Program-made: the position numbers and the translations under genes | The notes under the pieces: generated by a model | Seen by the model: only the letters and a program-made list of their open reading frames with translations | What the model was told of the DNA's origin: nothing | Database searches by the model: none | Virus record (IMG/VR): IMGVR_UViG_3300030490_000001 | Origin: a virus | Strand: one strand, 5' to 3' | Length of the DNA: 64,000 bases | Shown here: piece after piece, positions 1-64,000 of the stretch | Numbering within the stretch: position 1 is the first letter of the stretch | Layout of the letters: each line of letters starts with the position of its first letter

Positions 1-87
1 CCAGCGTCAGGCTTGCCGTGTGCGTAAAGGTAGGCGGCACCAGCAAAAAGCGTGGCGATAATTAGTGCGTTCTTGAACTTCCACATG
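1..87 (-). CDS. partial small hydrophobic protein (N-terminus only; gene runs off the left edge)
   Basis: Own translation from ATG at 87 on the minus strand: MWKFKNALIIATLFAGAAYLYAHGKPDA.., with no stop before the window edge. The N-terminus looks signal/TM-like. Confidence 0.3.
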
Positions 88-252
88 TGATTCCCTTCAA
101 TCAGTCGAAAGTGGCCGCGACCACGATGGCCGCAGCGATGAATAGGCCGGCGCCGGGAAGTCCGGTTACGCCGAGCGCAATGCCCACGATCACCAGGACG
201 ACAACGATTGCGGGCCTGGGTGAGTGCGGAGGCGGCAGATGGGCGGCAATCG

Positions 253-534
253 TCACGCCTCACCCCCTTGCACCGTCGCGATGATTTCGTCGATCAGTTC
301 GGGGCTTCGTTCTGGGTTGACCTGGCAACGCACACCCATATCCTTGGTCCCCTCCAGTGTCAGCCCGCATGCGCACACGGCCGCAGGCGACTCACCGCCA
401 GCCTGGGCGCCGCAGCTTGCGCACCGAAATACGAACTCCAGGCGCCCGCTCTTTTGGCGAACCATCACGCGGCCAAAGCACACACGACAGACGTGATCGG
501 TCATCACCCATGTGAGTTTTCCGCTCAGGTTCAT
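253..534 (-). CDS. small Cys-rich zinc-ribbon-like protein
   Basis: 93-aa ORF with cysteine pairs CRVC, CASC and CAC. Its start overlaps the stop of the upstream gene (ATGA at 531-534). Confidence 0.55.
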   Translation of the reverse strand: MNLSGKLTWVMTDHVCRVCFGRVMVRQKSGRLEFVFRCASCGAQAGGESPAAVCACGLTLEGTKDMGVRCQVNPERSPELIDEIIATVQGGEA

Positions 535-1076
535 GACGCACCTCGCGCAGCAACTGCATCAGCGATGCGGCGAAAGTGCGACGCGTGCCCATTGCGTCCC
601 ATCCCAACCCGGCCAGCCGAGTCACGCAGTGCAGCGATGATCAGCTCATCCGGGTCGACGCTCAGCGGCAGATAGGTCTCGCGACGAACCCCGTCATGCG
701 CGAAGTGGAACGACCGCGCCGCCAGTGGTCGCATGCGCGACGGTGAGCAGCCTTTCGCGTTACTGCCCTTGAGCCACTCGTACTGGCGGTTCTGGCACGA
801 CACGCAAAGGTGTTTTGAGATCAGCCGCCGGGATGGGCGCTGGCAACGACCGCAAATCCTGGCATTGCGCAGGGGTGAGATGGACGTGGTCGGCTCACCG
901 GAATGGGTCGCGCCAATCGGACAGTTCTTGCACGCCGATCGCAGTTCCCGCTCATCAGGCGTCCCGTGGTTGGCCTTTCGCCACATCTCAGCACAAGCAG
1001 CCACCGGGAACTTAGCCCGCAGCTTCTCGCAGCCGAAGTATTCAACGCCAGGTGTTTCGGGAATCGTGAAGTACAT
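531..1076 (-). CDS. Cys-rich hypothetical protein (several CxxC pairs)
   Basis: 181-aa ORF with CKNC, CGRC and CVSC pairs. AAGGGG lies 10 nt upstream of ATG 1076, and motif site 1 lies 34 nt upstream. Confidence 0.55.
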   Translation of the reverse strand: MYFTIPETPGVEYFGCEKLRAKFPVAACAEMWRKANHGTPDERELRSACKNCPIGATHSGEPTTSISPLRNARICGRCQRPSRRLISKHLCVSCQNRQYEWLKGSNAKGCSPSRMRPLAARSFHFAHDGVRRETYLPLSVDPDELIIAALRDSAGRVGMGRNGHASHFRRIADAVAARGAS

Positions 1077-1110
1077 GACCGTGCAGCCCCTTGCTATCGC
1101 GTAGGCGCAT

Positions 1111-1120
1111 TGTCACGACT
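1111..1120 (-). promoter_or_regulatory. TCGTGAC-core motif site 1
   Basis: Reads ttgatcaAGTCGTGACAatgcg on the minus strand. There are 34 nt to ATG 1076. TGATCAA abuts it. Confidence 0.6.
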
Positions 1121-1261
1121 TGATCAAAAACAAACAAGAGGGAATATCGTTACAAATCAACGGCTTGCTACGGTTAGATCGGTCTAGGTACGATCAAATA
1201 TGGTTAGCTACGGCTCGATACGGCTCAAATAATTCATCGATCTGCTCAACTTAACGTTTCT

Positions 1262-1716
1262 TTACAAAAGGGGGACGCTATCCAGAACGTCCCCCCTCCT
1301 GTCCCCCTGATTGTCCCCCTCAAATTCGGTCATCCTCTCTCTCTATCTATCTATTTCTATTAGAAAAGAAGAAGAAGAAGAAGAGAGAGGGGGACAAAGG
1401 GGACGGTAAATGTAGATATAGCCCCCTGTAAGAAAATGGGGGGGGGGAGGGGGTCTATGGGCAGGGTGTCTATGTATCCGGTGATGAGTACCCCCTCCCC
1501 CCCCCTCTTTTTCTCTCTATGAAATTGGCTGCGGGAGCGTCCCCCCCGTCCCCTTTGTCCCCTTTGCAATGTTTTCAATGGCTTATGGGTGCACGGCGAG
1601 GGGGACGCACTTTGCCCCGTCCCCCTGCGTACCCCTCCATAACCCCTGATTTTGTAACAAAACTGTCATAAAACGTCCCCCTGGGCGTCCCCCTCTGCGT
1701 CCCCCTCCCCTGTTTT
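1262..1716. repeat. structured non-coding block: GTCCCC(C) iterons, (GAA)5 homopurine run, G10/C9 inverted repeat (candidate origin or master control region)
   Basis: See the dedicated finding. I count 14 GTCCCC copies, 10 forward and 4 reverse, including three at a 12-bp period (1675, 1687, 1699). A 33-nt all-purine run spans 1362-1394. G10AG5T (1438-1454) faces AC5TC9 (1490-1505). Confidence 0.7.
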
Positions 1717-1726
1717 GGTCGTGACA
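1717..1726 (+). promoter_or_regulatory. TCGTGAC-core motif site 2
   Basis: Reads ttttgGTCGTGACAccacc. There are 15 nt to ATG 1742, and no SD. Confidence 0.6.
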
Positions 1727-1741
1727 CCACCATGACGACCC

Positions 1742-2245
1742 ATGGGAACCAAACCACACATCACACCCCGGACGCCGGGCTCGACGCCCTGGCGCGCATC
1801 AACTCTGCGCGACCGAGTCACCGGTGCACTGACCCGACTGAGTCCGGCGACCCGCGATGAGTTGGCCGCGTACACCGGCGATCCGCGTACGGAAGTCGAC
1901 GCCCTTATTAATGAGTTGCTGGTCGACGGCCTGGTCGTCCCGGTGCTCGACCGCTACCGCTACAAGTCTCCGCGCGAGCGATACGAGCGCCAGGTCACCC
2001 TGCATGACGGCACTGTTGTCGGGTCATGGTCGCCGGAGTGGAACACCGAACTTGAGGGCCGCGCCGTGCTGCGCATGCCCACAAAGATGCACCGCCAGGG
2101 ATACCTGATTCGCGTTCGAGAGAGGCGCGGCGACGCGAGGGCGAACGCGATGGAGGAGCTGTTACTGCGGATCTTCCGTTCCTCCCGCGCTGCCCGTGAC
2201 CCCGCCGGTGAGTCCGCCATGGACTCATCCCATGGCTCCGAATAA
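1742..2245 (+). CDS. hypothetical early protein
   Basis: 167-aa ORF, the first plus-strand gene after the structured non-coding block. Motif site 2 ends 15 nt before the ATG, and there is no SD. Confidence 0.5.
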   Translation: MGTKPHITPRTPGSTPWRASTLRDRVTGALTRLSPATRDELAAYTGDPRTEVDALINELLVDGLVVPVLDRYRYKSPRERYERQVTLHDGTVVGSWSPEWNTELEGRAVLRMPTKMHRQGYLIRVRERRGDARANAMEELLLRIFRSSRAARDPAGESAMDSSHGSE

Positions 2246-2290
2246 CTAAACCACGTCGTTTCATAAACCCCCTTCCCATAGGTCGGGGGA

Positions 2291-2330
2291 TATGATCAAA
2301 TTTGATCAAGTTAATCATATTTGATCAATA
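2291..2330. promoter_or_regulatory. GATC-centred palindromic operator cluster upstream of gene 2345
   Basis: GATCAAATTTGATC is a perfect 14-bp palindrome at 2294-2307. ATCATATTTGATCAA follows at 2314-2328. Confidence 0.55.
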
Positions 2331-2344
2331 GAAGGGGCAACACC

Positions 2345-2866
2345 ATGACCGCACGCGAAGCCAAGACCATTCCCGCCGGTGCCATCTCCGACATCATCGC
2401 CGGCCTGAATGTCGTGCTGGCTCCGCTGGACGCCGAGCGCCTGGTGCGCTCCCAGGAATGGGCGCAGCGTCGGTGCAATGCCCTGGTCGAGTTCAAGGCA
2501 TCCGAGGAAGGCCAAGCACTGCGCAATAACCAGTGGGCGTACTACCGCAAGCTGTTCGAGCTGTCTGGCGGAAAGACCTGGTACAGCGTTTTCGGTGGCG
2601 GCTACGGCCCGAGCGTGGCTGACTTCATGGTCAAAAACTGCGCCGCCGCCAAGGACAAGCGCAACTGGAAGATCGCCAAGTACCTGATCGACGCCGGTGT
2701 CACCTCCGTGACGTCCTCAACCTACGCGCGCACCAGCGACGGCTATGACGGCACCTTCACCGTCATGACCGACAAGGGCGATAAGACCGTCTACGTCCGC
2801 TCGATCTACGCAGGCGGCTACAACATCCAGTGCCTGCACATCCGCGTGCTGGTCAAGGTGTACTGA
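2345..2866 (+). CDS. hypothetical early protein
   Basis: ORF 2321-2866 trimmed to ATG 2345 (MTAREAK..), which has AAGGGG 7 nt upstream. GATC palindromes lie directly upstream. Confidence 0.55.
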   Translation: MTAREAKTIPAGAISDIIAGLNVVLAPLDAERLVRSQEWAQRRCNALVEFKASEEGQALRNNQWAYYRKLFELSGGKTWYSVFGGGYGPSVADFMVKNCAAAKDKRNWKIAKYLIDAGVTSVTSSTYARTSDGYDGTFTVMTDKGDKTVYVRSIYAGGYNIQCLHIRVLVKVY

Positions 2867-2867
2867 G

Positions 2868-3143
2868 GTGAGGCGAGTGATCTCCACGGCCTCCCTGCGA
2901 ATCCGGTTCGGCTGGCTGCGCTGCGCGCGCCGCCGACGGGACAGCGCAGTCATTGCCGCCAAGTCGCTACCCCTCGCTGCGCCCGCCATACGCACGGCAT
3001 TCGATTCCGCTGTGATCGCGCTGGCGAAGGAACTCAATTGCACCGAGGCGGACATCCGTCTCGGCATCAACCAGCGCGCCCCACACATCAGCGCGCGTTT
3101 CGCCGAGGCACTCGCTAACGCGATGTGCCAGCAGGCCGCCTGA
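2868..3143 (+). CDS. hypothetical small protein
   Basis: 91-aa ORF with a GTG start 1 nt after the previous stop, in an operon context. A competing antisense ORF makes the call uncertain. Confidence 0.4.
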   Translation: MRRVISTASLRIRFGWLRCARRRRDSAVIAAKSLPLAAPAIRTAFDSAVIALAKELNCTEADIRLGINQRAPHISARFAEALANAMCQQAA

Positions 3144-3144
3144 C

Positions 3145-3345
3145 GTGACCGGCCTCTCCTCCCGCATCAAGGCCACCCTCGCTGACGTGCCGGGCGCCTG
3201 GGCGCGCGAATGGAAAGACGGTTCTTGCTGGGTCGGTCCTAACTGCGCCAGCGCAATCGAGGCCCTGAGTGCAAGCGGCTTTAACCATAAAACCATCGAC
3301 GTGCCTGGCACGTCATTCAAAACCTGCATCGAGGTAATCGAGTGA
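3145..3345 (+). CDS. hypothetical small protein
   Basis: 66-aa ORF with a GTG start 1 nt after the previous stop. Confidence 0.4.
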   Translation: MTGLSSRIKATLADVPGAWAREWKDGSCWVGPNCASAIEALSASGFNHKTIDVPGTSFKTCIEVIE

Positions 3346-3476
3346 GAAACCCTGGAATTTTCCGCTGCATCCTGCAGCACGACAACGGCTATCGGGCCAA
3401 CTACATCGGGACTTTTGATGGTTGGTCTAGTGAGTGGCACCTGGTGCTGCGCTATCCGATGGAGATGGCGGCATGA
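3342..3476 (+). CDS. possible 44-aa protein (below the ORF-track size cutoff)
   Basis: Own translation: GTG 3342 overlaps the previous stop (GTGA). It reads VRNPGIFRCILQHDNGYRANYIGTFDGWSSEWHLVLRYPMEMAA*, and its stop overlaps the next ATG (ATGA at 3473-3476). Confidence 0.3.
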   Translation: MRNPGIFRCILQHDNGYRANYIGTFDGWSSEWHLVLRYPMEMAA

Positions 3477-3925
3477 GTGCGCATGTGAATGTGCTTGAGG
3501 TTATCGACGCTGTCGTGGCCGAGCTTCGCTCGATGGGGAATACCGGCCACGTTGAAAACCTGCTTGATGCTCGTGCCGCCACGGCCGAGCTGATCGAGCA
3601 GCGCAACGATCTCAATGCCTCCCTAGAGATCGTGATGCACATGGAAGTACGCGGCCATCAGTTGCAAGACCGGCTGCAGTTTTCCGATGTGGGTCGCGCA
3701 ATCCTCCATCAGGCAACTTCCTCACTAGCTCGCGCCAAGGGCTCCAGTAGTGCCGCCCTTGGTCGTGATGCAAGTTCGAATGATGCTGCCACCGCCCTAT
3801 TGATCAGGGGCGTGTCTTCCCTTCTCGCATCCGAGTCGACCCATATGACGCATCGCAACGCCAAAGAGCGCGATGCCTACAAGACGATTCGCACGGCTCT
3901 GGCGGCGCTTGGGAGAGTTGCATGA
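3473..3925 (+). CDS. hypothetical early protein
   Basis: ORF 3434-3925 trimmed to ATG 3473 (MSAHVNVLEV..), coupled to the upstream small ORF. Confidence 0.5.
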   Translation: MSAHVNVLEVIDAVVAELRSMGNTGHVENLLDARAATAELIEQRNDLNASLEIVMHMEVRGHQLQDRLQFSDVGRAILHQATSSLARAKGSSSAALGRDASSNDAATALLIRGVSSLLASESTHMTHRNAKERDAYKTIRTALAALGRVA

Positions 3926-4353
3926 GCCGCGTTGTGTCCGAGCAGGAATTCGCCGCGCGTATCCGTGAGCTACTGAGCGCCGAGTGCTTCATGTCCTATG
4001 GATGCGTGACTGGCCCGGGAAGATCCGGTGCCATCGCCGCCGTGTACGCATCGCACATCCTGCGCATCCCGTTCATTCCGTTCGGGCAGGAGATCCCCGA
4101 GTCACTGCGCTCGGTGCTGATCATCGACACCGCACGCGAGTCGGGAGAGACCTTGCGCAAGGCTTCGCGCAAGTACGCCTACGCCGGTGCCCGCTCGGCA
4201 GTCTGCTTTGAGGAGCCGCCGCGCGTCATGTTCTGGTATGAGAGCGGCAAGCCGCAGACCTACCGGCACGAGCAGCGCGCGATCAGCACGTGGAACCCGC
4301 CGCGTGGCTCGCTGCTCGCTCAGCATTCGCTGGTCGTTGGTGGTTGCCGATGA
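3922..4353 (+). CDS. type I phosphoribosyltransferase-like small protein
   Basis: 143 aa. GPGRSGAIAAVYASHIL followed by VLIIDTARESGETL resembles the PRPP-binding loop (hydrophobic x4, D, x4, G, x, T) of gpt/hpt-type PRTases. The start is an ATGA overlap. Confidence 0.5.
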   Translation: MSRVVSEQEFAARIRELLSAECFMSYGCVTGPGRSGAIAAVYASHILRIPFIPFGQEIPESLRSVLIIDTARESGETLRKASRKYAYAGARSAVCFEEPPRVMFWYESGKPQTYRHEQRAISTWNPPRGSLLAQHSLVVGGCR

Positions 4354-4700
4354 GCGCGCCCCAGATCATCACTATCCAGCAGGCGCGCTCCACCGGACTG
4401 CGCCGCTACTACACCGGTAAACCGTGCCTGCGAGGCCACCTATCTGAGCGCTACGTCATCAAGTCTTTTTGCATCGACTGCAAGCGCGAGAACAACAACG
4501 TCACATGGCTGGCACGATCTCCCACTAAGCGCGCTCCGGCCGGCCAGATAGTCTCTCGCGAGGCCGCAAGGATCAGGGGCCTGACGCTCTATTACACCGG
4601 CGAGCCATGTCGTCATGGGCATGTGTCCGATAGGTACACCCGCAAGGGATGCTGCACCGAGTGCGCGCGCATCTGTCGATCTAAGAGGGATGCCCGATGA
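4350..4700 (+). CDS. protein with two tandem YYTGxPCxxGH...C..C zinc-ribbon-like repeats
   Basis: ORF trimmed to ATG 4350 (ATGA overlap). It contains RRYYTGKPCLRGHLSERYV..CIDC and LYYTGEPCRHGHVSDRYT..CCTEC. Confidence 0.55.
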   Translation: MSAPQIITIQQARSTGLRRYYTGKPCLRGHLSERYVIKSFCIDCKRENNNVTWLARSPTKRAPAGQIVSREAARIRGLTLYYTGEPCRHGHVSDRYTRKGCCTECARICRSKRDAR

Positions 4701-4921
4701 GCTGGCACCTCCCCTACTGGTTCAGCACGTACCCCGCGCCCCCCTTCTACATGCGCCCAGGCTTCCGCCTTTGGTGGGAGCACGCGCCTCCGATGCACGC
4801 GTGCGACGTCCGCCTCATGCCATCCCCGCGCATCGCCATGCGTGGCCGCAACAAGTCCAAGGGCTCCGTGCGTATGCCGCGCGTGCGCAACCCTGGAGCA
4901 AAACGTAGCACAAGGCTATGA
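4697..4921 (+). CDS. hypothetical small protein
   Basis: 74-aa ORF with ATGA overlaps at both ends. Confidence 0.4.
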   Translation: MSWHLPYWFSTYPAPPFYMRPGFRLWWEHAPPMHACDVRLMPSPRIAMRGRNKSKGSVRMPRVRNPGAKRSTRL

Positions 4922-5202
4922 GCGGCGACATGACGCTATATCGATCCGTGCTCGCAGCACTTGCTCCGTCTCAGGTACTGCATGAGCTGGAACTGCGAAT
5001 GTCGCGCGATGGCGTGATTGTCCAGTTTTTCGGATGCCGTAGGGCGGGCGATCTAATCACGGAGAAGCTAAAGCGCCACCGGGAGCGTGTTCTGCACTTG
5101 CTTCTCAGGAACAAATTCAGGGTCCGCGCTGCACTTGCGCCGACCACGTCTAACAAGTTCCACCTATTGGTGGTAGGAGTTGAAAGTCATGAATGCACGT
5201 GA
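4918..5202 (+). CDS. hypothetical small protein
   Basis: 94-aa ORF whose start is an ATGA overlap. Confidence 0.4.
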   Translation: MSGDMTLYRSVLAALAPSQVLHELELRMSRDGVIVQFFGCRRAGDLITEKLKRHRERVLHLLLRNKFRVRAALAPTTSNKFHLLVVGVESHECT

Positions 5203-5479
5203 ATTGAGAGTGTGGCACTGGCGCCGGTATGAGGCCGCCTGCAAGACCTACAAGGCATATGAGTCCGAGGCGCTAGCACTTGAGGCTGCCGGCGGATCAT
5301 CCGCATTCCACCGCGAGCGCATGAGGGCTTCCGACCGTCGTGCCACATTCCACAACGCCGCCGTCAGGGTGCTAGATACCCACCCTGAGTGCATTGCTGC
5401 AGGTACGCGGGCCTATCAGGACGACAAAACCATGCCTGACCATAACCTGCGCATCCGAAAGCCACGTAACCATAAATGA
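5180..5479 (+). CDS. hypothetical small protein
   Basis: 99-aa ORF, last gene of the operon before a gap of about 390 nt. The start could instead be ATG 5189. Confidence 0.45.
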   Translation: MKVMNARELRVWHWRRYEAACKTYKAYESEALALEAAGGSSAFHRERMRASDRRATFHNAAVRVLDTHPECIAAGTRAYQDDKTMPDHNLRIRKPRNHK

Positions 5480-5502
5480 TCAACAGTGATGGGAGGAAGC
5501 TT

Positions 5503-5536
5503 GCAATCAAATTTGATACATGATCAAATTAGATCA
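5503..5536. promoter_or_regulatory. GATC-centred palindromic operator cluster
   Basis: ATCAAATTTGAT is a perfect 12-bp palindrome at 5506-5517. TGATCAAATTAGATCA follows at 5521-5536. Confidence 0.5.
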
Positions 5537-5830
5537 GCGCGACGGACTGACCTCGCGCCCCATCCTCGATAACGAATGGAATCACCGTGAAGAAACTTGT
5601 GCTTGTCGATATTGCTTTGGTCTATACCGCTGCACTTGAGCGTGATGGGAAGTCTAGCCACACCCGCGCGCCCTCCGCCAATCATGCGCCACGACATACG
5701 CCCCACCGAGTGCGTTCGGTGAGCTACTACCGCCCCATGCACCAAAGCGGGAGGAAGCAGACCACTTCGGTGAGGCGCCTCTAAACCTCGCCTCGAACAG
5801 GTTACTGGATACGTTTTTGCACACGCCAAA

Positions 5831-5840
5831 AGTCGTGACG
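5831..5840 (+). promoter_or_regulatory. TCGTGAC-core motif site 3
   Basis: Reads gccaaaAGTCGTGACGccatag. There are 33 nt to GTG 5874. Confidence 0.6.
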
Positions 5841-5873
5841 CCATAGTACCCCGACCAATTAGAGGGGTACACC

Positions 5874-6083
5874 GTGAAGCGCAAGACATCCACAAGGTTG
5901 ATGTACGACAGGCACACGTATAACGCGGACGTTGTAGCTGAGCTTCGCCGGCCTGAGCGTATGCCATCCGGATTCTGGCGGACCCTCGCCGAGATCATGG
6001 CGATAGCCATGATCGCTGGCGTCGTCATCGGTATCGCCCTTCACCTACTTTCTGGACTCCACCACGTGCCTCCGCACAGATAG
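5874..6083 (+). CDS. small membrane protein
   Basis: 69 aa with a GTG start and AGAGGGG 6 nt upstream. The hydrophobic segment IMAIAMIAGVVIGIALHLLSGL suggests a TM helix. Motif site 3 lies 33 nt upstream. Confidence 0.45.
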   Translation: MKRKTSTRLMYDRHTYNADVVAELRRPERMPSGFWRTLAEIMAIAMIAGVVIGIALHLLSGLHHVPPHR

Positions 6084-6184
6084 AGAGCGCGCGCTCATCG
6101 CTGCTCCACGTTCCTGCCATGCGCCGTAAATGCACCTACTCACTTGCGGCTTCATCGCCGCTACCCACAACCACTGAGGTATCC

Positions 6185-6484
6185 ATGAATAACGTGAAGA
6201 TCCGCAACACCTCCGAGAGCATTGGTCGATTCCTGCGTGGCCGTGGCCGCATGTCTCACGTCAGCGCCATCATCGGCGATCACCCGTTGTTCGTGCATGC
6301 CGTCAATCATGGCGCCGCAGCCACCTATCAGGGTCCGCGTTACGTGGTCGCCTCCACGCGCACCGCGCACCAGGGCAAGAACGCTGGCAAGCGCCATCGC
6401 CGCGCATCCCTCATTGCTGCTGCCGGCTCCGTTCGCGCCGGTAGCCGAGCGCTGTCGCAGATGCGCGCCAACGCCAACGCGTAA
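6185..6484 (+). CDS. hypothetical basic protein
   Basis: ORF 6119-6484 trimmed to ATG 6185 (MNNVKIRN..), which has GAGG upstream. Confidence 0.4.
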   Translation: MNNVKIRNTSESIGRFLRGRGRMSHVSAIIGDHPLFVHAVNHGAAATYQGPRYVVASTRTAHQGKNAGKRHRRASLIAAAGSVRAGSRALSQMRANANA

Positions 6485-6529
6485 TCGGCAGCATAGCCTG
6501 TCTCCCGCACGATTAAGGTACCCAAACCA

Positions 6530-7387
6530 ATGAACGCAAAAGCAAACACCACCACCGGACCCGTCTCTCCCGCAAGCTTCAAAATCGGCGAACGCGTCGA
6601 GATCGTTAGCGCCGACTGCAGCGATAAGCAGCGCGACACGATCGGCAAGGCCGGCATGGTCGTCAACAACTGCGACTATCTGCTCGTTGTCGTCGAGCTG
6701 GATGACGGCCGCCTGGTATCGTACCTGCCACGTCGCCTGCGCAAGATCGCGCCCAATGATGCCGAAGTCGCAGCCTCAGCGTCGCATGATGAGTTCACAG
6801 CCGCGCCGTTCGCCGACGTTTTCGTGATCGAGATACGCGACGGCTCATCGATCTATCTGGCTGCCAACGGCGACATCAATGTCACCGGCAACGTGAAAAT
6901 GGACGGTGCCATCAACCAGGAAGCGACCGCGCCAGCCGCGCTACCGCTAAGCGTCGGCATGCAGGTCATGATCACCAGCCCCGTATGGACCGGCACCGGC
7001 AAGAATCCGGTCGGCTTGTTCGGCATGATAAAACGCGAGGGTCCGCTGATTGGCCGGTGTGGCAATACCTTCGACTTTGTCGTCCACCTCACGGATGGCC
7101 GCGACGTACTGGCGAAGGCATCCGAGGTCTCGCCCATCGTAGGTGCCAGCGAGGTGCAGTCTGACCATCCTCTCAACCTGATGGAGCAGCTCACCAAGCT
7201 TCGCAGCGAGGAGAAGCGCCTCATGGCGAACCTGACGGAGATCCGTATCACGCAGCAGGCCGCCGAGATACGCGCCGCATCACTGCGCGTGTGCGGCGAC
7301 AATGTCCGCGAGGAGCGCAAAGTGATCGTGCGCAAGTGCGAGGAGCTGGAGTTCGAGTTGACACAGTCGATCCAGCGCGCCGCGTAA
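6530..7387 (+). CDS. hypothetical protein with an internal duplication and a C-terminal coiled coil
   Basis: 285 aa. Two similar segments are present (FKIGERVEIVS..LVVVELDDGRLV and LSVGMQVMITS..FVVHLTDGRDVL). A strong terminator follows. Confidence 0.55.
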   Translation: MNAKANTTTGPVSPASFKIGERVEIVSADCSDKQRDTIGKAGMVVNNCDYLLVVVELDDGRLVSYLPRRLRKIAPNDAEVAASASHDEFTAAPFADVFVIEIRDGSSIYLAANGDINVTGNVKMDGAINQEATAPAALPLSVGMQVMITSPVWTGTGKNPVGLFGMIKREGPLIGRCGNTFDFVVHLTDGRDVLAKASEVSPIVGASEVQSDHPLNLMEQLTKLRSEEKRLMANLTEIRITQQAAEIRAASLRVCGDNVREERKVIVRKCEELEFELTQSIQRAA

Positions 7388-7413
7388 TAGCGCCTAGCAC
7401 ATGAGTGCAGAGA

Positions 7414-7440
7414 AGCCCCGGTAAATCCGGGGCTTTTTTT
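7414..7440 (+). terminator. rho-independent terminator
   Basis: AGCCCCGG taaat CCGGGGCT forms an 8-bp stem followed by T7. Confidence 0.8.
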
Positions 7441-7451
7441 CGTTCTGGTTA

Positions 7452-7461
7452 AGTCGTGACC
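7452..7461 (+). promoter_or_regulatory. TCGTGAC-core motif site 4 (orphan, with no co-oriented gene downstream)
   Basis: Reads ggttaAGTCGTGACCatagc. A half-copy GGCGTGACACC follows at 7471-7481, then the alternating Pu-Py tracts, then the 3' end of the convergent primase gene. Confidence 0.5.
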
Positions 7462-7502
7462 ATAGCATCAGGCGTGACACCCTCATGAAGTGAATGTATG
7501 GC

Positions 7503-7561
7503 TACACGTGTGCGCGCCTGCGGACGCGCGCATGTGCGCATGCGTGTGCGCGCGTATGTAT
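7503..7561. repeat. two perfect alternating purine-pyrimidine tracts (15 nt and 38 nt; Z-DNA-prone)
   Basis: 7503-7517 reads tacacgtgtgcgcgc. 7524-7561 reads acgcgcgcatgtgcgcatgcgtgtgcgcgcgtatgtat. I checked the alternation base by base. Confidence 0.8.
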
Positions 7562-7587
7562 CAAATATGATTGGGCGCTGTCAACAC

Positions 7588-10431
7588 CTATAACAACTCG
7601 CTTTCACTCTCGACCGAGCGACCGCCGAACCCAATCAGCTCCAGCGGCAACGTGGTTACGCGCGTCTTGATGCCGTTGAACTTGAGCTGCTTTCCAGCTC
7701 CGTTACCAGCGCCAGGCAGTCGTGAGAAGGCCGCGCGCGGGTCGGTGGCGAATGGAGTGCCGGCCAGCAGCTTACGTATCGCGCTGGCGGAGTTGGATAG
7801 CGCCAGCTTTGTGCCGTCCAGTGCTATTCCATGCTGCCTCAGTTCGGTTCGCGCCTGGCGCCCTTCCAGGGTTCGGCCCTCCACCTCCTCGCCAAGCGCA
7901 AAGCTGATCAGGTTGTGCACGCTGTGCTTTGTGCCCATGACCATGATGAATGACCCCATCAGCTCCTCCAGTGCACTTTGCGAGTCGTCAGACTCTGCCT
8001 GCTCGGCGTACTCAGTCCAGTCGAACTGATTCATAAAGGCGAGGGCCTGCTCATCCGTCACCAGACCGGAGTTCATCAGCGACCAGGCGCCAGCCATCAT
8101 GGTGCCGTACTGATCGCCGTCGCGCTGGTTACCGAACTTGGCTGCAGCCACTTTGGTGAAGGTGTCGATGTTCTGCAGGACGATCGGCATCATGTCGATC
8201 ACGCGCCGCAGCATACGCCCACGCAGGTCCGTATCGCGCTCCATCCAATGGAGCTCATCCTTGACCTTGACCCAGTTGGCCGCCGCGTCAGGGTCGCCGC
8301 GCGAGGTCCTGAGCGTGAGCACCGACAAGCGGTCGATGTCGGCTTTCTTGTCCATACCAACGTAGATCGATGCAAGGCAGAACATGCTCCTGACGTGGAA
8401 CGCCATGCCGCTACCGGATATGGTGCCCTTGAGTGTCTTGGCATCCGACTCGCTCGACGACTGGCGGATCAGCGAGAGCATGTTTTCTATGCGCGCGGTT
8501 TCGCGCTCGCCATTGGATTCAGCCTCGTCAAGTAGCACGGGGACGGACGTGGAGCCGATCGCTTGCCGTACACCTGACTCCGTCGAGTTTCCTTGGGCGT
8601 ACTCGCATGCCTTCTTTCCAAGGAGGGCGTATACGTACCGCTGCATAATGGTTGACTTACCGTTACCGGCTGGGCCGGTGAGCCATACATGGGGGCGCCA
8701 CTTGAGCGCGCCACATATCGGAGACAGGAACGTCCAGCCGGCAAGCAGTGCTGCCGATGAGTCGCGTTGCCAGCGGAACATTTTTGATACGCCAAAGAGA
8801 CGCTGACCCTCCTCGTCGGAGAGTGGGGTATCGGATGGAGGAGGGAGCGGGAGGGTTTGCTCATATACGTATTCCGACTTGATCTCTGTAACGTCCATCC
8901 TGGCACCGTCGACGCTCAAGTAGCTTCCATGATGAAAGACATGACGACCCTTGTCGGTCCAAGCGCCGCCGGCACGTACGCGGGCGCGGTCGTAAATCCC
9001 GCGCCGGTGAGCGGTGCGGATAATGAAGTTGGCTGCAGCGTTGACGTTGCAGCCATTCTTGCCGGGGAAGTGGATTTCCCACCACTGGAGATCGGCAATC
9101 TCCATCAGGCCAGACATGGAGAATGACCCGCGCGTGTAGTCCATGATCTGCTTTTTTTCGTGCAGGAAAATGAAGTACAGATCGCGGTCATAGCCGAGGA
9201 TGGTGAAGCCGAGTTGCTCCTCAAACTCGCGCGCAGCCAGGTCGGCCGCCTCGTGCTGGGTACGTGCCTGCCTAGGCGCCTGGGGAACCTCGCGCGCTGC
9301 CTCGCTGAATTGCGGCTCACCCTCCCATGGCAGCGGTTCATCGGACGTGAGTGGGTCCTTGGTCTCCGCTTCCGGTGGGTACAGCACGGCATTGATACAC
9401 GCTTCGACGTCGGCCAGTCCCTCGCGAGCGTGCAAATCGTTGAAGTCGGTGGGCTTGCCATCCAGGTCATCAAACTGCGGTATCGCGACCAGACCACCGA
9501 CCGCATGCGCGGCCTTCGTGGCGTAATGCACGCCCGGGTTGTTGACCGGTATGACCGTGAACTGGTCGTTGTCGGCCGCAAACAGGATCAGGGCATCTGG
9601 GAACTTGGCGCGGATCGCCTCGCCTACTGGCTGCAGGTTAGCCGAGTCGAACGCCACCACAACGGCATGGCCGGTCGCCTCGTGAATGCTGGAGCCAGTG
9701 GCGAAGCCCTCGGCGACAACGAACAGGAACTTCCCGTCTGCGCTCTTTTTCGGCTGGCCGATCGGAAAGAAGTTTCCGCGCTTGGCGCCGCCAGTTAGGT
9801 AAAGCTTTGGGAACTTGCCGTCATCGCCCGGCTTGGCAGGGATGGCCTGAATAGAGTGCGTGGCCTTGTTGAAGTCGCGAAGCTGGATAAGCAGAGCTTT
9901 CCGGTAGGTGAACTTGACCTCACCAGTGTCCTTGTCGAACACGGGGAAGTCGCCGACGCGTGCGCCGGATGCATTGATGCCCTTGAGCCCAAGGTACCCA
10001 TGCGACCCGTCTGATGGCGTGGCGTCATTCCAGATACCGGCAGCCAGCTTGGCCTTTTCCGCGCGCTCATCGCGAATTTTCTCATCGCGTTCCGCCTGGC
10101 GCGCCTTCATGTCAATTTCAAGCTGCTTGCGCTCATCGGCGCTCATCGGCACGCGGTCGGACTGCGCGGGCTTCCACGTGAAGGCGTGGTCAGTACCGTA
10201 GCGCTTGTTGCAGCCAAAGGTGCCATTAGGGTGGCTATCCGCATGCAGCTTGTACCAGCCGGTGCCGGACTTTTTCTTGTCGCCCGCTACGTCGTACCGC
10301 TCAAGCTTGCCGCTGGCGATGATCGTCTCATGGCTCGCCGGGCCGATACCTTCATCGCACATCGCATCGCGGAACTGCGCGATGATTTCGATCTCGGAGA
10401 GCATTGGTGCTCGATTATTCTTATGGTCCAT
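7588..10431 (-). CDS. bifunctional DNA primase / SF3 (D5/P4-alpha-like) helicase
   Basis: 947 aa. A Toprim-like acidic motif (LILFAADNDQF) lies in the N-terminal half. The C-terminal half has the Walker A motif GPAGNGKST and LLDEAE. Size and layout are typical of phage/plasmid primase-helicases. Confidence 0.88.
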   Translation of the reverse strand: MDHKNNRAPMLSEIEIIAQFRDAMCDEGIGPASHETIIASGKLERYDVAGDKKKSGTGWYKLHADSHPNGTFGCNKRYGTDHAFTWKPAQSDRVPMSADERKQLEIDMKARQAERDEKIRDERAEKAKLAAGIWNDATPSDGSHGYLGLKGINASGARVGDFPVFDKDTGEVKFTYRKALLIQLRDFNKATHSIQAIPAKPGDDGKFPKLYLTGGAKRGNFFPIGQPKKSADGKFLFVVAEGFATGSSIHEATGHAVVVAFDSANLQPVGEAIRAKFPDALILFAADNDQFTVIPVNNPGVHYATKAAHAVGGLVAIPQFDDLDGKPTDFNDLHAREGLADVEACINAVLYPPEAETKDPLTSDEPLPWEGEPQFSEAAREVPQAPRQARTQHEAADLAAREFEEQLGFTILGYDRDLYFIFLHEKKQIMDYTRGSFSMSGLMEIADLQWWEIHFPGKNGCNVNAAANFIIRTAHRRGIYDRARVRAGGAWTDKGRHVFHHGSYLSVDGARMDVTEIKSEYVYEQTLPLPPPSDTPLSDEEGQRLFGVSKMFRWQRDSSAALLAGWTFLSPICGALKWRPHVWLTGPAGNGKSTIMQRYVYALLGKKACEYAQGNSTESGVRQAIGSTSVPVLLDEAESNGERETARIENMLSLIRQSSSESDAKTLKGTISGSGMAFHVRSMFCLASIYVGMDKKADIDRLSVLTLRTSRGDPDAAANWVKVKDELHWMERDTDLRGRMLRRVIDMMPIVLQNIDTFTKVAAAKFGNQRDGDQYGTMMAGAWSLMNSGLVTDEQALAFMNQFDWTEYAEQAESDDSQSALEELMGSFIMVMGTKHSVHNLISFALGEEVEGRTLEGRQARTELRQHGIALDGTKLALSNSASAIRKLLAGTPFATDPRAAFSRLPGAGNGAGKQLKFNGIKTRVTTLPLELIGFGGRSVESESELL

Positions 10432-10526
10432 CTTCTCTGCTCAGAAGCTGCTAATAGGAAGCGCTTCGGTCGGCACGTAGCAGACGTGTTTTCGGGGATC
10501 AACCTAGGCCGCGCGCTGTTAGTTGG

Positions 10527-10967
10527 CTACTTGTTCACCGCGCCATTGAAGTCGCGGACTAGCCCTTGTGCTTGCTCGGGCGATGATGCAAACCCGGCGA
10601 TGCCGCCGGCCCCGCAGATCTGCTCGATGAAATTTTTCTGTTCCTTGCGCTTGGTGCCGCCGGTGGAGTTCTTGGTCTCGATAGCCGTGTAGATGGCGAC
10701 CCTTCGGCCGACCAACTCTGGCGTCACGACTATGGACGTCCATCCTTGCAGGTCTGACGCGCCCTTCAATGCGTCACCGGACGGGGTCGAGAATCCAATC
10801 GCAATGGAGCGCGCGGCCTTGATCACGACCGATCCATCAGTGAGCTGTATCACGCCGTCAGGGCCTAGGCCGGAGATCCAGCCGCGCCCGGTGTTGAGGC
10901 GAAAGAGTCTGGTGCCGAGGTGCGCGACGGCACCCCACACCATGCGCATGACGTTGTTCTCTTTCAC
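10527..10967 (-). CDS. VRR-NUC domain nuclease
   Basis: 146 aa. GASDLQGW ... AIETK fits the D..(D/E)xK pattern and size of VRR-NUC proteins. Confidence 0.7.
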   Translation of the reverse strand: MKENNVMRMVWGAVAHLGTRLFRLNTGRGWISGLGPDGVIQLTDGSVVIKAARSIAIGFSTPSGDALKGASDLQGWTSIVVTPELVGRRVAIYTAIETKNSTGGTKRKEQKNFIEQICGAGGIAGFASSPEQAQGLVRDFNGAVNK

Positions 10968-11407
10968 AGATCGGTATCCGCAATGGTGTAGTGGCGCGGG
11001 TTCTTGTCCGCGTACTGCGCGCGCAGTTTTGGCATGAGCGACTCGAATCGCGCGCGGAGATCCATGTAGGCATCGATCCGGCTTGGCGGCCGATCATCCG
11101 TCAGCTTGCCGGAGTGCTTGGCCTCGATCAGGATGTTGATACACGCCAGCGCGTTAGCGAGATGGGGCGTACCGTCCGTGGGATCGTCTTCCTGGCCTTC
11201 CCACCATGAGTCAATGTGGCGGCTCAGTGCAGATACGTAGATCGATGCACGAGCACCTGCGACGCGGTAGTTGTGCGCGCCGTACTTGATGTTTCCGAGG
11301 TAGTGCGCTATCGCCTGGTAGAGCTTGACGATCGGGGAGACGAGATGCATCGGTGCTTTATCGATCGCGATGGCGTCCTTAGGGTTGAGCAGATCGGTGT
11401 CTTTCAT
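10964..11407 (-). CDS. DUF5664-like dATP/dGTP pyrophosphohydrolase-domain protein
   Basis: ORF trimmed to ATG 11407 (MKDTDLL..). The pattern DKAP..L.P...........G..KYG..NYR....A.....SAL.RH...WW.G..DDP.DG.PHLANALAC...LIE matches my memory of that family. Confidence 0.6.
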   Translation of the reverse strand: MKDTDLLNPKDAIAIDKAPMHLVSPIVKLYQAIAHYLGNIKYGAHNYRVAGARASIYVSALSRHIDSWWEGQEDDPTDGTPHLANALACINILIEAKHSGKLTDDRPPSRIDAYMDLRARFESLMPKLRAQYADKNPRHYTIADTDL

Positions 11408-11987
11408 TCCTGATCCTATGCCAGTACGCCTTTCGGGCGATGGAAATTTTCTGCCTTGCCTCATCCGACAGGGCGTGAGGCTTGCGGTCCTTTAGGGCTG
11501 CCTTTAGGTTTGCCCGGTGGTCGTCCGACATCGGCCCGCGAATAAGTCCTAGCGCATGTCGGTTGCCGCGCTGCGCGTCCGACATCCTTGCCCGCGTTGC
11601 GTCCGACTTTCTGACTCCCTTCATCGTTGCGGAGATCTTTTCTCGCTCGTGATCAGGCCTTACGCGGCCAACGTTGTACGTGTTACCGGTTTGTCGCACG
11701 GATACGTCGCGAGCGTGCCGCCTGCGTAGCCAGCCGTACGCCTTGTTTCCGGTGCATTGCTTCGCCATGCGCACCGCTGCCGTGGCGAGTCCGCGAGCAG
11801 ACGGGTGAATCCTTGTCAGAAGCTGATGCGCCACGTAGTGCTCCTCTGCCGTGAGATCCACGAGATTGGATAGCTCATCACCGCCGCCCATGCATCGCGG
11901 CAAGATGTGGTGACGCTCTTTGTATCCGTCGACCAACCTTTCCCTTGCGCGGGCAATGAGTCGTTCGTAGTGGTCGAGGTACCGCAT
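11379..11987 (-). CDS. HNH homing endonuclease with NUMOD3-like repeats
   Basis: 202 aa. HHILPRCMGG..NLV.LT.EEH..AH is an HNH motif. The C-terminus has repeated basic S/T..R..MS segments. It is free-standing between ssb and the DUF5664 gene and overlaps the latter by 29 nt. Confidence 0.8.
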   Translation of the reverse strand: MRYLDHYERLIARARERLVDGYKERHHILPRCMGGGDELSNLVDLTAEEHYVAHQLLTRIHPSARGLATAAVRMAKQCTGNKAYGWLRRRHARDVSVRQTGNTYNVGRVRPDHEREKISATMKGVRKSDATRARMSDAQRGNRHALGLIRGPMSDDHRANLKAALKDRKPHALSDEARQKISIARKAYWHRIRNERHRSAQP

Positions 11988-12048
11988 AAAAGAACGGAGC
12001 GCTCCTGGTGGATGCGCCCCGATCCAACTAGCAACCTAGAATGGTTGT

Positions 12049-12531
12049 CTAGAATGGGATCTCATCGTCGTCGAAGGCGCCGCCGCTCGACTGCTGACTC
12101 CCGCCCTGCTGCTGGCCGCTGGTGCGCTGCTGCTGGCCTCCATTATTGGTGTCACGACTTCCGTTGCCGCCGGAGTTTCCGCCGCTGCGCTGACCATCAT
12201 CCTTGCTGCCGAGCATCTTCATTTCGTGGCACACCACCTTCGTGGTGTAGCGCTCGATGCCTTCCTTGTCAGTGTACTTCTCGGTCTCGTTGCGACCCTC
12301 CAGGTACACCAGCGAACCTTTCTTGAGGTACTCGCCGCAGATCTCGGCCAACTTGCCCCATATGACGATGCGGTGCCATTCGGTCTTTTCCTGCTTGTTT
12401 CCCTGCTTGTCTTTCCACTTATCGGAAGTGGCGACGCTGAAATTCGCGACGGCGTTGCCGTTGCTGATGAACTTCACTTCCGGGTCGTTGCCGAGGCGTC
12501 CTACAAGGATGGTTTTGCTCATTGATGACAT
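12049..12531 (-). CDS. ssb: single-stranded DNA-binding protein
   Basis: ORF trimmed to ATG 12531 ([18 protein letters not shown]..). It has an OB-fold SSB N-terminus, a Gly/Gln-rich linker and the acidic tip DDDEIPF. Confidence 0.9.
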
Positions 12532-12560
12532 GGGAGTTGCCTCTCTACTGTGGGTGCCTG

Positions 12561-14186
12561 CTAGGCGGCTTGTTTCTCTGCCCGGTACTGGGCAAAGCGT
12601 TCTTTCAATTCCTTCAAAGCCTTTGGCTTGTAGGTTTTGAGGTCGGATAGAGCGACGTTGAAGATCGACAGGGAGGACTGCCCGGTGTCCTTTCGCCACT
12701 GCTGGAAATCGTCGATGAGGCCGTTGCGCAAGGCCTCTTTCTCTTGGCGCGCGGCTGCTATGTGATTCGCGCGCTCCATGCTGTAGCCGAGCTTTGCGAC
12801 CATCTCGTCAGCGGTTCGAGCCTTCCCCTGGTCGCGGCGCTGCGCGATCGCCATCTGCTCGCGCATCTCTGGCGTGATCTCCTCCAGCTCACCCTCAACC
12901 TCTTCCAGGTTGCGTTTCCGCTCGGGGTAGATGAATCCGCAGGCGGGACACTGCGGAGCTGGCTCGTGCACGAGAAAGCACTGCGTGCACTGCTTTAGGC
13001 CGATGGTCGCCTCGTCGTTCCTTTTCTTGACCTTCTTGACCTTGCCGTCGAGCGACCACTCGCGGTCGTCGTCGGCAAAGCCATGCTTGAAGGTAAGGCC
13101 AGCATGGTCGAGCACATAGAAGTGGTCGCCCTTTGGTCCATCCAGCATCGCTGCGTGACGATCCTCGATCGTTTCCTGGCTGTAACCATCGGCATACATC
13201 GGGCGCGAGCCACGGCCAACCGTCTGCAGATATGACACCAGCGACAGTGTCGGGCGCAGCAGGATCACGCACTTGATCGCAGGACAGTCGACGCCCTCTA
13301 CCAGCAACATGGCGAACGTGATCACCTTGATCTCGCCTGACTCAAGCCTGCGCAGCGCGCGGTCACGTTCGGCGGATTCGTCCTCACCGGAGAGCGCCAC
13401 GGCAGGAATACCGGCTGCGTTGAACTCCGCCGCGACGTGCTCGGCGTGCTTCACGTTGGCGCACCACGCTACCGCCGGTGCGCCCGGGCAGATACGGCGC
13501 CAGTGGGCAATGGCGTTGCCGGTAATGACCGGCTTGTCCATCACCTTCGCGACCTCGTCCATGTCCAGGTCGTTGCCCTTCGTGTTGACCTCAGTCATGT
13601 CGGGCGCGGTAGGCGACGCGTACACGACCGGACGCAGCAGGAAGCGATGGCGCACCAGCTCGCGGAAAGAGATACCCACAACCATCTCGTCGAACGTGCC
13701 GCCGGCATGGCGGCCGAGTCCCTTACCGTCCAGGCGTCGAGCAGTCGCGGTAACGCCCAGAATTTTTGTCTTGGGGTTCAGTGCAACCAGATGCAAAAGG
13801 ACTTTGGTGTATGAGGGCGTAGCCGATAGGTGCGCCTCATCAATGACGATGATGTCAAAGCCCTGCTTGATCTTGTCGAGCCGTCGCACGAGGGTCTGCA
13901 CGGATGCGACCTGGACAGGCTTGAAAAGGCTCGGGGTGTAGGCGGCCATGATGAGGCCGTGGTCGACACCGTTTGCCCTGAGCTTGGCGCTGGCCTGTTT
14001 GAGCAGCATGTCGCGGTGCGCAAGCACCAGCACGCGGCGCCCTTTTTGGGCGGCCTGAGTCGTGATGTAGCTGAAGATCACTGTCTTGCCCGCGCCGGTG
14101 GCGAGCACTAGCAGGACGGCGGCAACTTTGCGGAATGCCTCGCGGACTTTGTTAGCCGCGTCACTCTGATAAAAGCGAAGCTTCAT
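12561..14186 (-). CDS. SF2 DEAD/DEAH-box DNA helicase
   Basis: 541 aa. It has FYQ, Walker A TGAGKT, a DEAH box (VIDEAH) and a C-terminal CxxC..CxxC zinc ribbon. Confidence 0.85.
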
Positions 14187-14240
14187 CCATCACAAAGCGC
14201 GGATTTAAGGGAGGGTCCGCGCCCTTCGGGCTGTCGTGGG

Positions 14241-14286
14241 CAAAAAAATAGGCCGGAGCCCCTGCTCAGGGGCCTACCGGCCTATT
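14241..14286 (-). terminator. strong hairpin plus T7 (minus-strand rho-independent terminator, possibly bidirectional)
   Basis: ATAGGCCGG..CCGGCCTAT forms a 9-bp outer stem with an inner GCCCCTG/CAGGGGC stem. It is flanked by A7 on the plus strand, which is T7 on the minus strand. It lies between motif site 5 and the helicase start. Confidence 0.7.
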
Positions 14287-14290
14287 TGAA

Positions 14291-14300
14291 TGTCACGACT
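14291..14300 (-). promoter_or_regulatory. TCGTGAC-core motif site 5
   Basis: Reads ctcaaaaaaAGTCGTGACAttcaa on the minus strand. It starts 16 nt after the stop of the HTH gene, and the terminator hairpin follows before helicase ATG 14186. Confidence 0.6.
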
Positions 14301-14316
14301 TTTTTTGAGTAACAGG

Positions 14317-14559
14317 TTATCGCTTACGGGCTTCCGCTTTCTTATGGGCGACGATCACCTCTTCCATGGTGTCGATGATCTCGATCGTCTTAGGCAACTT
14401 GCGACGCCATCGATCCGGCGTAGCGCGTGAGATGCCGGCACGTGCGCATACTTTCGTCAGGTTGATGCCGGCCCTATTTGCGTCGTCAATGATTGTTTCC
14501 AGCCGTTCGAGAAAGACCTCCCCGAACGTTTCTCTCTTGGCTTGCGGCTCCTTGCTCAT
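14317..14559 (-). CDS. helix-turn-helix DNA-binding regulator
   Basis: 80 aa. INLTKVCARAGISRATPDRWRRK looks like an HTH. The gene is divergent from the operator-rich 14560-14774 region. Confidence 0.6.
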   Translation of the reverse strand: MSKEPQAKRETFGEVFLERLETIIDDANRAGINLTKVCARAGISRATPDRWRRKLPKTIEIIDTMEEVIVAHKKAEARKR

Positions 14560-14618
14560 GAAAGGAATCCCCTTGGGTTGTTTGCGTTGCCGGATGGTAT
14601 CCGCAAGCCTGCGTGGTA

Positions 14619-14738
14619 GTCAAATTCGATCAAAAGGTATCAGCTAAAAAGTCGTGACACTACAAATTCACCCCTAAGTTCGGTGGCTAGATGATCAAAA
14701 ACATGTTGATCTTTTTTGATCAACTAAATATGATCAAT
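14619..14738. promoter_or_regulatory. operator-rich divergent control region (HTH gene versus recombination operon)
   Basis: TCAAATTCGATCAAAA precedes motif site 6. After it come TGATCAA 14692, TTGATC 14706, TTGATCAA 14716 and TGATCAA 14731. Confidence 0.55.
14650..14659 (+). promoter_or_regulatory. TCGTGAC-core motif site 6
   Basis: Reads gctaaaaAGTCGTGACActaca. There are 115 nt to ATG 14775, with GATC operators in between. Confidence 0.6.
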
Positions 14739-14774
14739 GCCACACGAACAAAACCCAAAGGGGGAATAGCTTAG

Positions 14775-15626
14775 ATGTCGCAGGAAAAGCAGCCAATTGG
14801 TCTGTTCCCAAGCATGACCAATGACGAGTACCACTCCGCGCCAGGTGACTCCAGCTCGACCATCAAGGCCGTAATGGAACGCTCCCTCCTCCACTACTGG
14901 TACGACTACGAAAACCACGATCGCGACGCGGACGAGGATGATCAGGACGACGACGAAGGTCATGACCTCGACCTCGGCACCGTGATCCATGGAGCCATCC
15001 TTGAGCCGGATCTACTGCATGAGATGTACGTAGTGTCCCCGCCGTTCAATCGCCGCACGACAGCCGGACGCGTTGAGCGCAAGGCGTTCTTTGCCGAGCA
15101 TCGTGGCGTTGCCGTCCTGACCGAGAAAGAGGTCAAGGCCGTCTACGCCATACGCGACCGTCTCTACAAGCACCCGAAGATCTCCGCGCTACTGCAGGGT
15201 GGCCGCGCCGAGCAGTCCTTTTTCTCCCGCTGCCCGCGCACCGGGATGATTCGCAAGTGTCGCCCTGACTTCATGCATGACAACGGCTTCGCGGTCATCG
15301 ACGTCAAGTCGGCAGCGACCGCTCACCCGAAAGAGTTCAGTCGTGACGCTGGCAAGTTCGCCTATGACATCTCCGTGCCGTGGTACCTCGACACGATCAA
15401 GGATCTCTACGGCGAGGCGCCGCAACACTTCATCTTCATCCCCATCGAGAAGATCGCTCCATATGCGATGGGCTTGTACTACTGCAAGCCCGCCGATATC
15501 GAGCGCGCGCGCGCGTCTTACCAGAAGCACTGGGATCGCCTCCTCGAAGCACGCAAGACCAACTACTGGCCCGACTACGCCGACGAGGCGCAGCCGCTTG
15601 ACCTCCCTCCTTACCTGATCCGCTGA
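14775..15626 (+). CDS. PD-(D/E)XK (RecB/Cas4-like) exonuclease
   Basis: 283 aa. RPDFMHDNGFAVIDVKSA provides D...D.K. It is the first gene of the recombination operon. Confidence 0.7.
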   Translation: MSQEKQPIGLFPSMTNDEYHSAPGDSSSTIKAVMERSLLHYWYDYENHDRDADEDDQDDDEGHDLDLGTVIHGAILEPDLLHEMYVVSPPFNRRTTAGRVERKAFFAEHRGVAVLTEKEVKAVYAIRDRLYKHPKISALLQGGRAEQSFFSRCPRTGMIRKCRPDFMHDNGFAVIDVKSAATAHPKEFSRDAGKFAYDISVPWYLDTIKDLYGEAPQHFIFIPIEKIAPYAMGLYYCKPADIERARASYQKHWDRLLEARKTNYWPDYADEAQPLDLPPYLIR

Positions 15627-15632
15627 GAAGCC

Positions 15633-16991
15633 ATGAAAATCGCCCACGTAAAAATCACCAACGTGCTCGGGATCACCGAGCTGGAATTCACCCCGCAGGG
15701 GTTCAATGAGATCACCGGTCGCAATGGTGAAGGCAAGACATCCGTTCTGGAGGCGATCAAGGCGTGCCTCAACACGGGCCATGACGCCACGCTGCTACGC
15801 AGGGGTGCCAAAGAGGGCGAGGTAGTGCTCGTGCTTGACGGTCAGGGCATGGAGATCAAAAAGCGGATCAAGGCCGACTCCAGCCCGACCGAAGTGCGCC
15901 AGGGTGGCAAAAAGGTTTCCCGCCCGGCTGAGGCGCTCCGCTCATTCGCCGACATGCTCGCCATCAACCCGGTGGACTTCCTACGCGCGCCCAAGAAAGA
16001 CCGCGTTCGCGTGCTGCTGGAGACGATGCCTATCGAGGTGGATACCGAGAAGCTGTCGGAGATGGCCGGGATTGCCATCAATCCCGACACCGGTCTGCCC
16101 GCGCTAACGCTGATCGATACCGTTCACAGCCAGGTCTACGACAACCGTACGGGCACGAATCGTGCGGTGAAGGAAAAGCAGGCCACGATCGCACAGCTCA
16201 GTGCCGCGATACCCCCCTCCCCCATGGGCGCGGATGGTGACGAGGATGACCTCACGAATGCCATCACCGAAATCGACAGCAACCGCGACGCCGAGCTGCG
16301 CCGTATTTCGGCAAAGCTGGACGGCTTACGGTCGGAACGCGATAACGAGCTGCAGGATCTACGCGATACGCTGGAGAAGCGCATCGCCGCGATACGCGAG
16401 GAGCTGGAGGCGCGCATCAATGCGATCCGCGAGGAGCTGACGAAAGAGGCTGACTCGATCAAAGAGGCGTTCAACGACAACGAGCGCAAGGCCAATCTGC
16501 AGCGCGAAAAATCCACCAACCGCGCAACTGAGTCGCGTGGGCCGCTCGCTGAGCAACTGGCCGTGATCAGGAACGACCGCGAGGCCGCCGGCCGCCGCGC
16601 GCAGACCATCGACACGATCACCAATCTGGAAACGGAGCTGGAGGGCCTTGTCGACGAGGCGGCGCAGCAAACACGCGCCCTCTCCGACATCGAGAAGTAC
16701 AAGTCCGAATTGCTGGACTCCCTGCCCATCCCAGGGCTCGAAGTGAAAGGCGGCGAGGTGTTCCGCAATGGCGTTCAGTTCGATCGTCTCAATACCGCGC
16801 AGCAGGTTGATATCGCAGTGGAAATCGCGAAGTTGCGCGCCGGTGGACTGGGCGTGATCTGCGTGGACGGCATCGAACTCCTCGATTCTGGCGCATTCGA
16901 TGCATTCAAGACCCGTTCGATCGAGAGCGGGCTGCAACTCTTTGTAAGCAAAGTTTCAGACGACGACTTTTCGATTAACACGGACGCGTAA
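15633..16991 (+). CDS. SMC/RecF-like AAA ATPase with a long coiled coil
   Basis: 452 aa. The N-terminal P-loop is GRNGEGKTSVLEAI, the central region is coiled coil, and the C-terminal VICVDGIELLD resembles Walker B. Confidence 0.7.
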   Translation: MKIAHVKITNVLGITELEFTPQGFNEITGRNGEGKTSVLEAIKACLNTGHDATLLRRGAKEGEVVLVLDGQGMEIKKRIKADSSPTEVRQGGKKVSRPAEALRSFADMLAINPVDFLRAPKKDRVRVLLETMPIEVDTEKLSEMAGIAINPDTGLPALTLIDTVHSQVYDNRTGTNRAVKEKQATIAQLSAAIPPSPMGADGDEDDLTNAITEIDSNRDAELRRISAKLDGLRSERDNELQDLRDTLEKRIAAIREELEARINAIREELTKEADSIKEAFNDNERKANLQREKSTNRATESRGPLAEQLAVIRNDREAAGRRAQTIDTITNLETELEGLVDEAAQQTRALSDIEKYKSELLDSLPIPGLEVKGGEVFRNGVQFDRLNTAQQVDIAVEIAKLRAGGLGVICVDGIELLDSGAFDAFKTRSIESGLQLFVSKVSDDDFSINTDA

Positions 16992-17029
16992 CCCCATACG
17001 CGACATACATCACAAAAAAGAGAACACAT

Positions 17030-18208
17030 ATGAATCAGCAAATTTCCAACTCTGACACTCAAGATCAGGGGGTTGCAGCCAGAAATGCGTTTGACCGCAT
17101 GATGATGGACAGCAACACATCCATGAACTCCGGAGCTGTGGCTATCGAGTCGCAGCGCGCCATCGCGGAAGCGCGCGGCCAGATGCAGCTTGCGCGGATG
17201 TTCCCGCGCAGCCTCCACGCCGCTACGAAAGAATTCCTGGAGTCATGCAAGTCACCCGAATTCGCAGCCGAGGCGTTCTACACCGTCAAGAATCGCGGCA
17301 GCGGCCCCAGCATCCGCTTTGCTGAAGAGGCCGCGCGATGCTTCGGTCATTTCGACTACGGCCACCGCGAGCTGTCACGCAGTGAGGGCAAGTCGGAAAT
17401 CGAGGTCTTCGCCTGGGACAAGGAAAAGAACAACGTCTCCAAGCGCCAGATAACCGTCATGCACGTGCTGGATGCCGGCGGTGGATCGCGCAAGCTGACC
17501 CAGCAGGGTGATATCGACAACAAGATCGCAAACGTCGCCAGCAAGCAGATGCGCGGCCGTATCCTAGCGCTCCTCCCCAAGCCATTGATCGCGACAGGCA
17601 AAGCCGAGTGCCAGCGCACGCTTGCCGGAGGCAATGATAAGCCGATGCCTGAGCGCATCCTGCGCGTTACGCAGCGCTTTGAGCGCATGGGCATCACGCC
17701 AGCACAGATCGCCACCTACCTCGGCAATTCCGTCGATGAGATGACCGCCGAGCAGATCGGCGACCTGCAGGGCGTGTTCAACGCGATCAAGGAAGGCGCC
17801 AATATCTCCGAATACTTCGGCGGCGATGCTGAGCATGGTCAGGACGGCGAGCAGCAGGACACCGGCGCGGCGATTGCCAGCCTGCAGAACCGCGCTACGA
17901 GCAACGGCCCGGCAAAGCAGGGTGACAAACCCTCCCCGGCCAGCAGCGCCGACAAGGCCACCGCCCAGGGTGCCGCAAAGGCATCCGGCACCGGTGACAG
18001 CTCGGGCAACGCTGATCCCGTGGCTGAGTCTGCATCCAGTCAGAAACAAACGGCAGCCAAGAAAGAAACGGCGGCCAAGAAAGCCGCACCAACCCCGGCA
18101 CCGGAGCCGGAGACTGAAGGCGAGCCGAAGCTGGAAGCCGAGCGGGCAACTGAGCAGAATGCGGCTGACGGTCAAGACGATGCCGGTGACGGGGATGACG
18201 TGTTTTGA
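17030..18208 (+). CDS. putative single-strand annealing / recombination protein with an acidic low-complexity tail
   Basis: 392 aa, sited between the ATPase and helicase of the recombination module. The SIRFAEEAARCFGH..VFAWDKEKN segment reminds me of RecT/Red-beta-like SSAPs. The function is inferred from context. Confidence 0.45.
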   Translation: MNQQISNSDTQDQGVAARNAFDRMMMDSNTSMNSGAVAIESQRAIAEARGQMQLARMFPRSLHAATKEFLESCKSPEFAAEAFYTVKNRGSGPSIRFAEEAARCFGHFDYGHRELSRSEGKSEIEVFAWDKEKNNVSKRQITVMHVLDAGGGSRKLTQQGDIDNKIANVASKQMRGRILALLPKPLIATGKAECQRTLAGGNDKPMPERILRVTQRFERMGITPAQIATYLGNSVDEMTAEQIGDLQGVFNAIKEGANISEYFGGDAEHGQDGEQQDTGAAIASLQNRATSNGPAKQGDKPSPASSADKATAQGAAKASGTGDSSGNADPVAESASSQKQTAAKKETAAKKAAPTPAPEPETEGEPKLEAERATEQNAADGQDDAGDGDDVF

Positions 18209-18396
18209 ATCGCCAATTCCTGAGTCCGCAGCAAGTTGTAGAACGGTACGGAGAAAACGCGCCATCCATCCATACCCTGGAGAGCTGGCGCCGCTCAGCA
18301 AACAAAGGGATGGGGCCTGACTTCGTCAGGCTTGGTCGAAAGGTCGCCTACCCGATGGACAAGCTTATTGAATGGGAAAATCGGGGAAATCCCTGA
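18205..18396 (+). CDS. AlpA/excisionase-like HTH protein
   Basis: 63 aa. LSPQQVVERYG......L..WR......P.FV.LGR.V.Y fits the AlpA/Xis-type winged HTH pattern. Confidence 0.55.
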   Translation: MNRQFLSPQQVVERYGENAPSIHTLESWRRSANKGMGPDFVRLGRKVAYPMDKLIEWENRGNP

Positions 18397-18445
18397 CTCT
18401 GTTCACGAATCGGGCGGCACGATCGTGCCGCCCTTGGGGATCTTC

Positions 18446-19564
18446 ATGCATTGGTCTAAACAGCAGGCCGACGCCATAACGGCGGTCGGCAAGTGGCTGG
18501 CTGATAAAAAACGCAAACAGGTATTTCGATTGTTCGGGTACGCTGGCACGGGCAAGACCACGCTGGCGGTGCACATTCGTGACCTGGTCAAAGGTGATGT
18601 CCTGTTCGCGTGCTTCACAGGAAAGGCCGCGCTCGTGATGCAGTCGAAGGGGTGCGATGGCGCGAGCACCATTCACGGCCTCATCTATCGCCCCATTGAG
18701 TGCGCTGTCACCGGCATCACCGAGTTCGCCATCAACTACGACAGCCCGCTTGCTTCAGCGAAGCTGCTGATCGTCGACGAGGTCTCGATGGTGGATGAGA
18801 AGCTGGCGCGCGACCTGCTTTCGTTCCGCGTTCCGGCGCTCGTGCTCGGAGACCCCGCGCAGCTACCGCCGGTGAAGGGCGAGGGCTTTTTCATCAATGG
18901 TGAGCCTGACGTCATGCTGACGGATGTGCATCGGCAGGCGGCAGACAATCCCATCATCCGCATGAGCATCGATATCCGCGAGGGTCGAGGTATCACGACC
19001 GGGCGCTATGGCGAGAGCCTTGTAGTGCGTCGCAAGGACATCGGTAAGGATGAATTGGCCGACGCTGTGCGCACCGCCGACCAGGTCATCTGCGGGCGCA
19101 ACAAGACGCGGCAGTCGTTCAACCTGCGTGCGCGCGAGATCAAGGGCATCGTCGGTAAGCTGGAGGCGTGGCACCCGGTCGAGGGCGACAAGCTGGTGTG
19201 CCTGCGCAATGACAGCACCAAGGGCCTGCTAAACGGCGGCTTATGGGAGGCGACTCAGGCATCTATTGCGGGAGCCAAGATCAAGCTGCGCGTCAAGTCG
19301 CTGGATAACCCGCTGCTAGCGCATGTGGACGTCAACGTGCTGCGCGATTTCTTCCTGGGTACCGAGGGTGACCTTGACTGGAAGATCAAGCGCAAGAGCG
19401 ATCAGTTCACCTATGGGCAGGTTCTGACCTGTCACAAGAGCCAAGGTAGCGCCTGGCCTCATGTCCTGGTGTTCGACGAGTCATCGGCGTTCCGCGAGGA
19501 CGCCGACAAATGGCTATACACAGCTTGCACCCGCGCCGCTGAGCGCGTAACCGTAATCATATGA
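18446..19564 (+). CDS. RecD/Dda-like SF1 helicase
   Basis: ORF trimmed to ATG 18446. It has Walker A GYAGTGKTT, LIVDEVSM, and a C-terminal TCHKSQGS ... TACTRA typical of RecD-like helicases. Confidence 0.8.
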   Translation: MHWSKQQADAITAVGKWLADKKRKQVFRLFGYAGTGKTTLAVHIRDLVKGDVLFACFTGKAALVMQSKGCDGASTIHGLIYRPIECAVTGITEFAINYDSPLASAKLLIVDEVSMVDEKLARDLLSFRVPALVLGDPAQLPPVKGEGFFINGEPDVMLTDVHRQAADNPIIRMSIDIREGRGITTGRYGESLVVRRKDIGKDELADAVRTADQVICGRNKTRQSFNLRAREIKGIVGKLEAWHPVEGDKLVCLRNDSTKGLLNGGLWEATQASIAGAKIKLRVKSLDNPLLAHVDVNVLRDFFLGTEGDLDWKIKRKSDQFTYGQVLTCHKSQGSAWPHVLVFDESSAFREDADKWLYTACTRAAERVTVII

Positions 19565-19574
19565 GGAGTAACCC

Positions 19575-20024
19575 ATGATCGTTCCTGTCAAGGTAAAAAA
19601 GCTACACCCCGATGCCACCACGCCGCGCTACGCGACCGATGGTGCCGCGTGCTTTGACTTACATGCGCTAGACGATGGAACGCCTCATCCGAATGACGGC
19701 CATGCGGTTCACTACCGTACCGGCCTCGCCTTTGAAGTCCCTGCCGGATGGGTAATGCTGATCCATAGTCGTAGCGGGCATGGATTTAACAGCGCGCTGC
19801 GACTGTCCAACTGCACCGGCGTTATCGACTCCGATTATCGTGGTGAGGTCATGGTGTCTGTTCGTTTCGATGCCAGTGGAGATCGACGTAGCACCAAGCT
19901 GCGTGCGGGTGACCGCATCGCGCAGGCGATGATCCTGCCCATCCACACCGTTGAGCTTATCGACGCCGATACGCTGTCTGTGACCGAGCGTGGCGAGGGT
20001 GGTTTTGGCAGCACGGGAGCATGA
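19575..20024 (+). CDS. dut: dUTP diphosphatase
   Basis: 149 aa with dUTPase motifs: ATDGAACFDL, SRSGHGF, GVIDSDYRGEV, GDRIAQ and ERGEGGFGSTG. Confidence 0.9.
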   Translation: MIVPVKVKKLHPDATTPRYATDGAACFDLHALDDGTPHPNDGHAVHYRTGLAFEVPAGWVMLIHSRSGHGFNSALRLSNCTGVIDSDYRGEVMVSVRFDASGDRRSTKLRAGDRIAQAMILPIHTVELIDADTLSVTERGEGGFGSTGA

Positions 20025-20028
20025 CGCC

Positions 20029-20541
20029 ATGGGCATTTTTCAGCGAATTGCGCGACTGATTACCGTCTGGGCTATGAGTCGCGAGCCGGACGTCTATATT
20101 GGCGGCTGGGAGAACCCCTACCTGCTGCGCCACTACGTGCTGGGCGGATACATGGGCAAGGATGGCCTGCTCAAGTCCAAAACCTTCCTGGGCCTGATCC
20201 GCATCTACGTGCACGAGTTCAAGCGTAGCGACGATGACCGAGCCCATCATGACCACCCGGCTGGGAGCATCAGCATCGGCCTTGGTGGTCGCGCGGTCGA
20301 GCACACGATCGCAGTCGGCGGCATCCACCACCGACGCGAGCTGCGCGCGGGGCAGATCCGCTGTAGATCGTCGAAGTTCGCGCACCGGATCGAGCTGATA
20401 CCCGGAGAGCGCTATTTCACGATGTTCATTTTCTTCCGCAACGTCCGCGAGTGGGGGTTCCACTGTCCGAAGGGATGGGTGCACTGGAAAGACTTCACCG
20501 CACCGGAAGATCGCGGTTCGGTCGGCATCGGTTGCGACTGA
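20029..20541 (+). CDS. hypothetical protein (His/Asp-rich motif HEFKRSDDDRAHHDHP)
   Basis: ORF trimmed to ATG 20029, 4 nt after the dut stop. Confidence 0.5.
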   Translation: MGIFQRIARLITVWAMSREPDVYIGGWENPYLLRHYVLGGYMGKDGLLKSKTFLGLIRIYVHEFKRSDDDRAHHDHPAGSISIGLGGRAVEHTIAVGGIHHRRELRAGQIRCRSSKFAHRIELIPGERYFTMFIFFRNVREWGFHCPKGWVHWKDFTAPEDRGSVGIGCD

Positions 20542-20550
20542 CCTATTGAC

Positions 20551-20576
20551 GATTGATCATTTTTGATTGATCATTT
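20551..20576. promoter_or_regulatory. direct repeat GATTGATCATTT x2 upstream of integrase 1
   Basis: The copies are at 20551-20562 and 20565-20576 (14-bp period), 44 nt before ATG 20620. Confidence 0.5.
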
Positions 20577-20619
20577 ATGCGCACGCGGCCCACCCGGGCC
20601 GATTTTTTTAAGGGGCGTC

Positions 20620-21912
20620 ATGCCGAAGCTCACCAAAGACATCATCGATCGCGCCGCCGCGCCAGCGTCTGGCTCATCCTGCATATGGGATGCCGAGATG
20701 CCCGGCCTCGGTGTCCGCATCCAGTCGTCCGGCCGCAAGACCTACGTCGTTCGCTACCGGACGCGCAATGGCGTGGCGAACTCCTCGCGCGATGAGCGTA
20801 CGCAGCGCAAGGTGACGCTTGGGCCATGCAACTGCATCACCCCGAAAAAGGCGCGCGAGCTGGCCGGCGAGATCATGGCTCGCGTATGGGGTGGCGAGGA
20901 CCCGGCGAAAGATTTCAAGGTCGCCAAGAAGGGACACGCTACCGTCGAGCAGCTCTTTAAGGGCTACGTCATGTGGATGCGCGACAACGGCAAGGCCAGC
21001 GCCGATGAGGTCGAGCGTGCACTGCTGACGGCAAAGACAGGCGCTGCCGCAGATGCGCTCGGGCGCACGACCCACGCATGCGAGGTCACGCCCAATGACG
21101 TCATCAGGCATGTGTCGACCTTTTTCCAGCGCGGAAAGCGCAGCTCCGCCGACAAGGCGCGCAGCTACATCGCCAGCGCCTACGCGTGGGGGATCTCATC
21201 CGCCAATGACTACACGGTGGCGCACCGGCAGGACTGGGGCGTCACCACCAATCCGGCCGCCATCATCGCGCGTGACGCTGGCGCAACCATGCCGCGCAGC
21301 CGGAACCTATCGCATGAGGAGATCCGGCGCCTATGGTCGGACACGCTCGACAGCGACTGCTTTGTGCGGGACGTTGGCGCCGCGATACGCATCCTGATCG
21401 CGTGCGGACAGCGGGTGCAAGAAACGCTGCGCGTTGACGGCATCGAGGTTGGGGATAACCTCGGCGAGTGGCATATGCCTATCGAGAAGACCAAGACCAA
21501 GCGCCGCGCGCATTCGATCCCGTTGCCAACCATCATCATGCCGACGATCCTTGACCTGATCGTCACCCATGGCACCGGACCGCTGTTCCCGTCCGACACC
21601 ATCGACCACCGCACGATCAACCGCGCCATCCGCCGGTGGCTGATCCGCGCTGACGTCGACGTCGCGCCATTCCAGACGCGTGACATCCGCCGGACGTGGA
21701 AGTCACGCACCGCTGACGCTGGCATCGACCGGTTCACGCGCGATCTGATCCAGCAGCATGCCAAGAGCGACACCGGCTCCAAGAATTACGACTGGGCCGA
21801 CTACCTTCCGCAGATGCGTGCCGCCATGGGCAAGTGGTCGGGATGGCTAGGCATCGTCATCGGAGGAGGTACGCCAACCCAGCATGGGGAGCCATCAATC
21901 CGAGCCGCATAA
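20620..21912 (+). CDS. int: tyrosine integrase 1 (P4-type, DUF4102-like N-terminus)
   Basis: ORF trimmed to ATG 20620 (MPKLTKDII..GLGVRIQSSGRKTYVVRYR). The C-terminal catalytic region has R..E...L.., HD.RRT and a terminal Y region. Confidence 0.85.
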   Translation: MPKLTKDIIDRAAAPASGSSCIWDAEMPGLGVRIQSSGRKTYVVRYRTRNGVANSSRDERTQRKVTLGPCNCITPKKARELAGEIMARVWGGEDPAKDFKVAKKGHATVEQLFKGYVMWMRDNGKASADEVERALLTAKTGAAADALGRTTHACEVTPNDVIRHVSTFFQRGKRSSADKARSYIASAYAWGISSANDYTVAHRQDWGVTTNPAAIIARDAGATMPRSRNLSHEEIRRLWSDTLDSDCFVRDVGAAIRILIACGQRVQETLRVDGIEVGDNLGEWHMPIEKTKTKRRAHSIPLPTIIMPTILDLIVTHGTGPLFPSDTIDHRTINRAIRRWLIRADVDVAPFQTRDIRRTWKSRTADAGIDRFTRDLIQQHAKSDTGSKNYDWADYLPQMRAAMGKWSGWLGIVIGGGTPTQHGEPSIRAA

Positions 21913-21927
21913 ACGCTTGCATTCAAA

Positions 21928-21937
21928 AGTCGTTACA
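21928..21937 (+). promoter_or_regulatory. TCGTGAC-core motif site 7 (variant AGTCGTTACA)
   Basis: Reads ttcaaaAGTCGTTACAcaaag. It starts 15 nt after the integrase 1 stop, followed by a hairpin plus T8 and then GTG 21990. Confidence 0.45.
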
Positions 21938-21948
21938 CAAAGCTATCA

Positions 21949-21977
21949 GGGCGCGCATACGCCCGCTAATTTTTTTA
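21949..21977 (+). terminator. weak hairpin plus T8 downstream of integrase 1
   Basis: GGGCG cgcata CGCCC forms a 5-bp GC stem, followed by gctaaTTTTTTT. It lies between motif site 7 and the TraR-like gene. Confidence 0.45.
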
Positions 21978-21989
21978 AGAGAGAATGTA

Positions 21990-22220
21990 GTGTCTGACGC
22001 CGATATTGCCCAAGTTCATGAACTGCGCGACTGGGAGCGCAACAACGCCCCTCGCAAACCAATTCCGAAATATGCTCCGAACGACTATTCATATGGACCC
22101 GAGTCCTGCGTCGAGTGTGGTGACGATATGCCGGATCTGCGACGCGAGATGGGCGTGCTCAAGTGCACTGATTGCACCAGCGCAGTCGAGGCACGCGCAA
22201 AGCAGTGGGCGCCCGCGTAG
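21990..22220 (+). CDS. TraR/DksA-family C4 zinc-finger protein
   Basis: GTG 21990 has AAGAGAG upstream. CVECGDDMP....R......C.DC is typical of phage TraR/DksA-like proteins. Confidence 0.65.
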   Translation: MSDADIAQVHELRDWERNNAPRKPIPKYAPNDYSYGPESCVECGDDMPDLRREMGVLKCTDCTSAVEARAKQWAPA

Positions 22221-22230
22221 GGCGCCCTTT
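22207..22230 (+). terminator. hairpin at the convergent junction of the TraR-like gene and the late operon
   Basis: GGGCGCC cgcgtag GGCGCCC forms a 7-bp stem followed by TTT. Confidence 0.45.
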
Positions 22231-22234
22231 CACT

Positions 22235-22531
22235 TCACTGGGGGGGGACAAGGCACGCCTGAATCGCGGCGAGCAGCTTGTCCCCGAAGTCCCGCCGCTC
22301 CAGGTGGTCAGCCCACAAGTTATCAGCCTGCTGCGCACCGGACCCCGTGAGGATGTCCTTGTCGCTAAGAAACTTGTACTTATCGGTCGGGATCTTTTTC
22401 AAGCAAGGCACCGCGATGGCGACATCCACCGTGACGGGCTTGGCAACGATGATGGGCTTGGGCATGGTGTGCTTGACACCACACGCGGTGAGCAGACTAC
22501 AAGCCAGTGCGAATACGATAAAGTTCCGCAT
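22235..22531 (-). CDS. outer-membrane spanin (lipoprotein)
   Basis: ORF trimmed to ATG 22531 (MRNFIVFALACSLLTAC..), which has a lipobox LLTAC. It overlaps the 3' end of the i-spanin gene by 35 nt. Confidence 0.55.
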   Translation of the reverse strand: MRNFIVFALACSLLTACGVKHTMPKPIIVAKPVTVDVAIAVPCLKKIPTDKYKFLSDKDILTGSGAQQADNLWADHLERRDFGDKLLAAIQACLVPPQ

Positions 22532-22964
22532 CACATGTCCCCTTGTTGGTTGGGTCGGCCGCGCGCTTCTGTAGCGTGGCGATGGTTGAGGCGTCTTTTT
22601 TCGACTGCTGAGAAGCCGTATGCATGGCATCCGTTGCCCGCTGCTGCGCGTCGCTGCTGTCTTTCTTCATGGTGGCGATGCTTGAGTCCTGGACTGCGAT
22701 GTGCTGCTCAAGCGAAACCTGAGCTGCCTGCAGAGCATCTATCTGGCTACCCAGTGTCTTGATAGTCGTGACGTCTGCCGCGACCGTAGCTCGCGCTGTA
22801 TCGCGCTCATCCACGAGCACCTTGTACGTGATGCCGGCGCCTGCGATCGCGAGCAGCATGAGCACCAACTTCCAATTCGCTACAGCCCATGAAAGCGCTG
22901 CGCTTAGGAATGTCCCTACTCCACCGGTGGCGACGCCGAAAGCCAATTTGAGTGCGGTCCACAT
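22497..22964 (-). CDS. inner-membrane spanin
   Basis: ORF trimmed to ATG 22964. It has a hydrophobic N-terminus then coiled coil, and sits downstream of the endolysin and holin. Confidence 0.55.
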   Translation of the reverse strand: MWTALKLAFGVATGGVGTFLSAALSWAVANWKLVLMLLAIAGAGITYKVLVDERDTARATVAADVTTIKTLGSQIDALQAAQVSLEQHIAVQDSSIATMKKDSSDAQQRATDAMHTASQQSKKDASTIATLQKRAADPTNKGTCDAELYRIRTGL

Positions 22965-22968
22965 GTCG

Positions 22969-23241
22969 TCAGGTCCTCGGTAGAGATGGCGCATCCGTGC
23001 GCGCCTTGATGGCTACGCCGGCTGCCAGGACGGTCAATCCGCCCATCATGGTCGAGAAGGCTCCGGCGAATGTCATTGCGTCGAAGTGCCCGGTCTTGCA
23101 TATATCCCAGATGGCCCCGCCGATGAACGTCGGTACAGCTGACCCAGACAATACGAATCCGCCAACTCGGAACGGACAATAGGTAACCTCGTCGTTCTCG
23201 GTCAGGCAGTCGTGAAGCAACTTTTTCAGTTCAGCCCACAT
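22969..23241 (-). CDS. putative holin
   Basis: 90 aa with two hydrophobic segments, immediately downstream of the endolysin. Confidence 0.5.
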   Translation of the reverse strand: MWAELKKLLHDCLTENDEVTYCPFRVGGFVLSGSAVPTFIGGAIWDICKTGHFDAMTFAGAFSTMMGGLTVLAAGVAIKARTDAPSLPRT

Positions 23242-23242
23242 A

Positions 23243-23797
23243 TCAGACCTTCAATGCGCGCTTTGCTGCGCTGTAAAGTGCCAGGCGTAGTGCAAGTCCG
23301 TTGCTGCCGCCATTCACGCGCTGCGAGATCGCAGTGATTCTCCCGGCATCTGCCAAGAGATTGAGATTCCTTTCCTGCCAGAACAGCCCGGCCGAGCGCG
23401 CAGCATTGACAGGGAGCTCCAGCAGCTCGGGATGGTTGATCAGATCTAGCTTTAGCATCGTGCCAACGCGCAGATAATTCGCGCGGCCGGTAAGCTCGAT
23501 CAGTCCGCGACCGCAGAATTTCTTACCGTCACCCGGCTCCGTATTGCCCAGCTCGCGCGCCTCGGCGGACGGCGGTTCATACCGGCGCTGCGCCGGAGTA
23601 GGCCCCCAGATTTCTTTGACGAATTCCAGGTGCGCGGACTCGCAGCCGATCTGCGCGAGGAACGCAGCGGCGCGCAATGGCGTATTGATGTCGTACTCGG
23701 TACACGCCGCAGCGATGCATGGAAGCCATTTCGTAGCGCGTGAGGAGGGCGCGCCGGTGCCTAGAGCGATGATAGAGCTGGTGAGCGACAGGGTCAC
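23243..23797 (-). CDS. glycoside hydrolase family 19 (chitinase-like) endolysin
   Basis: 184 aa. AAFLAQIGCESAHLEF..E and GRGLIELTGRANY are hallmark GH19 phage lysin motifs. Confidence 0.85.
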   Translation of the reverse strand: MTLSLTSSIIALGTGAPSSRATKWLPCIAAACTEYDINTPLRAAAFLAQIGCESAHLEFVKEIWGPTPAQRRYEPPSAEARELGNTEPGDGKKFCGRGLIELTGRANYLRVGTMLKLDLINHPELLELPVNAARSAGLFWQERNLNLLADAGRITAISQRVNGGSNGLALRLALYSAAKRALKV

Positions 23798-24156
23798 TTG
23801 TCCACCTTTTGGTCGATGCGTCGATGGATGCCTTCAATGGCCGAGCGAAGCTCAGTTGCACTCTTCTCGGTGGCCTCAAGCAGGCGTTCAACCGCCTTCT
23901 CCAGGCCGGTTACCGCCTTTGTAAGCGCTTCCTGAGTGACATACTTTTCAGCCACATGCAGTTTGTATGCGGCCAGTTCCTGGCGGATTTGCGACGCATC
24001 TTCCTTGCATGATTCCTTGACCGCAATCGACGCACTCTTCGCCGCTACCGCTTCCCTTCTGGCGCTTTGAAATAGAAACCAAAAGATGGAGCCGGTGCCA
24101 GACACTGCGACGCTCGCAACGATCGCGATGACTTCCGTTGATGCTGCGGCTTCCAT
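23794..24156 (-). CDS. membrane-anchored coiled-coil protein (lysis-cassette associated)
   Basis: 120 aa with an N-terminal TM segment (VIAIVASVAVSGTGSIFWFLF) followed by coiled coil. Motif site 8 lies 49 nt upstream. Confidence 0.45.
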   Translation of the reverse strand: MEAAASTEVIAIVASVAVSGTGSIFWFLFQSARREAVAAKSASIAVKESCKEDASQIRQELAAYKLHVAEKYVTQEALTKAVTGLEKAVERLLEATEKSATELRSAIEGIHRRIDQKVDK

Positions 24157-24205
24157 CCGCTACCTCGTTTAATGCCGTGATTGAAACAGTTCAGGTAGAT
24201 TGTGG

Positions 24206-24215
24206 CGTCACGACA
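24206..24215 (-). promoter_or_regulatory. TCGTGAC-core motif site 8
   Basis: Reads aggaaTGTCGTGACGccaca on the minus strand. It starts 3 nt after the stop at 24219, with 49 nt to ATG 24156. Confidence 0.6.
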
Positions 24216-24218
24216 TTC

Positions 24219-24695
24219 CTAGGCTGGCTGCATCGACGCATTTACTGCCGAATACGCATTAGCCGGAGGAACTGTCCACACTTCCTGCGGTGTCACTCGC
24301 CCCGATGCGCCCTTGCGGAAAAGCGGGGTTCCACCCTGCTGGAATGCCCATGCGACTAGCTCACTGCAGAACCAACGGCCTGTCTCCTGCCAGTCGCGGT
24401 GCAAGCCTATGCCGAGGACGCCGGTGTAGTCGTAGGGCTTTCCGAGCTGGCTGCGCGAAGCGGCGATGATAGCTTCCGGGTTAGCGCACGGGAGCGTCAC
24501 TCGCTGCCATGTAGGGTCGGCCGCCTGGCGTGTTGCAAGTGGCGTCACGACGACGCCATCGAGCGCGACTGCCTCGATGACATCGTCCCCATCAATGATC
24601 GCCACGTGCGACCACTGCGACCAACTGCCGGCGCGAATCATCCAGCTAAGCGGGTTATGTGGGTTCGTGCAAAACAGCAGATCGATAGTGGACAT
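24219..24695 (-). CDS. permuted papain-like / NlpC-P60-like amidase
   Basis: 158 aa. His comes first (WSHVAII) and Cys later (RWFCSELVAWAF), with GKPYDY between them. This order resembles YaeF/YiiX-type permuted cysteine peptidases. Confidence 0.5.
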   Translation of the reverse strand: MSTIDLLFCTNPHNPLSWMIRAGSWSQWSHVAIIDGDDVIEAVALDGVVVTPLATRQAADPTWQRVTLPCANPEAIIAASRSQLGKPYDYTGVLGIGLHRDWQETGRWFCSELVAWAFQQGGTPLFRKGASGRVTPQEVWTVPPANAYSAVNASMQPA

Positions 24696-25276
24696 TACGC
24701 GGCGCTCGCTATGGCCTGAATCTTGGTAATTGCGGAGTCGGCGGCAGCCTGCGCATCTTCAACCGTCGTCGCGAGATTCACAGAAGCCTTTCCGAGCAGG
24801 CGCGTCGATCGGATCGCGTTCAGGCATGCAATCCATGCGGCTGCTGTGGCGATGATGTTGTCGGTCGCCGCCTGATCTGTCATGCCGCTTGCCGTAGCCC
24901 AGCACGCGATCGTGTCCGGCAAAGTACCCGTGTAGCCGGCTGCCTTGTACGCCTGGGCATCGGTGTTAGCCTGCTGATACTCAGCGAGCATGCCCGGCGA
25001 TGCGCTACCGATGCCGTTGTATACGGACTGAGCCGTCCCATCGATCTGCAGGCATAGGTTCACCTGCGTCTGCGCGAATACTTCGGCATCAGTTGGCGGA
25101 ATCGGCGCCACGAGCAAGCCGCCCTGAATTGTGTATCCGGGCGCCGACATGCACTCCTGCCACTGCCCATCGGTGATTGCGAGAACTATTGCCCCCTCGG
25201 GAGCAGGACTATCTTCCGTATCATAAAAAGCGGTGATATTCCCATTTGCATTGTATGCCGCGAGCTTCTGGCCCAT
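24695..25276 (-). CDS. tail fibre assembly/chaperone-like protein (cassette 2)
   Basis: 193 aa, immediately downstream of the short fibre. Its N-terminus (..AAYNANGNITAFYDTED) parallels that of chaperone 1. Confidence 0.5.
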   Translation of the reverse strand: MGQKLAAYNANGNITAFYDTEDSPAPEGAIVLAITDGQWQECMSAPGYTIQGGLLVAPIPPTDAEVFAQTQVNLCLQIDGTAQSVYNGIGSASPGMLAEYQQANTDAQAYKAAGYTGTLPDTIACWATASGMTDQAATDNIIATAAAWIACLNAIRSTRLLGKASVNLATTVEDAQAAADSAITKIQAIASAA

Positions 25277-25278
25277 GA

Positions 25279-26064
25279 TTAAAATCCGATAGCTATGACT
25301 GTAAATGCTGCGATTGCGCCCAATACAGCAGTTAGACCGCCGTTCTCGACGTTTGCCCCAGACGCTGTTCGATTAGTGAGCGAAATCGTGTTGTAACCCT
25401 GTGAGGTAGCGATGAAATCCGGCGCAAATGCGCATGCCATTGGCTGATTTCCTGATGGGAATGAAATCGGCCAGGTCAAAGTATTTATACCACCCGCAGT
25501 GCTTGGCATTACGGCGCGTACCCACTGAATAACCAGTCCGCCTGGAATCTTCTGATAGCCGGAAGTGCCATTGGCAATCGAAGACGCGAAGGCTCCAGAC
25601 GCGCCAAGTTGAGTAGATCCAGCGACTGCAATCCAGTTGCTTCCGCCATTTCGAAGCTTTACCGTATCGCAAAAATTCAGCGTAATTGAAGTGACGCTGG
25701 CGCCGCTTTGAGTCATGCCGCCAATGCTGTCCGTTCCGGCAGCCTTGACAACAATCGAGTTAGATGACGCAAATACCTCAATAACTGCCCCAATTTGCGA
25801 CGCAACAATGGGTGGTAATGTCAAAGTACATGCCACGCTTGCGGAAATTGATTTACCCATATCCGCTACGGTCAATTGGGTATTTGCTACGTAGTTTGTC
25901 ACACCGGAGTAGCTGCCGAGCGCGCGCTGTACGAAATCCGTTGTTGCAAGATTATCGCTGTTATCAAACTGCGCCGGACTTTGGTTGGCCGCGACATTAC
26001 CGGCGCCATCAGGCGTAAGAAGCGACAGAACAGCAGCAGCTAGGGCAGAACGTGTACCGGACAT
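25279..26064 (-). CDS. short tail fibre / receptor-binding protein (cassette 2)
   Basis: 261 aa. It has the fibre motif PAQFDNSDNLATTDFVQ. The C-terminal domain (GYQKIPGGLVIQWV..TWPISFP) is shared with the long fibre. Confidence 0.7.
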   Translation of the reverse strand: MSGTRSALAAAVLSLLTPDGAGNVAANQSPAQFDNSDNLATTDFVQRALGSYSGVTNYVANTQLTVADMGKSISASVACTLTLPPIVASQIGAVIEVFASSNSIVVKAAGTDSIGGMTQSGASVTSITLNFCDTVKLRNGGSNWIAVAGSTQLGASGAFASSIANGTSGYQKIPGGLVIQWVRAVMPSTAGGINTLTWPISFPSGNQPMACAFAPDFIATSQGYNTISLTNRTASGANVENGGLTAVLGAIAAFTVIAIGF

Positions 26065-26504
26065 TATTTCTCTCCAACAAAGTCAGGCGTGGTCGGCAAT
26101 TCGACACGCGGAAATCCCTTTTTCGCGGGTAGGTCACGTAGCGCCTTACGGTATGCCTGGAGCGCCTTGTACTGGTCACCTGACAGCGTTGTCTTGCTGC
26201 CTATCTCGACCTGGTCTCGGTGGCGGGCGACGGCACCATCAGTTGCTGTGAGTGCGGTATTTCGTCGCGAGCGCAGTGATGCTTCGATCTGCTCAGCGTT
26301 TGGCGGAGGAGGGTCGAGAAGCGAGTGCGTTCCGCATGCAGAGACGTGCATGCGCTTGCCGGTGGTCTGTCCGCTCAAAAGCTCTTGATGCTGATCATCG
26401 CTGATTGCGATAGAGCCGGACGGGATCTTGTCGCCATGGATGTCATCGGAATAAAAGCCGATAACGAGGCCACTGGTGTCGGTATATGCGTATTTCTGTA
26501 CCAT
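26064..26504 (-). CDS. tail fibre assembly chaperone (cassette 1)
   Basis: 146 aa. The pattern ..IGFYSDD........A...Q...L ... ALTATDGAVARHRDQ....KTTL...QY.AL.AYR.ALRDLP is typical of P2 G / lambda Tfa-type chaperones. Confidence 0.75.
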   Translation of the reverse strand: MVQKYAYTDTSGLVIGFYSDDIHGDKIPSGSIAISDDQHQELLSGQTTGKRMHVSACGTHSLLDPPPPNAEQIEASLRSRRNTALTATDGAVARHRDQVEIGSKTTLSGDQYKALQAYRKALRDLPAKKGFPRVELPTTPDFVGEK

Positions 26505-26506
26505 AA

Positions 26507-28420
26507 TTAAAATCCCAGTCCAACAACGTACATGCCTTGCCCGCTAGTGACTGCGCCAGTAGAGGCTGAATATGTGGTAATTGAAGTTCCAGTCTTTGAA
26601 GACGTGACCACTGACCCTATGCAGTTTCCCGCCGTGGTCATACCGGTCACTATCAGCGTTTGATTAGGAAATGCAATCGGCCAAGTTATAGCAAGGTTTC
26701 CTGATGCCGTGCCGGATGAGTCAGCTGCTACCCATTGAATAATTAGTCCGCTCGGCAGCTTCTGGTAGCCATTAACTGTGATCGAGTTGATGAACGCTGA
26801 TGTTGTGCAGCCACCGAGAGCTGCATACCAACCAAAGCCCGATCCATCATTAATCACAGTGACGGTCTCGCCGGGAGACACCTTTAGTGTTCCGGCGCTT
26901 CCGCCTATTGCATTTGAAATTAAGTCGGCGCCATTCCCTGCAATCGTGCCGCCATTCGGTCCGCCGATAAATGTAAATGTCGAGCCCGGAGTCGTGGATG
27001 CAACGGTAGGCATTGTGACGGTGACGCCAGCCACGCCGAACGATCCCCAGTTATTTAGCTGTGCGGCCGTTAGGGTTGTATTCGCTCCGAAGCCGTTTCC
27101 GAGCCCAGCCATTTGCAGGCCGGACTTTTTCACAAACGCCGTTGTCGCGAGCTTGATGGTGTTGTCGAACTGCGGCGCAGTGGTGCCGGTGTCGCCGCCC
27201 GCAAGCTGCAGCGCGCCAACCATGGCTCCGCCCGCCCACGTCACCGCATTAGCGACCGTGAACGATGCGAACGCGTAGATCACGACTTCATCGCCCGTCG
27301 TGACGGTCGAGTTTATCGTGATACTGGAGCCGTTCGACGCGGTGTAGTTGACAGCGGATACCGTCGCGCCGTTCTGCGTCACCAGGATGTTTCCTGGCGT
27401 GTACGACATGTTGAATGTCGTCTGTCCCGCTGTTGCCGTGAACGACTGGACATTGAACGAGGAGGACGCTGCTGCGCCCGCCAGGATCGTGTTTGTGCCA
27501 TCGCTGTACACGATGACCGACTGCCCCTGTGGGATGAGGGCAGTCTTTCCGCCCGAGCCGTTGACGCCCATCGTCAGGCTGAACGCGCCTGTCGTGTTGT
27601 TGGCGACCACGTAGGTGCCGCCCTGCGCCGGGACGAATACCTCGATGCTGGCGGTCAGAGCACCGGTAAGCAGAAGGATGCCGGAGCCGTACTGCGCGGC
27701 GGTCAGCGCGACGTTTGCGGCACCACCTACTGGTACGTTCACCACGCCATTTTTCAGGTTGTAGGCAAAGTTCGTATTGGCGATCTTGAGCGACTGGTCG
27801 CCGGCTGGCGCGGTGTTGACCGTGGCGCCGTTGAGCGTGATGCCCGTGAAGTCGGTACGGTTCGGGTAGACGTTGATGCCGTCCGACCAAAGTTCATTCG
27901 ACAGGCCCTGCGCGACGACAATACCGGTGCCGGATGCAGTCTTTACCGTGATCGTGAATGCGCCGGTCGCCTGGTTGGACACAACCCACATACCAGTCGA
28001 GTTGGGCACGACGACGCTGATGTTTCCGGTCAGGATGCCGGTGAGTTCCAATACGCCCACACCTGCCTGTGCGGCTGTCAGCACCACGTTCGCACTGCCC
28101 GCGCAGTTGATGGTGGACACTCCGTGGAGAAGGCCCTGAGTCCAGATCGTATTGGCGATCTTGGTGGAGCTGTCGCCACCCGGGGGTGTCGGGGTGGTCG
28201 GCGTGCCGGTGAAGTCAGGCGAGTTGAGCGTAGCCATACCCGGTGGCTGCGTGGTGCCGTTCTCCAGGTTGGTGACATGCTGGTAGAGGTACGCAGTACG
28301 GTCAGCTAGGTTCAGCAGTGGCGAGTTCGTGATCGAACCAACGCCACCATCGACTGGGTCCGTGGTTTCGATCTGGTAGACGCCGACATCGTAATTCGGC
28401 TGTTCGGGCTGGTATGCCAT
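26507..28420 (-). CDS. long tail fibre protein (cassette 1)
   Basis: 637 aa, Gly/Thr/Val/Asn-rich. The collar motif recurs (GDSSTKIANT, GDQSLKIANT, PQFDNTIKLATTAFV). The C-terminus has GYQKLPSGLIIQWV..TWPIAFP. Confidence 0.85.
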   Translation of the reverse strand: MAYQPEQPNYDVGVYQIETTDPVDGGVGSITNSPLLNLADRTAYLYQHVTNLENGTTQPPGMATLNSPDFTGTPTTPTPPGGDSSTKIANTIWTQGLLHGVSTINCAGSANVVLTAAQAGVGVLELTGILTGNISVVVPNSTGMWVVSNQATGAFTITVKTASGTGIVVAQGLSNELWSDGINVYPNRTDFTGITLNGATVNTAPAGDQSLKIANTNFAYNLKNGVVNVPVGGAANVALTAAQYGSGILLLTGALTASIEVFVPAQGGTYVVANNTTGAFSLTMGVNGSGGKTALIPQGQSVIVYSDGTNTILAGAAASSSFNVQSFTATAGQTTFNMSYTPGNILVTQNGATVSAVNYTASNGSSITINSTVTTGDEVVIYAFASFTVANAVTWAGGAMVGALQLAGGDTGTTAPQFDNTIKLATTAFVKKSGLQMAGLGNGFGANTTLTAAQLNNWGSFGVAGVTVTMPTVASTTPGSTFTFIGGPNGGTIAGNGADLISNAIGGSAGTLKVSPGETVTVINDGSGFGWYAALGGCTTSAFINSITVNGYQKLPSGLIIQWVAADSSGTASGNLAITWPIAFPNQTLIVTGMTTAGNCIGSVVTSSKTGTSITTYSASTGAVTSGQGMYVVGLGF

Positions 28421-28429
28421 GGCGCGACC

Positions 28430-28891
28430 TTAGAAAGAAATTGTCCAGGAACCCTGAAAGGAAATATCAGAGTTGAAATTGAGCGGCGCACTGCGCGTCT
28501 TGCGCGCGTACAGGACGGACAGGCCCGTCAGCAGACCGAACTCGCCGATGGCTAGGTCGTAGGCGCCGGAGTCACCACCGCCCACGCCGAGGGAGAAATT
28601 GAACTGCACCTCGTTACTTCCAGGGTATGTGACCGAGTCGATCGCTTTGATGTAAGGCGTAGTCAAAGCCGTGTTGGGGAATACCGGCGGTGTCAGGTTG
28701 ATGCCAAATCCGATCTTGGTGACGCTTTGGTTTATGACGTTGCCGCCAAGCAAGTTGGCGTGCGTATTCTGAGATCCGACCACGATGAGGTTTTTCTCAT
28801 CCACTACCTCGATCAGCGATCCCTTGCGGAATACCTCAAGGTAAAAATAGCCAGTGGGCAGGCGCTCGAATTGGTCGCGGAATTTAGACAC
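28430..28891 (-). CDS. tail/baseplate-associated protein
   Basis: 153 aa with a GTG start and GGAGG 6 nt upstream, sited between the baseplate genes and the fibre. Confidence 0.5.
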   Translation of the reverse strand: MSKFRDQFERLPTGYFYLEVFRKGSLIEVVDEKNLIVVGSQNTHANLLGGNVINQSVTKIGFGINLTPPVFPNTALTTPYIKAIDSVTYPGSNEVQFNFSLGVGGGDSGAYDLAIGEFGLLTGLSVLYARKTRSAPLNFNSDISFQGSWTISF

Positions 28892-28898
28892 TGAAAAC

Positions 28899-28918
28899 CT
28901 CCAGATTTATTTCTGGAG
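28899..28918 (-). other. hairpin that sequesters the SD of the 28430-28891 gene
   Basis: CTCCAGA tttatt TCTGGAG forms a 7-bp stem. On the mRNA the 3' arm runs UCUGGAGG, so 4 of the 5 SD bases are paired. UUUU follows. Confidence 0.5.
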
Positions 28919-28923
28919 TTTGG

Positions 28924-28933
28924 TGTCACGACT
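28924..28933 (-). promoter_or_regulatory. TCGTGAC-core motif site 9
   Basis: Reads catcAGTCGTGACAccaaa. It starts 7 nt after the stop at 28941, then comes the SD-sequestering hairpin, then GTG 28891. Confidence 0.6.
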
Positions 28934-28940
28934 GATGATG

Positions 28941-30059
28941 TCAGAGGTTTTCCGTCACCACTTCGCCGCTCATGTGGTGGACTGTGCTGTTGTACCGGCG
29001 TACACCGTTGTACTGGTAGCTGTACGTGATCGTGATCGTCTCCGCATCCGTGGGCGCGTTCAGCGCGTCGGTAAATGCAGAGATGTCGGTCACAATATCG
29101 AAATACGGATCGGTCGGTGGGGTCAGCGTGTCGGCATAAGTGCCTACGACGGAGAATTCCAGCGCCGCGCCATCGGCCGGTAGCGTCAGGGAATCCTGCA
29201 GGGTGCTTCCGCTAACAAGGATCAGATTGCGGAGCTGCGTCCCGGCAGCGCGGTACCGGCCGATGATGCTGATCACGGTCTGCGCGAACGCAGTCGGGTC
29301 GCCGCCGCTGATCAGGTCGTAGCCGTACTCTACGTCGAACAGGCCATAGATCGGCGAGGGGTCGGCGTTGTAATGAAACTCGCTGTTGTGCGTTATCGCG
29401 CCGTTATACAGCGGGAACGTCGGTCCGTACTCGATGACGTCCGTTACGCTCGTATTTTGCGTGGTGTAGGCGGTGATCGCCATCTCCAGCGCAATGTTAT
29501 TCGAGCGCGGTCGAAGTACCTCCGCGATGATTCGCGGGCCGTAGCTGGCATCTAGCTCGCCCTGCAGGCGAGGCACGCCGAAATATGCACCGAGCACATC
29601 CAGCCACATGTCCTGGGCCGTCGTCGTGCTCATCTGCTGGATTGCGTTCTGGCCCTGCGCGGATACCTGCTCTAGCTCGTTTGCATTCGCCTCCAGGTAG
29701 GACCAGTTTTCGTTCGTGTAGCCGTACAGGTGATCGCCATTGGAGTCAGCGATGTCGCCCGTAGCATCAAGCAGCACCAGCGCACTGAGATCCGCATAGG
29801 CGGACTGATCGACATACACGACCGAGTACCCCGGCTGCGTGGCGATATAGAGCGCAAGCTGTGCGATCGTGAACTGCGACAGCGCAAGGGTAAGCGCCAC
29901 GCCCGTGCCACCCACTGGAGTTGTCGTGAGGACGCCGTCCTGCACGGTCCACGACATGTCCGATCCGTTGTACTGGACGCGCAGCGCCAGGTACTGTGCT
30001 GGGTCTAGGTCAAAGACCGCACTATTGAGGAACGTGAGGAGCTTTTTAGTCAGCCGCAT
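28941..30059 (-). CDS. baseplate wedge / fibre-connector-like protein
   Basis: ORF trimmed to ATG 30059 (MRLTKKLL..), 1 nt after the stop of the J-like gene. The call rests on its position downstream of baseplate J. Confidence 0.5.
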   Translation of the reverse strand: MRLTKKLLTFLNSAVFDLDPAQYLALRVQYNGSDMSWTVQDGVLTTTPVGGTGVALTLALSQFTIAQLALYIATQPGYSVVYVDQSAYADLSALVLLDATGDIADSNGDHLYGYTNENWSYLEANANELEQVSAQGQNAIQQMSTTTAQDMWLDVLGAYFGVPRLQGELDASYGPRIIAEVLRPRSNNIALEMAITAYTTQNTSVTDVIEYGPTFPLYNGAITHNSEFHYNADPSPIYGLFDVEYGYDLISGGDPTAFAQTVISIIGRYRAAGTQLRNLILVSGSTLQDSLTLPADGAALEFSVVGTYADTLTPPTDPYFDIVTDISAFTDALNAPTDAETITITYSYQYNGVRRYNSTVHHMSGEVVTENL

Positions 30060-30060
30060 G

Positions 30061-31527
30061 TCAGATGGTCGCCGCCGATGACCCAAGGATGTTGATGATG
30101 CCCGGCATCAATTTCTGCATCTTCAAGGGAGTGACGTTCTGGAAACGAGCAGTCGAGATCGCCGGTGGCGCATTGCCAGCCAGGAGGCCGCCGGCCGGTT
30201 CGGTGTAGTTCGTGCCGATTGCGTAAGGCTCGGCGTTCTGGAGTTCCAGGGCGGCAACTGACGTGCCCGCGTAGACATTCCATCCGGTGACGCCACCGAT
30301 TGATGGTGGTGAAGCGATGGTGAGTAGTTCGTCGGCTAGCACTGCGAGCGATGACGAGGAAGACGGCAGGGACTCGCCGGCCGTAGTCGTGTAGGTGGTC
30401 ACCGCGTAATACGTGCCTGCCGCGAGTGTTCCGCCTGGCGTCGATCCTAGCGTAGGCTCGGTCGGCGCGGGAATGTCTGCCGGGATGAAGTCATCCACAC
30501 CAGGAATGGCCTTGACCAGCGCGATCAGCGTGGACACTTCAAACTCTGCGCCGGCCGCAAGGCTGATCACGTAATTTGAGGCGATCGGGTTCGCTGCATC
30601 GACCAGGTCGACCAACTGGTAACCAGCCAGCGCGGTCAGTGTTCCGCCGATGTCGAGTGGGACCTCAACCGACGCATACACGTTCACGTGCACACCGGCA
30701 GCCTTCCACCCAGGGATCTTGGTTCCGAACGCATTGGTGTATCCGTAGATAACCGTTTCAGCCTGCTGCACGAGTGCGGCAGACGTGCCGCCCACACCAT
30801 TGAAGATGTAGCACTCTACGAGCCCGATTGGCTGGGTGTTGTCGGTCTCGTACGGCTCGACGATGACCGATGAGCCGACTTGCTCGATGATGTTTCCGGA
30901 GGTATCGGTCAGGTTGACGGTGCTCAAGCCGTACTGGAGGGCGACAACCGTCGCACGAGACAGCGTCTGCACGTACGTGGCGAAACGGAGTTGCTGCGCG
31001 GCCGGAGTTTCCGCGTCCGTGCCATTGATCCAGTTGCCGGGGTTGGTGCCGCTCACAAAACCCTGCGGCTGAGGCGACATACTGAACTGAGCGCCCGCCT
31101 GGATGTTGCCGGCGGTACCTGGGGCCGACGCCACTGCTAAGACGCTTGCCGTTGTACTGCCCACGGCAATCGTGACGTCTACCTCAGTGGTATAGCTTGA
31201 GGCGTTACCTGGCGTAGTAATCGTTGTGCCGCCACTGATGAGGACCGACTGTGTCTGTGCGGTTATCGTGACGGTCACTATGCCGCTGGCCGGGACTGCC
31301 GGCAGCGCGTTGAAGTTGAATGAGTTGTAAGTCGCCACCGGGATCGCCTGCATGATCCCGTCGAAAAACTTGCGGTACAACTCCTCAATCTCGCCGGCTG
31401 GACCTTCGATGATCGTGCGTGCGACCGAGCCTTCCGTGAAGTCGGTGATGACCGTCTGCGTCGACTTCATCCAGTTGACCATGGACGCGACGATACTGAC
31501 GAAATTTTTAAGCTGAAAAGCTGCCAT
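30061..31527 (-). CDS. baseplate J-like protein
   Basis: 488 aa. The N-terminus (F..IV.SMVNWMKS....ITDF.EGSVARTIIE..A.EIEELY) is typical of the Baseplate_J family. Confidence 0.8.
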   Translation of the reverse strand: MAAFQLKNFVSIVASMVNWMKSTQTVITDFTEGSVARTIIEGPAGEIEELYRKFFDGIMQAIPVATYNSFNFNALPAVPASGIVTVTITAQTQSVLISGGTTITTPGNASSYTTEVDVTIAVGSTTASVLAVASAPGTAGNIQAGAQFSMSPQPQGFVSGTNPGNWINGTDAETPAAQQLRFATYVQTLSRATVVALQYGLSTVNLTDTSGNIIEQVGSSVIVEPYETDNTQPIGLVECYIFNGVGGTSAALVQQAETVIYGYTNAFGTKIPGWKAAGVHVNVYASVEVPLDIGGTLTALAGYQLVDLVDAANPIASNYVISLAAGAEFEVSTLIALVKAIPGVDDFIPADIPAPTEPTLGSTPGGTLAAGTYYAVTTYTTTAGESLPSSSSSLAVLADELLTIASPPSIGGVTGWNVYAGTSVAALELQNAEPYAIGTNYTEPAGGLLAGNAPPAISTARFQNVTPLKMQKLMPGIINILGSSAATI

Positions 31528-31529
31528 GC

Positions 31530-32168
31530 TTATTTGCTCGTGACGGTAACGGTGGTCGTCGGGCCGCCGGAGATGGGCTGCGCGACGATCGAGATTTCGG
31601 TGGCGTCGCCAGTGATCTGTGCCGAGGCCGAAACGATGGATGAGACACGCGGGTCAGCCTTGACTGCGCCGCGCGCGTAGTTGGCCGTTAGGACGCCTTG
31701 CGTCGGGCCGTTCGCCACACCCTTCATGCGCTGATGGAGTGACCCGTATTTCGGGTGCATCATCAAGCGACCACGCGGGGTGTTGAGCCGGTTGCTAAGT
31801 GCCTGATTCAAGTTGGCGTAACCCGTCACAGTCGCGACGTCGCCGCCAGAATTGGCGATAATGCGTCCAGCAGTGAGCTGGATGTCGGTCAGGAACAGGT
31901 CGTCTGGGTTGGTGGTGGAGGTCGTGACAGGCGCCGGTGCTGGCACCTTGATCGAGCCGCCCGTCAGGATGACGCCAGGTCCAGCATTGGCCGGGTTGTC
32001 CGTGATGTACGGAGGGACGAGTCCGTTGTAATCGATCAGTTTCTGCCACAGCTTGGCATCACCAAGTTCGCGCAGCGCGATCGTGTGGAGCGTGTCACCG
32101 TTGTGTGTCTTGACGACGCGAAAGCCGTAGAGCGGCTTTTGCATGGTGACGTTAGGCTGCGTACTCAT
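31530..32168 (-). CDS. baseplate gp25/W-like protein with an N-terminal LysM-like domain
   Basis: 212 aa. GDTLHTIALRELGDAKLWQKLIDYN is LysM-like. The C-terminal half (NQALSNRLNTPRGRLMMHPKYGS..DPRV) is gp25/GPW-like. Confidence 0.65.
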   Translation of the reverse strand: MSTQPNVTMQKPLYGFRVVKTHNGDTLHTIALRELGDAKLWQKLIDYNGLVPPYITDNPANAGPGVILTGGSIKVPAPAPVTTSTTNPDDLFLTDIQLTAGRIIANSGGDVATVTGYANLNQALSNRLNTPRGRLMMHPKYGSLHQRMKGVANGPTQGVLTANYARGAVKADPRVSSIVSASAQITGDATEISIVAQPISGGPTTTVTVTSK

Positions 32169-33421
32169 TGCGAGACGACCACTCCCGCGTTGACGTTGGT
32201 CATCGTCGTGTTGAGATCTGTGAGACTCATAGGCGCCATCACTGGATCAGTGTTGGAGAGCGTCACAAGACCCTGCTGCGCCATCGTCGATATCGCGATA
32301 GGAACGGTCGGTGGTGTCGGTGCAGCCGACATGAATGGGTTGGCGTTGGCGAACACGCTGACCGGGCTTCCGCCATTGGTCGATGAGCAGTTCGACGCGC
32401 CGAATACGGAGGAGTAGTCAGGAACGGACAACTGCAGGTTTATGGCGTTGTTCAGTAGGCACCAGACGTTCATGAACACGCCCGCGATATCCATGATGCA
32501 AGCGAGTCCCGCAGTGGTCGCATAGGTGGCTTCCGCAAGAATCTGGAACGCGGTGATGCCGGCGCTCGCCACCATCTGACCGATGGCTACTAATTGCCCT
32601 ACAACGGCGCTACCCACCTGGACAGCGGCCATGACCGTGCCCAGCACGCCCATGCTCATCGAGAGGAATCCTCCCACGGCGCCAGCGATTACGGCGGGCA
32701 CAAAATTGGCTGCATTCGCCGCGTAGCCAGCTAGATCGGTCATCGACTGGCCGAAGCTGTCTAGCCCGACCGCCTGGGTATCCGCCGCATCCAGGAAGCC
32801 ACCGGACGCGGTATCCGAGTCGTTCGCGTTCGGGTCGGTCTCCGTATTCGTGACCGTCATGGCGATCTGATACATGCACAGCAGCGGGCGCTGACGCGAG
32901 CGGCGCAGAACGAATGCATTGGGCGCGACTACGACGGAGAGGTTGTTCAGCGCGTCGCTGTAGATGAGCTGCACAAGGTTCGGATCAACACCGGACGCGA
33001 TAGCGTTCTGGCGGCGCTGGTGCCACTGCGTGTAGACCTGGTCGAAAAGCTGCTGGAATCGGTCGCCGCCGTCGAGACCATCCGGCCCGGTGCGCCAGCC
33101 CGTGTGCCCGCTGATGTTCAGCGACGGGATGCCCTGCCGGAAATTGTCCATCCACGCGCCACCAAGGGTCTGCTGCACGGTCAGGCGCGACGGGTTGGAA
33201 TACGTGAGGTCTTCCGGTCGAACACGCAGCGTGATGGAGACGGGAAGCTCGCCAGTGGTCTGATCGTCAAGGACGAAACTGATCGGGCAGTAATCTGCCT
33301 TTTGGGTCGACGGCGTGACAGATGTGTCACTTGCTGCGAGCGCGGCGCCGCCGGGGCTCGCCAAGGACGCGATGGCGTCCAACGTGCCTACGACTTTGCC
33401 GATTGTGCTCAAGACGCTCAT
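32165..33421 (-). CDS. tail/baseplate protein with a Gly/Ala-rich hydrophobic C-terminal region
   Basis: 418 aa, sited between the spike and gp25-like genes. Motif site 10 ends 13 nt before the ATG, and there is no SD. Confidence 0.5.
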   Translation of the reverse strand: MSVLSTIGKVVGTLDAIASLASPGGAALAASDTSVTPSTQKADYCPISFVLDDQTTGELPVSITLRVRPEDLTYSNPSRLTVQQTLGGAWMDNFRQGIPSLNISGHTGWRTGPDGLDGGDRFQQLFDQVYTQWHQRRQNAIASGVDPNLVQLIYSDALNNLSVVVAPNAFVLRRSRQRPLLCMYQIAMTVTNTETDPNANDSDTASGGFLDAADTQAVGLDSFGQSMTDLAGYAANAANFVPAVIAGAVGGFLSMSMGVLGTVMAAVQVGSAVVGQLVAIGQMVASAGITAFQILAEATYATTAGLACIMDIAGVFMNVWCLLNNAINLQLSVPDYSSVFGASNCSSTNGGSPVSVFANANPFMSAAPTPPTVPIAISTMAQQGLVTLSNTDPVMAPMSLTDLNTTMTNVNAGVVVSQ

Positions 33422-33434
33422 GCCGTGATTTTCA

Positions 33435-33444
33435 TGTCACGACA
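33435..33444 (-). promoter_or_regulatory. TCGTGAC-core motif site 10
   Basis: Reads cttaTGTCGTGACAtgaaaatcacggcATG. There are 13 nt to ATG 33421, and no SD. Confidence 0.6.
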
Positions 33445-33460
33445 TAAGCGGTGCGCGTCG

Positions 33461-34330
33461 TCAGTCCTGCGCCACCGTTGTCTGTGCGTTTGCGCCCTGC
33501 GCGGTATGGAAGTGCTTGAGCACGCTGATGCTGCCGGACGTGATATCGCCGGTAGCCGCGACGGTCGCCTGGGTAGAAATTGCACCAGTGGCCGCAATGG
33601 TCTCGTCGGAGGTGATCGGCCCCGTCACATGCAGAGGTCCATGGATGGTCGTTTTTGGTGATGTGACATCCACGTTCCCGGTCACGTTAGCTGTGACGGA
33701 GCCGCCAATGGTCGCGGATACATTGCCGGTGATGTCGCCGGTAAGGTTGCCGTTTGCCTGGACGTTGATGTTTCCCTGCGGATCAACCTGGATGTTCGCT
33801 ACCACGCTACCCGCGTTCGCTACCGTTAGGTTCACCCATGGCGCGCTGGCAGTGTTTTTGGCGATCTTCCAATTGCCATCTACGTCCTTGCCGGTCAGGT
33901 CCTCATGTGCTGGCGAGCTGCCTACGCGGAAGTAGGTTCCGCTCGGGTGGTACGCCTCGAAATTCGCCTGGGAGTCGATCGACGTGTAGAAGTCGGAAGG
34001 GTGCCGATCGATCATGCGCTGCAGATCGCGGAACAGCATCTGGCATATCTGCGGATACCGGAATCCGATCACGACCGGCATGGTTCCGAAATACGCCACA
34101 CCGGCAAGAACATCCGTTGGCTTCGTCTGCGTCAGATCCCAGGCATTTCCATTTGAGGCTTTTGACGGCTCAATCAACATCGCCTTGCCGCTGCTGGTGC
34201 TCGCCCACGGCGATAGCACCTGAACGCCGCTGATCTGCTCACCGTTGTCGGTCATGACCAAGTCAAGCGCATAGTCCTCGGGATGGATGGCGGCCACGCG
34301 GCCCCATCGCAAGCTGCCTTTACTGCTCAA
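33461..34330 (-). CDS. central baseplate spike (gpV / gp5-like)
   Basis: 289 aa. The N-terminus is OB-like (GRVAAIHPEDYALDLVM). The C-terminus has beta-helix repeats (GNVSATIGGSVTANVTGNVDVT) and a tip HxH motif (KHFHT), as in P2 gpV-type spikes. Confidence 0.7.
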   Translation of the reverse strand: MSSKGSLRWGRVAAIHPEDYALDLVMTDNGEQISGVQVLSPWASTSSGKAMLIEPSKASNGNAWDLTQTKPTDVLAGVAYFGTMPVVIGFRYPQICQMLFRDLQRMIDRHPSDFYTSIDSQANFEAYHPSGTYFRVGSSPAHEDLTGKDVDGNWKIAKNTASAPWVNLTVANAGSVVANIQVDPQGNINVQANGNLTGDITGNVSATIGGSVTANVTGNVDVTSPKTTIHGPLHVTGPITSDETIAATGAISTQATVAATGDITSGSISVLKHFHTAQGANAQTTVAQD

Positions 34331-35822
34331 GGTCTGGGGTCTCCATCAATTCAGACAGGTAAGGTGAGTCGGCTCCGCCGGATCGCTGCACGCGCTCGAT
34401 AAATCCGGTACCGCGCTCGACGGTGAGCGTCGAAAAGACACCCTGGAATGGCAGGTAGTCATGATCAACCTTCACGATGTAATAGGTGGAGACCATCGTT
34501 CCGCGATGCAGGCGTGCGTACATGCCCGCCTTGATGTTTTCGTTTCCGCGAACGCGCATGGAGCCGGATTCGTATAGGACGTTGTCCTGATTCATGGCGA
34601 CCATGATGGCGCGGCGATTGTTGATCCAGTTGCTCATCTGGGTGTTGCGCGTGCCCTGCGCATCAGCGAGTAGGCCGCTTGACATCGTCTGCACCTCATC
34701 GCCGCCCTGCTGCGTGTCCGTATTCATCGGGCGCAGGCCATAGAGGGTCTCGGTGCAGTTCGGGTATTGCGTCAGCAGCACGGTGTTTGATTCCGCGCCC
34801 TGGAGCGCGAACTGCTGCTCATAGAGCGAATCGACCATGTCGAAGCGAGGCGCTCGGACCCAGTAGTAGTTGGCGACGTTGGAGTCTGACCGCGACACGT
34901 TGATGCTGATGACGTCGACGTCGCTGATGTCCACGTACGGCGGAGATGGCGCGTCCGACTGGATCAGGTCTCCATTGAGATCCATGGCCGGGATAGCGCG
35001 GTACACGACATGGACGCCATCCTCATCGTCTTCCGTGTAGAGCTCATTCCAGGTGCCGACGTCGCCATAGGTCTTGAGGATGCTGTAGATGGTTCCCTCT
35101 TGGTTCTGCGACCCCTGCATGCTGCACACGCCATGCCCGACCGATACGTACTGCGTCGCCTCGATGGTGGTCGGGCACGGCGAGTTGGTCGGCATGAATC
35201 CGGCGAGGAACGGATTGATCACCTCTTGAATAGTGTTTGTGACGAATTGCGACGACGGCATGATCGACATCGATCCGCCGTAGCGCTCAAAAAACTTGTA
35301 GGCGGATAGCACGTCCTCGCCGGTGACGTAACCAGGGAGATACAGGATCTGCATCATTTGCCAAAGCTTGCCGTAGTCCTGGCCGTTGATCGTGACGGCG
35401 CGCTGAGGCTTTCCGTCCGAGCCCATCGTCTCGACGCGCGAGATGCCGCTCACGAAGCCGCGCATGATGATCGGCGGCTGCGTACCGGCGGATGTGGGAG
35501 GGCTATGGCGCCAGCGGATCTCGATGTAATCCATGGGCTCAACTAGCCCGTATAGAGTCTCGAATGTCTGCTGGTTGGCGTACTCGCCGATAAACGGCTG
35601 GTCGCCAAACGACAGCACGAAACCGCCGGATGGCTCTCGCACGGATTTCGACGTGCGAACGGAGCTGCCATCACCAAAGAATGGCGTCAGTTCGATCGTG
35701 CGTGATGTTCCCTGGAATCGCTGCGATGTCGGGTTACTGCCGTTCAGCGTGGTGCGGCTGATGGTCTTGTAGAGCGTGACCTGCAGGTTAGGATCGTAGA
35801 TTTTGACGACTGGGGATTCCAT
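34320..35822 (-). CDS. baseplate hub / distal tail protein
   Basis: 500 aa, immediately downstream of the tape measure gene. The call is by position only. Confidence 0.5.
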   Translation of the reverse strand: MESPVVKIYDPNLQVTLYKTISRTTLNGSNPTSQRFQGTSRTIELTPFFGDGSSVRTSKSVREPSGGFVLSFGDQPFIGEYANQQTFETLYGLVEPMDYIEIRWRHSPPTSAGTQPPIIMRGFVSGISRVETMGSDGKPQRAVTINGQDYGKLWQMMQILYLPGYVTGEDVLSAYKFFERYGGSMSIMPSSQFVTNTIQEVINPFLAGFMPTNSPCPTTIEATQYVSVGHGVCSMQGSQNQEGTIYSILKTYGDVGTWNELYTEDDEDGVHVVYRAIPAMDLNGDLIQSDAPSPPYVDISDVDVISINVSRSDSNVANYYWVRAPRFDMVDSLYEQQFALQGAESNTVLLTQYPNCTETLYGLRPMNTDTQQGGDEVQTMSSGLLADAQGTRNTQMSNWINNRRAIMVAMNQDNVLYESGSMRVRGNENIKAGMYARLHRGTMVSTYYIVKVDHDYLPFQGVFSTLTVERGTGFIERVQRSGGADSPYLSELMETPDLEQ

Positions 35823-35824
35823 GG

Positions 35825-38701
35825 TCAGTTACCGAAAGGCGTGGGGGCGCCGACGCTAGTGTTAATCGAGAATGGCGATGCGGCCTGCTGCCCATTCGGA
35901 TTCCACAATGTGATGTTGTGGTTGAAGTTGTAGTCCTGGCTTCCGCCAGCTCCTGCCGTACCGGTTGAGCTGGAGCCAGCGTCAGGCATAGGCGTGCCCT
36001 TCAATGCCGCATAGGCGCTCTTGATACCAGAGGCATACGACGGATCTTCCGCCCACTTTCCAGCCATCAGGCCTGAGGTGAATTTATCGATGTCGTTGCC
36101 CGCACCTACCGCTCCAGGGTCCATGCGATTGAGCGTCGAGACGTAGTCCTTAGCGGCATCGGACTGGCCACTGTATGCCTTGAACTGAGTGGTGTATTTA
36201 GAGCCATCAGCATGCGTATCGCCGCGCGTTACCGTGGCGCCCATCCAGTTCGTGCTTTTCTGGATGTTGAATGGGTTGTTGCCCACTTCACTACGGCCCC
36301 AGCCTGTTTCCTTCGCGAGCTGCGCGAGGATCATGTCCGGGTCATTGCCGGTCTGCGTCGATATCTGCGCCGCCATGCCTGCGTACTTCGTGCGGAATGC
36401 AGCCATGACGGCACCGCTTGGTGGCGCCCCACCACCGCCGCCCGTACCAGTTCCTCCGCCACCACTGGCGCTACTCGTCCATCCAGGCGCTGCGGGTGAA
36501 CTACCCGTGGCTGCAGCTGCAGTCTTATCGGTCGGGTACATCTCGGCATTGAGCTTTGACATCGCAATGCTTTGCTGTAGATCGGCATTGCTAGTGGCTA
36601 CGGCAATAGCAGCCTTATTCTTGGCGCCAATGCTAGGGTCCTCGTCGCCGAGATTACGAACGCCAGCGACATGCGCTACGCCATAAAGGTGCTGCGATTC
36701 AGCATCGGAGACGGTAGCATCGCGCTTCTTTTTTATTTCGTCCGCTCGCGCATCGTAGATGGACTTATGGATATCATCGGAGCTCATCTTGCCGCGATCG
36801 CCGAAGGCATACAGCAGGATCTCGCGCATGTCGTTCAGTGGCGAAATCATCTTCGCCGCCGCATCCGTCATATCCTTGTCGAGATCCTGGATAGTTTTGC
36901 GGGTCTGCTCGCCATCGGTCTCCGGCTGTCCGTACTTGGAATAATCCTTGAGCAACTCGCCGCGCAGATCCTCCGTGCTTCCGCTTTGGCCGGCCTTGTC
37001 GAGGCTCGCTCGCTCACCCTCGTTCAGCTTCCCCCAGATGTCTTTCGACATGCCGCCGAGGTCGCTTCGGCTGCCGAGCTGGATCTGCGCAAGCGAACTG
37101 ATAGACGTTGGGTTGAGCTTGGATGGGTCGATGCCCGCCCTGGTCAGGGCGTTCATGACGTCACCCATCTGCTCGGGCTTCATTCCGTCGAGAAAAGCGG
37201 CCTGGTTGGTGTTGACGCCGAACAGGTTCGACATTGCGCTGAGGCGCAGCTCGGGGCTTTTCGCGTAGGTGTTGTGCAGCCCGCTCATGATCATCGACAT
37301 GGACGTAGCATTGGAGTCTGACGCCGATCCAGGGATGCTGACGCCGTTCTGTGCTGCCCACTTAGCCATCACGGAGCCTGACCCGAATTCCTGTGCGCCG
37401 GTGCCGAATGCTCCCTGCTCACGCAATGCGGCGCCCATAATAGGGTCAAGGCCGAGCTTGCGCCCGACCGTAGTATACATGAAGTTCTGACCCGCCTCGC
37501 CTGCGCTACCTCCACTGGCGATGGAGCTATTCACGCGCGATAGGAGGCCAGCCGCGCCCATCACGTCCATGCCTGGCACGTGTGCGCCCACCATGCCGGA
37601 AAGCGTCGCTGTGTAGTCGCCTACGTTCGCCGACGACAGGCCCATACGCGTCTGCTGCGTCGTGTATGACGCGATCGCCTGGAGCATCTCGTCGGACTTG
37701 GCGAATGCACCTGACTTGGCGATGGCCTCTCCTACGTACAAGGCTAGTCGCTGACTGTCCCGATCATTGCTGGTGACGCCGAACTGACGCATCTGGGCAA
37801 AGAACGCATTGGACTGCTCAGGGTCCATACCGAACGATCGTCCGAAGCCGCCGCCGACAGCCACCTCTTGCGCGAGCGATCCCTCGGCATTCTTGCCGGA
37901 CATGCCGGAGATACGCGCGAACTCTCCGCCCATCTTGAGGGTCTGCTGATAAGTACCGTCGAACGCATCCGAGGCGGTATGCATACTCTTTTGCAGAACG
38001 CTAAAGCTGACGTTTACGTCGCCCAGTTGGCGCTTTAGCGTGTCGTATCCGATGGAGTCGTTCTGCGCATCGCCGATCTTGCTCATAACGCCGCCGACCA
38101 GCTTGCCGACGCCTAGCGCGACGACGCCACCGATCAGGCCAGCGACGCCCGCCATGACGCCACCGGATATGCCGGCTCCAACCGCCTCATCAGCGGCACC
38201 TCCTACAGGGCCCGCGGCCTTGAGGCCGGAGCCGACGATCTTCCGTCCGGCTTTGGCCCATGCGCTCCCTCCACCGCTAGGAGCTGAAGGCGCGCTTCCA
38301 TCACCGCCGCTGCCTCCACCTTTCCCTGGGGCCGGAGCGCCTTGCGTGAAGGATGCGCCCGTACCGCCCACGATGCGATTGAACGCGCCATAGCGACGTG
38401 CCTCGCGCGACACGCCATTCGACGAGATCGCATTCCAGTCAAGGTCAAAGAACGACTTTTTACCCTGCCCTGTACGGTTGATGTCCGATCCGAGCGGTGA
38501 TGTTCGCTTGAGCTTATCGAATTCCGTCTGGACGCGTTTTAGGTCATCGAGCGTGGCCTTACCGATCGGGTTGAACTTGACCTTGTTCGCCTGAGCGATG
38601 GACGCGCCGAGCGAGTTGATTTTCTGCGTTAGCTGTTTGAGCTCCGCATCAAGGTCTGCGGCATTAAGTTTTGCCTCGACTGGAATTTCAACGCGCGTCA
38701 T
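35825..38701 (-). CDS. tail tape measure protein with a C-terminal glucosaminidase/lysozyme-like domain
   Basis: 958 aa with long helical and Gly-rich regions. ILAQLAKETGWGRSEVGNNPFNIQ resembles FlgJ/mannosyl-glycoprotein endo-beta-N-acetylglucosaminidase domains. It lies downstream of the chaperone pair. Confidence 0.85.
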   Translation of the reverse strand: MTRVEIPVEAKLNAADLDAELKQLTQKINSLGASIAQANKVKFNPIGKATLDDLKRVQTEFDKLKRTSPLGSDINRTGQGKKSFFDLDWNAISSNGVSREARRYGAFNRIVGGTGASFTQGAPAPGKGGGSGGDGSAPSAPSGGGSAWAKAGRKIVGSGLKAAGPVGGAADEAVGAGISGGVMAGVAGLIGGVVALGVGKLVGGVMSKIGDAQNDSIGYDTLKRQLGDVNVSFSVLQKSMHTASDAFDGTYQQTLKMGGEFARISGMSGKNAEGSLAQEVAVGGGFGRSFGMDPEQSNAFFAQMRQFGVTSNDRDSQRLALYVGEAIAKSGAFAKSDEMLQAIASYTTQQTRMGLSSANVGDYTATLSGMVGAHVPGMDVMGAAGLLSRVNSSIASGGSAGEAGQNFMYTTVGRKLGLDPIMGAALREQGAFGTGAQEFGSGSVMAKWAAQNGVSIPGSASDSNATSMSMIMSGLHNTYAKSPELRLSAMSNLFGVNTNQAAFLDGMKPEQMGDVMNALTRAGIDPSKLNPTSISSLAQIQLGSRSDLGGMSKDIWGKLNEGERASLDKAGQSGSTEDLRGELLKDYSKYGQPETDGEQTRKTIQDLDKDMTDAAAKMISPLNDMREILLYAFGDRGKMSSDDIHKSIYDARADEIKKKRDATVSDAESQHLYGVAHVAGVRNLGDEDPSIGAKNKAAIAVATSNADLQQSIAMSKLNAEMYPTDKTAAAATGSSPAAPGWTSSASGGGGTGTGGGGGAPPSGAVMAAFRTKYAGMAAQISTQTGNDPDMILAQLAKETGWGRSEVGNNPFNIQKSTNWMGATVTRGDTHADGSKYTTQFKAYSGQSDAAKDYVSTLNRMDPGAVGAGNDIDKFTSGLMAGKWAEDPSYASGIKSAYAALKGTPMPDAGSSSTGTAGAGGSQDYNFNHNITLWNPNGQQAASPFSINTSVGAPTPFGN

Positions 38702-38707
38702 GTTCCG

Positions 38708-39112
38708 TCACTGCCTGTGCTCGATGATCGTTTCCCATTCGTCGTCGGCCTTGGTTTTGCTGGCGACGGGTGGATTGCTTACTGGTGGTGCTATCGGGGT
38801 CTTCCCCGCATCTGCGGATGCAGAACGTTCCGCCGCTTCTGCCTCCTCATTGATCCGGCGGAACTCCGCTTGTGCGTCGAACTCGTAGTCCTCGAACTCC
38901 TCAGTGACCTTGCCGGTGTCGTATTGGTGAGCCCAGAACTCGGTCTGGATCTGCTCGGGCGTGCAATCGAGGAAGCGCGGATCAGTAGGCGCGAGGTTGT
39001 ATTTTTTGCGGAACCAAAACTCAAGCGTTTCCTTGAGCGCTCGCCCCGCTTTCTTCACCCTGACTTTCTGGTTTTCGGCGAAAAGACGCCTCCTTGGCGC
39101 GTAGTGCGCCAT
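38708..39112 (-). CDS. tail assembly chaperone, downstream overlapping frame
   Basis: 134-aa acidic ORF that overlaps the upstream chaperone ORF by 92 nt. It is in the +1 (equivalently -2) frame relative to that ORF and has its own ATG. Confidence 0.5.
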   Translation of the reverse strand: MAHYAPRRRLFAENQKVRVKKAGRALKETLEFWFRKKYNLAPTDPRFLDCTPEQIQTEFWAHQYDTGKVTEEFEDYEFDAQAEFRRINEEAEAAERSASADAGKTPIAPPVSNPPVASKTKADDEWETIIEHRQ

Positions 39113-39392
39113 GCACCCTGATCAGACGCTGGTACGTCTCATCGTCTTCCGGGTCCATCAAGTCGAGGTCGAGCGTCCAGCCGCTCGGCGCGTAAACGGT
39201 CAGGGTCTTGAGCTGCGCAATCCAGCCGGCGACGTTGTCTAGCCATGCAGTCGGCACATCGACGCCCTCGGTCATGCGCGAGTATTCGGCGGCAATAGCC
39301 ATTTCTTCACGCATGCGCCGGCGCATGAAGGTGAAAGTGCCGATGCCTTCAACGGTGACTTGGTAATCGGTGGGCAGTGGTTGGCGTGCCAT
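39021..39392 (-). CDS. tail assembly chaperone (gpG-like)
   Basis: 123 aa, in the canonical position between the tube and tape measure genes. Confidence 0.55.
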   Translation of the reverse strand: MARQPLPTDYQVTVEGIGTFTFMRRRMREEMAIAAEYSRMTEGVDVPTAWLDNVAGWIAQLKTLTVYAPSGWTLDLDLMDPEDDETYQRLIRVHGALRAKEASFRRKPESQGEESGASAQGNA

Positions 39393-39407
39393 TCTTGTTA
39401 TCTCCGG

Positions 39408-39438
39408 TCAAAAAGAAGGGGCGCCCGAGGGCGCCCCT
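39408..39438 (-). terminator. hairpin plus T-run after the tube gene
   Basis: AGGGGCGCC cgag GGCGCCCCT forms a 9-bp stem, followed on the minus strand by TCTTTTT. Confidence 0.65.
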
Positions 39439-39460
39439 TGCCTGTAGTGCATTAGCCTAA

Positions 39461-39470
39461 TGTCACGATT
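39461..39470 (-). promoter_or_regulatory. TCGTGAC-core motif site 11 (variant AATCGTGACA)
   Basis: Reads tctAATCGTGACAttagg. It overlaps the tube gene stop codon. The terminator hairpin follows, then ATG 39392. Confidence 0.5.
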
Positions 39471-39906
39471 AGATCGCGGTGCCCGATGTATCCAGTGCGT
39501 TCAATGTGCCGGAGTTCATGAGGATCGCGTGCTTGCTGATCTCCGTGTCACCCGATGCATACGAACAGCCGATGTACTTGCGCAGCAGCGCGCCCGAGTC
39601 CTTGGAGTAGGACTCGATATCGAACACGAGGCCCTGCAGCACCGCGTCGCCGTTCTCAGGGAAAACGCCGACCTGACGCAGCGAGTTGTTGAACAGCACC
39701 ATGCCGCTTACGCTCAGGGAGTGACGCGCCATGGTAGGCACGTACTCCTGTACGTGGATATCGCCGATGCCGCTGGCGGGATCCGGCGCGTAGTCGTCTG
39801 ACATACGCAACGACTGAATCAGGCCAACCTGCACGCCGCCGAACGTCACGATGACTCGGTTGCCTGACTGGGCGACGAGGTTGGTTTGAGTCTGCATTCC
39901 TGCCAT
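39469..39906 (-). CDS. tail tube protein
   Basis: 145 aa, directly downstream of the sheath-sized gene and upstream of the chaperones and tape measure. Confidence 0.65.
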   Translation of the reverse strand: MAGMQTQTNLVAQSGNRVIVTFGGVQVGLIQSLRMSDDYAPDPASGIGDIHVQEYVPTMARHSLSVSGMVLFNNSLRQVGVFPENGDAVLQGLVFDIESYSKDSGALLRKYIGCSYASGDTEISKHAILMNSGTLNALDTSGTAI

Positions 39907-39920
39907 TTCCTTCTACTCCT

Positions 39921-41660
39921 TTAGCTCGACGCGGCCACCGATGACGCACTGCCGGAGTACGGCACTACGAACACGGTCACAGCGATGTAGTTGGCGGGGA
40001 TCACCGGGGAGCACTGGAACGACACGGCGATGACGTCGCCCTGACCCTGCGCGGTGATGTTCTTGTACGCCGGGCTGTTCGCGTCACCGACGATCGTTCC
40101 CGGACCAAGGGGAAGCGGCTTCGCCAACTGCTTGAGCTGCGTCTCGGTCTTACTGACGGCCAGGCCAAGGGTGATCGGGGTGACGCCCTTGCCGCGCAGC
40201 GGGTCCAGTGCGTTACGGACGTTACGGACGGTGAAATCCACGGCCGCGCCGGTCGACTGCTCGCGTCGGTTGTAGTTCGTGTTGTTCAGCCAGGTGCTGA
40301 TCGACTGCACGACCTTATAGATGCCACCCTCGCGATCCACCGGCAACACGCCAGCCAGCAGCAGCGGATCGGTGTCGGTCGGGTTCTGCAGGTAACGCTC
40401 CAGTCCGCTCACGTCGATCGACAGGTTCGTCAGTGCAACGCCAGGACTCACTGCCGAGAACATCGCGGCAAGAATCGCGGCAGTCAGGTACGGCGAATAC
40501 AACTGCAGGCCGTTGAGCTGGCCGGTCAGGTCGTAGTCGTAATAGCCCAGATGCACCAGGGACGTTCGGTCGCTGTTGATGTCCTGAGCGGCCGTCTCAG
40601 CGAGAGCATCAGTCGTGCCCAAGACCGTGCCGCAGATCGAACGACGCTCCATGCGGCCAACGGTAGACATGTACTGCACATGCGCGTCGGTCATCGCAGC
40701 GATGGCCGGGTCACCCGAGATTGGCGTGATCCACTGCACGTCCTCAACTTCCAGTGTAGTGAATGCCTCGGACCAATCGAGGTTGGTTGTCACGCCATCG
40801 GAGCCACCCGTCAGGTACGTGAAATTGATCAGCGCAGGAGACAGCTGGGCTGTATCGGGGCGCGTCGCACTCACGAAGCTCTGCGATGTGCCGTTGAACC
40901 AATTAACCAGCGCCTGCAGGTTAGCAGTGGCCGTATAGATGGACGTCTTGATGTCCTGACTGGTCAATCCGTCCAGGCCGTTGAGAGCCGGTGAATCGGC
41001 GCCTCCTGGCGACACGGATGCGGCGAAGCCGGGGATCACGTTGATCGCATCCACAAGCTGCTGAACGGTGCTGAACTGCGTCAGGTCGATCGTCTCTACG
41101 ATGGTTCCGGTGGGAGCCTGCAGTTCGACCGCGTTGTTCGTCACGGTCATTGATGCGGATGCCAGTCCGCCGCTGTACTGCACGGTGAACGCGTTCTGCG
41201 TGATGTTGTCCTGCGTCACGTAGCTGTTGCCGTACTGCACGGTCGCAGCCAGCCCAGTAAGCGAGCCAGGCGCAAGCTTGACCTTGATCTGGTTGTTCCA
41301 CTTACCCCAGTCTTGCGAGGTCAGCGCGATCGCAGTAGCGCCGGTCGAGTCGAGCAGATTCAGGGCTGCCTGTAGCGCCGGGTTCACGCGCACGCATGTG
41401 ACGGTGCCGGGGCCGTTGGTGTCGGTGCTCGGCGCGAACGCCTTCATGACGGCCGTCAGCAACTCACCGCTCTGCAGTGTGGCCTGGGCCTCACTCGTGC
41501 TGCCGAAAGAAAGCAGTACGTTCGGCTCGCCGCCCGTGGACTCGCCCACGTAGCAGACGGTATTACCGACGCTCAGGTTCTGATTAGCCATCGCCGAGTC
41601 GTTGACCTGCGACATGGTCGCGGGACTGACCCATAGACGGCCGTTGAAAAAATATGACAT
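39921..41660 (-). CDS. contractile tail sheath protein
   Basis: 579 aa. The call rests on its size and its position immediately upstream of the tube gene. Confidence 0.65.
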   Translation of the reverse strand: MSYFFNGRLWVSPATMSQVNDSAMANQNLSVGNTVCYVGESTGGEPNVLLSFGSTSEAQATLQSGELLTAVMKAFAPSTDTNGPGTVTCVRVNPALQAALNLLDSTGATAIALTSQDWGKWNNQIKVKLAPGSLTGLAATVQYGNSYVTQDNITQNAFTVQYSGGLASASMTVTNNAVELQAPTGTIVETIDLTQFSTVQQLVDAINVIPGFAASVSPGGADSPALNGLDGLTSQDIKTSIYTATANLQALVNWFNGTSQSFVSATRPDTAQLSPALINFTYLTGGSDGVTTNLDWSEAFTTLEVEDVQWITPISGDPAIAAMTDAHVQYMSTVGRMERRSICGTVLGTTDALAETAAQDINSDRTSLVHLGYYDYDLTGQLNGLQLYSPYLTAAILAAMFSAVSPGVALTNLSIDVSGLERYLQNPTDTDPLLLAGVLPVDREGGIYKVVQSISTWLNNTNYNRREQSTGAAVDFTVRNVRNALDPLRGKGVTPITLGLAVSKTETQLKQLAKPLPLGPGTIVGDANSPAYKNITAQGQGDVIAVSFQCSPVIPANYIAVTVFVVPYSGSASSVAASS

Positions 41661-41677
41661 GTCCTTATCCCTCAGCC

Positions 41678-41932
41678 TTACTTGGTTACTTTCTTGGCCG
41701 GGTAGTGCTTCTTGGGAGACCCACCGGCAAATGCCGTGAGCGCTTCCTTGAATGCAGCCTCGGTGCTCTTGATGTTTCCGGCCTTGCGCTGTGCGTACGC
41801 AAAGCCGTGAATCAACGCGATACGGCCGTCGACTTTCTTGCTCGACATGCGAGTGCAGAATTCGTCGAGGGTCATCTCGATGGGTGGAGCCGGGGTCGTG
41901 TTAGCGACGGCGGCCGTTTCGGTTTTTGCCAT
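41678..41932 (-). CDS. small basic hypothetical protein
   Basis: ORF trimmed to ATG 41932 (MAKTETAAV..), which has GAGAGG upstream. Confidence 0.45.
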   Translation of the reverse strand: MAKTETAAVANTTPAPPIEMTLDEFCTRMSSKKVDGRIALIHGFAYAQRKAGNIKSTEAAFKEALTAFAGGSPKKHYPAKKVTK

Positions 41933-41942
41933 GACTTTCCTC

Positions 41943-42779
41943 TCAGTTAATCGCGGTGCCGGTGACCGTGATATCGGTGAACGTGGCCTGCTGATCACCA
42001 ACGATCACCGGGGCCATGCATGTAAAAGTGCCGAGGGACTGATAGACATTCGCGGGGTATTCGCCGCTGATGGCATCTACGTCCTGTTGGGAAAATTCGA
42101 TCTCAACCATTCCGCTCGCGTCGAACACGGGAAGGTTTGCTACCATCAGGCGGCGCAGCACTTTGCGAATCGCGATGCGCTCGTCGGGGTTCTGCGTCCA
42201 GCCGATAACAGCGAGCTGCACTCGTGCGAGCCAGCCATTGCTCGTATCCCATAGCGATGGGTTTTCGAGATCCTGGTGATCACCGATCAAGAGCTCACCG
42301 ATCGCGCGCTCAGACGGCGCCTCACTAAGCAGATGGACTGTCACGACCGGGAAGCGAGTGTCCTGGAACACCGGTGGCGCGCTAAGCACCTGGATCACGC
42401 CGGAGTTCGCGACGAGCGACTTGGCGGACAGCTCATTGGCGATGCCAACCGTCAAGCGCTCAAGCACGACGGACATGGCATCGGTACTGGAGTCCTGGTA
42501 GGTGACTTCCGGGACCGCACTAATCGGCGCATCAGACGTCCACGTAGTGCCGTCCCAGTAGAACGGGCAGTAGTAGTACGTCGTGCCGTTGGTCAGGCCG
42601 GAGAAGTCGAGTGCGGAGACATTCTTGCCGGTGTAGACGACCTGCGACGCCGGATCAGTGACGCCAGGGAATTCTCCTGTCGTGTTGCGCAGAATCGTCC
42701 AATAGACCGATCCACACGGAGGACCAAGGATCACCCGAATGGCATTGCCAACTGATAGCGGTTCAAGCATTACGATCAT
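41943..42779 (-). CDS. virion neck / tail-completion-region protein
   Basis: ORF trimmed to ATG 42779 (MIVMLEP..). This keeps motif site 12 and the divergent 42840 start in non-coding DNA. ATG 42770 and GTG 42839 are alternative starts. Confidence 0.5.
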   Translation of the reverse strand: MIVMLEPLSVGNAIRVILGPPCGSVYWTILRNTTGEFPGVTDPASQVVYTGKNVSALDFSGLTNGTTYYYCPFYWDGTTWTSDAPISAVPEVTYQDSSTDAMSVVLERLTVGIANELSAKSLVANSGVIQVLSAPPVFQDTRFPVVTVHLLSEAPSERAIGELLIGDHQDLENPSLWDTSNGWLARVQLAVIGWTQNPDERIAIRKVLRRLMVANLPVFDASGMVEIEFSQQDVDAISGEYPANVYQSLGTFTCMAPVIVGDQQATFTDITVTGTAIN

Positions 42780-42793
42780 GCACACAATGATCG

Positions 42794-42803
42794 CGTCACG
42801 ACT
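42794..42803 (-). promoter_or_regulatory. TCGTGAC-core motif site 12
   Basis: Reads caaaaaaaAGTCGTGACGcgatc. There are 14 nt to ATG 42779. It lies in the 60-nt divergent gap shared with the plus-strand gene 42840. Confidence 0.55.
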
Positions 42804-42839
42804 TTTTTTTGAATCGGTCGTGAAGGTAAAGTCACTCAC

Positions 42840-43619
42840 ATGGCAGACTTCAAAATCTCCGTCGACCTGTCCGGCATAGCCGGTGCAGCGGCATCAATCG
42901 TCAATGAGCGCGTCTTTCCGCTGCTCACGCAAGCCGTGCGCGCAGTAGCGCAGCAGACGGCGATCAGTTGGATCGATGGCATCCAGCGTGCCAACCTATG
43001 GAACGTTGAAAAGCAGCAGTACGCTGGGTCGGTCAATGCTGTGATGACCGGGCCGTTTTCGGCCATGGTCTCGTCGGACTATGACAAGGCTGAGGAGATC
43101 GAAAACGGACGGCCGCCGCGTGACCTGAAAACGATGCTGAACACCAGCCTCAAGGTCCGCATCAGCAAGAAGGGCCGGCGCTACATGTACATCCCATTTC
43201 GGCACAACACGCCAGGCAATGAGGCTAGTGGCAATGCGATGCCGCCGGACGTATACGCGGTGGCGAAAGCCATGACGCCGTCGTCGATCACGGGACAGAC
43301 GACGCGCCTGTCCGGCACCGGCGCGTATGACATGAAGACCCAGCAACGCCTGACCGTGCCCCAGAACACATATTCATGGGGAGAGAAAATCAACGTTCCT
43401 GGCGCGGCAAAGAACCTGCAGGGTATGTACCGGTTCGACACCAGCTCCGGCAGCTCGAAGTCGAGCAGTTACCTCACGTTCCGCACGATGGCCGAGGGAT
43501 CACCCGGTTGGATCGTGCCGGCTCAGCCGGGTCTAGATATCGCCAAGAACATCGCCCTCGACATGCAGCCAGTCGCCGAAAAGGCTTTCGGCGAGGCCAT
43601 TGCGCGGACACTCGGTTAA
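42840..43619 (+). CDS. hypothetical virion-module protein encoded on the opposite strand
   Basis: 259-aa ORF with protein-like composition. It is the only plus-strand gene inside the 22-57 kb late region, and its stop overlaps the stop of the convergent gene by 4 nt. Confidence 0.5.
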   Translation: MADFKISVDLSGIAGAAASIVNERVFPLLTQAVRAVAQQTAISWIDGIQRANLWNVEKQQYAGSVNAVMTGPFSAMVSSDYDKAEEIENGRPPRDLKTMLNTSLKVRISKKGRRYMYIPFRHNTPGNEASGNAMPPDVYAVAKAMTPSSITGQTTRLSGTGAYDMKTQQRLTVPQNTYSWGEKINVPGAAKNLQGMYRFDTSSGSSKSSSYLTFRTMAEGSPGWIVPAQPGLDIAKNIALDMQPVAEKAFGEAIARTLG

Positions 43620-44263
43620 AGCTGGCGTCCGAACAGGTCGAACTTGCGCAGCACTACGCGCTTGGGTAGCTGTGCGCCGAAATGCTCATTGCGGTTCTGC
43701 GGGTAGTTTCCCCACACGAAATACTCGACCAGCGCGGTCCCGCTGATGGAATACTGCGTGCCTGACGGCGGCGCACCCGCTACCGGCCAGGTGAGTACGC
43801 CATTCGTACCGACAGTCGGCACAGCGGTTCCATCCACGATGTTGCCGTTGACGTCTAGCCAGAACACGCGCGTGAACTGCGTTACCTGCATGTGGATGCG
43901 CTCCAGCGTGCTTCCGGAGGTGAGCTGTAGAGAGAATGCTTCCATCGCGTTTAGCATAGTCACGCGGTCGAACTCACCGGCCGCGTACATGGACGACATC
44001 TGCGGGATTGTTACGACCACGTCGCCGCTCTGCCACTGGCCGAACTGCGACCACTCGCGCTGCACCTTTTGATTGGCGACACCGGCGGGTGCTAGCACTG
44101 GGTTGTTCCAGATGACGCCAGCGCCAGCGCACTGCGGGCACGACGGATTGGCCGCGCCGCTCTGCGGGTTGAAGCACGGGCACCGGTATGACCGGCGCCA
44201 GTTGAAGTTCTGGCCGATGTTGCCGCCAAGAAATGCGTTGAATGCCGCTGGATTTAGGCGCAT
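43616..44263 (-). CDS. head-tail joining region protein with a zinc ribbon (CPC..CPQC)
   Basis: 215 aa, between the capsid and tail modules. Confidence 0.5.
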   Translation of the reverse strand: MRLNPAAFNAFLGGNIGQNFNWRRSYRCPCFNPQSGAANPSCPQCAGAGVIWNNPVLAPAGVANQKVQREWSQFGQWQSGDVVVTIPQMSSMYAAGEFDRVTMLNAMEAFSLQLTSGSTLERIHMQVTQFTRVFWLDVNGNIVDGTAVPTVGTNGVLTWPVAGAPPSGTQYSISGTALVEYFVWGNYPQNRNEHFGAQLPKRVVLRKFDLFGRQL

Positions 44264-44264
44264 A

Positions 44265-45377
44265 TCAGCCGCACACCACTACAGATCGGATGCCATGGAT
44301 CTGCGCCATCAGTCCGCCATTCTGACCCTTGGGTCCGTTGATGATCGTATCGATGATATCGTTGTACTTGAGAAGGTCCACGCTCAGCGACTGCGACAGG
44401 CCATCGGCGCTGATCGAGCCGGACTGAGGCAGAAACGCATCCTGGACAATCAGCAGGATTGCCTTTTTCTTAATCACGTCGATCAGGTCCGGGTATTCCT
44501 TCCACGCGTTGGCGATACCGGCCACATACGTGAGCTGGATCATCTGCGGTACGACACGGCCGGAGCTTGCCGCCGATATCATGAAGGCCGCCAGCGGGAA
44601 CCCTATCGTCATCGATGTTGGGACGAGTCGGATCTCGCCGTACTTCGAGTCGATGCGCAGCCAGTCGATCGGCACATTAAAGAGTCCATCCACCGGTGAT
44701 GGGTAGACGTACTCCATCTGCTGTACGGACTGGATCGGGCGATTGTTCGTCTTGATGAATCCCCATTTGTCACCCTCGAATGCGGTCGGGTCGCTGTCGT
44801 ATGGTGGATCGATGCGCCATGGCATGTTGGCCGGGAGCGAGGCGATCTGGTCCGGCGTCGGCTGGGACGGGAAAAACTGCGTAGGAACGAACGGCACGCG
44901 CAGCATGTGCTCGATTGACGCCTCACCGGCGAGCACCTTGCTCCAGATGTAATCGTCGGTGAGCTGAACGGTCGGGAACAGGCTCATCGCGAGCAGGACC
45001 AGCGCATTCTTGCGCAACTCGTCGACGACAAAATCCTTGACGAATAGCTGCGATCGCTCAGGCACATTGACCTGCTCGATGTCCACCCAGAAGCGCTTGA
45101 CGACAAACGACTTCGTGCTCGTTAGCACCAGCATGGCGCCGCCGGGCGGCAGTGCATTCACATCTGCTTGAGCGAACTGCACAGCTACGGTTCCAGTGAT
45201 CCAGTTCGCGCCAGCCGATGTCGCGAGACATGAAACCTGTGCCGCGAGGGACGTCTTCCCATCCGGCGTGAAAAGCTGTGCAGTTATCGTGGCGCCTGGA
45301 TCGATTGGAACCAGCTGCCCGTTGAACTCGACCGCTACGGTGATGGGATCGGTCTGCCCTACAAAAATCGTTGTCAT
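44265..45377 (-). CDS. head-tail joining region structural protein
   Basis: ORF trimmed to ATG 45377 (MTTIFVG..). This keeps the upstream terminator hairpin non-coding. Confidence 0.55.
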   Translation of the reverse strand: MTTIFVGQTDPITVAVEFNGQLVPIDPGATITAQLFTPDGKTSLAAQVSCLATSAGANWITGTVAVQFAQADVNALPPGGAMLVLTSTKSFVVKRFWVDIEQVNVPERSQLFVKDFVVDELRKNALVLLAMSLFPTVQLTDDYIWSKVLAGEASIEHMLRVPFVPTQFFPSQPTPDQIASLPANMPWRIDPPYDSDPTAFEGDKWGFIKTNNRPIQSVQQMEYVYPSPVDGLFNVPIDWLRIDSKYGEIRLVPTSMTIGFPLAAFMISAASSGRVVPQMIQLTYVAGIANAWKEYPDLIDVIKKKAILLIVQDAFLPQSGSISADGLSQSLSVDLLKYNDIIDTIINGPKGQNGGLMAQIHGIRSVVVCG

Positions 45378-45388
45378 GGATATAGCCT

Positions 45389-45416
45389 TAAAAAAATGGC
45401 CGCAGGGGGCGGCCAT
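45389..45416 (-). terminator. hairpin plus T7 after the capsid-accessory genes
   Basis: ATGGCCGC agggg GCGGCCAT forms an 8-bp stem. On the minus strand it is followed by TTTTTTT, and TTTT lies on the plus side as well. Confidence 0.7.
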
Positions 45417-45436
45417 TTTGGTTGACCATCAATGCC

Positions 45437-45446
45437 GGTCACGAAC
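45437..45446 (-). promoter_or_regulatory. TCGTGAC-core motif site 13 (variant GTTCGTGACC)
   Basis: Reads tgaGTTCGTGACCggcat, directly after the stop at 45447. The hairpin plus T7 follows, then ATG 45377. Confidence 0.45.
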
Positions 45447-45653
45447 TCAATGAGTGTTGAGTGCCGCGATCAATGCATTGAATTGCGTTGCAACCTGCTC
45501 GGCCGTAGCCGTGCTGGGGCTGGCGATAGGCGACACTGCCTGAGCTGCAGCCAGGTTGCCGACGATATAATCGCCAGCGCCCTGCTCCGCCGTGCCCAAG
45601 TTGAGCTTGTTGACCAGTTTCTGAATTGCTGTGATTTCGTATTCGGTAGCCAT
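45447..45653 (-). CDS. small Ala-rich capsid-accessory protein
   Basis: 68 aa, downstream of the major capsid gene. Confidence 0.45.
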   Translation of the reverse strand: MATEYEITAIQKLVNKLNLGTAEQGAGDYIVGNLAAAQAVSPIASPSTATAEQVATQFNALIAALNTH

Positions 45654-45665
45654 GGCCTTTCCCTA

Positions 45666-45974
45666 TTAGCTCTCGGATTTCTTGGTGTCACCCGTGCCGG
45701 TCTTGGCTTGCGCCTTGGTGACCTCGGTTGACAAGCGTTCCTTGCTCCACTTGGCATTGACCTTGATGCCTAGGGCTTCCGCTTCCTCGCGCAACTTGAC
45801 CAACTCCTCATCGACGGCCTTTTCGCCCGCGATGACGTAACCCTTGATGCTTGCGAATACGGCGGCAGCATCGTCGCTGATCTCCTCGGAGATAACGCCA
45901 GCCTCATGCTCAACGAACTTGACGCCATTGATCAGAGTGGAGGCATTGGGGAGCTTGCAGATAACTTGTGCCAT
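45666..45974 (-). CDS. capsid decoration/accessory protein
   Basis: 102 aa, directly downstream of the major capsid gene. Confidence 0.5.
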   Translation of the reverse strand: MAQVICKLPNASTLINGVKFVEHEAGVISEEISDDAAAVFASIKGYVIAGEKAVDEELVKLREEAEALGIKVNAKWSKERLSTEVTKAQAKTGTGDTKKSES

Positions 45975-46033
45975 CGTATTTTCCTCTTGTGGAAAGCCTA
46001 GCCCCGAAGGTCTAGGCCACCATTTTCATTGGA

Positions 46034-47545
46034 TCAGTTGAAGGGGAGCCAGCTTGTGACCGAGTTCGGCAGCACGTTTTTGATGTAACCGTGATGCTTG
46101 GGCTTGGTCATGCGCAGGTAGCCGAACAGGAACTGGAACCAGGAGATGACCGGCATGCCACCCACGCCGAACGGCAGTGGGATCTTGGTCATCGGCTGGA
46201 ACTGGCGCCAGCTAAGCGCGTCAGCACCCGGGGCGAGGTTCAGGACGGGGATCGTCACGGTGCCCGGGATGAAACGGTTCTGGTCCTTGTAGACCGTCGT
46301 CGCGCCCGCGCTCTTCGGAATCACCTGCATCAGGCGCATGTCGCTCGGTGCATTCGTACCATTCAAGCGACCGCGATAGACCGCGTAGCCCGTCTCGCCA
46401 CCATTGGCCGACTGCGTGATGGTCAGCGTCACGCTCTGACCAGCCGATACGGCAACCTGTGCGCTCACGACGGACTGGGAGTAGCCAGCGCCGGCCGGTG
46501 CTACTGCAGCAACGCAGTAGAAGTAGTTTCCGCCGATGGCAGCCGTGAACTGCGAGGCAGTATCGTTCGCAGCCAGGCCAGCGATGGACACCGGGTTGTA
46601 AGCCGAGTTGCTCGACGCGGTCGCCTGGTAGTTGCCGCCCTGCGAATCCCACGGAATGGTCATCGGGTGCTGGTCGTAGTGCAGGAACGTGTCCATGCTG
46701 GTCTTGAGCACGCCGTGCGACAGGCGGATGCCTTCCACGTGGCCGCCGAGCAGCGGTGTGTTCTGACCCTGCGGTGTCCAGCGGAAAGCCGGATCGAGGC
46801 TCATGTTCAGGTCGGTCTGCACGCTGTTCGGCAGGAACGTATCGGTCGAGCGACCCCACGAGCCGAAGTTCGACACGGCCTGGTTGATCTGCGAGAACTG
46901 CTCGATGCTGGTGATCGGCTGACCCTGCATGTCGATCACGTTGCTGCCTGGCATGTTGCCTGCAGCAATTTCGCTGTCGATCTGCGAGAAGATGCCGTCG
47001 AACTGCGTCGGGGAGGCGCTGGCGTTACCGTGGAACAGTAGGTATTCCGCGTCGGTCAGCAACTGCAGGGCGCCGTTCTGTTCCTCGACGGATGTCGCTT
47101 CGATGATGTTCTTGCCAATGTTCAGCACATAACCGACCTGGCGCAGCGACATCAGGAACTTCACGAGACCCACTTCACGCGAGTAATCGCCCTGCGCGGC
47201 GCGCACGACACCCATCTGCGAGTTGGTCGAGCCGCCGAGCACGCCACCCACGTCGTTCTGACGAACGTATTCGTCGACGATGTTGGTCGCTTTGCTGGAG
47301 GCGAGGCGGTTGAACAGGACGAACTGATCGTTGTCCTGAATGGTGCTCTTCATCGCCGTATCCAGCGACTGAACACCCAACGCACCACCACCGCTCAGCG
47401 TGCTGACGTCGGTCTGGTAGTTGCTGGCCTCAAGGGCCTTCTGCAGATCAGCGAACTGATCCAGCGCACCACTCATCGACCCGCCCAGGCTCGGGAGGGC
47501 AGCACCGGGAGTAGCACCGGCAAACTGTTGGAAAATCTGATTCAT
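46034..47545 (-). CDS. major capsid protein
   Basis: 503 aa, following the protease and scaffold genes. The N-terminal GGGALGVQSLD motif is shared with the protease C-terminus (GGGALGHQSLD). Confidence 0.75.
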   Translation of the reverse strand: MNQIFQQFAGATPGAALPSLGGSMSGALDQFADLQKALEASNYQTDVSTLSGGGALGVQSLDTAMKSTIQDNDQFVLFNRLASSKATNIVDEYVRQNDVGGVLGGSTNSQMGVVRAAQGDYSREVGLVKFLMSLRQVGYVLNIGKNIIEATSVEEQNGALQLLTDAEYLLFHGNASASPTQFDGIFSQIDSEIAAGNMPGSNVIDMQGQPITSIEQFSQINQAVSNFGSWGRSTDTFLPNSVQTDLNMSLDPAFRWTPQGQNTPLLGGHVEGIRLSHGVLKTSMDTFLHYDQHPMTIPWDSQGGNYQATASSNSAYNPVSIAGLAANDTASQFTAAIGGNYFYCVAAVAPAGAGYSQSVVSAQVAVSAGQSVTLTITQSANGGETGYAVYRGRLNGTNAPSDMRLMQVIPKSAGATTVYKDQNRFIPGTVTIPVLNLAPGADALSWRQFQPMTKIPLPFGVGGMPVISWFQFLFGYLRMTKPKHHGYIKNVLPNSVTSWLPFN

Positions 47546-47586
47546 TTGGTTGCCTTTCTTCCTTGTTGCCTATTCCAGGCCGGTGG

Positions 47587-48216
47587 TTACGCCGACAGCA
47601 CCTTGCGCACGATGGCCTGATCGATTGCGCCGATCTGGTTCATGCGTACAGCGACGTCGAGGATGTTCAGCTCGCGACCGGTCAACTTGCCGGCGTCGAA
47701 AGCTGCGTGTGACTTGAGCATGAAATGCTCGCCGGTCATGCCTTCGCCTTCTGACTTGGCGAGCACGGCCGTGCCTTCGTTTTTCTGATTGACAGTGATG
47801 ACAGTCTTGCGACCGCGACCCTGACCACCGAGGACGCGCAGCTCATCCGACATGGACTTGAGCATCTCGCCCTGAGACTTGATCGTGCCGACTAGATGCG
47901 ACAGAACGCCGGTGAACTTCACGTCCGTGCTATCCATGCGATCGACGAGCGACTTGACCAGAAGTGTGCCGTCGATTGCGGCGATCTCAGTGCCATCGTC
48001 CAGCTTGATGGTGCCAAGCGACTTGGTCAGCGCATCGCCATCTTCGTCGCCTTCCTTGGTGACGGCCTTGCCGTCTTTCTTTACGCCATCGACGGTCTGG
48101 GTAGTCTTGTCGTCGTCGTCGGTTTTCTCACCGCCGTCGACATGCGACTTGGTGAGTGTTTCCTGATCCGTCTTGATCTGCTCCAGCTCGGACAGGAGAG
48201 TGTCGAAATTGCTCAT
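47587..48216 (-). CDS. scaffolding protein
   Basis: ORF trimmed to ATG 48216 (an ATGA overlap with the protease stop). It is acidic and helical, and lies between the protease and capsid genes. Confidence 0.6.
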   Translation of the reverse strand: MSNFDTLLSELEQIKTDQETLTKSHVDGGEKTDDDDKTTQTVDGVKKDGKAVTKEGDEDGDALTKSLGTIKLDDGTEIAAIDGTLLVKSLVDRMDSTDVKFTGVLSHLVGTIKSQGEMLKSMSDELRVLGGQGRGRKTVITVNQKNEGTAVLAKSEGEGMTGEHFMLKSHAAFDAGKLTGRELNILDVAVRMNQIGAIDQAIVRKVLSA

Positions 48217-49103
48217 GACTTGCTCCGTTGTGTGATTCCAGTTTTCAAATCGCGCGCGAAGCGCTCTACCCATTCCGCCGACTTCTCAATCGGGAGACTG
48301 AATTTGGTGTGTGCGTGACGGGCCATGTCTTTCATGGACGGGTCATCGCCCAACGTGCCCGCGCTAAGATCAGCAGCAAGCGCATTGCGAAAATCGAGGT
48401 ACTTTTTGATGCCGTGGTCCAGCGACTGATGGCCGAGCGCACCGCCGCCGGTGAGCGCGGAGACGTCCGTGCTTGAGCTCGCCTCCATCGCCTTGGCAAG
48501 ATCCAGGCCGCCGACTCCCCAGCACTTCGCCAGGATGTCGAACGGTACCGTCGCGACAGTGGCGACGTTCTGATTCACTGGCGTACGGCTAAAGCCGATG
48601 TTCGACCAGCGAACCTTTTTGACGATCGCTTTCTTGAGCTGCGTTGTCGGATCGATCTCTACGTCGCGAGCCAGGACGGCGCCGCCCACGGACGGGTACC
48701 ACTTGGCCGGCGGATTGCGCTCGGTCATCGACGCCCAGAACTGGTTGCCCTTGTCGGCAGCCGGGCCGTCCCCGGAAACGATCTCGCCTTTGACGAACGT
48801 CTTGTCGCGGTTGAACGTCACGTCGACCGGGTGACCGATCTCGAACTGGCTATAGTTGGGGATGCCAACCTTGGCGCCAATCATCGTGATGTGATCGATG
48901 TCCAGGTTGCCGTACTTTTTGAAGTACGGCGCGCTATCTTGCAGCGCCTTTTGGAGCACGACTTCATTCTGCGCGTCAGTCGTCTCGTCGCTCGCCTCGA
49001 TATACACGTAGCGCTTCTCACCCTCTTGAAATGGTGTCGCTTTGAGCATCGATCCGATGCTCAAGTATTCGGGTGATGCTGCGAGAATTTCGCGGTCGTT
49101 CAT
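48213..49103 (-). CDS. XkdF-like prohead protease
   Basis: ORF trimmed to ATG 49103 (MNDREIL..). YVYIEASDETTDAQNEVV...AL...A..F.KYGNLDIDH resembles XkdF-type putative proteases. Motif site 14 ends 14 nt before the ATG. Confidence 0.55.
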   Translation of the reverse strand: MNDREILAASPEYLSIGSMLKATPFQEGEKRYVYIEASDETTDAQNEVVLQKALQDSAPYFKKYGNLDIDHITMIGAKVGIPNYSQFEIGHPVDVTFNRDKTFVKGEIVSGDGPAADKGNQFWASMTERNPPAKWYPSVGGAVLARDVEIDPTTQLKKAIVKKVRWSNIGFSRTPVNQNVATVATVPFDILAKCWGVGGLDLAKAMEASSSTDVSALTGGGALGHQSLDHGIKKYLDFRNALAADLSAGTLGDDPSMKDMARHAHTKFSLPIEKSAEWVERFARDLKTGITQRSKS

Positions 49104-49117
49104 AGCAACAATTTTCG

Positions 49118-49127
49118 TGTCACGACT
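49118..49127 (-). promoter_or_regulatory. TCGTGAC-core motif site 14
   Basis: Reads gcaaataAGTCGTGACAcgaaaattgttgctATG. There are 14 nt to ATG 49103, and no SD. Confidence 0.6.
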
Positions 49128-49153
49128 TATTTGCTGCGAGCAGCGAGTCGCGA

Positions 49154-49735
49154 TCACGCATGCTTCGCCCCCGCTACTTCGTCAGGAGTGAACACGAATC
49201 CGCTCTTGCGCGGGAACGCCTGGAATCCCCAGGTGGGCGCAGTGCGGTGATGGATGCCGTGCGTCGGCGAACGATGGAACTTCGCATCGAGCGGCAGCAT
49301 GTTCGCCATGGAGTCGACGAACGTCTCCGGCTTTTTTGGATCGAATGCGGCCCAATCGAATCCGCGCGCCGTCGTGAGCTGGATGACCAGGTAGATCAGC
49401 GACTGCTCGACGGGGAACGTCTCGCCAGTGGGCTGATCGGTGATCGGATCGAGGACGGGGAGCGCCGTGATTTTGCCTGTAGCAACGCCCTTTACGGTCG
49501 CCCAGTCGATCGCGTCGGCGAAAGCCCATTCGCAGAACACGTGATGATATTCGGGGTGCGCCTGGCCGCTTACGGCGCAGACGAGGCCGGCCTTGTGGCC
49601 TGCGGTCTTGGTATGGCGGAACGTTGCGGACTCGCCTCGCGGCGCTGCGTGGTCGGGGTAATACTCGACCTCAGCCTCACTGGATTTTGCCAGATGCTCA
49701 TGCGCCTCGACTGGCGCGACAGCAGTGTCTTTCAT
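49154..49735 (-). CDS. His-rich, possibly HNH-like protein
   Basis: 193 aa. CAVSGQAHPEYHHVF and NMLPLDAKFHRSPTHGIHH loosely fit a beta-beta-alpha-Me/HNH layout. This is a weak call. Confidence 0.4.
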   Translation of the reverse strand: MKDTAVAPVEAHEHLAKSSEAEVEYYPDHAAPRGESATFRHTKTAGHKAGLVCAVSGQAHPEYHHVFCEWAFADAIDWATVKGVATGKITALPVLDPITDQPTGETFPVEQSLIYLVIQLTTARGFDWAAFDPKKPETFVDSMANMLPLDAKFHRSPTHGIHHRTAPTWGFQAFPRKSGFVFTPDEVAGAKHA

Positions 49736-49740
49736 GACTC

Positions 49741-49766
49741 GCCATACATCCTGTTTGGTGTATGGC
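49741..49766 (-). other. hairpin between motif site 15 and start codon 49735
   Basis: GCCATACA (10-nt loop) TGTATGGC forms an 8-bp stem with no T-run. It ends 5 nt before the ATG. Confidence 0.55.
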
Positions 49767-49774
49767 GAGTTTCA

Positions 49775-49784
49775 TGTCACGACT
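49775..49784 (-). promoter_or_regulatory. TCGTGAC-core motif site 15
   Basis: Reads gagaataAGTCGTGACAtgaaa. It overlaps the stop codon of the 1271-aa gene by 1 nt. The hairpin follows, then ATG 49735. Confidence 0.6.
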
Positions 49785-52700
49785 TATTCTCCCAACATCT
49801 CCAACGCCTTTTGCAGCGTGTTGGATTTCTGCATGGCGGTCACGATCTTGTCGATCGCCGCGTTGATGCGCTGACGTTCCTCGCCCTCGGGAAACGGCTT
49901 CTGATCGCCAAAGAGCGGATCACGGTAATACTTGTTGTCGGCCTTAGCTGAGAGGTAGTCATTGCGACGACCCTTATCGGCGAGGCGGTCCTCGATCCAG
50001 CCCTGGAACGCGCGCGCGGCCATCTCTTCGGTCGTGGCCCAGTATTTCGCGCTACCGCCGTCCAGCTTGGTCGCCTCCAGTGCGAACGACGACATGGGCT
50101 TGCCACTATGCACCTTGATCTCACCGCCCTCGGCGTTGCCGCCAAAGTGCGCGTGCGCGAGAGTCTTCCAATCGCCGGAGATCTTTTTCGTGCGGCGGGA
50201 CGCGCTCGATTCCTTGCCGCCCTCGGTGTTGAAGTGCCGGTCCAATCGCTGCACGGCATCGTTCACGTTGGCGGACTCCTTGATGATGGCGAGCGGCCCG
50301 GTCTTTGTGAAGCTCTCCCGACTCATGACGCGCTTTGCTTGTGCGTGATCCTGTGCCGTGTAGGCGTGCGTGTTGGATATGCGCAGGCCGCCCTCCCACA
50401 TCACGTGACGGAAATCGGCGAACGCGTCGCGCAGCTCACCCGGCGGCAACGCCTCGGGGGTTTCGGTGGCAAAGGTGTCCTTGTTGACGGCCTGGACCGT
50501 CTCAGCCTCGGCGATCATGTTGTCCAGCGCGTGGAACCATTCATGACCCAGTGCGCCGCCGCCTCCCAGCTTGGTGAGGTTGATCACGCGCTGCACGGGT
50601 TCATAGTGAGCGCGGGCCGCGCCGCCGAAACCAGCATTGCCGGTGCCGCGCGCGCCAAACGCCAGCGCAAGGCGGCCGTTCAGCGCGATGGTTTTGTCAT
50701 CGGCACCGAGCAAGTCAGCTAGATCCGCGAAAGCGGCAGCAGACTGCTCCGTGTGGAACTTCGCGCTGACCGGGTCGCGCAGTACCCAGTTGCCCGACTG
50801 CACGTCGCGCAGGCCGAACGCATCCTTGAGTTCCATGGTCGATTCGGGAGTGACGGTACGGCCGCCGACGCGCTCATAGGAGTCCGCTACCTGGAGCTGG
50901 AACCGTTGCCCCTCTTTGGTGATCTTCGGTGCACGCGTGATCTCTTTCTCTGCCCACGACCAATCCTTGACCTTGCCGGCCCTGGCGGACGCCATGTGAT
51001 TGGCGAATGCATCGGAACCCTTGGCGCGGCGATAGCGCAGGACGCCGATGAAGCGATCGCCCATGGTTTGCCACGCGCGGTGCAGCGGGTTTTCGGTCTT
51101 GTTGCGCACGTGCGCCGCGAGCGCAATGGCGCGTTGCTGGCTGGCGATGGACTGCCGGCGCGAGCTGATCTCGTCGCGACGCGGCTTGCTAGAGTGGAGC
51201 TTTTCACTCCAGGCTTCCCATGTCTTGTCATGCTCAGCCTTTGCATCAGCGAGTGCAGCGTGGTGTTCTGGCTTGATCTCCCAACCACGGCGCTTACGCT
51301 TACCGATCTCATGCTCGGCCGCGTACTGAACGGCCTTCTGTTTTTGTGCCAGCGCATAGAGCGGGTCAGCCTCCGCATCGAGTGCGCGGTATTCGCGGAA
51401 CAGGTCGTGGTTTTCCTGCGCCAACTCCTCGTACACCGCCGATTCCTCGGCGTTGAGGATGGTGCCGTCGTACTCCTCTTGCAGATCGGACAGAACCTCA
51501 CTTACCTCCTCGGTAGTCTTGCATGACTCCAGCCGATCGCGCAGCGTCTGCAGGCCGAGGGTGTAATCCTTCCGGGCCTGCGGGCTTTCATGGCTCGGCT
51601 CCGTGCCGATGGCCGCGTAGATTCGGTCGATGATGAATCCAGTGCCCGGGTCCATGCCGCCGTCGCGCAGCGCAGTCCAATCCACTGCGCCGAACAGATT
51701 CGACTTGGTGATCAGGTCTTTCGCTTCACGCGGGTTCTGCTCGATCTGCTCCCAGTTGATCGCCGTGACGTATACGCGCGCGCCCTCGGCCTTGGCGACC
51801 TTGATGACCTGCTGCGCGGTAGCGAGCTCTTTGCGCGAGCCGGACACGTAACCGGTATCGGCGTAGCGGTAATTCTTACTGTTGGGATTGTCGACGTCAT
51901 CGATGTCCTGCGATGCCGGCTCGACCTTCGGCCTGGATGCTCCGCGCTTCACCTTGCGCTCGCGCAGGCCAAGCTCGCCGAGTACGTCATCGCGGGTGAG
52001 GCCGAGCGCATTAGCCAGGCCATCGATCACCGCGACCGGCTGCGACTTCACGCCAGGCGTATCGAGGCCCCCGTGAAGCTTGATCGCTTCCTGCAGTGTC
52101 GCCGCGAGCTGCTCACGACCTCCCATCTGCTCGATCTTGTCGCGCAGCTTCTGGAGATTCATCTCATGCTGGTCGGGCTCTGTAGCGGGCACTTCATCCT
52201 CACCAGCGACATCGTGCGCCACCTCACGCAGCTTGGCCTTTGCTTCATCGCTGTGCGGGTCTTTCGCGAGCGCGTCGGCAAGCTCCTGGCGCTGCACGGA
52301 CTCGGCATCGGTCGGCGCTGCCTTGGCTTGCTCCTGCTTGTGCCAGCGGCCGTCGCGGAACACGAGCGTGCCATCAGCGCCATCCTTGGTTTCTCCATCC
52401 TTTGGGCCATCGGGATCGGAACTGGGATCGTCTTTCTCTGCGCTCTCCACATCATGGCCGTGCCGTTTCGCGAATGCGACGGCCTCGGTGGCCGTGTCAA
52501 ATGTGTTTTTCTTCGGCCCGAACCGCTCGCCGAACTGCTTTCCGGCCTGGATCTGCTCAGGGGTCGCATCCTTGTAGTGGATTTCATCCGGCACGCGACC
52601 GACGTAACCGAATTTGCCATTCGGGAACTTGACCACGTGCAGGCCTAGGCCACCATTCTTGTCCAGGGTCGGCACGACCGGCCCCTTGCTTGCAGCAGCG

Positions 52701-53599
52701 GCAGCGGCATCCGCTTCGCTCAAGGTTCCATCCTTCGACTTCGCCTGCATGGCCGCGTGAGCAGCGATGGCACGCTGACGGCTGGCCTCGCTTGCCGTTT
52801 CAACGGCAGCAGCCAGTGCATCAATGGCATCTTGCTGCGATGTGAGATCGTACATCTGCTCGATGTCATCCGACTGCGGGATGACGAACCAACCGCTCCG
52901 ATTGCGATCGATGATGCCGCCATGTACCGGATTGGTGTTGGTGATCAAGCCATCGACGCTACCAGTCCAGCCATCGGGCAGCTTGCGCGGCTCCGCCTTG
53001 GGTTCTGGCTTCGGCTCAGGCCTTTTCTCTGGCTCAGGAACGGGCGCCGGCTCGGCCACCTTCGGCTCCTCTTTCGGCTCCTCATGTGCAGGCAGATGCT
53101 TCTCGCGGATAAACCATCCGCCGTCCTTTTTGAACGTGTACGGATCGATGTCCGTGGCCGAATCCTTGTCGAGGTCGCGACGCACGATGCCGCGCAGGGT
53201 CTTGCCCTTGCCGGTGACGTGCTCGACGATCTCGTGCTTGTCTGGCTCAGCCTTTGGTGCGGTCTTGGCCTCGTCGTGCATACCGAGGCGTTCCATGATG
53301 GCGTTCGGCTCGATGCCGTCAATGTGCGCCATGGCGTCGATCAGCTTGGCGCGCTGCTCAGGCTTCATGTCCGACAGCTCATCGCGCATGCGAGCCGCGC
53401 CGCCATGCTTCTCGATGAATGAGTCAAGGCGCGTCGGCTCAGCTTTCTGCGACGCGGCATGCGCGTGCGCCTGGTGCGGCTGCATCGACACTTTCTGCAT
53501 GCGCATGTGAGGCTTCACATACGTGCCATCGGGATTGTAATGACCGGCCACTTGGACCGGCATACTGATGAGCGGCGAGGACTTCGTGAAAAATATCAT
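49784..53599 (-). CDS. large polyvalent virion-associated protein with a zincin-like HExxH motif
   Basis: 1271 aa, multi-domain, with Lys/Glu/Pro-rich linkers. LGGGGALGHEWFHALDN contains HEWFH. It lies in the head module next to MuF, as described for phage polyvalent proteins. Confidence 0.7.
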   Translation of the reverse strand: MIFFTKSSPLISMPVQVAGHYNPDGTYVKPHMRMQKVSMQPHQAHAHAASQKAEPTRLDSFIEKHGGAARMRDELSDMKPEQRAKLIDAMAHIDGIEPNAIMERLGMHDEAKTAPKAEPDKHEIVEHVTGKGKTLRGIVRRDLDKDSATDIDPYTFKKDGGWFIREKHLPAHEEPKEEPKVAEPAPVPEPEKRPEPKPEPKAEPRKLPDGWTGSVDGLITNTNPVHGGIIDRNRSGWFVIPQSDDIEQMYDLTSQQDAIDALAAAVETASEASRQRAIAAHAAMQAKSKDGTLSEADAAAAAASKGPVVPTLDKNGGLGLHVVKFPNGKFGYVGRVPDEIHYKDATPEQIQAGKQFGERFGPKKNTFDTATEAVAFAKRHGHDVESAEKDDPSSDPDGPKDGETKDGADGTLVFRDGRWHKQEQAKAAPTDAESVQRQELADALAKDPHSDEAKAKLREVAHDVAGEDEVPATEPDQHEMNLQKLRDKIEQMGGREQLAATLQEAIKLHGGLDTPGVKSQPVAVIDGLANALGLTRDDVLGELGLRERKVKRGASRPKVEPASQDIDDVDNPNSKNYRYADTGYVSGSRKELATAQQVIKVAKAEGARVYVTAINWEQIEQNPREAKDLITKSNLFGAVDWTALRDGGMDPGTGFIIDRIYAAIGTEPSHESPQARKDYTLGLQTLRDRLESCKTTEEVSEVLSDLQEEYDGTILNAEESAVYEELAQENHDLFREYRALDAEADPLYALAQKQKAVQYAAEHEIGKRKRRGWEIKPEHHAALADAKAEHDKTWEAWSEKLHSSKPRRDEISSRRQSIASQQRAIALAAHVRNKTENPLHRAWQTMGDRFIGVLRYRRAKGSDAFANHMASARAGKVKDWSWAEKEITRAPKITKEGQRFQLQVADSYERVGGRTVTPESTMELKDAFGLRDVQSGNWVLRDPVSAKFHTEQSAAAFADLADLLGADDKTIALNGRLALAFGARGTGNAGFGGAARAHYEPVQRVINLTKLGGGGALGHEWFHALDNMIAEAETVQAVNKDTFATETPEALPPGELRDAFADFRHVMWEGGLRISNTHAYTAQDHAQAKRVMSRESFTKTGPLAIIKESANVNDAVQRLDRHFNTEGGKESSASRRTKKISGDWKTLAHAHFGGNAEGGEIKVHSGKPMSSFALEATKLDGGSAKYWATTEEMAARAFQGWIEDRLADKGRRNDYLSAKADNKYYRDPLFGDQKPFPEGEERQRINAAIDKIVTAMQKSNTLQKALEMLGE

Positions 53600-53604
53600 G
53601 GGTA

Positions 53605-53625
53605 GCCGATTGTGTGGATATCGGC
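53605..53625 (-). other. hairpin between motif site 16 and start codon 53599
   Basis: GCCGAT (9-nt loop) ATCGGC forms a 6-bp stem. It ends 5 nt before the ATG. Confidence 0.45.
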
Positions 53626-53635
53626 CTCATTGTCG

Positions 53636-53645
53636 TGTCACGATT
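53636..53645 (-). promoter_or_regulatory. TCGTGAC-core motif site 16 (variant AATCGTGACA)
   Basis: Reads gtgtAATCGTGACAcgaca. It is part of the palindrome TCGTGtCACGA. The hairpin follows, then ATG 53599. Confidence 0.5.
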
Positions 53646-53661
53646 ACACGTTAGCGCCGAG

Positions 53662-54186
53662 CTAGGCGGCGCTACTCATGAACAGGATAACGGTGGACAT
53701 ACCCAATCCTTTGATCATTGCAGGGGCTTCATTGGTATCCTTCACCTTGCGCACGAACTCATCCACCGGCATCGCCGTAATGGGTCCAAGGAAGCGCGGG
53801 TCGCTGTAGTGCTGCAGATAGGCTGCGCGGGCATCCACGTCGTTTTCAAAGCCGATCATGCATTTGTCTTCATCGTAGTTCGCCCAGTCGCCCGCCTTGC
53901 GCTGGTGCACGATGTAGACCATTGGTGCGGCCAGATTCGGCCCTAGGTAGACGTCAACTTCGTCGCCGTCGACCGCCTCGGATCGCTTGATATAACCGTA
54001 GTCGTGGAGCATCTTCGTCTGCCAGCCTTTGCCGGTGCGAGTGCTGCCAACGGGGTTCTCGATCGCGATGTCCAGGCCCTTCCACTTCACGACGGGCTTG
54101 CGGTAATTACCGGCGCGGGCCTGGGCGTCAGTGGGTTTGACCCACACCTCGCCGCGCACGTGCGACTTAGTCAGCATGCTTGGCAC
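53662..54186 (-). CDS. inorganic pyrophosphatase-like domain protein
   Basis: 174 aa. IENPVGSTR and DGDEVDV match the family I PPase signature D-[SGDN]-D-[PE]-[LIVMF]-D-[LIVMGAC] as I remember it. Confidence 0.5.
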   Translation of the reverse strand: MPSMLTKSHVRGEVWVKPTDAQARAGNYRKPVVKWKGLDIAIENPVGSTRTGKGWQTKMLHDYGYIKRSEAVDGDEVDVYLGPNLAAPMVYIVHQRKAGDWANYDEDKCMIGFENDVDARAAYLQHYSDPRFLGPITAMPVDEFVRKVKDTNEAPAMIKGLGMSTVILFMSSAA

Positions 54187-55321
54187 TCAGGTTGATGCGC
54201 AGCCACTCGGCGAACGCTGGGTCATCACCGGGCTCCGGCTTGATCTCCGGCAGCCAGAATCCACGGCAGCTCGGATGCTGCACACCGGAGGCCGGCCACC
54301 ACATCTGGTCAGGGTCGCGCTCGACCAGCACGCCGTCGACGCGCTGACGCGGCGCTGCTGATCGGCCGATGTTGGTCTTGCCGGGCCACACCTGTTTCCA
54401 CCCATCCTTATCCGGCGCACCCGGCTCGACGACCTCGAACACCATGCCATCGATCTTGCGGCAGAACGCGCACGCGCCGGTGTAGTGCTCCCCGCGCTTA
54501 ACGTGGTCGCCGGGGCTCATCATGGCGATGTAGCCCTGGTTGGAATTCTCAACCGACTCGGTCACCGCGATGCGACGCCAATCGCGGTTGAGGGTACCAA
54601 ATTGCTCCAGTAGATCCTGTTGCAACTTTCCGGGGTCGAGCACGCCGAGTGCCCGCTCCTCGGTTCGCTTCATGACCAGCATGCGCATGCGGTGACGGAC
54701 ATCATCAGCGACGCGTTGCACATTCTCCACCGTGTGCGCGGTCGCGTATTCAAGCACCGCATGCTGCGTCGGAAGCATCGGGAACGTCGACGCTGCGCCG
54801 GCCACGGTGGTAGGCAGCCTTTCCATCAGGGTATCGGCCTGCTGCAGCGACAGATCCTGCATGTTCGCCTGGACGCGACCCATCAGCGTGGAGCGCACGC
54901 CAAGCCACTCGGCCTCGGTGCGCATATCACCCACCGGGAGGTAGCGCTGCACCAGGTAGTCGACCAGCATCATGCCGTCTTCAAGCGTGAATGCATCGGC
55001 CGGCACGTTCGCCAGATACATTTTCACCAGGCTGATTTCCGCCGATGTCCAGCGCTGCATCATGCCGGCGGGGATCGGGCCGCGCGATCCGCCTGCGTAC
55101 TTCTCATTGTTGAGCCACTGGGCCAACTCGCTGCGGAATCCTTCCAGGCGCATCAGGCCGCGCTGCGTGAATAGCTCGACCATACGTCGCAGGAACGGGG
55201 AGTTCATCTGCGCCCATATGGCGTCGTCGTCGGGATTATCGGTGAGCGCCTTGAATAGGCTTTCCAGCGCGCATTCGCACTGGTCATCACTGAGCTTGCT
55301 GATATCGAGTAGATGAGACAT
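54167..55321 (-). CDS. MuF / SPP1 gp7-like head morphogenesis protein
   Basis: 384 aa. IAVTESVENSNQGY and the CAFCRKIDG segment are typical of Phage_Mu_F. It lies directly downstream of the portal gene. Confidence 0.7.
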   Translation of the reverse strand: MSHLLDISKLSDDQCECALESLFKALTDNPDDDAIWAQMNSPFLRRMVELFTQRGLMRLEGFRSELAQWLNNEKYAGGSRGPIPAGMMQRWTSAEISLVKMYLANVPADAFTLEDGMMLVDYLVQRYLPVGDMRTEAEWLGVRSTLMGRVQANMQDLSLQQADTLMERLPTTVAGAASTFPMLPTQHAVLEYATAHTVENVQRVADDVRHRMRMLVMKRTEERALGVLDPGKLQQDLLEQFGTLNRDWRRIAVTESVENSNQGYIAMMSPGDHVKRGEHYTGACAFCRKIDGMVFEVVEPGAPDKDGWKQVWPGKTNIGRSAAPRQRVDGVLVERDPDQMWWPASGVQHPSCRGFWLPEIKPEPGDDPAFAEWLRINLSAKHAD

Positions 55322-55334
55322 GCAGGGAGGTTAC

Positions 55335-55344
55335 CGTCACGATA
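55335..55344 (-). promoter_or_regulatory. TCGTGAC-core motif site 17 (variant TATCGTGACG)
   Basis: Reads attttttATCGTGACGgtaacctccctgcATG, directly after the portal terminator T-run. There are 13 nt to ATG 55321, and no SD. Confidence 0.5.
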
Positions 55345-55381
55345 AAAAATCGCCCGCGCTTGCATCCGTACAGCGCGGGCG
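55344..55381 (-). terminator. rho-independent terminator after the portal gene
   Basis: CGCCCGCGCT (11-nt loop) AGCGCGGGCG forms a 10-bp stem. On the minus strand it is followed by ATTTTTT, which runs straight into motif site 17. Confidence 0.75.
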
Positions 55382-55428
55382 GGTACTGCTGGCGAATAGC
55401 TTTCCTTGCCTTCCTCGCCCTGGGTTCT

Positions 55429-57228
55429 TTACGGATCGATCGTGAATATCGGTAGACCAAAGGACTTGGTCATATCGTCCGCACCTTCCTGCTCATTTGC
55501 ATCGTCTACGTTGTCGGTGTCTGTATCGCTTGTTTCGCCTGACTTCGGCGCCTTCGCTGGCTTGACTTGCTTTGCGGGCGCGGCCTTCGGCTTGGGATTT
55601 TTCTTTCCGGTGGCTTTGCCGCCCGTGGCATCGCCGCCGGCCGCGCCGGGCTGGTCGCCACCCTCGTCGCCAGGCTGTGGCGCCATCCCCTGCTCCATCT
55701 GCCAGACGCCAAGCAGCGCCGGATTCACGGGAGCGTCGCCCATCTTGCTGCCCTTAACCGGCCACGGGTCGTAGCTTTCCTGCGCGCGGATTTCATCCAC
55801 GGTCAGTACCAGCTTGCGCATTTCCTGGCGTGCCTTGTCGTCCTCGGGGTCGAGGCCGGTAAAGCGGAACACGTAATCCGGGGAGAATTCCTGCACAATG
55901 TAGTCGGAGAAAAGATTCTCGTAATACGTAAGCAGCGGGCGAAGGCCCTTGTCCTTGGAGTTGGTGATTTTCTCATCGGTGTCGGAGCCGGATAGGCTAG
56001 ACGTGCCGGCGCTGAACGACTCAAAGTTAATCTCATCCGGCGCGATGCTGTAGAGCGCGCAGATGATGGACGTGAGAAACGTCATCCACTTCGCGAACAT
56101 CACATCGTCGACGTCAACGCCGAATTTCTCGAACTTGGCGGAGCTCTCCTGATCCTTGGACACCATCACGGGAAGCGCCCATGAGTTGTTGATGCCCTTC
56201 ACCATCGCGTTCCAGTACCGCTTGAACGCATTCATGTCCCTTTCGTCATAGTTGCCCGACAAGTGGAGCATGCCCTTGGGGATGGCGTTCGAGTCAAAGA
56301 ACTTGGTGTTATAGCTGAACGCATTGAGGAAACCCGTTACCACGCGCACGAGCAGCTCGGTCTCACTCACGCCATAGCCGCCGACCACGATGCTTGTGCA
56401 CGGGTTGCGCGGCACATAGATGAGGTCGTTGTAGGTATATGCCGAGCGGATACGGCCCTGCACGACCTGGAGCGCGAAAATCTCGTCGTCGCCCTCATAG
56501 CCGTCTTCCGTACATAGGCGGATGGTGGCGCCGTCGACCGCATACATGCCATCCAGGCCTAGATTCCGATTTCGCTTGAACTCGGTCTCGATGGGCATCG
56601 AGTCCATCGTCAGGGTGTCGCGGGTCAGCTTCGCCATGAAGCTGGAGAAATCGTCGCGTTTCAGACGCTGACGCTGACGCGGGCGATTCTCACGGCCGCA
56701 ATTCAGGAAAAAGTCCTGCAGGGCCTGGATCGAGCCTTTCTGGTCGGCGCCAACTTCCTGGTTGACGTCCTTGGTCTGGACTTGGAAGCCAGGTCCTCGC
56801 ACGCTCGATGGTGGCCGGCAGAACCGCTGCACCTGGCGCTGGCGCGTCATGATGATCGCGCTAAGGATCGGGGTCTGATCAACCATCGAACGAGCGGCGT
56901 CGAAACCAAAAGCCGAGGGCTTCTCGTAGTAGTCGCCCATGGTCGATACCTGCATGTCGTCGATCCAGACCGACTGCATACCCGCCTCGTGATTCTTAAC
57001 CGCCTTGGACGGGAACGGAATCACGTTCGGCTTGGAGAGCGCCTTCGCTAGCTGCTGCTCCTCATACTGATTAGAGATCCAGTTGATCGCCTCGCGCACG
57101 TCCGCGCCGGGCAGCAGATCGCCAAGGCCGCGCGGCATGGTGGATTTCTGCAATTCGACATTAGCCTGCGCCCGCTCATCGGCGGGGGCTGCGTCGTTGT
57201 GGGCAGTAACGAGGGCGGATTCCTTCAT
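55429..57228 (-). CDS. portal protein
   Basis: 599 aa, the first gene of the late operon and followed by MuF. It has an acidic/Gly-rich C-terminal tail. Size and context are typical of portals. Confidence 0.8.
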   Translation of the reverse strand: MKESALVTAHNDAAPADERAQANVELQKSTMPRGLGDLLPGADVREAINWISNQYEEQQLAKALSKPNVIPFPSKAVKNHEAGMQSVWIDDMQVSTMGDYYEKPSAFGFDAARSMVDQTPILSAIIMTRQRQVQRFCRPPSSVRGPGFQVQTKDVNQEVGADQKGSIQALQDFFLNCGRENRPRQRQRLKRDDFSSFMAKLTRDTLTMDSMPIETEFKRNRNLGLDGMYAVDGATIRLCTEDGYEGDDEIFALQVVQGRIRSAYTYNDLIYVPRNPCTSIVVGGYGVSETELLVRVVTGFLNAFSYNTKFFDSNAIPKGMLHLSGNYDERDMNAFKRYWNAMVKGINNSWALPVMVSKDQESSAKFEKFGVDVDDVMFAKWMTFLTSIICALYSIAPDEINFESFSAGTSSLSGSDTDEKITNSKDKGLRPLLTYYENLFSDYIVQEFSPDYVFRFTGLDPEDDKARQEMRKLVLTVDEIRAQESYDPWPVKGSKMGDAPVNPALLGVWQMEQGMAPQPGDEGGDQPGAAGGDATGGKATGKKNPKPKAAPAKQVKPAKAPKSGETSDTDTDNVDDANEQEGADDMTKSFGLPIFTIDP

Positions 57229-57241
57229 ATGTAAATGGTGC

Positions 57242-57251
57242 TGTCACGACT
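57242..57251 (-). promoter_or_regulatory. TCGTGAC-core motif site 18 (portal side of the divergent pair)
   Basis: Reads catAGTCGTGACAgcaccatttacatATG. There are 13 nt to portal ATG 57228, and no SD. Confidence 0.65.
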
Positions 57252-57279
57252 ATGACGAAGGTCAATGTGTCGCGCCATT

Positions 57280-57289
57280 TGTCGTGACA
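57280..57289 (+). promoter_or_regulatory. TCGTGAC-core motif site 19 (plus side of the divergent pair)
   Basis: Reads catTTGTCGTGACAgcacg. There are 32 nt to ATG 57322. GTCGTGACAGCAC is a perfect 13-bp inverted repeat of site 18. Confidence 0.65.
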
Positions 57290-57321
57290 GCACGATGCAC
57301 CCCACACCAAAGGGGTGACGC

Positions 57322-57576
57322 ATGACCACCAGCAAAGCACGACTAGAGGAGCGCCTTGAGGGCGCAGACCTACTCAGCACCAGGCTGAGAATTATTCAGG
57401 CCGATATCGAGCTAGCCATTAGCTACGCAGGTCGTTCCGGACACACATCCCTGATCGGTGAAGCAACCCGCCTACGCAAGGGTGCCCGCGAGTTGAATTT
57501 AAACACGAAAGATGTTGGCAACCGTCTGCGCCTTCGCATCCAGCAAATGGAGGCGTCCGAAAATGGGAGCCGTTGA
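57322..57576 (+). CDS. hypothetical coiled-coil protein
   Basis: 84 aa with AAAGGGG upstream of the ATG. Motif site 19 lies 32 nt upstream. Confidence 0.45.
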   Translation: MTTSKARLEERLEGADLLSTRLRIIQADIELAISYAGRSGHTSLIGEATRLRKGARELNLNTKDVGNRLRLRIQQMEASENGSR

Positions 57577-57943
57577 ACAGGATCTGGCGCGTCATCTGCG
57601 TCAAGTTGACCAAGATGACGACGATGCCGCCGCCGAGGAGCGGGCCGCCGTGGAACTGCGCGAGGAGATCGAGCAGGACGTCGAGGACCTGGAGACCGCC
57701 CTGTCCGAGTCGGTAGAGCACGGCGATTTCCCGTTCGCTCCCTTGGCGCGGATGCTGATCATCCAGGCCCATACCGACGACCCTCGCGAATTCATCCGGC
57801 GGGTACGCGCAGCGATCGAGCCGCGCATCAAGGCAATGGTCGATGAGCGAGTCCCGGGGCGCATCAAGCAGTGGCAAGACGATGCTGATCAGGCTCGTGC
57901 CGATGCTCGCGACCCGGACTGGGAGCTGAACTCATGGTTCTGA
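57563..57943 (+). CDS. hypothetical acidic protein
   Basis: ORF trimmed to ATG 57563 (MGAVEQD..). Confidence 0.45.
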   Translation: MGAVEQDLARHLRQVDQDDDDAAAEERAAVELREEIEQDVEDLETALSESVEHGDFPFAPLARMLIIQAHTDDPREFIRRVRAAIEPRIKAMVDERVPGRIKQWQDDADQARADARDPDWELNSWF

Positions 57944-58128
57944 TCCTGGCACTCGCTCTGATGACTACTCCAGCGCTGTCACAAGCGCCAGCGCATCGAA
58001 CGCCGGAGATCTGCCCCGGCGCCACCTACTTCTACGAGCGACACCACCCTAAGCCCTACTGGGCAAAGCGAATGGTCGTCGTCTGCACGGTCGGTGATCA
58101 CATATTTTTGAAAGAGAGAAAACAATGA
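57934..58128 (+). CDS. small secreted/lipoprotein-like protein
   Basis: 64 aa with a signal-like N-terminus (MVLILALALMTTPALSQA). Confidence 0.35.
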   Translation: MVLILALALMTTPALSQAPAHRTPEICPGATYFYERHHPKPYWAKRMVVVCTVGDHIFLKERKQ

Positions 58129-58337
58129 CCAGCGCCACGCAGCAGCAACACGAAAAGCTTTGGACGCCGGAGGACTGCGCGGAGTATCTAACCATAGCTC
58201 GGTGGACGTTCGTAAACCGCATCAGCAAAATGCCGACGTTCCCAAAGCCGCGTGTTGAGATTGGCCGGCGCATGCGTCGCTGGCATCCCGATGACGTGCG
58301 AGACTGGTCGTATCGATCCGGACGAAAGACGGCCTAA
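58125..58337 (+). CDS. xis: excisionase / AlpA-like HTH protein
   Basis: 70 aa. W.PEDCAEYL.I.RWTF.NRI...P.FPKP......RRW is AlpA/Xis-like. It is convergent with integrase 2 and overlaps it by 4 nt. Confidence 0.6.
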   Translation: MTSATQQQHEKLWTPEDCAEYLTIARWTFVNRISKMPTFPKPRVEIGRRMRRWHPDDVRDWSYRSGRKTA

Positions 58338-59305
58338 TCGAGCTTGCCGGCCATGTCGGTGGCCGACTCGCGGTAGTAAATCAGCAACGATTTCAGGTCA
58401 CGATGACCAATCACGCGCGCAAGCTGCAACACATCAAGCTTTTTCGAGAGGCGCCACACGCCCTCGGCGCGCGTATCGTGAAAGTGCAAGTCATCTAGCG
58501 CTGCCTGGTCGCGCCACTTACGCCAGTTTGCATCGCGCTGGCCGTCATCCATCATAAAGCACGGCTGCCCGGCATCGCGCGGAAGTGCTTCCAGAATCTG
58601 AACGGCAAACGACGACAGCGGAACATCCCGCTTGTCGCCGTTCTTTGTTTTTGGAAAATGCACATATCTCGCATCAAGGTGAACGTGAGGCCACGTAAGC
58701 CCAACAATCTCACCAGACCGCGCCGCCGTCTCGATCGCGAACAGGAACATTAAGCCGATACGGTTCGTGATTGTCACCGCCGCTAGGCTTTCCCCTATAC
58801 CGAACGCATGACGCACCCTTGCTATTTCGTCGGCAGTGATACGCCGCCCACGGCTCTCAGGTGATGCCGGACCCTTGAACCCCGTGAAGGGGTTGTGTGT
58901 CATCCAGTTCCATTCCTCGCGGCAGCGGCGGAACATCCCACGAATCAGGTTGAGCTCGCGCCGGATGGAGGCGTCTTCAACCGACTTTGCCCGGCGGTCG
59001 CGGTAGTCGATCAAGTCATCCTTGTTCACGTCAGCGAGGCGCTTTTTGGCTATGGGATCATCCATCAGTCGCTTGCACCGGGAAATGTCAGACCGGCTCT
59101 TATCTTCGTTCACGTAGAGCTTGTGCAACCGACTTAGAGCGTCGCCTACCAGCATTGTCACGGCCGGGGCCTTGCGCCCTTCGGCCTCAGTCATCATCGC
59201 CCACTGTGACGCTTCTGACTTGGTGTCGAACACCCGTCCTTGACGCTCGCCGCCGATCAGCACCTGCGCGCGCCAGCGTTTGCCGATCTTGAAGATGCTC
59301 GCCAT
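58334..59305 (-). CDS. int: tyrosine integrase 2
   Basis: ORF trimmed to ATG 59305 (MASIFKIGKRWRAQV..). It has catalytic-region hallmarks: ARSGEI, HFHDTRAEG and GHRDLKSLLIYY. Confidence 0.85.
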   Translation of the reverse strand: MASIFKIGKRWRAQVLIGGERQGRVFDTKSEASQWAMMTEAEGRKAPAVTMLVGDALSRLHKLYVNEDKSRSDISRCKRLMDDPIAKKRLADVNKDDLIDYRDRRAKSVEDASIRRELNLIRGMFRRCREEWNWMTHNPFTGFKGPASPESRGRRITADEIARVRHAFGIGESLAAVTITNRIGLMFLFAIETAARSGEIVGLTWPHVHLDARYVHFPKTKNGDKRDVPLSSFAVQILEALPRDAGQPCFMMDDGQRDANWRKWRDQAALDDLHFHDTRAEGVWRLSKKLDVLQLARVIGHRDLKSLLIYYRESATDMAGKLD

Positions 59306-59330
59306 GTGCAATCCCTTGTGCAGTTCGTGT

Positions 59331-59375
59331 GCAACATGGTGCAACTTTGAGCAACTCACTGCAACTGAAAGCAAC
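59331..59375. repeat. five GCAAC(T/A) direct repeats phased exactly 10 bp apart (candidate integrase arm-type sites)
   Basis: The sequence reads gcaacatggt gcaactttga gcaactcact gcaactgaaa gcaacttagg, with starts at 59331, 59341, 59351, 59361 and 59371. Two more copies (GCAAC 59435, GCAAT 59445) lie on the other side of the inverted repeat. Confidence 0.6.
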
Positions 59376-59402
59376 TTAGGCCACCCTTTCGGAGTGGCCT
59401 AA
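59376..59402. other. 9-9-9 inverted repeat (candidate attP core, or a hairpin)
   Basis: TTAGGCCAC cctttcgga GTGGCCTAA lies between the two groups of GCAAC repeats, 70 nt upstream of the integrase 2 start. Confidence 0.45.
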
Positions 59403-59668
59403 GTGCTTGTTTCTTCGTTGATTTGCGGTGTTTTGCAACCTACCGCAATTTACAAATGGTGCCCAAGAGGGGCAACGCAACGATCCGCTATAAGCCATTC
59501 TAAGTATGTTTTGTGCAATTCATGTGCAGTGTTTCAAAGTTACCGAGAAGGCTCCATAGTTCGGGTCCCCGCCAGGGACCCTGCAGTCAGACGCTCTATA
59601 GCGACTTCGCATTGCGCAGCAACACCACATATAGATGTATGTCAGCGCAGGAAGCCTGCCGATCATCG

Positions 59669-60901
59669 TCAGGCTTCCTGCGCAAGCACATGGGCATGGT
59701 GATGACGCCCTACTTTCCCATACACAGATCTCCCTAAGCGGATACCCGGCCTCTCGATGAAAAGATAGGTAGCGCAGGAAAACAGGGCTACGCAAAGAGC
59801 CGTCATGGCCGCGATAGACCAAAATTCCGCTGGCGATCGGTTAGCCGCTACTCCAAGCACTCCCGGAAGAAAGATCGTTGATAGCACCAGGCCATGCATC
59901 AAGTAGATGCTGTAGCTGGCATGCCCAAGGCGAACGGCACCAGTCACATGAAGTAGGCGGAACAGGGAAGATCCCGACGCGACAAGCGCGAAGAACCCAC
60001 CAAGAAAGATGACGCCGTACACCGAAAATGAATCATGCCCAAGGTAGAACGCTTCCAGCAGAGACAGCAGAGCTACGACCGATCGAACTTCACCATCCCC
60101 ATGGATCTTCGGCATCATCCGCAAAAATGATGCCGTCAGCATGCCAACCAAGAAAAATCCGACATAGAAACAATATCGTGACTGAGTTTGGTGGCCAATG
60201 ATCAGCGCTAGGGCTAGGCCGACGCATATCGCAGCCCACGCATGCCGACAAGGAGCCAGCAGGGCCAGAGCCGGCAGTGACACATAAAAGGTCCACTCGT
60301 AGAACAGCGTCCACGTCTGGCCGACGACCGACATGCTGTGCGTGTCATCAAGAAATGGCGGCGGTAGCTGATAGGCGCCTAATGCTAGCCACCTCCATGC
60401 CTGCCCTATCGCCATCCTTAATGATACGGCGATATGGAAGTCAGCTCTGACGAGTACGAAAACGAAATATGCAGCGATCAGCGACCAGTACAGGGGAACG
60501 ATGCGAAAGAATCGATTGACGTAAAGCTCAGCCCATTTTGGCCTTCCGCCTTTTTCGAGCAACTTACCCCAGAAAAGAAAGCCGGTGATCATGAAAAACA
60601 CCGCTACGCCGAAGCTTCCTACGTAGGAAAAGAACGGTGATGGAGGTAGTGCGACGATGCCGGTCGTTGCAGCGATGCGCCTTATGGATGTGTGCTGGGT
60701 CAAAACTGCCAGCGCCAAAAAAAACCTAAGACCGTCAAGGTTGCTGATACGGCTACCAGAAGCATGCGGCTCCTGGTCAAGCGCTGAAAACAGTGGGAGC
60801 GAGAAAATCCCAACAAGCAGCGCAGCGATGAGAAATGCCGGCCATACCGAGTAATAGTCCATGAGATTTTCCGTACTCTCCAAAGGAGAGGATGATGCCA
60901 C
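59669..60901 (-). CDS. acyltransferase family 3 membrane protein (OafA/Oac-like lysogenic conversion candidate)
   Basis: 410 aa and polytopic. It has the N-terminal signature R..NLDGLRFFLALAVLTQH. GC looks lower than in the surrounding phage genes. The start may instead be ATG 60862. Confidence 0.85.
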   Translation of the reverse strand: MASSSPLESTENLMDYYSVWPAFLIAALLVGIFSLPLFSALDQEPHASGSRISNLDGLRFFLALAVLTQHTSIRRIAATTGIVALPPSPFFSYVGSFGVAVFFMITGFLFWGKLLEKGGRPKWAELYVNRFFRIVPLYWSLIAAYFVFVLVRADFHIAVSLRMAIGQAWRWLALGAYQLPPPFLDDTHSMSVVGQTWTLFYEWTFYVSLPALALLAPCRHAWAAICVGLALALIIGHQTQSRYCFYVGFFLVGMLTASFLRMMPKIHGDGEVRSVVALLSLLEAFYLGHDSFSVYGVIFLGGFFALVASGSSLFRLLHVTGAVRLGHASYSIYLMHGLVLSTIFLPGVLGVAANRSPAEFWSIAAMTALCVALFSCATYLFIERPGIRLGRSVYGKVGRHHHAHVLAQEA

Positions 60902-60990
60902 ATGGCTGAAAAAATCGCCCCAGCCGAAGATGGTGACATGCGCCTAATCCGTTCGCGCCCGCTGAGACGCTACACCGATACGATCGCCCA

Positions 60991-61209
60991 ATGTCCAGGA
61001 CGATCCACAAAGAGACCTTCGGCCCACCCGGCGCGTGCGACGCCTGCGGGAGGCCATGCTGCGTCATGCAGCAGGTAGGCATCCAGTGCTACCACTGTCA
61101 TGCCGGCGTGTTCATGCATCGGAAATTCTGGCGCTTCACCTATATAGATGGAGACATGATTGCCACGCCCAAGGACGAAGTGACCGATGCTGACCTGATG
61201 AATAATTAG
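60991..61209 (+). CDS. small Cys/His-rich protein
   Basis: 72 aa with CDACGRPCC and CYHCH. Confidence 0.35.
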   Translation: MSRTIHKETFGPPGACDACGRPCCVMQQVGIQCYHCHAGVFMHRKFWRFTYIDGDMIATPKDEVTDADLMNN

Positions 61210-61257
61210 TGTGTATTAGTGTGTACACATTTCGATTTTGTGTGTACAATGCACACC
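61206..61257 (+). promoter_or_regulatory. probable hicAB promoter/operator
   Basis: TTAGTGTGTA occurs twice in tandem (61206-61225), overlapping the palindrome TGTGTACACA. A TACAAT -10-like hexamer is at 61245-61250, with TGTACA 17 nt upstream. Confidence 0.5.
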
Positions 61258-61434
61258 ATGAACAGCGCAGACCTCATCAAACTACTCAAGGCCAACGGCT
61301 TCGCTGTCGTCAGCATCCGGGGCAGCCACCACAAGATGCGCAACGCTGCGAACGTAACGGTGATCGTCCCGCATCCCAAGCATGATCTGCAGAAGGGAAC
61401 GGTTTCCTCGATCATGAAGCAAGCCGGACTCTAA
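61258..61434 (+). CDS. hicA: HicA mRNA-interferase toxin
   Basis: ORF trimmed to ATG 61258. MNSADLIKLLKANGF..VSIRGSHHKM.... is the canonical HicA pattern, and the protein is 58 aa. Confidence 0.85.
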   Translation: MNSADLIKLLKANGFAVVSIRGSHHKMRNAANVTVIVPHPKHDLQKGTVSSIMKQAGL

Positions 61435-61483
61435 GGTGCTGGCGCTACACAGAAAGAAACACTGCTTTTAGAAAGAACGGAGA

Positions 61484-61891
61484 ATGACCATGCGCTACCC
61501 CATCGCTATTGAAATCGGTGACGAAAAGACCGCCTATGGCGTGACCGTACCCGATCTGCCTGGCTGCTTCTCTGCCGGCGACACGCTCGATGAAGCAATC
61601 AGCAACTCCGAGGAGGCAATGCTCCTTTGGTTTGACGAGGATGAGCCCGTAGCGCCGCCGGCCGCATCAAAGATCGAAGACCTCCGCAAGCGCAAAGAGT
61701 TTCGGGACCGTATCTGGGTTCTCGTGTCGGTGGACTTGTCCAAGCTCAACGACAAGGCCGTGCGCATCAACGTGACGATTCCTGAGCGCATCCTGCACAA
61801 CATCGATGCCCACGTAGGCTCTATTGGCGAGTCTCGCTCAGGCTTCCTCACTCGCGCGGCCATGGCAACCATGGCGACCGAGCACGCGTAA
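61484..61891 (+). CDS. hicB: HicB antitoxin (with a C-terminal RHH-like DNA-binding part)
   Basis: YPIAIEIGDEKTAYGVTVPDLPGCFSAGDTLDEA is the canonical HicB N-domain. The C-terminal VTIPERIL..ID.......SRSGFL is RHH-like. Confidence 0.85.
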   Translation: MTMRYPIAIEIGDEKTAYGVTVPDLPGCFSAGDTLDEAISNSEEAMLLWFDEDEPVAPPAASKIEDLRKRKEFRDRIWVLVSVDLSKLNDKAVRINVTIPERILHNIDAHVGSIGESRSGFLTRAAMATMATEHA

Positions 61892-62086
61892 ACGCAAAAA
61901 ATCCCCCAGCCTAAGCCGGGGGCTAGTTCAAATTGCGTGCGCATGTGCTTCTGTAAACTGCGCCACCCTACCCAGCGACACTGCCGCCGCATCGGCGGCA
62001 TAAGTCCAGGCCGGACCAACTGGCCTGGCACTCCATCGGCCGCCACTCGCGCGGCTGATGCACATCACATGGGCTACCTGAATAAA

Positions 62087-62096
62087 AGTCGTGACA
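62087..62096 (+). promoter_or_regulatory. TCGTGAC-core motif site 20
   Basis: Reads gaataaaAGTCGTGACAccaga. There are 129 nt to ATG 62226, with a small hairpin and the TGATCAAAT inverted pair in between. Confidence 0.6.
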
Positions 62097-62150
62097 CCAG
62101 ACTCGCCCAACTCAAGTGGCGTCCATATTGTGGACGACTCAGACAGATAT

Positions 62151-62180
62151 TGATCAAATATAGTTGCTCGAATTTGATCA
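62151..62180. promoter_or_regulatory. inverted TGATCAAAT / ATTTGATCA pair upstream of gene 62226
   Basis: The two 9-bp arms at 62151-62159 and 62172-62180 are separated by 12 nt and lie between motif site 20 and the start codon. Confidence 0.5.
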
Positions 62181-62225
62181 CTGCCGTAAGCTGCCGGCTA
62201 TCAATGCACGAAGGGGTGACACGCA

Positions 62226-62627
62226 ATGAAGTATTCCAAGACCGTCACGGTCGGTGGCATGACGTGGAACGTCATCGGCCGCAATGAACGCGCAACCACG
62301 CACGAGGGCCGGCACTTCTTTGCTGCCCGCTGCAATCCCAAGATCTTGTGGCGCATCACCGAGGATGACCAGAACATCGCCGCGACCGGATCAGCCAAGC
62401 CGCTGCGCGTGTGGACGAACAAGTATGAGACCCACGATCTTAGTACGACCGTCCGCGAGATATGCGGGAAGCCGCCGGCCACACGCATATGTGATAGGTG
62501 CTACATGGTCCATGGCCCGGCGCTCACTGAATGCCCATTCTGCGGCACGCCGAGCGAGGAGCTGCACCCATCCATGACTTTCGCCGAGCACCGAGCCGCC
62601 ATGCAGGCGCGCAGGGCACACAACTAA
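62226..62627 (+). CDS. hypothetical early protein with a C-terminal zinc ribbon
   Basis: 133 aa with AAGGGG upstream of the ATG and CDRC..CPFC near the C-terminus. Confidence 0.5.
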   Translation: MKYSKTVTVGGMTWNVIGRNERATTHEGRHFFAARCNPKILWRITEDDQNIAATGSAKPLRVWTNKYETHDLSTTVREICGKPPATRICDRCYMVHGPALTECPFCGTPSEELHPSMTFAEHRAAMQARRAHN

Positions 62628-62639
62628 AAGGATGCATCC

Positions 62640-63104
62640 GTGAGAATTGAAGAACTTGAGGGCAAGCTGCTGGACTACTGGGTTGCCCGCTCCATGGGAT
62701 ACCGCTTCTGGCTGGAAAAGCGCGGCGCGTATGAGCTGGCGGTGGTGCAGCCGCCGACGTACCGGGAGCCGTGGATGGAGCACCGCGACAAAGATGGCAA
62801 CAAGCCGCGCTACACCGAAGTATTCACCGCCGAAGAACTCAAGTGCGGATTTTTCGGCACCGGCCTCCGTCATTTCTCCACTGACTGGACCTATGGCGGC
62901 CCGATCATCGAGCGTGAGGCCATCTGCGTCGATAAGCTGATGAGCCCGGACTGGTGTGCAGCAAAGCGCAACACCACCGACGACGCTGGGGCGTGGTACG
63001 CCGGCCCTACCCCACTAATCGCAGCCATGCGCGCCTATGTCGCCAGCGTGTATGGCGAAACCGTAACTGACGGACAAAAGGAAGACCAAAATGCAACGTT
63101 GTGA
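62640..63104 (+). CDS. DUF2591-like phage protein
   Basis: 154 aa with a GTG start. LDYWVA...G ... W..GGPIIE...I ... GPTPL.AAMRAYV matches my memory of DUF2591 (NinX-like). Confidence 0.55.
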   Translation: MRIEELEGKLLDYWVARSMGYRFWLEKRGAYELAVVQPPTYREPWMEHRDKDGNKPRYTEVFTAEELKCGFFGTGLRHFSTDWTYGGPIIEREAICVDKLMSPDWCAAKRNTTDDAGAWYAGPTPLIAAMRAYVASVYGETVTDGQKEDQNATL

Positions 63105-63471
63105 TTTCATGAAGCTGCTGAACGCAGCAGCCCAGACTGTCGCAATCCCCGTATCGACGCGGGAAAGCATCATCCAGCGCATTTTCGGCGAGAGCGAGAG
63201 CCTCCCCGAGCAAATCAAATCTGCATACGTGCACGTCAGCCGGAACCGCATTGTCCAGTTCGGCGAGGTGGTCATCGATGCCAGCGGCAAGCAAGAGATC
63301 CTGTTCCCGGCGGAGATGTACGCCACTGTCGGAAGTAGGGCGCAAAGCGACAAGGCCGGCGACGTCGTGATGATCCGTGGCATCAGCGGCAAGTCGATGA
63401 GCGTCTATGCGGCGCCTGGTACCAGCGTGGCGTGGGTGGCTGTTGGCGAGGTATGGGGCGGCAACGCATGA
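63091..63471 (+). CDS. hypothetical early protein
   Basis: 126-aa ORF. An alternative start is ATG 63106. Confidence 0.45.
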   Translation: MQRCDFMKLLNAAAQTVAIPVSTRESIIQRIFGESESLPEQIKSAYVHVSRNRIVQFGEVVIDASGKQEILFPAEMYATVGSRAQSDKAGDVVMIRGISGKSMSVYAAPGTSVAWVAVGEVWGGNA

Positions 63472-63794
63472 GCGCGACGAACACCGTAGCCGACCAGTTC
63501 CTGCGCAAGCTGCAGGCTGACAAGGTCGCCCCGATGACGCGCGTGCAACTGATCGATGGCCCGCTGAAAGGCATCTCTGTCGATACGAGTGGAATCAGGC
63601 CGGACCAGGTGATTCGTTGCTTGAAGCCCATGCCGATCGATCGATTCACAATCGACCCGACCAGCCCGGTTCAGCATGTCGTCGAGTCGATCACTTACTA
63701 CACCTACCCCACGCGTGATCAATGGGGCGAGATAACCGGATGGCTGGCGAGCGAGTACCAGTCTGTCGCAGAACGAGAGGGAGCGACCTCATGA
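63468..63794 (+). CDS. hypothetical early protein
   Basis: ORF trimmed to ATG 63468 (an ATGA overlap with the previous stop). Confidence 0.45.
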   Translation: MSATNTVADQFLRKLQADKVAPMTRVQLIDGPLKGISVDTSGIRPDQVIRCLKPMPIDRFTIDPTSPVQHVVESITYYTYPTRDQWGEITGWLASEYQSVAEREGATS

Positions 63795-64000
63795 GCGAGT
63801 ACAACCAGGAAACGTGCATCACCGCCGGTGATCTGCGCAGCGTTGGCATACCGGTCCCTGAGCGAATCCCTGACTGCGCCTGGATCTCACGGAGCGCGGT
63901 GAAGTGCGTGCCAATACTCCCCGAGCAGGCATTTGAGCGGGTTGCTCGCGGTGAGTTTGCGGTGGAGTTTAAGATCACGTTCCTTGAACACTTCCGCTGG
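63791..64000 (+). CDS. partial hypothetical protein (runs off the right edge)
   Basis: Own translation from ATG 63791 (ATGA overlap): MSEYNQETCITAGDLRSVGIPVPERIPDCAW.., with no stop before the window end. Confidence 0.4.
   Translation, partial: MSEYNQETCITAGDLRSVGIPVPERIPDCAWISRSAVKCVPILPEQAFERVARGEFAVEFKITFLEHFRW

Follow-up and report, generated by a model that had tools for sequence, protein, structure and literature searches.

Distribution of the TCGTGAC motif

The window analysed here is a 64,000-nucleotide stretch of viral DNA (IMG/VR record IMGVR_UViG_3300030490_000001) from a temperate phage, which has an integrase and whose prophage form lies in tRNA-Leu next to secG. We also assembled the complete genome, which measures 88,495 bp and adds 24.5 kb to the window. 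Early-looking, replication and late genes alike are preceded by the motif TCGTGAC, of which the window holds 37 copies against 11.8 ± 3.7 expected from dinucleotide shuffles (none of 100 shuffles attains this number); AGTCGTGACR, with at most one mismatch, occurs 34 times against 9.6 ± 3.0 expected. By the gene map, non-coding DNA makes up 7.2% of the window but holds 19 of the 37 TCGTGAC copies (binomial p = 9e-13), and shuffling this intergenic DNA yields just 0.55 ± 0.76 copies. The next downstream gene is co-oriented with 18 of these 19 (p = 4e-5), the sole exception being an 'orphan' at 7454. Within genes there are 18 copies, where shuffling of synonymous codons gives 10.4 ± 3.3, a mild excess that places the signal in intergenic DNA.

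A sequence-only reading had listed 20 motif copies as a transcription signal locked to gene orientation, and it was right on that point: all 20 are present, the intergenic and orientation bias held and is not reproduced by the codon-aware null, some sites lie 0-18 nt after stop codons, and sub-families share longer identities as described. The A-run said to precede the motif is present in the source phage, where the three bases ahead of the G are A or T, but has not been conserved among relatives. Copies point outward at the divergent junctions 1077-1741, 42780-42839, 57229-57321 and 78943-79143 (full-genome coordinates), and others lie just 3' of terminators (7454, 55342 and, in phage PHB04, 10706), as expected of re-initiation sites.

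The core continues into a -10-like pair

The extended motif is G-TCGTGAC-R-n-n-A-n-n-A/C-T, a continuation that the earlier reading had overlooked. Its A and T are spaced like A-11 and T-7, the two bases in a sigma70-type -10 element that are flipped out by the sigma2 domain of sigma70-type factors. Across the 88.5-kb genome, an A stands at +10 in 24/28 intergenic core copies versus 7/22 coding copies (p = 1e-4), and a T at +14 in 25/28 versus 6/22 (p = 9e-6). That no -10-like hexamer lies 15-19 nt after the embedded GTGACA is literally so, but an A...T pair of this kind directly follows the core; the conclusion that this is not a plain -35/-10 sigma70 promoter stands.

Numbered from a putative start site, which we placed through the start-codon register and a C-1/A+1 bias described below, the element would comprise G-22, TCGTGAC from -21 to -15, R at -14, and a -10 part with A at -11, A/C at -8 and T at -7. 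It would be separated from a C at -1 and an A at +1 by a discriminator of 6-7 nt, rich in G+C and not conserved.

Start-codon register at the window sites

At seven window sites, that of the portal gene among them, the element's T is followed after 6-8 nt by an ATG called independently, which predicts leaderless mRNAs. On the minus strand, the full elements GTCGTGACATGAAAAT (33428..33443) and GTCGTGACGCGATCAT (42787..42802) are followed by Prodigal ATGs at 33421 and 42779, 6 and 7 nt after the T, respectively. Full element GTCGTGACACGAAAAT (49111..49126) is followed after 7 nt by the ATG at 49103 of a 296-aa call, whose product is homologous to the PHB04 and Dolphis head maturation protease. 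Element ATCGTGACGGTAACCT (55328..55343), directly after a terminator T-run, and full element GTCGTGACAGCACCAT (57235..57250) each have an ATG 6 nt after the T, at 55321 and at 57228 (portal). These five ATGs come from metagenome pipelines, as does a sixth in the same 6-7-nt register at genome position 78942. On the plus strand, full element GTCGTGACACCACCAT (1718..1733) is near-leaderless, the ATG of gene 1742-2245 lying 8 nt after the T. The variant GTCGTGAAGGTAAAGT (42817..42832), absent from the earlier list, stands back-to-back with the 42787..42802 element, and its T is followed 7 nt later by the ATG of 42840-43619.

At other sites a short leader is predicted. Minus-strand full elements of this kind are GTCGTGACGCCACAAT (24199..24214), 5 nt after a stop codon and with a 36-nt leader to gene 23794-24156; GTCGTGACACCAAACT (28917..28932), with a 19-nt leader whose hairpin includes a GGAGG Shine-Dalgarno sequence; and GTCGTGACATGAAACT (49768..49783), 1 nt after the stop of a 1271-aa gene and with a 26-nt, hairpin-containing leader. 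That 1271-aa LPD1 protein gene is itself preceded by the minus-strand element ATCGTGACACGACAAT (53629..53644) and a hairpin-bearing leader of 23 nt. CCCC/GGGG hairpins are found in the leaders of two plus-strand full elements, GTCGTGACGCCATAGT (5832..5847; predicted leader of 20 nt into a GTG at 5874) and GTCGTGACAGCACGAT (57281..57296; 19 nt), the latter being the divergent partner of the predicted portal promoter.

Full element GTCGTGACATTCAAAT (14284..14299, minus strand) precedes the helicase operon, with the stop of an 80-aa HTH gene on one side and a strong terminator on the other. GTCGTGACACTACAAAT (14651..14667, plus strand), with its T one base late, lies in the divergent control region, upstream of TGATCA operators and the exonuclease operon. 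On the plus strand, GTCGTTACACAAAGCT (21929..21944), a variant that was the one core mismatch in the earlier list, precedes a DksA/TraR-like gene (21990-22220), and between full element GTCGTGACACCAGACT (62088..62103) and gene 62226-62627 lies a TGATCAAA...TTTGATCA operator pair.

Some copies count against a promoter reading. The minus-strand core copy GTCGTGACAATGCGCC (1104..1119), upstream of a 181-aa Cys-rich gene (531-1076), is atypical, having no A/T in the usual register; by eye, its core appears to overlap a sigma70-like TTGTTT-N17-GACAAT. Three minus-strand copies (14298, 39468 and 45444) lie upstream of intrinsic terminators, so that a transcript begun there would hit the terminator at once: GTCGTGACATTCAAAT; ATCGTGACATTAGGCT (39454..39469), which overlaps the TAA of the tail-tube gene and precedes the terminator before gene 39021-39392; and the weak copy TTCGTGACCGGCATTG (45430..45445), which has no A/T in register and is probably non-functional. 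Terminator 'bypass' at these three copies found no support from RNA folding.

The 'orphan', full element GTCGTGACCATAGCAT (7453..7468, plus strand), sits just after a terminator and points at an alternating GC/GT tract and at the convergent primase gene, whose 3' end it faces. Eighteen nucleotides after it lies a plus-strand variant, GGCGTGACACCCTCAT (7471..7486; PWM score 14.8 bits), whose T is followed after 7 nt by the ATG of a doubtful ORF of 58 codons. Two minus-strand copies are within genes: the full-pattern GTCGTGACGCCAGAGT (10715..10730), inside ORF 10527-10967, either serves the primase gene as an internal promoter or arose by chance, and GTCGTGACACCAATAA(T) (12143..12158), inside the SSB gene and with its T one base late, is of uncertain status.

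The element and its register are conserved across the family

The source phage belongs to a family of Phabquatrovirus-like, contractile-tailed myoviruses with genomes of ~86-97 kb and alpha-, beta- and gamma-proteobacterial hosts. The element recurs at the same junctions in relatives from all three host classes, including Bordetella phage PHB04, Pseudomonas phage Dolphis and E. coli phage ECML-606-1. It is found 5' of the portal ATG in these three phages, in a Steroidobacter MAG, Microvirga lupini and an Acetobacteraceae MAG, and in IMG/VR contigs of 53-68% GC; the leaderless portal arrangement is kept in almost all relatives. The element also precedes a tRNA-Thr/tmRNA cluster, a non-coding target.

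Among 138 full-pattern sites in 17 genomes or loci, 49 have an ATG opening an ORF of at least 60 codons either 6 nt (n = 36) or 7 nt (n = 13) after the T, versus 3 of 287 control cores without the A/T pair; a second cluster of ATGs lies ~23-37 nt after the T. In a non-circular test, sites were picked solely by TCGTGA and an ATG opening an ORF of at least 100 codons. The distance from core to ATG has a sharp maximum at 14-15 nt (51 sites), most other distances being represented by 1-3 sites, and the peak sites have A at +10 in 49/51, T at +14 in 51/51, G before the core in 45/51 and C just before the ATG in 43/51. This last bias gives the pyrimidine at -1 and purine at +1 preferred by bacterial RNA polymerase. 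At about one third of the promoters, the first mRNA base would be the A of the ATG, leaving the gene leaderless. Most of the others would yield leaders of ~20-30 nt, in which the Shine-Dalgarno sequence would often be part of a 5' hairpin. Proteobacteria do not commonly have leaderless mRNAs, which counts against a promoter of this design.

These data bear on the suggestion that the motif is a stoperator, at which a monomeric immunity repressor bound to an asymmetric site would block initiation and elongation in the lysogen. Many asymmetric intergenic copies locked to the direction of transcription, in a temperate phage, are what such a system would show. However, the core is invariant among relatives of three proteobacterial host classes with portal identities of only 52-72%, including isolates such as PHB04 whose sole integrase-like gene is the family-wide one, whereas immunity sites would be expected to diverge, and a fixed register to A-11/T-7 and the ATG serves nothing in a roadblock. 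In addition, a separate family of palindromic operators, TGATCAAATTTGATCA, overlaps sigma70-like promoters in the control region and is more likely than the TCGTGAC motif to be the classical repressor target. The stoperator precedent thus lacks support, and we regard it as very unlikely.

Search for a polymerase, sigma factor or reader

No RNA polymerase or sigma factor is recognisable by Pfam in the complete 88.5-kb genome, either in the window, as the sequence-only reading had reported, or in the other 24.5 kb. None is annotated in Dolphis, PHB04 or a 41-kb stretch of ECML-606-1, in which most genes are labelled 'hypothetical protein'. Searches with Pfam or PHROGs revealed no MotA/AsiA homologue, and gp55, gp33 and a clamp-loader system were not found in the source phage. 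For the 181-aa Cys-rich protein, the best-placed conserved candidate for a reader, the model was of low confidence (pLDDT 65) and matched no fold.

A non-canonical RNA polymerase encoded by the phage, single-subunit and T7/SP6-like or of an unrecognised type, would suit the density of compact promoters (~1 per 2.7 kb, like T7-like genomes), the GTGACAC shared with the SP6 promoter, a resemblance already pointed out in the sequence-only reading, and the many phage genes without recognisable function. Yet no unexplained gene in the 88,495-bp genome is of the required size, and the cultured relatives examined have no annotated enzyme of this kind. In T7-type promoters the conserved sequence extends through the start, and the transcript opens with G, whereas positions -6 to -1 of the element are not conserved, the predicted +1 is an A after C, and the A-11/T-7 spacing is the hallmark of sigma70-type melting. 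This precedent is likewise unsupported, and we consider it very improbable.

A probable family-specific promoter for bacterial RNA polymerase

We conclude, with a probability of roughly 80%, that TCGTGAC forms the upstream half of a promoter that this phage, like its whole family, uses throughout the genome. In our reading, the element is a family-specific promoter for bacterial RNA polymerase, in which the -35 gives way to a new element upstream, at -22 to -15. Because A-11 and T-7 are the bases flipped by sigma2, we infer that the -10 part would be melted by the bacterial holoenzyme, with the GTCGTGAC block as the specificity determinant substituting for the absent -35 element. The reader of GTCGTGAC is probably a phage-encoded adaptor that has escaped recognition, or else a sigma-like protein that has diverged very far; alternatively, the host holoenzyme might read it after modification by a phage RNA-polymerase-binding protein.

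Could the host enzyme suffice? RNA polymerase with RpoD is the sole reader common to the alpha-, beta- and gamma-proteobacterial hosts, and might recognise the whole element as a 'super-extended -10' in any proteobacterium, with phage proteins doing no more than shifting the polymerase to -35-independent promoters, as does gp39 of Thermus phage P23-45. The family does conserve a DksA/TraR-like polymerase-binding protein, whose gene has the integrase-like gene on one side and the lysis and tail genes on the other. However, the element has no TG at -15/-14 but a C at -15, and ECML-606-1 keeps the motif though no E. coli sigma is known to have a similar consensus. Moreover, ~30 constitutive promoters, those for lysis and tail genes included, would be lethal in a lysogen unless something else were needed. 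We judge this explanation unlikely. The silence that ~30 promoters would have to keep in the lysogen also counts against the family-specific promoter, unless an activating factor is in turn repressed.

Comparison with known promoter and operator systems

One of the closest parallels is with T4 middle promoters, which depend on sigma appropriation by MotA/AsiA. Both are bipartite, with a host-type -10, no -35 and a phage-specific upstream box that confers specificity, and both occur in many copies genome-wide before co-oriented genes. The source-phage box differs in sequence and, at -22 to -15, abuts the -10 region, many of its transcripts are predicted to be leaderless, and no MotA/AsiA homologue accompanies it; the MotA box sits around -30 (PMC3950348). 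Extended -10 promoters, such as the middle and late promoters of P23-45, also redirect the host polymerase independently of a -35, through the -10 and adjacent upstream bases (PMC3950348). The element shares this -35 independence and reliance on the -10 region and the bases just upstream, but it lacks the TG at -15/-14, and its conserved block is 8 bp, extends to -22 and does not vary with the host.

Cluster A mycobacteriophages (L5, Bxb1, TipsytheTRex) carry more than 20 asymmetric stoperators of ~13 bp, in promoters and short intergenic spaces and with an orientation correlated with transcription (PMC9283540). The many asymmetric intergenic sites of the source phage likewise follow transcription, but unlike these repressor sites, which halt transcription in the lysogen, they have a fixed A-11/T-7 and start-codon register, are conserved to relatives as distant as PHB04 and coexist with a separate palindromic operator set. 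T7/SP6-type promoters are similarly compact, orientation-locked, numerous and intergenic, with the partial SP6 resemblance noted above (GTGACAC); the element differs from them in having no recognisable polymerase gene to go with it, in its unconserved start-proximal bases, in its predicted start at an A after C, and in its sigma-type A-11/T-7 pair.

Finally, T4 late promoters consist of TATAAATA at -10 only and, being -35-less, are read with gp55, a highly divergent phage sigma-like protein barely detected by standard profiles. The element resembles them in lacking a -35 and in standing in many copies before late genes; it differs in sequence and extent, and in the absence of a detectable gp55, gp33 and clamp-loader system.

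Enrichment and orientation of the core motif

The 64-kb window contains 37 copies of the core motif TCGTGAC, against 11.8 ± 3.7 expected from dinucleotide-preserving shuffles (n = 100), and 0/100 shuffles reached 37. A longer form, AGTCGTGACR with at most one mismatch, gave 34 matches where 9.6 ± 3.0 were expected. The gene map was built by codon-usage scoring and compared with the gene calls of public metagenome contigs having the same sequence. Non-coding DNA makes up only 7.2% of the window yet holds 19 of the 37 copies (binomial p = 9e-13; 0.55 ± 0.76 in intergenic shuffles), and 18 of these 19 are co-oriented with the next downstream gene. The 18 coding copies compare with 10.4 ± 3.3 under synonymous-codon shuffling, an excess small enough under this codon-aware null that the signal is essentially intergenic. 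All 20 intergenic copies listed in an earlier sequence-only reading were recovered in place, with the sub-family identities it described, and the codon-aware null that it had proposed does not reproduce the intergenic bias.

A -10-like partner and a fixed start register

When the intergenic copies are aligned on the core, they read (A/T)(A/T)(A/T)G-TCGTGAC-R-n-n-A-n-n-(A/C)-T, or GTCGTGAC-N7-T in short form; the core described earlier is thus real, but its downstream continuation to A...T had been overlooked. With the first T of the core numbered 0, a T is present at +14 in 25/28 intergenic but 6/22 coding copies genome-wide (p = 9e-6), and an A at +10 in 24/28 and 7/22, respectively (p = 1e-4). 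Three bases separate this A from the T, which is the spacing of A-11 and T-7 of the -10 element, the two bases flipped out by sigma70-type factors.

The pair also stands in register with start codons. The ATG lies 6 nt past the T at sites 33442 (ATG 33421), 55342 (ATG 55321) and 57249 (the portal gene, ATG 57228), and 7 nt past it at 42801 (ATG 42779) and 49125 (ATG 49103); metagenome gene callers, working independently, picked the same ATG in each of these cases. At site 42818 the distance is 7 nt, and at 1719 it is 8 nt. A transcript starting 7 nt past T-7 would have its 5' end at the A of the ATG, so that these mRNAs are predicted to be leaderless. The remaining sites have predicted leaders of ~19-40 nt, in which a hairpin (CCCC...GGGG) taking in the Shine-Dalgarno sequence is frequent.

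Measured from this inferred start, A-11 and T-7 lie as they do in sigma70-family promoters, with the T 6-7 nt before the start. Neither this phage nor the family shows conservation at -35 to -30, where a TTGACA-like hexamer 16-18 bp before the -10 would lie, and the extended -10 TG at -15/-14 is absent, -15 being the invariant C of TCGTGAC and -14 an A or G. With nothing conserved at -35 and no TG, the element is neither a -10/-35 nor an extended -10 promoter. We also rejected a plain sigma70 promoter with GTGACA as its -35, because nothing is conserved 17 bp downstream, a position that falls within coding sequence in the leaderless class (sites with the ATG 6-7 nt past the T), and an ECF-type reading with CGT or GTC as the -10, because no GGAAC-like element lies upstream.

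The phage genome and its accessory genes

Overlapping, 100%-identical public contigs were assembled into a circular temperate phage genome of 88,495 bp, of which the window is part. It encodes a contractile-tailed phage, with genes for tail tube, baseplate, portal, lambda-GpA-type terminase, primase, helicases and exonuclease, and a sheath gene recognised via its Dolphis (Pseudomonas phage) and PHB04 (Bordetella phage) homologue. In the metagenome collection, 102 blocks are indexed for the portal protein. Some contigs carry the phage as a prophage in the 3' end of tRNA-Leu(GAG) beside secG (contig L002, 7688-7772); the attachment core corresponds to approximately 59455-59472 of the window and adjoins the gene for a 323-aa integrase (58334-59305). 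A second integrase-like gene (20620-21912) is conserved in the family, including isolates such as PHB04 and Dolphis.

Next to the integrase are an acyltransferase_3 gene (59669-60862) and a HicA/HicB toxin-antitoxin pair (61249-61891), likely lysogenic-conversion or defence cargo. Genes for a dGTP_diPhyd_N domain protein (10964-11407) and a nucleotide-modification-associated Nmad5 protein (full-genome 74249-74818; contig L009, 6374-6943) occur together with DNA methyltransferases and may form a DNA base-modification module. The head-gene block holds a 1271-aa protein (49784-53599) whose LPD1 domain is of the large polyvalent-protein kind, with an InPase-domain protein (53662-54177) as its neighbour; the LPD1 position is occupied by other giant proteins in PHB04 (methyltransferase and helicase) and Dolphis (ADP-ribosyltransferase). 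Rfam and tRNA scans of the window gave no matches. Beyond it lie genes for tRNA-Thr(TGT) and for a permuted, two-piece tmRNA of betaproteobacterial type (contig L005, 12890-13621; full-genome ~65,980-66,711; Rfam RF01850, 98.6 bits, and RF04321, 124.8 bits), both downstream of a full motif copy; the permuted tmRNA hints at a betaproteobacterial host.

Conservation of the element among relatives

A Steroidobacter MAG, Microvirga lupini, an Acetobacteraceae MAG and 15 IMG/VR contigs encode portal homologues with 52-72% identity. Homologues in this identity range also occur in the cultured phages PHB04 (genus Phabquatrovirus), the Pseudomonas phages Dolphis, Jeremy and Touem01, Aeromonas ST4, Yersinia fHe-Yen8-01, E. 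coli ECML-606-1, Enterobacter phiT5282EW and Morganella Mecenats66. Across portal loci ranging from 53 to 68% G+C, the portal ATG is in nearly all relatives preceded by TCGTGAC (or TCGTGAT, GCGTGAC, TCGGGAC), N3-A-N3-T and N6-7; in ECML-606-1, instead, a leader separates the element from the ATG.

The full pattern, with the A/T pair, occurs at 138 sites in 17 genomes or loci. An ATG opening an ORF of at least 60 codons lies 6 nt past the T at 36/138 of these and 7 nt past it at 13/138, with a second cluster at ~23-37 nt, whereas an ATG of this kind is found at 6-7 nt in only 3/287 core copies that lack the A/T pair. To avoid circularity, sites were also chosen solely as TCGTGA followed by the ATG of an ORF of at least 100 codons. 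The core-to-ATG distance then peaks sharply at 14-15 nt, with 51 sites against 1-3 at most other distances, and of these 51, all have T at +14, 49 have A at +10 and 45 have a G before the core. The base directly before the ATG is C in 43/51, in keeping with the preference of bacterial RNA polymerase for a pyrimidine at -1 and a purine at +1. A pattern scan of IMG/VR returned at least 118 stretches, and many among the matches listed lie on 82-97-kb contigs, so the phage family is a large one.

The element as a probable promoter for the host polymerase

We consider it probable (about 0.8) that the element is a promoter with the geometry deduced here. Relative to the inferred start, this would run G-22, TCGTGAC from -21 to -15, R-14, A-11, A or C at -8, T-7, a variable G+C-rich discriminator, C-1 and A+1. 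Several placements are promoter-like: copies point outward at divergent junctions, others lie directly past terminators (7454, 55342; PHB04 10706), and one, beyond the window, is located ~230 nt upstream of the tRNA-Thr gene, which is followed by the tmRNA gene. Judging from the A-11/T-7 pair and the start geometry, a sigma70-type holoenzyme would be the enzyme that melts the -10 part, while the invariant 8-bp block within the spacer would provide specificity.

Recognition by a phage single-subunit RNA polymerase, a precedent offered in the sequence-only reading, is unlikely. Promoters of the T7/SP6 type are conserved contiguously through the start and have G at +1; here the bases from -6 to -1 vary, and the leaderless class has A at +1. 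That reading had recognised no RNA polymerase or sigma factor in the window, and this holds for the whole genome: the called genes of the 88.5-kb assembly have 0 Pfam matches to either, a search that a wholly novel polymerase could escape. Nor is a polymerase gene annotated in Dolphis, PHB04 or the 41-kb ECML-606-1 stretch examined.

Not all copies fit the promoter reading. Copies 14298 and 39468 and the weak copy 45444 lie upstream of intrinsic terminators, and a promoter inside the terminator as a means of bypass at 14298 was rejected, since the truncated RNA keeps a hairpin beside the U-run (-16 vs -41 kcal/mol). Copy 1118 lacks the -10 register, and two full-pattern copies lie within ORFs (10729, 12157). 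Copy 7454, previously considered an orphan, points toward the end of the convergent primase gene. Just downstream of it and of copy 7472 is a GC/GT alternating purine-pyrimidine, Z-DNA-like tract (7500-7560), which stands opposite the 3' end of the primase gene and could mark an antisense or small RNA.

Candidate proteins for reading the core

A dedicated phage-encoded factor that reads the core is slightly favoured in our estimate, and three considerations suggest it: the 8-bp block is identical across phages of alpha-, beta- and gamma-Proteobacteria; we know of no E. coli sigma consensus that it matches; and a lysogen must keep ~30 promoters silent, among them those of the lysis and tail genes. 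Such a factor might bind DNA as an adaptor, act as a very divergent sigma, or bind the polymerase.

With structural proteins and evident enzymes set aside, the following proteins are conserved between the window phage, Dolphis and PHB04 and formed the candidate pool: a 181-aa Cys-rich protein (531-1076), a 93-aa zinc ribbon (253-534), an 80-aa HTH protein (14317-14559), a 63-aa protein that is AlpA/Xis-like by eye (18205-18396), a 76-aa DksA/TraR-like zinc finger (21990-22220), a 430-aa integrase-like protein (20620-21912) and a 259-aa protein (42840-43619). Searches of Pfam, PHROGs and NCBIfam with ten family-conserved non-structural proteins returned only generic HTH, zinc-ribbon, DksA/TraR-like and integrase matches, and PDB sequence searches with three candidates gave none. 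AlphaFold2 produced a poor model of the 181-aa protein from a 9-sequence alignment (pLDDT 65, pTM 0.39), for which Foldseek found no PDB match at E < 1. A weak-similarity phmmer search of all proteins against the six-frame ORFs of Dolphis and PHB04 revealed no further conserved regulator.

The genes for the 181-aa and 93-aa proteins head a leftward operon beside an iteron-rich putative origin, and in PHB04 the pair is preceded by what appears by eye to be a host-type extended -10 promoter, TGATAAAAT; on both grounds the pair is a reasonable early-expressed candidate for the new factor. The small HTH proteins are candidates as well. AraC-family regulators (PHB04 gp48, Dolphis gp100) were rejected as a universal reader, having no homologue in the window phage. 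The C-terminal motif (H...NY) of the 430-aa protein resembles, by eye, an intact tyrosine-recombinase box, and a role for this protein as the DNA-binding reader is possible, though nothing supports it.

Probable operators and control regions

A palindrome, TGATCAAATTTGATCA, is represented by 10 half-sites against 1.6 expected. It clusters in control regions (2293-2327, 5512-5540, 14620-14740 and 62148-62182), occurs also at 1121-1128, and lies downstream of, or adjoining, TCGTGAC promoters. It overlaps the sigma70-like sequences TTGACT-N18-TACCAT, which precedes the 80-aa HTH gene, and TTGATC-N17-TATGAT, which precedes the exonuclease operon; the region 14560-14774, beside the conserved HTH gene, contains palindrome-overlapped promoters of this kind. 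PHB04, Dolphis and several IMG/VR relatives have similar GATCAA(A) sites in their control regions, and the palindrome is probably a classical repressor/Cro operator set.

The presence of this separate operator family bears on whether the TCGTGAC sites could themselves be stoperator-type repressor sites, as had been proposed. Stoperators are immunity-repressor targets that occur as many asymmetric intergenic sites whose orientation follows transcription (PMC9283540). The motif shares the copy number, asymmetry, intergenic placement and orientation lock of those of Cluster A mycobacteriophages, and to this extent the proposal was apt; its prophage-repressor, lysogeny-tied side fares less well. 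Three points count against it. Stoperators are tied to lysogeny, whereas the core does not vary among remote relatives whose hosts belong to three classes, some of them isolates (PHB04, for example) with only the family-wide integrase-like gene, so that the motif appears, from sequence comparison, not to follow lysogeny and immunity group. The fixed register to the -10 pair and the ATG has no role in a roadblock model, and the genome carries a separate set of probable classical operators.

The gene-free 665 bp at 1077-1741 contain ~15 iteron-like GTCCCCC/GGGGGAC repeats together with AT-rich and simple-repeat tracts, and look like a replication origin. They are flanked by the conserved Cys-rich and zinc-ribbon genes and by a gene for a winged-helix/DUF7696 protein; the iterons of the equivalent regions differ, being GGATACC and GGTAACC in PHB04 and Dolphis.

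Implications and relationship to known promoter systems

The element can be regarded as a phage-specific promoter class for the host polymerase, of which the searchable literature on the motif, leaderless phage promoters and the named relatives contained no earlier description; the Mecenats66 paper does not mention promoters. It is possible, and less secure than either the promoter or the dedicated factor taken singly, that this proteobacterial myovirus family redirects host RNA polymerase through a new factor unrelated to sigma, MotA/AsiA or Ogr-type proteins, which reads the 8-bp element at -22 to -15 beside a minimal -10 and drives late genes that are for the most part leaderless. With no recognisable reader, a transcription factor or very divergent sigma likely awaits identification. 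Cultured family members grow on E. coli, Pseudomonas, Bordetella, Yersinia and Aeromonas, and since relatives infecting E. coli and Pseudomonas putida are available, the question is directly testable. Applied to the hundreds of phage genomes from metagenomes, the motif can serve straight away to revise start-codon calls and delimit transcription units; it could also yield a compact, orthogonal promoter-factor pair for several hosts.

The T4 middle and late, T7, N4 and P23-45 promoter classes each showed a new way of reprogramming RNA polymerase. The present geometry is unusual in placing the specificity block within the spacer, and its core is invariant across phages of three proteobacterial classes and often goes together with leaderless translation, a rarity in Proteobacteria. 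The middle/late promoters of Thermus phage P23-45 are likewise -35-independent, but their defining TG motif is missing from the present element. Functionally closest is the T4 middle promoter, in which a host -10 is combined with a phage box replacing the -35. No MotA or AsiA family matches were found among the conserved candidate proteins. T4 middle promoters require MotA/AsiA and carry the MotA box at about -30 (PMC3950348), whereas the box of the family described here would lie at -22 to -15.

What the first reader, a model, noticed from the sequence alone, without database searches (positions are those of the whole stretch)
1262..1716. A 450-bp non-coding block packed with iterons, a homopurine (GAA)5 run and a G10/C9 dyad: candidate replication origin or master control region
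The block lies between divergent motif sites 1 and 2 and contains no credible ORF. Instead it holds several structured elements. (a) I count 14 copies of GTCCCC(C). Ten are forward (1289, 1301, 1313, 1539, 1548, 1557, 1619, 1675, 1687, 1699) and four are reverse (1270, 1390, 1399, 1600). They include a palindromic pair, GGGGGACG..CGTCCCCC at 1270-1296, and three tandem GCGTCCCCCT units at a 12-bp period. (b) A 33-nt all-purine run at 1362-1394 contains (GAA)5. It is preceded by a pyrimidine-rich CCTCTCTCT arm (1334-1342) complementary to AGAGAGAGG (1382-1390). (c) A 15-16-bp G:C inverted repeat pairs G10AG5T (1438-1454) with AC5TC9 (1490-1505). (d) An outer inverted repeat pairs GGGGACAAAGGGGACGG (1390-1406) with CCGTCCCCTTTGTCCCC (1546-1562), giving an imperfect dyad of about 170 bp centred near 1472-1476. 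(e) GCTACGG repeats and three GATC sites lie at 1150-1250. Iterons combined with structure-prone DNA are classic origin features, and the phage encodes its own primase-helicase. The G-runs could also form G-quadruplexes or triplex DNA.
Basis: partly seen in the sequence, partly recalled or inferred. Interest (0 to 1): 0.7.

Follow-up and report, generated by a model that had tools for sequence, protein, structure and literature searches.

The report
Phage replication origin with short iterons
The repeat-packed non-coding block is real and is most likely this phage's origin of DNA replication, where its own primase-helicase binds and loads. It is an uncharacterised example of an origin type already known from satellite phage P4 and the staphylococcal pathogenicity islands (SaPIs).

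Summary
14 of the window's 23 GTCCCC words lie within 455 bp (binomial P about 6e-25). Three independent metagenome assemblies carry the same sequence.

The block is conserved in position across a group of about 90-kb myoviruses (PHB04, Mecenats66, Touem01, Dolphis and more than 40 uncultured contigs). The 6-7 bp repeated word differs between lineages: GGTWACC, GGTATC, GGTAGC, GGAACGG, and GTCCCCC here.

The strongest evidence comes from distant phages that share only the primase-helicase. There, the same kind of array (opposed short iterons around an AT-rich centre) lies directly next to the primase-helicase gene and far from the packaging genes. The clearest cases are phi1422 and Acjo_20.

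The window's primase domain is homologous to P4 alpha. The modelled C-terminal part of the primase-helicase has the SaPIbov1 Rep initiator-helicase as its best structural match, though weakly.

The adjacent Cys-rich protein is not the specificity determinant: it is 97.8% identical in two phages whose iterons differ.

Verdict: an origin of the P4 / SaPI type, confidence about 0.7. It is a new member of a known kind and moderately interesting. G-quadruplex or triplex roles remain speculation.

The parts
1111..1119 (-). Left boundary: GTCGTGACA motif pointing towards the Cys-rich gene (candidate phage promoter)
   Evidence: One of 14 exact sites in the window, nearly all at gene junctions and in gene orientation.
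1161..1230 (.). Tandem array of about seven units of about 10 bp (CGGyTnGnTA). A second, separate repeat class.
   Evidence: families D3, D6. Close relatives have different 10-bp arrays at the same place, e.g. L088 with GATCAAATTG x8. P4 ori likewise has three tandem 10-bp 'type 2' repeats beside its 8-bp iterons.
1270..1319 (.). Palindromic iteron pair (GGGGGACG..CGTCCCCC) followed by two more forward iterons at 12-bp spacing
   Evidence: Conserved in L084, L086 and L088.
1329..1395 (.). CT-rich arm, (CTAT)n, and a 33-nt purine run with (GAA)5. This is the most AT-rich part of the block (up to 72% AT) and the candidate unwinding element.
   Evidence: The same kind of element is kept in L084, L086 and L088. 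In other lineages the place is taken by (ATT)n / TATATA tracts.
1390..1406 (-). Two reverse iterons at 9-bp spacing; left arm of the 17/17 outer inverted repeat
   Evidence: (I5).
1433..1511 (.). G10AG5T ... AC5TC9 inverted repeat: a hairpin or cruciform-prone centre. The inner ends are one-mismatch iterons (GGGGGTC / GTACCCCC).
   Evidence: I1; -25.9 kcal/mol, z -5.05. Present in L084 and L086, absent in L088. Two assemblies break here.
1539..1562 (+). Three forward iterons at 9-bp spacing; right arm of the outer inverted repeat
1567..1580 (.). CAATGTTTTCAATG, a non-iteron element conserved in close relatives
   Evidence: window, L084 and L086 identical; L088 similar.
1600..1626 (.). Second palindromic iteron pair (GGGGGACG N10 CGTCCCCC)
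1674..1707 (+). Three forward (G)CGTCCCCCT units at 12-bp period, abutting the right-hand promoter-like motif
1718..1726 (+). Right boundary: GTCGTGACA motif pointing towards gene 1742-2245
7588..10431 (-). Primase-helicase (947 aa), the proposed initiator that reads the iterons. The Toprim primase domain is homologous to P4 alpha. The last ~140 residues are the candidate winged-helix DNA-binding domain.
   Evidence: 32% identity over 187 aa to P4 alpha, E 1e-11; AF2 pLDDT 81; best PDB match SaPIbov1 Rep, E 0.078.
531..1076 (-). Cys-rich protein (8 invariant Cys). It is always the left neighbour of the block but is not the iteron-specificity determinant. In relatives the headful packaging cut maps to its 3' end.
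   Evidence: PMC9503643.
1742..2245 (+). Right neighbour, a winged-helix-like N-terminus plus a DUF7696 domain. It neighbours the block only in this lineage.

Best explanation
The block 1262-1716, within the 1077-1741 intergenic region, is the phage's origin of replication.

Proposed mechanism (inferred, not shown):
1. The phage's own primase-helicase (7588-10431) recognises the 6-7 bp GTCCCC(C) iterons through its C-terminal domain.
2. The iterons are arranged as opposed sets. Sites 1289/1301/1313 face 1390/1399, and 1390/1399 oppose 1539/1548/1557. Palindromic pairs lie at 1270-1296 and 1600-1626. This would allow oligomers to assemble on both sides of the easily melted centre: the AT-rich Py/Pu tract at 1329-1395 and the hairpin-prone 1433-1511.
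3. The helicase loads there and the fused Toprim domain primes synthesis.

This is the logic shown experimentally for SaPI Rep and P4 alpha.

What is shown here: the anatomy, its conservation, its lineage-specific iteron word, and its genomic linkage to this primase-helicase family. What is inferred: binding, melting and origin firing. The flanking outward-facing promoter-like motifs suggest that the block itself is not transcribed. They also leave open that occupancy of the outermost iterons modulates the two early operons.
For: 1. Clustering is far beyond chance and the sequence is reproducible in independent assemblies.

2. The block is conserved in position, upstream of the Cys-rich gene, in 9 cultured or uncultured relatives examined by eye and in most of about 70 loci. 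The repeated word is lineage-specific: GGTWACC, GGTATC, GGTAGC, GGAACGG, TGGAACA, GGGGTAC, GTCCCCC. Relatives at 63-80% protein identity keep the same GTCCCC layout site by site.

3. Iteron swap. Two contigs (the phages of L045/L090 and L046/L091) are 89-98% identical in flanking DNA. They have unalignable blocks, with GGAACGG replaced by GTGACAG-like words on the same AT-rich scaffold. Their primase-helicase is the most diverged large gene: 60% overall, about 25-45% over most of the last ~140 aa, with gene flanks at 94-98%.

4. Linkage in distant phages that share only the primase-helicase (27-39% identity). The strongest 6-mer cluster of the whole genome is an opposed-iteron array around an AT-rich centre, lying next to the primase gene:
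- phi1422: GGTAAC x12, starting just after the primase stop codon, 7 kb from terS.
- Acjo_20: TGTAAC x12, directly upstream of the primase.
- MQ-4: GTAACA x8, 1.6 kb downstream.
- In KLER1-1 (TGTAAG x7, rank 2) and S-H1 (CTAACG, rank 3) an iteron array lies just after the primase gene; only coding CAGCAG-type repeats score higher.
. The chance that a genome's top cluster lies within 1 kb of one given gene in a 45-kb genome is about 0.045.

5. The initiator candidate resembles known origin-binding primase-helicases. The Toprim region is 32% identical to P4 alpha (E 1e-11). The AF2 model of the last 240 aa (pLDDT 81) has SaPIbov1 Rep (8tch) as its best PDB match, followed by RuvB.

6. The anatomy fits the published rule for SaPI origins: 6-12 penta- or hexanucleotide iterons, an AT-rich centre, and at least two iterons on each side pointing in opposite directions (PMC9371898). 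It also fits the annotated P4 ori: 8-bp iterons in both orientations plus 10-bp tandem repeats, in a divergent intergenic region 2.1 kb upstream of alpha.
Against: - There is no functional data of any kind.
- The structural match to SaPI Rep is weak (E 0.078, TM 0.28). P4's origin-binding domain was not among the 50 best matches shown.
- Across 23 phages, C-terminal-domain identity tracks iteron class only marginally once helicase-core identity is controlled (coefficient +0.02). Phages sharing GGTWAC have C-terminal domains as low as about 30% identical.
- In the informative pair, the small HTH gene next to the block also diverges (54.6%). It could be the binder there.
- In the window the block is 5.9 kb from the primase gene, not adjacent to it. 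In PY223 the array is 12 kb away, and Mwe-JY13 shows no array.
- In KLER1-1 the array also lies just upstream of terS, so that case cannot separate replication from packaging.
- GC skew in the window gives no signal. No DnaA box was found, and only one IHF-like site.
Confidence: 0.7

Rival explanations
1. Early-transcription control region. The iterons are operator or enhancer sites for a phage DNA-binding protein that governs the two divergent early operons. Candidates are the neighbouring HTH or winged-helix protein, or the primase-helicase acting as autoregulator.
For: - The block sits between two outward-facing GTCGTGACA promoter-like motifs, and the last iteron ends 14 bp before motif 2.
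- In enteric relatives the iterons abut a sigma-70-like promoter of the Cys-rich operon.
- In the L045/L046 pair the adjacent HTH protein diverges together with the block.
Against: - The neighbouring gene on that side is not conserved across the group, while the array is.
- Counts of 14 to more than 30 sites spread over 0.4-1.2 kb around an AT-rich core are atypical for operators.
- In phi1422 and S-H1 the array lies downstream of the primase gene (in phi1422 around its terminator) rather than at a promoter.
- This reading can coexist with an origin function, as in iteron plasmids.
Confidence: 0.14
2. Packaging recognition region. The iterons are binding sites for a small-terminase-like factor that directs the headful series-initiation cut.
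For: - In Mecenats66 the preferred packaging start was mapped experimentally to the 3' end of the Cys-rich gene homologue, about 0.5 kb from the block (PMC9503643). The Touem01 record ends at the same place.
- In the window's lineage the large terminase lies about 5.7 kb downstream in the same operon.
- In KLER1-1 and PY223 the array is upstream of terminase genes.
Against: - The mapped cut is single-nucleotide precise and lies 0.55-1.2 kb away from the iterons, with a whole gene in between. Known pac sites are cut within or beside the recognition repeats (my own knowledge of P1, SPP1 and P22).
- In phi1422, Acjo_20 and S-H1 the array abuts the primase gene, and in phi1422 it is 7 kb from terS.
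- Mecenats66, the one phage with a mapped pac site, has no obvious iteron word in its block.
Confidence: 0.08
3. Another cis site: a plasmid-type partition centromere, integrase arm sites (attP), or a purely structural G-quadruplex / triplex / cruciform element with no protein-specific repeats.
For: - Short repeats in both orientations occur in parS and attP arms.
- The G10AG5, with further GGG tracts downstream, and the (GAA)5 run are structure-prone.
- The window encodes two integrases.
Against: - No ParA or ParB lies next to the block.
- The integrase genes are 19 and 57 kb away.
- The block is also present in relatives isolated as plaque-forming phages (PHB04, Mecenats66, Touem01).
- The G/C dyad and GAA run are lineage-specific decorations, replaced by AT-rich DNA elsewhere.
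Confidence: 0.03

Closest known systems
SaPI replication origin and its Rep / PriRep initiator-helicase (Staphylococcus aureus pathogenicity islands)
   Same: - Short (5-6 bp) element-specific iterons, 6-12 per origin.
- An AT-rich centre with at least two iterons on each side pointing in opposite directions.
- An initiator that is itself the helicase, fused to a primase in PriRep5, and reads the iterons with a C-terminal winged helix (PMC9371898).
- The best PDB match of the window's primase-helicase C-terminal model is SaPIbov1 Rep.
- In phi1422, KLER1-1 and S-H1 the array sits immediately downstream of the gene, as in SaPIs.
   Different: - No detectable sequence similarity to SaPI Rep, and the fold match is weak (E 0.078).
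- In this window the array is 5.9 kb from the gene, in a divergent intergenic region.
- There are 14 iterons in several nested sets, plus a second class of 10-bp tandem repeats, a Py/Pu tract and a G10/C9 dyad.
Satellite phage P4 ori / crr and gp alpha (primase-helicase-origin binder)
   Same: - The Toprim primase domains are homologous (32% identity over 187 aa, E 1e-11). There is a weak match around the Walker A motif and a sub-threshold DUF5906 hit.
- P4 ori lies in a divergent intergenic region 2.1 kb upstream of alpha. It holds six 8-bp type-1 repeats in both orientations plus three tandem 10-bp type-2 repeats. crr, with ten more, lies just downstream of alpha.
- Both placements are seen in this family: window-type (remote) and phi1422-type (just downstream).
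   Different: - The window protein lacks Pfam-detectable Zn_Ribbon_Prim, D5_N and Pox_D5 domains.
- P4's origin-binding domain did not appear among the 50 best fold matches shown.
- No second crr-like array was found in the window.
- The iteron word is unrelated.
Polyomavirus / papillomavirus origins (large T antigen, E1)
   Same: From my own knowledge: pentamer or hexamer sites in inverted pairs, flanked by an imperfect palindrome and an AT tract, that nucleate a double hexamer of an initiator-helicase.
   Different: These are eukaryotic viruses, with the DNA-binding domain N-terminal to the helicase. There is no homology evidence here. This is an analogy of mechanism only.
P1 pac site
   Same: From my own knowledge: clusters of hexamers, some containing GATC, on both sides of a functional centre.
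   Different: P1 is cut inside the repeat cluster. Here the mapped cut of a relative lies 0.5 kb or more outside it, and the array follows the primase gene in other phages.

Membership tests
Iteron origin served by a self-loading initiator-helicase (SaPI ori / P4 ori type) | Many short (5-8 bp) repeats of one word, in both orientations, concentrated in a few hundred bp | tested here: met
   14 GTCCCC(C) sites in 434 bp, 10 forward and 4 reverse. P about 6e-25.
Iteron origin served by a self-loading initiator-helicase (SaPI ori / P4 ori type) | An AT-rich or easily melted centre with at least two iterons on each side pointing in opposite directions | tested here: met
   Sites 1390/1399 (reverse) and 1539/1548/1557 (forward) flank 1407-1538. 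Sites 1289-1313 (forward) and 1390/1399 (reverse) flank the 60-72% AT tract at 1317-1385. The rule is as stated in PMC9371898.
Iteron origin served by a self-loading initiator-helicase (SaPI ori / P4 ori type) | The element encodes an initiator-helicase with a sequence-specific DNA-binding (winged-helix) domain | tested here: inconclusive
   A primase-helicase is present. The C-terminal model has pLDDT 81. The top PDB match is SaPIbov1 Rep, but at E 0.078 and TM 0.28, followed by RuvB.
Iteron origin served by a self-loading initiator-helicase (SaPI ori / P4 ori type) | The iteron word co-varies with the initiator | tested here: inconclusive
   Supported in one near-isogenic pair: block swapped, primase-helicase 60% against flanks at 94-98%. 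Across 23 phages there is only a marginal effect after controlling for helicase-core identity.
Iteron origin served by a self-loading initiator-helicase (SaPI ori / P4 ori type) | The array is genetically linked to the initiator gene | tested here: met
   Adjacent to the primase gene in phi1422, Acjo_20, KLER1-1 and S-H1, and 1.6 kb away in MQ-4. In the window it is 5.9 kb away, comparable to P4 ori at 2.1 kb.
Iteron origin served by a self-loading initiator-helicase (SaPI ori / P4 ori type) | The initiator binds the repeats and the fragment supports initiator-dependent replication | not testable with these tools
   Needs EMSA or footprinting and a plasmid replication or marker-frequency assay.
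P4 gp alpha protein family | Toprim_3 primase domain homologous to alpha | tested here: met
   Pfam Toprim_3 E 2.3e-8. BLASTP to P4 alpha gives 32% identity over 187 aa, E 1e-11.
P4 gp alpha protein family | Zn_Ribbon_Prim, D5_N, an SF3 helicase (DUF5906) and a Pox_D5 C-terminal origin-binding domain | tested here: not met
   P4 alpha hits all of these. The window protein has only a sub-threshold DUF5906 hit (17.9 bits, cut-off 27.6) and none of the others.
Headful pac site | The series-initiation cut lies within or beside the repeats, and the site is linked to terminase genes | tested here: not met
   The mapped cut in Mecenats66 is at the 3' end of the neighbouring gene, about 0.5 kb outside the block (PMC9503643). 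In phi1422 the array is 7 kb from terS.
DnaA-dependent or lambda / plasmid-type iteron origin | DnaA boxes, or 17-22 bp iterons for a Rep / O-type initiator | tested here: not met
   No DnaA box within 1 mismatch. The repeat unit is 6-7 bp.
attP (integrase arm sites) | Lies adjacent to the integrase gene and is present only in temperate members | tested here: not met
   The integrases are at 20563-21912 and 58334-59374. The block is conserved in PHB04, Mecenats66 and Touem01, which were isolated as plaque-forming phages.

The most novel reading that the evidence does not exclude
The array is the origin of a widespread, undescribed replicon family: this primase-helicase plus a GTAAC-type opposed-iteron module. 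Its recognition word is rewritten quickly, even between phages that are about 90% identical. This would make origin-initiator specificity a fast-evolving 'replicon identity', which could prevent cross-replication, hijacking by satellites or interference between co-infecting relatives. In the window's lineage the origin would additionally have acquired structure-prone inserts (the G10/C9 cruciform and the (GAA)n Py/Pu tract) that gate firing.
Probability: 0.2. Interest if true: 0.65.

Novelty: new member of a known kind. Interest (0 to 1): 0.45.

Why it matters
- It gives a concrete, testable origin and a candidate initiator for a poorly studied group of about 90-kb myoviruses. Cultured members infect Bordetella, Pseudomonas, Aeromonas, Yersinia, Escherichia and Morganella, and related prophages lie in contigs of Paraburkholderia, Cupriavidus, Microvirga and Geminicoccus genomes. 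No origin had been proposed for this group in the papers I could find.
- The same module marks the origin in unrelated 40-50-kb phages that carry this primase-helicase. A simple scan for the top 6-mer cluster next to the gene would therefore annotate many genomes.
- The iteron swap between near-identical phages is a natural experiment for mapping how a primase-helicase reads DNA.
- A practical point: the G10/C9 dyad breaks short-read assemblies of this phage.

Tried and rejected
- Megablast of window 1-6000 against GenBank phages: no match.
- Rfam and tRNA scans of the window: nothing. Sigma-70 promoter and terminator consensus scans of 1000-2400: nothing.
- Cys-rich protein as the iteron reader: rejected. 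It is 97.8% identical across an iteron swap. It has no Pfam, PHROG or PDB sequence hits. Its model is poor (pLDDT 65) and gives no meaningful fold match.
- Avoidance of the iteron word elsewhere in the genome: rejected. The 9 copies outside the block match a Markov expectation of 10.5.
- GATC / Dam clustering as an origin mark: not exceptional. There are 4 sites in 160 bp, while other 140-bp windows reach 5.
- GC skew: the window profile follows gene orientation and shows no switch at the block. Only 1 kb lies to its left.
- Global regression of C-terminal-domain identity on iteron class: too weak to use.
- A candidate recognition helix (DLRGxLLR in most phages, DPRAAFSR in the window's lineage) differs by clade, but it is identical in the GGTWAC, GGTATC and GGTAGC classes. 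No recognition code can be read from it.
- Injection-stop signal (as in T5): rejected. Headful packaging permutes the ends, so the block has no fixed distance from a terminus (inference from PMC9503643).
- Word-index homologue searches for the primase C-terminus returned only 3-10 fragments, so the structure model rests on a shallow alignment.
Full report
**Context.** The window is part of a large tailed phage. It encodes a 947-aa primase-helicase (7588-10431, minus strand), an SSB, helicases, an exonuclease, two integrases, and a myovirus structural module at 26-57 kb. The nearest cultured relatives are the ~90-kb phages Bordetella PHB04, Aeromonas ST4, Pseudomonas Touem01 and Dolphis, Yersinia fHe-Yen8-01, Escherichia ECML-606-1 and Morganella Mecenats66, with primase identity of 33-46%. 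The finding lies in the 665-bp gap (1077-1741) between two divergent genes. One encodes a Cys-rich 181-aa protein (531-1076, minus strand). The other encodes a 167-aa protein with a winged-helix-like N-terminus and a DUF7696 domain (1742-2245, plus strand).

**Observation.**
- GTCCCC occurs 23 times in 64 kb, and 14 of these lie at 1271-1704. Ten are forward and four reverse. The binomial P is about 6e-25.
- The 12-bp and 9-bp periodic sub-arrays, the two palindromic pairs, the 17/17 outer inverted repeat, the 33-nt purine run with (GAA)5 and the G10AG5T / AC5TC9 dyad are all confirmed.
- The dyad folds as single-stranded DNA at -25.9 kcal/mol (z -5.05). The palindromic pairs give z -4.4 and -3.5. 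The Py/Pu hairpin is only marginal, at z -2.3.
- The only G/C homopolymers of 9 or more and the only purine or pyrimidine runs of 22 or more in the window lie in this block.
- The same sequence, base for base, is present in two other independent assemblies (L097, L098). Two further assemblies end exactly at the G/C dyad, which evidently breaks short-read assembly.
- The 'GCTACGG repeats' belong to a separate tandem array of about 10-bp units at about 1161-1230.
- The block is bracketed by two outward-facing copies of GTCGTGACA. This motif has 14 exact sites in the window, nearly all at gene junctions, and is probably a phage promoter.

**Conservation.** The Cys-rich gene has homologues in ten GenBank phages, 58 IMG/VR contigs and 15 bacterial or MAG contigs. 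In almost all of the closer ones a 0.5-1.2 kb non-coding block lies directly upstream of it, packed with one short word in both orientations. The word differs between lineages:
- GGTTACC / GGTAACC in most, with up to about 31 copies in Dolphis.
- GGTATC in PHB04 and in the Caballeronia- and Paraburkholderia-derived contigs L018/L070 and L069.
- GGTAGCG in ST4, TGGAACA in fHe-Yen8-01 and GGAACGG in ECML-606-1.
- GGGGTAC in L013, and GTCCCC(C) in the window.

Three closer relatives (L084, L086, L088; Cys-rich protein 80, 68 and 63% identical) keep the GTCCCC word and the same order of parts:
1. Motif 1, then a 10-bp tandem array whose unit differs in each phage.
2. A palindromic pair plus two direct iterons.
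3. A CT-rich / purine tract, then two reverse iterons.
4. An AT-rich stretch with or without the G/C dyad.
5. Three forward iterons, then CAATGTTTTCAATG.
6. A second palindromic pair.
7. Further direct iterons, three in the window and L084, then motif 2.

The G/C dyad is missing in L088, where plain AT-rich DNA takes its place. The iterons and an easily melted centre are therefore the constant features. The dyad and the (GAA)n run are decorations of this lineage.

**Which protein reads the iterons?** Two IMG/VR contigs give a natural experiment. They are 89-98% identical over the roughly 33 kb I could compare. Their blocks cannot be aligned. GGAACGG is replaced by GTGACAG-like words, while the AT-rich scaffold between the words is retained. 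Across this swap:
- The Cys-rich protein is 97.8% identical, so it is not the specificity determinant.
- The most diverged large gene is the primase-helicase, at 60% overall. Identity is about 60-95% (mostly 70-90%) in the primase domain, 20-35% at residues 361-480, 50-88% in the helicase core, and mostly 25-45% over the last ~140 residues. The DNA on either side of the gene is 94-98% identical.
- A small HTH gene just upstream of the block also diverges, to 54.6%. That neighbour is not conserved across the group.

A global test over 23 phages asked whether C-terminal identity tracks iteron class once helicase-core identity is controlled. It gave only a marginal effect, so co-variation is suggestive and not proven.

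**The strongest evidence.** I looked at phages that share only the primase-helicase (27-39% identity) and otherwise have different architectures. I scanned their genomes, or the 26-38 kb fetched for Acjo_20, PY223 and S-H1, for the strongest 6-mer cluster in any 500-bp window.
- Bdellovibrio phage phi1422: the top cluster is GGTAAC x12 (the next best word has 7). It starts just after the primase stop codon, is 7 kb from terS, and has opposed sets around a TATTATTATT core.
- Acinetobacter phage Acjo_20: TGTAAC x12 (next best 7), filling the gap directly upstream of the primase gene.
- Serratia phage MQ-4: GTAACA x8, 1.6 kb downstream of the primase.
- Pararheinheimera phage KLER1-1 and Synechococcus phage S-H1: an iteron array (TGTAAG x7, rank 2; CTAACG, rank 3) begins right after the primase gene; only coding CAGCAG-type repeats score higher.
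- Bordetella phage PY223: CGTAAC x7, 12 kb from the primase, as in the PHB04 group.
- Microcystis phage Mwe-JY13: no array.

The words are variants of one theme (GTAAC). The AT-rich cores even share ACTACTAC and (ATT)n tracts with the enteric members of the PHB04 group. The module therefore travels with this primase-helicase family, and not with the Cys-rich gene or the terminase.

**The protein.**
- The Toprim region is homologous to P4 gp alpha (32% identity over 187 aa, E 1e-11). There is a weak match at the Walker A motif and a sub-threshold DUF5906 hit. The Zn-ribbon, D5_N and Pox_D5 domains of alpha are not detected.
- An AlphaFold2 model of the last 240 residues (12-sequence alignment, pLDDT 81) shows a helical bundle followed by helix / beta-hairpin units.
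- Its best match among 350,542 PDB chains is the SaPIbov1 Rep initiator-helicase (8tch, E 0.078, probability 0.72), followed by RuvB. This is weak, but it points to the expected kind of protein.

**Comparison with known origins.**
- Published work states that SaPI Reps read penta- or hexanucleotide iterons with a C-terminal winged helix. There are 6-12 iterons per origin, around an AT-rich centre, with at least two on each side pointing in opposite directions (PMC9371898).
- The annotated P4 record shows ori in a divergent intergenic region 2.1 kb upstream of alpha. It has six 8-bp repeats in both orientations and three tandem 10-bp repeats. crr, with ten more repeats, lies just downstream of alpha.
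- Both placements, and both repeat classes, have counterparts here.

**Rival readings.**

*Packaging.* In Mecenats66 the preferred headful start was mapped experimentally to the 3' end of the Cys-rich gene homologue (PMC9503643), and the Touem01 record ends at the same place. In the window's lineage the lambda-gpA-like large terminase lies about 5.7 kb further along that operon, beyond the left end of the window. A packaging function does therefore map nearby, at about window 520-545. But the cut is precise and lies 0.55 kb or more outside the iterons. Mecenats66 has no clear iteron word. In phi1422, Acjo_20 and S-H1 the array follows the primase gene, not the terminase genes.

*Transcriptional control.* A regulatory role is compatible with the position between promoters and may coexist with origin function. 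It does not explain the number of sites, the AT-rich core or the placement downstream of the primase gene in other phages.

*attP and partition.* These are excluded by distance from the integrase genes, by the absence of Par genes, and by conservation in plaque-forming relatives.

**Conclusion.** The block is most likely the origin of replication recognised by the phage's primase-helicase. It works like the P4 and SaPI origins. It is not a member of either family by sequence. It is a new member of a known kind of system, in a phage group for which I found no proposed origin. Binding, melting and firing are inferred and were not shown. I put confidence at 0.7. The G-quadruplex, triplex and cruciform ideas remain untested. 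The dyad's absence in L088 argues that it is not essential.

Noticed in passing
window 1111-1119(-), 1718-1726(+), 14291(-), 14651(+), 28924(-), 33435(-), 49118(-), 49775(-), 57242(-), 57281(+), 62088(+): (A)AAGTCGTGACA(C) has 14 exact copies, nearly all in intergenic junctions and oriented with the downstream gene, often 13-40 nt before the start codon. It is probably a phage-specific promoter. It is also present at the block edges in L084, L086 and L088.
   Followed up: partly
window 2292-2328, 5476-5527, 14691-14737, 20553-20574, 62150-62181: Clusters of the palindromic TTGATCAA(AT) motif lie upstream of several genes (38 hits at 1 mismatch or fewer, against 18.9 expected). It may be an operator or part of a sigma-70-like promoter. 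The same motif follows the DUF7696 gene in L084 and L086.
   Followed up: no
window 1161-1230; L088 (rc of 8700-10010) positions about 100-180: A tandem array of about 10-bp units next to the Cys-rich gene promoter is replaced by unrelated 10-bp arrays in close relatives (GATCAAATTG x8 in L088). It is a second fast-evolving binding array and recalls the 10-bp type-2 repeats of P4 ori. Its binder is unknown.
   Followed up: partly
window about 520-545 (3' end of gene 531-1076): By homology this is where the headful packaging series starts in relatives. It was mapped experimentally in Mecenats66 (PMC9503643), and the Touem01 record ends there. The Cys-rich protein, with 8 invariant cysteines and no known fold, may belong to packaging rather than replication.
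   Followed up: partly
window 57400-62050: A low-GC island (0.54-0.56) lies where relatives have the terminase gene next to the portal gene. It carries a second integrase (58334-59374), an O-antigen acetyltransferase (59669-60901) and a small ORF at 61484-61891 that looks HicB-like by eye (not searched). In this lineage the large terminase lies about 5.7 kb beyond the left end of the window (L097 16269-18347).
   Followed up: partly
window 22240-22285: A lone inverted pair of iteron-like words, GGGGGGGGACAAG ... CTTGTCCCC (9-bp arms, 24-nt spacer), lies 330 bp after the integrase gene 20563-21912. It could be a terminator hairpin, a secondary binding site or chance.
   Followed up: no
L011 (end at window 1427) and L099 (end at window about 1505): Two independent metagenome contigs of this same phage stop at the G10 / C9 dyad, one with garbled bases. 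The dyad is a systematic assembly breakpoint and could be mistaken for a genome terminus.
   Followed up: yes
window 11379-11987(-): An HNH homing endonuclease gene is inserted in the replication module, between the SSB gene (12049-12699) and gene 10964-11464, whose best PHROG family is annotated as an endolysin that inhibits RNA polymerase, with a weaker hit to a dATP/dGTP pyrophosphohydrolase family.
   Followed up: no
L074, L075, L076, L071, L078, L080 (genome contigs): Relatives of this phage group are integrated in large chromosomal contigs of Paraburkholderia solisilvae, Microvirga lupini, Cupriavidus, Geminicoccus and Pseudomonas. The group therefore includes true temperate members alongside the phages isolated as plaque formers.
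   Followed up: no
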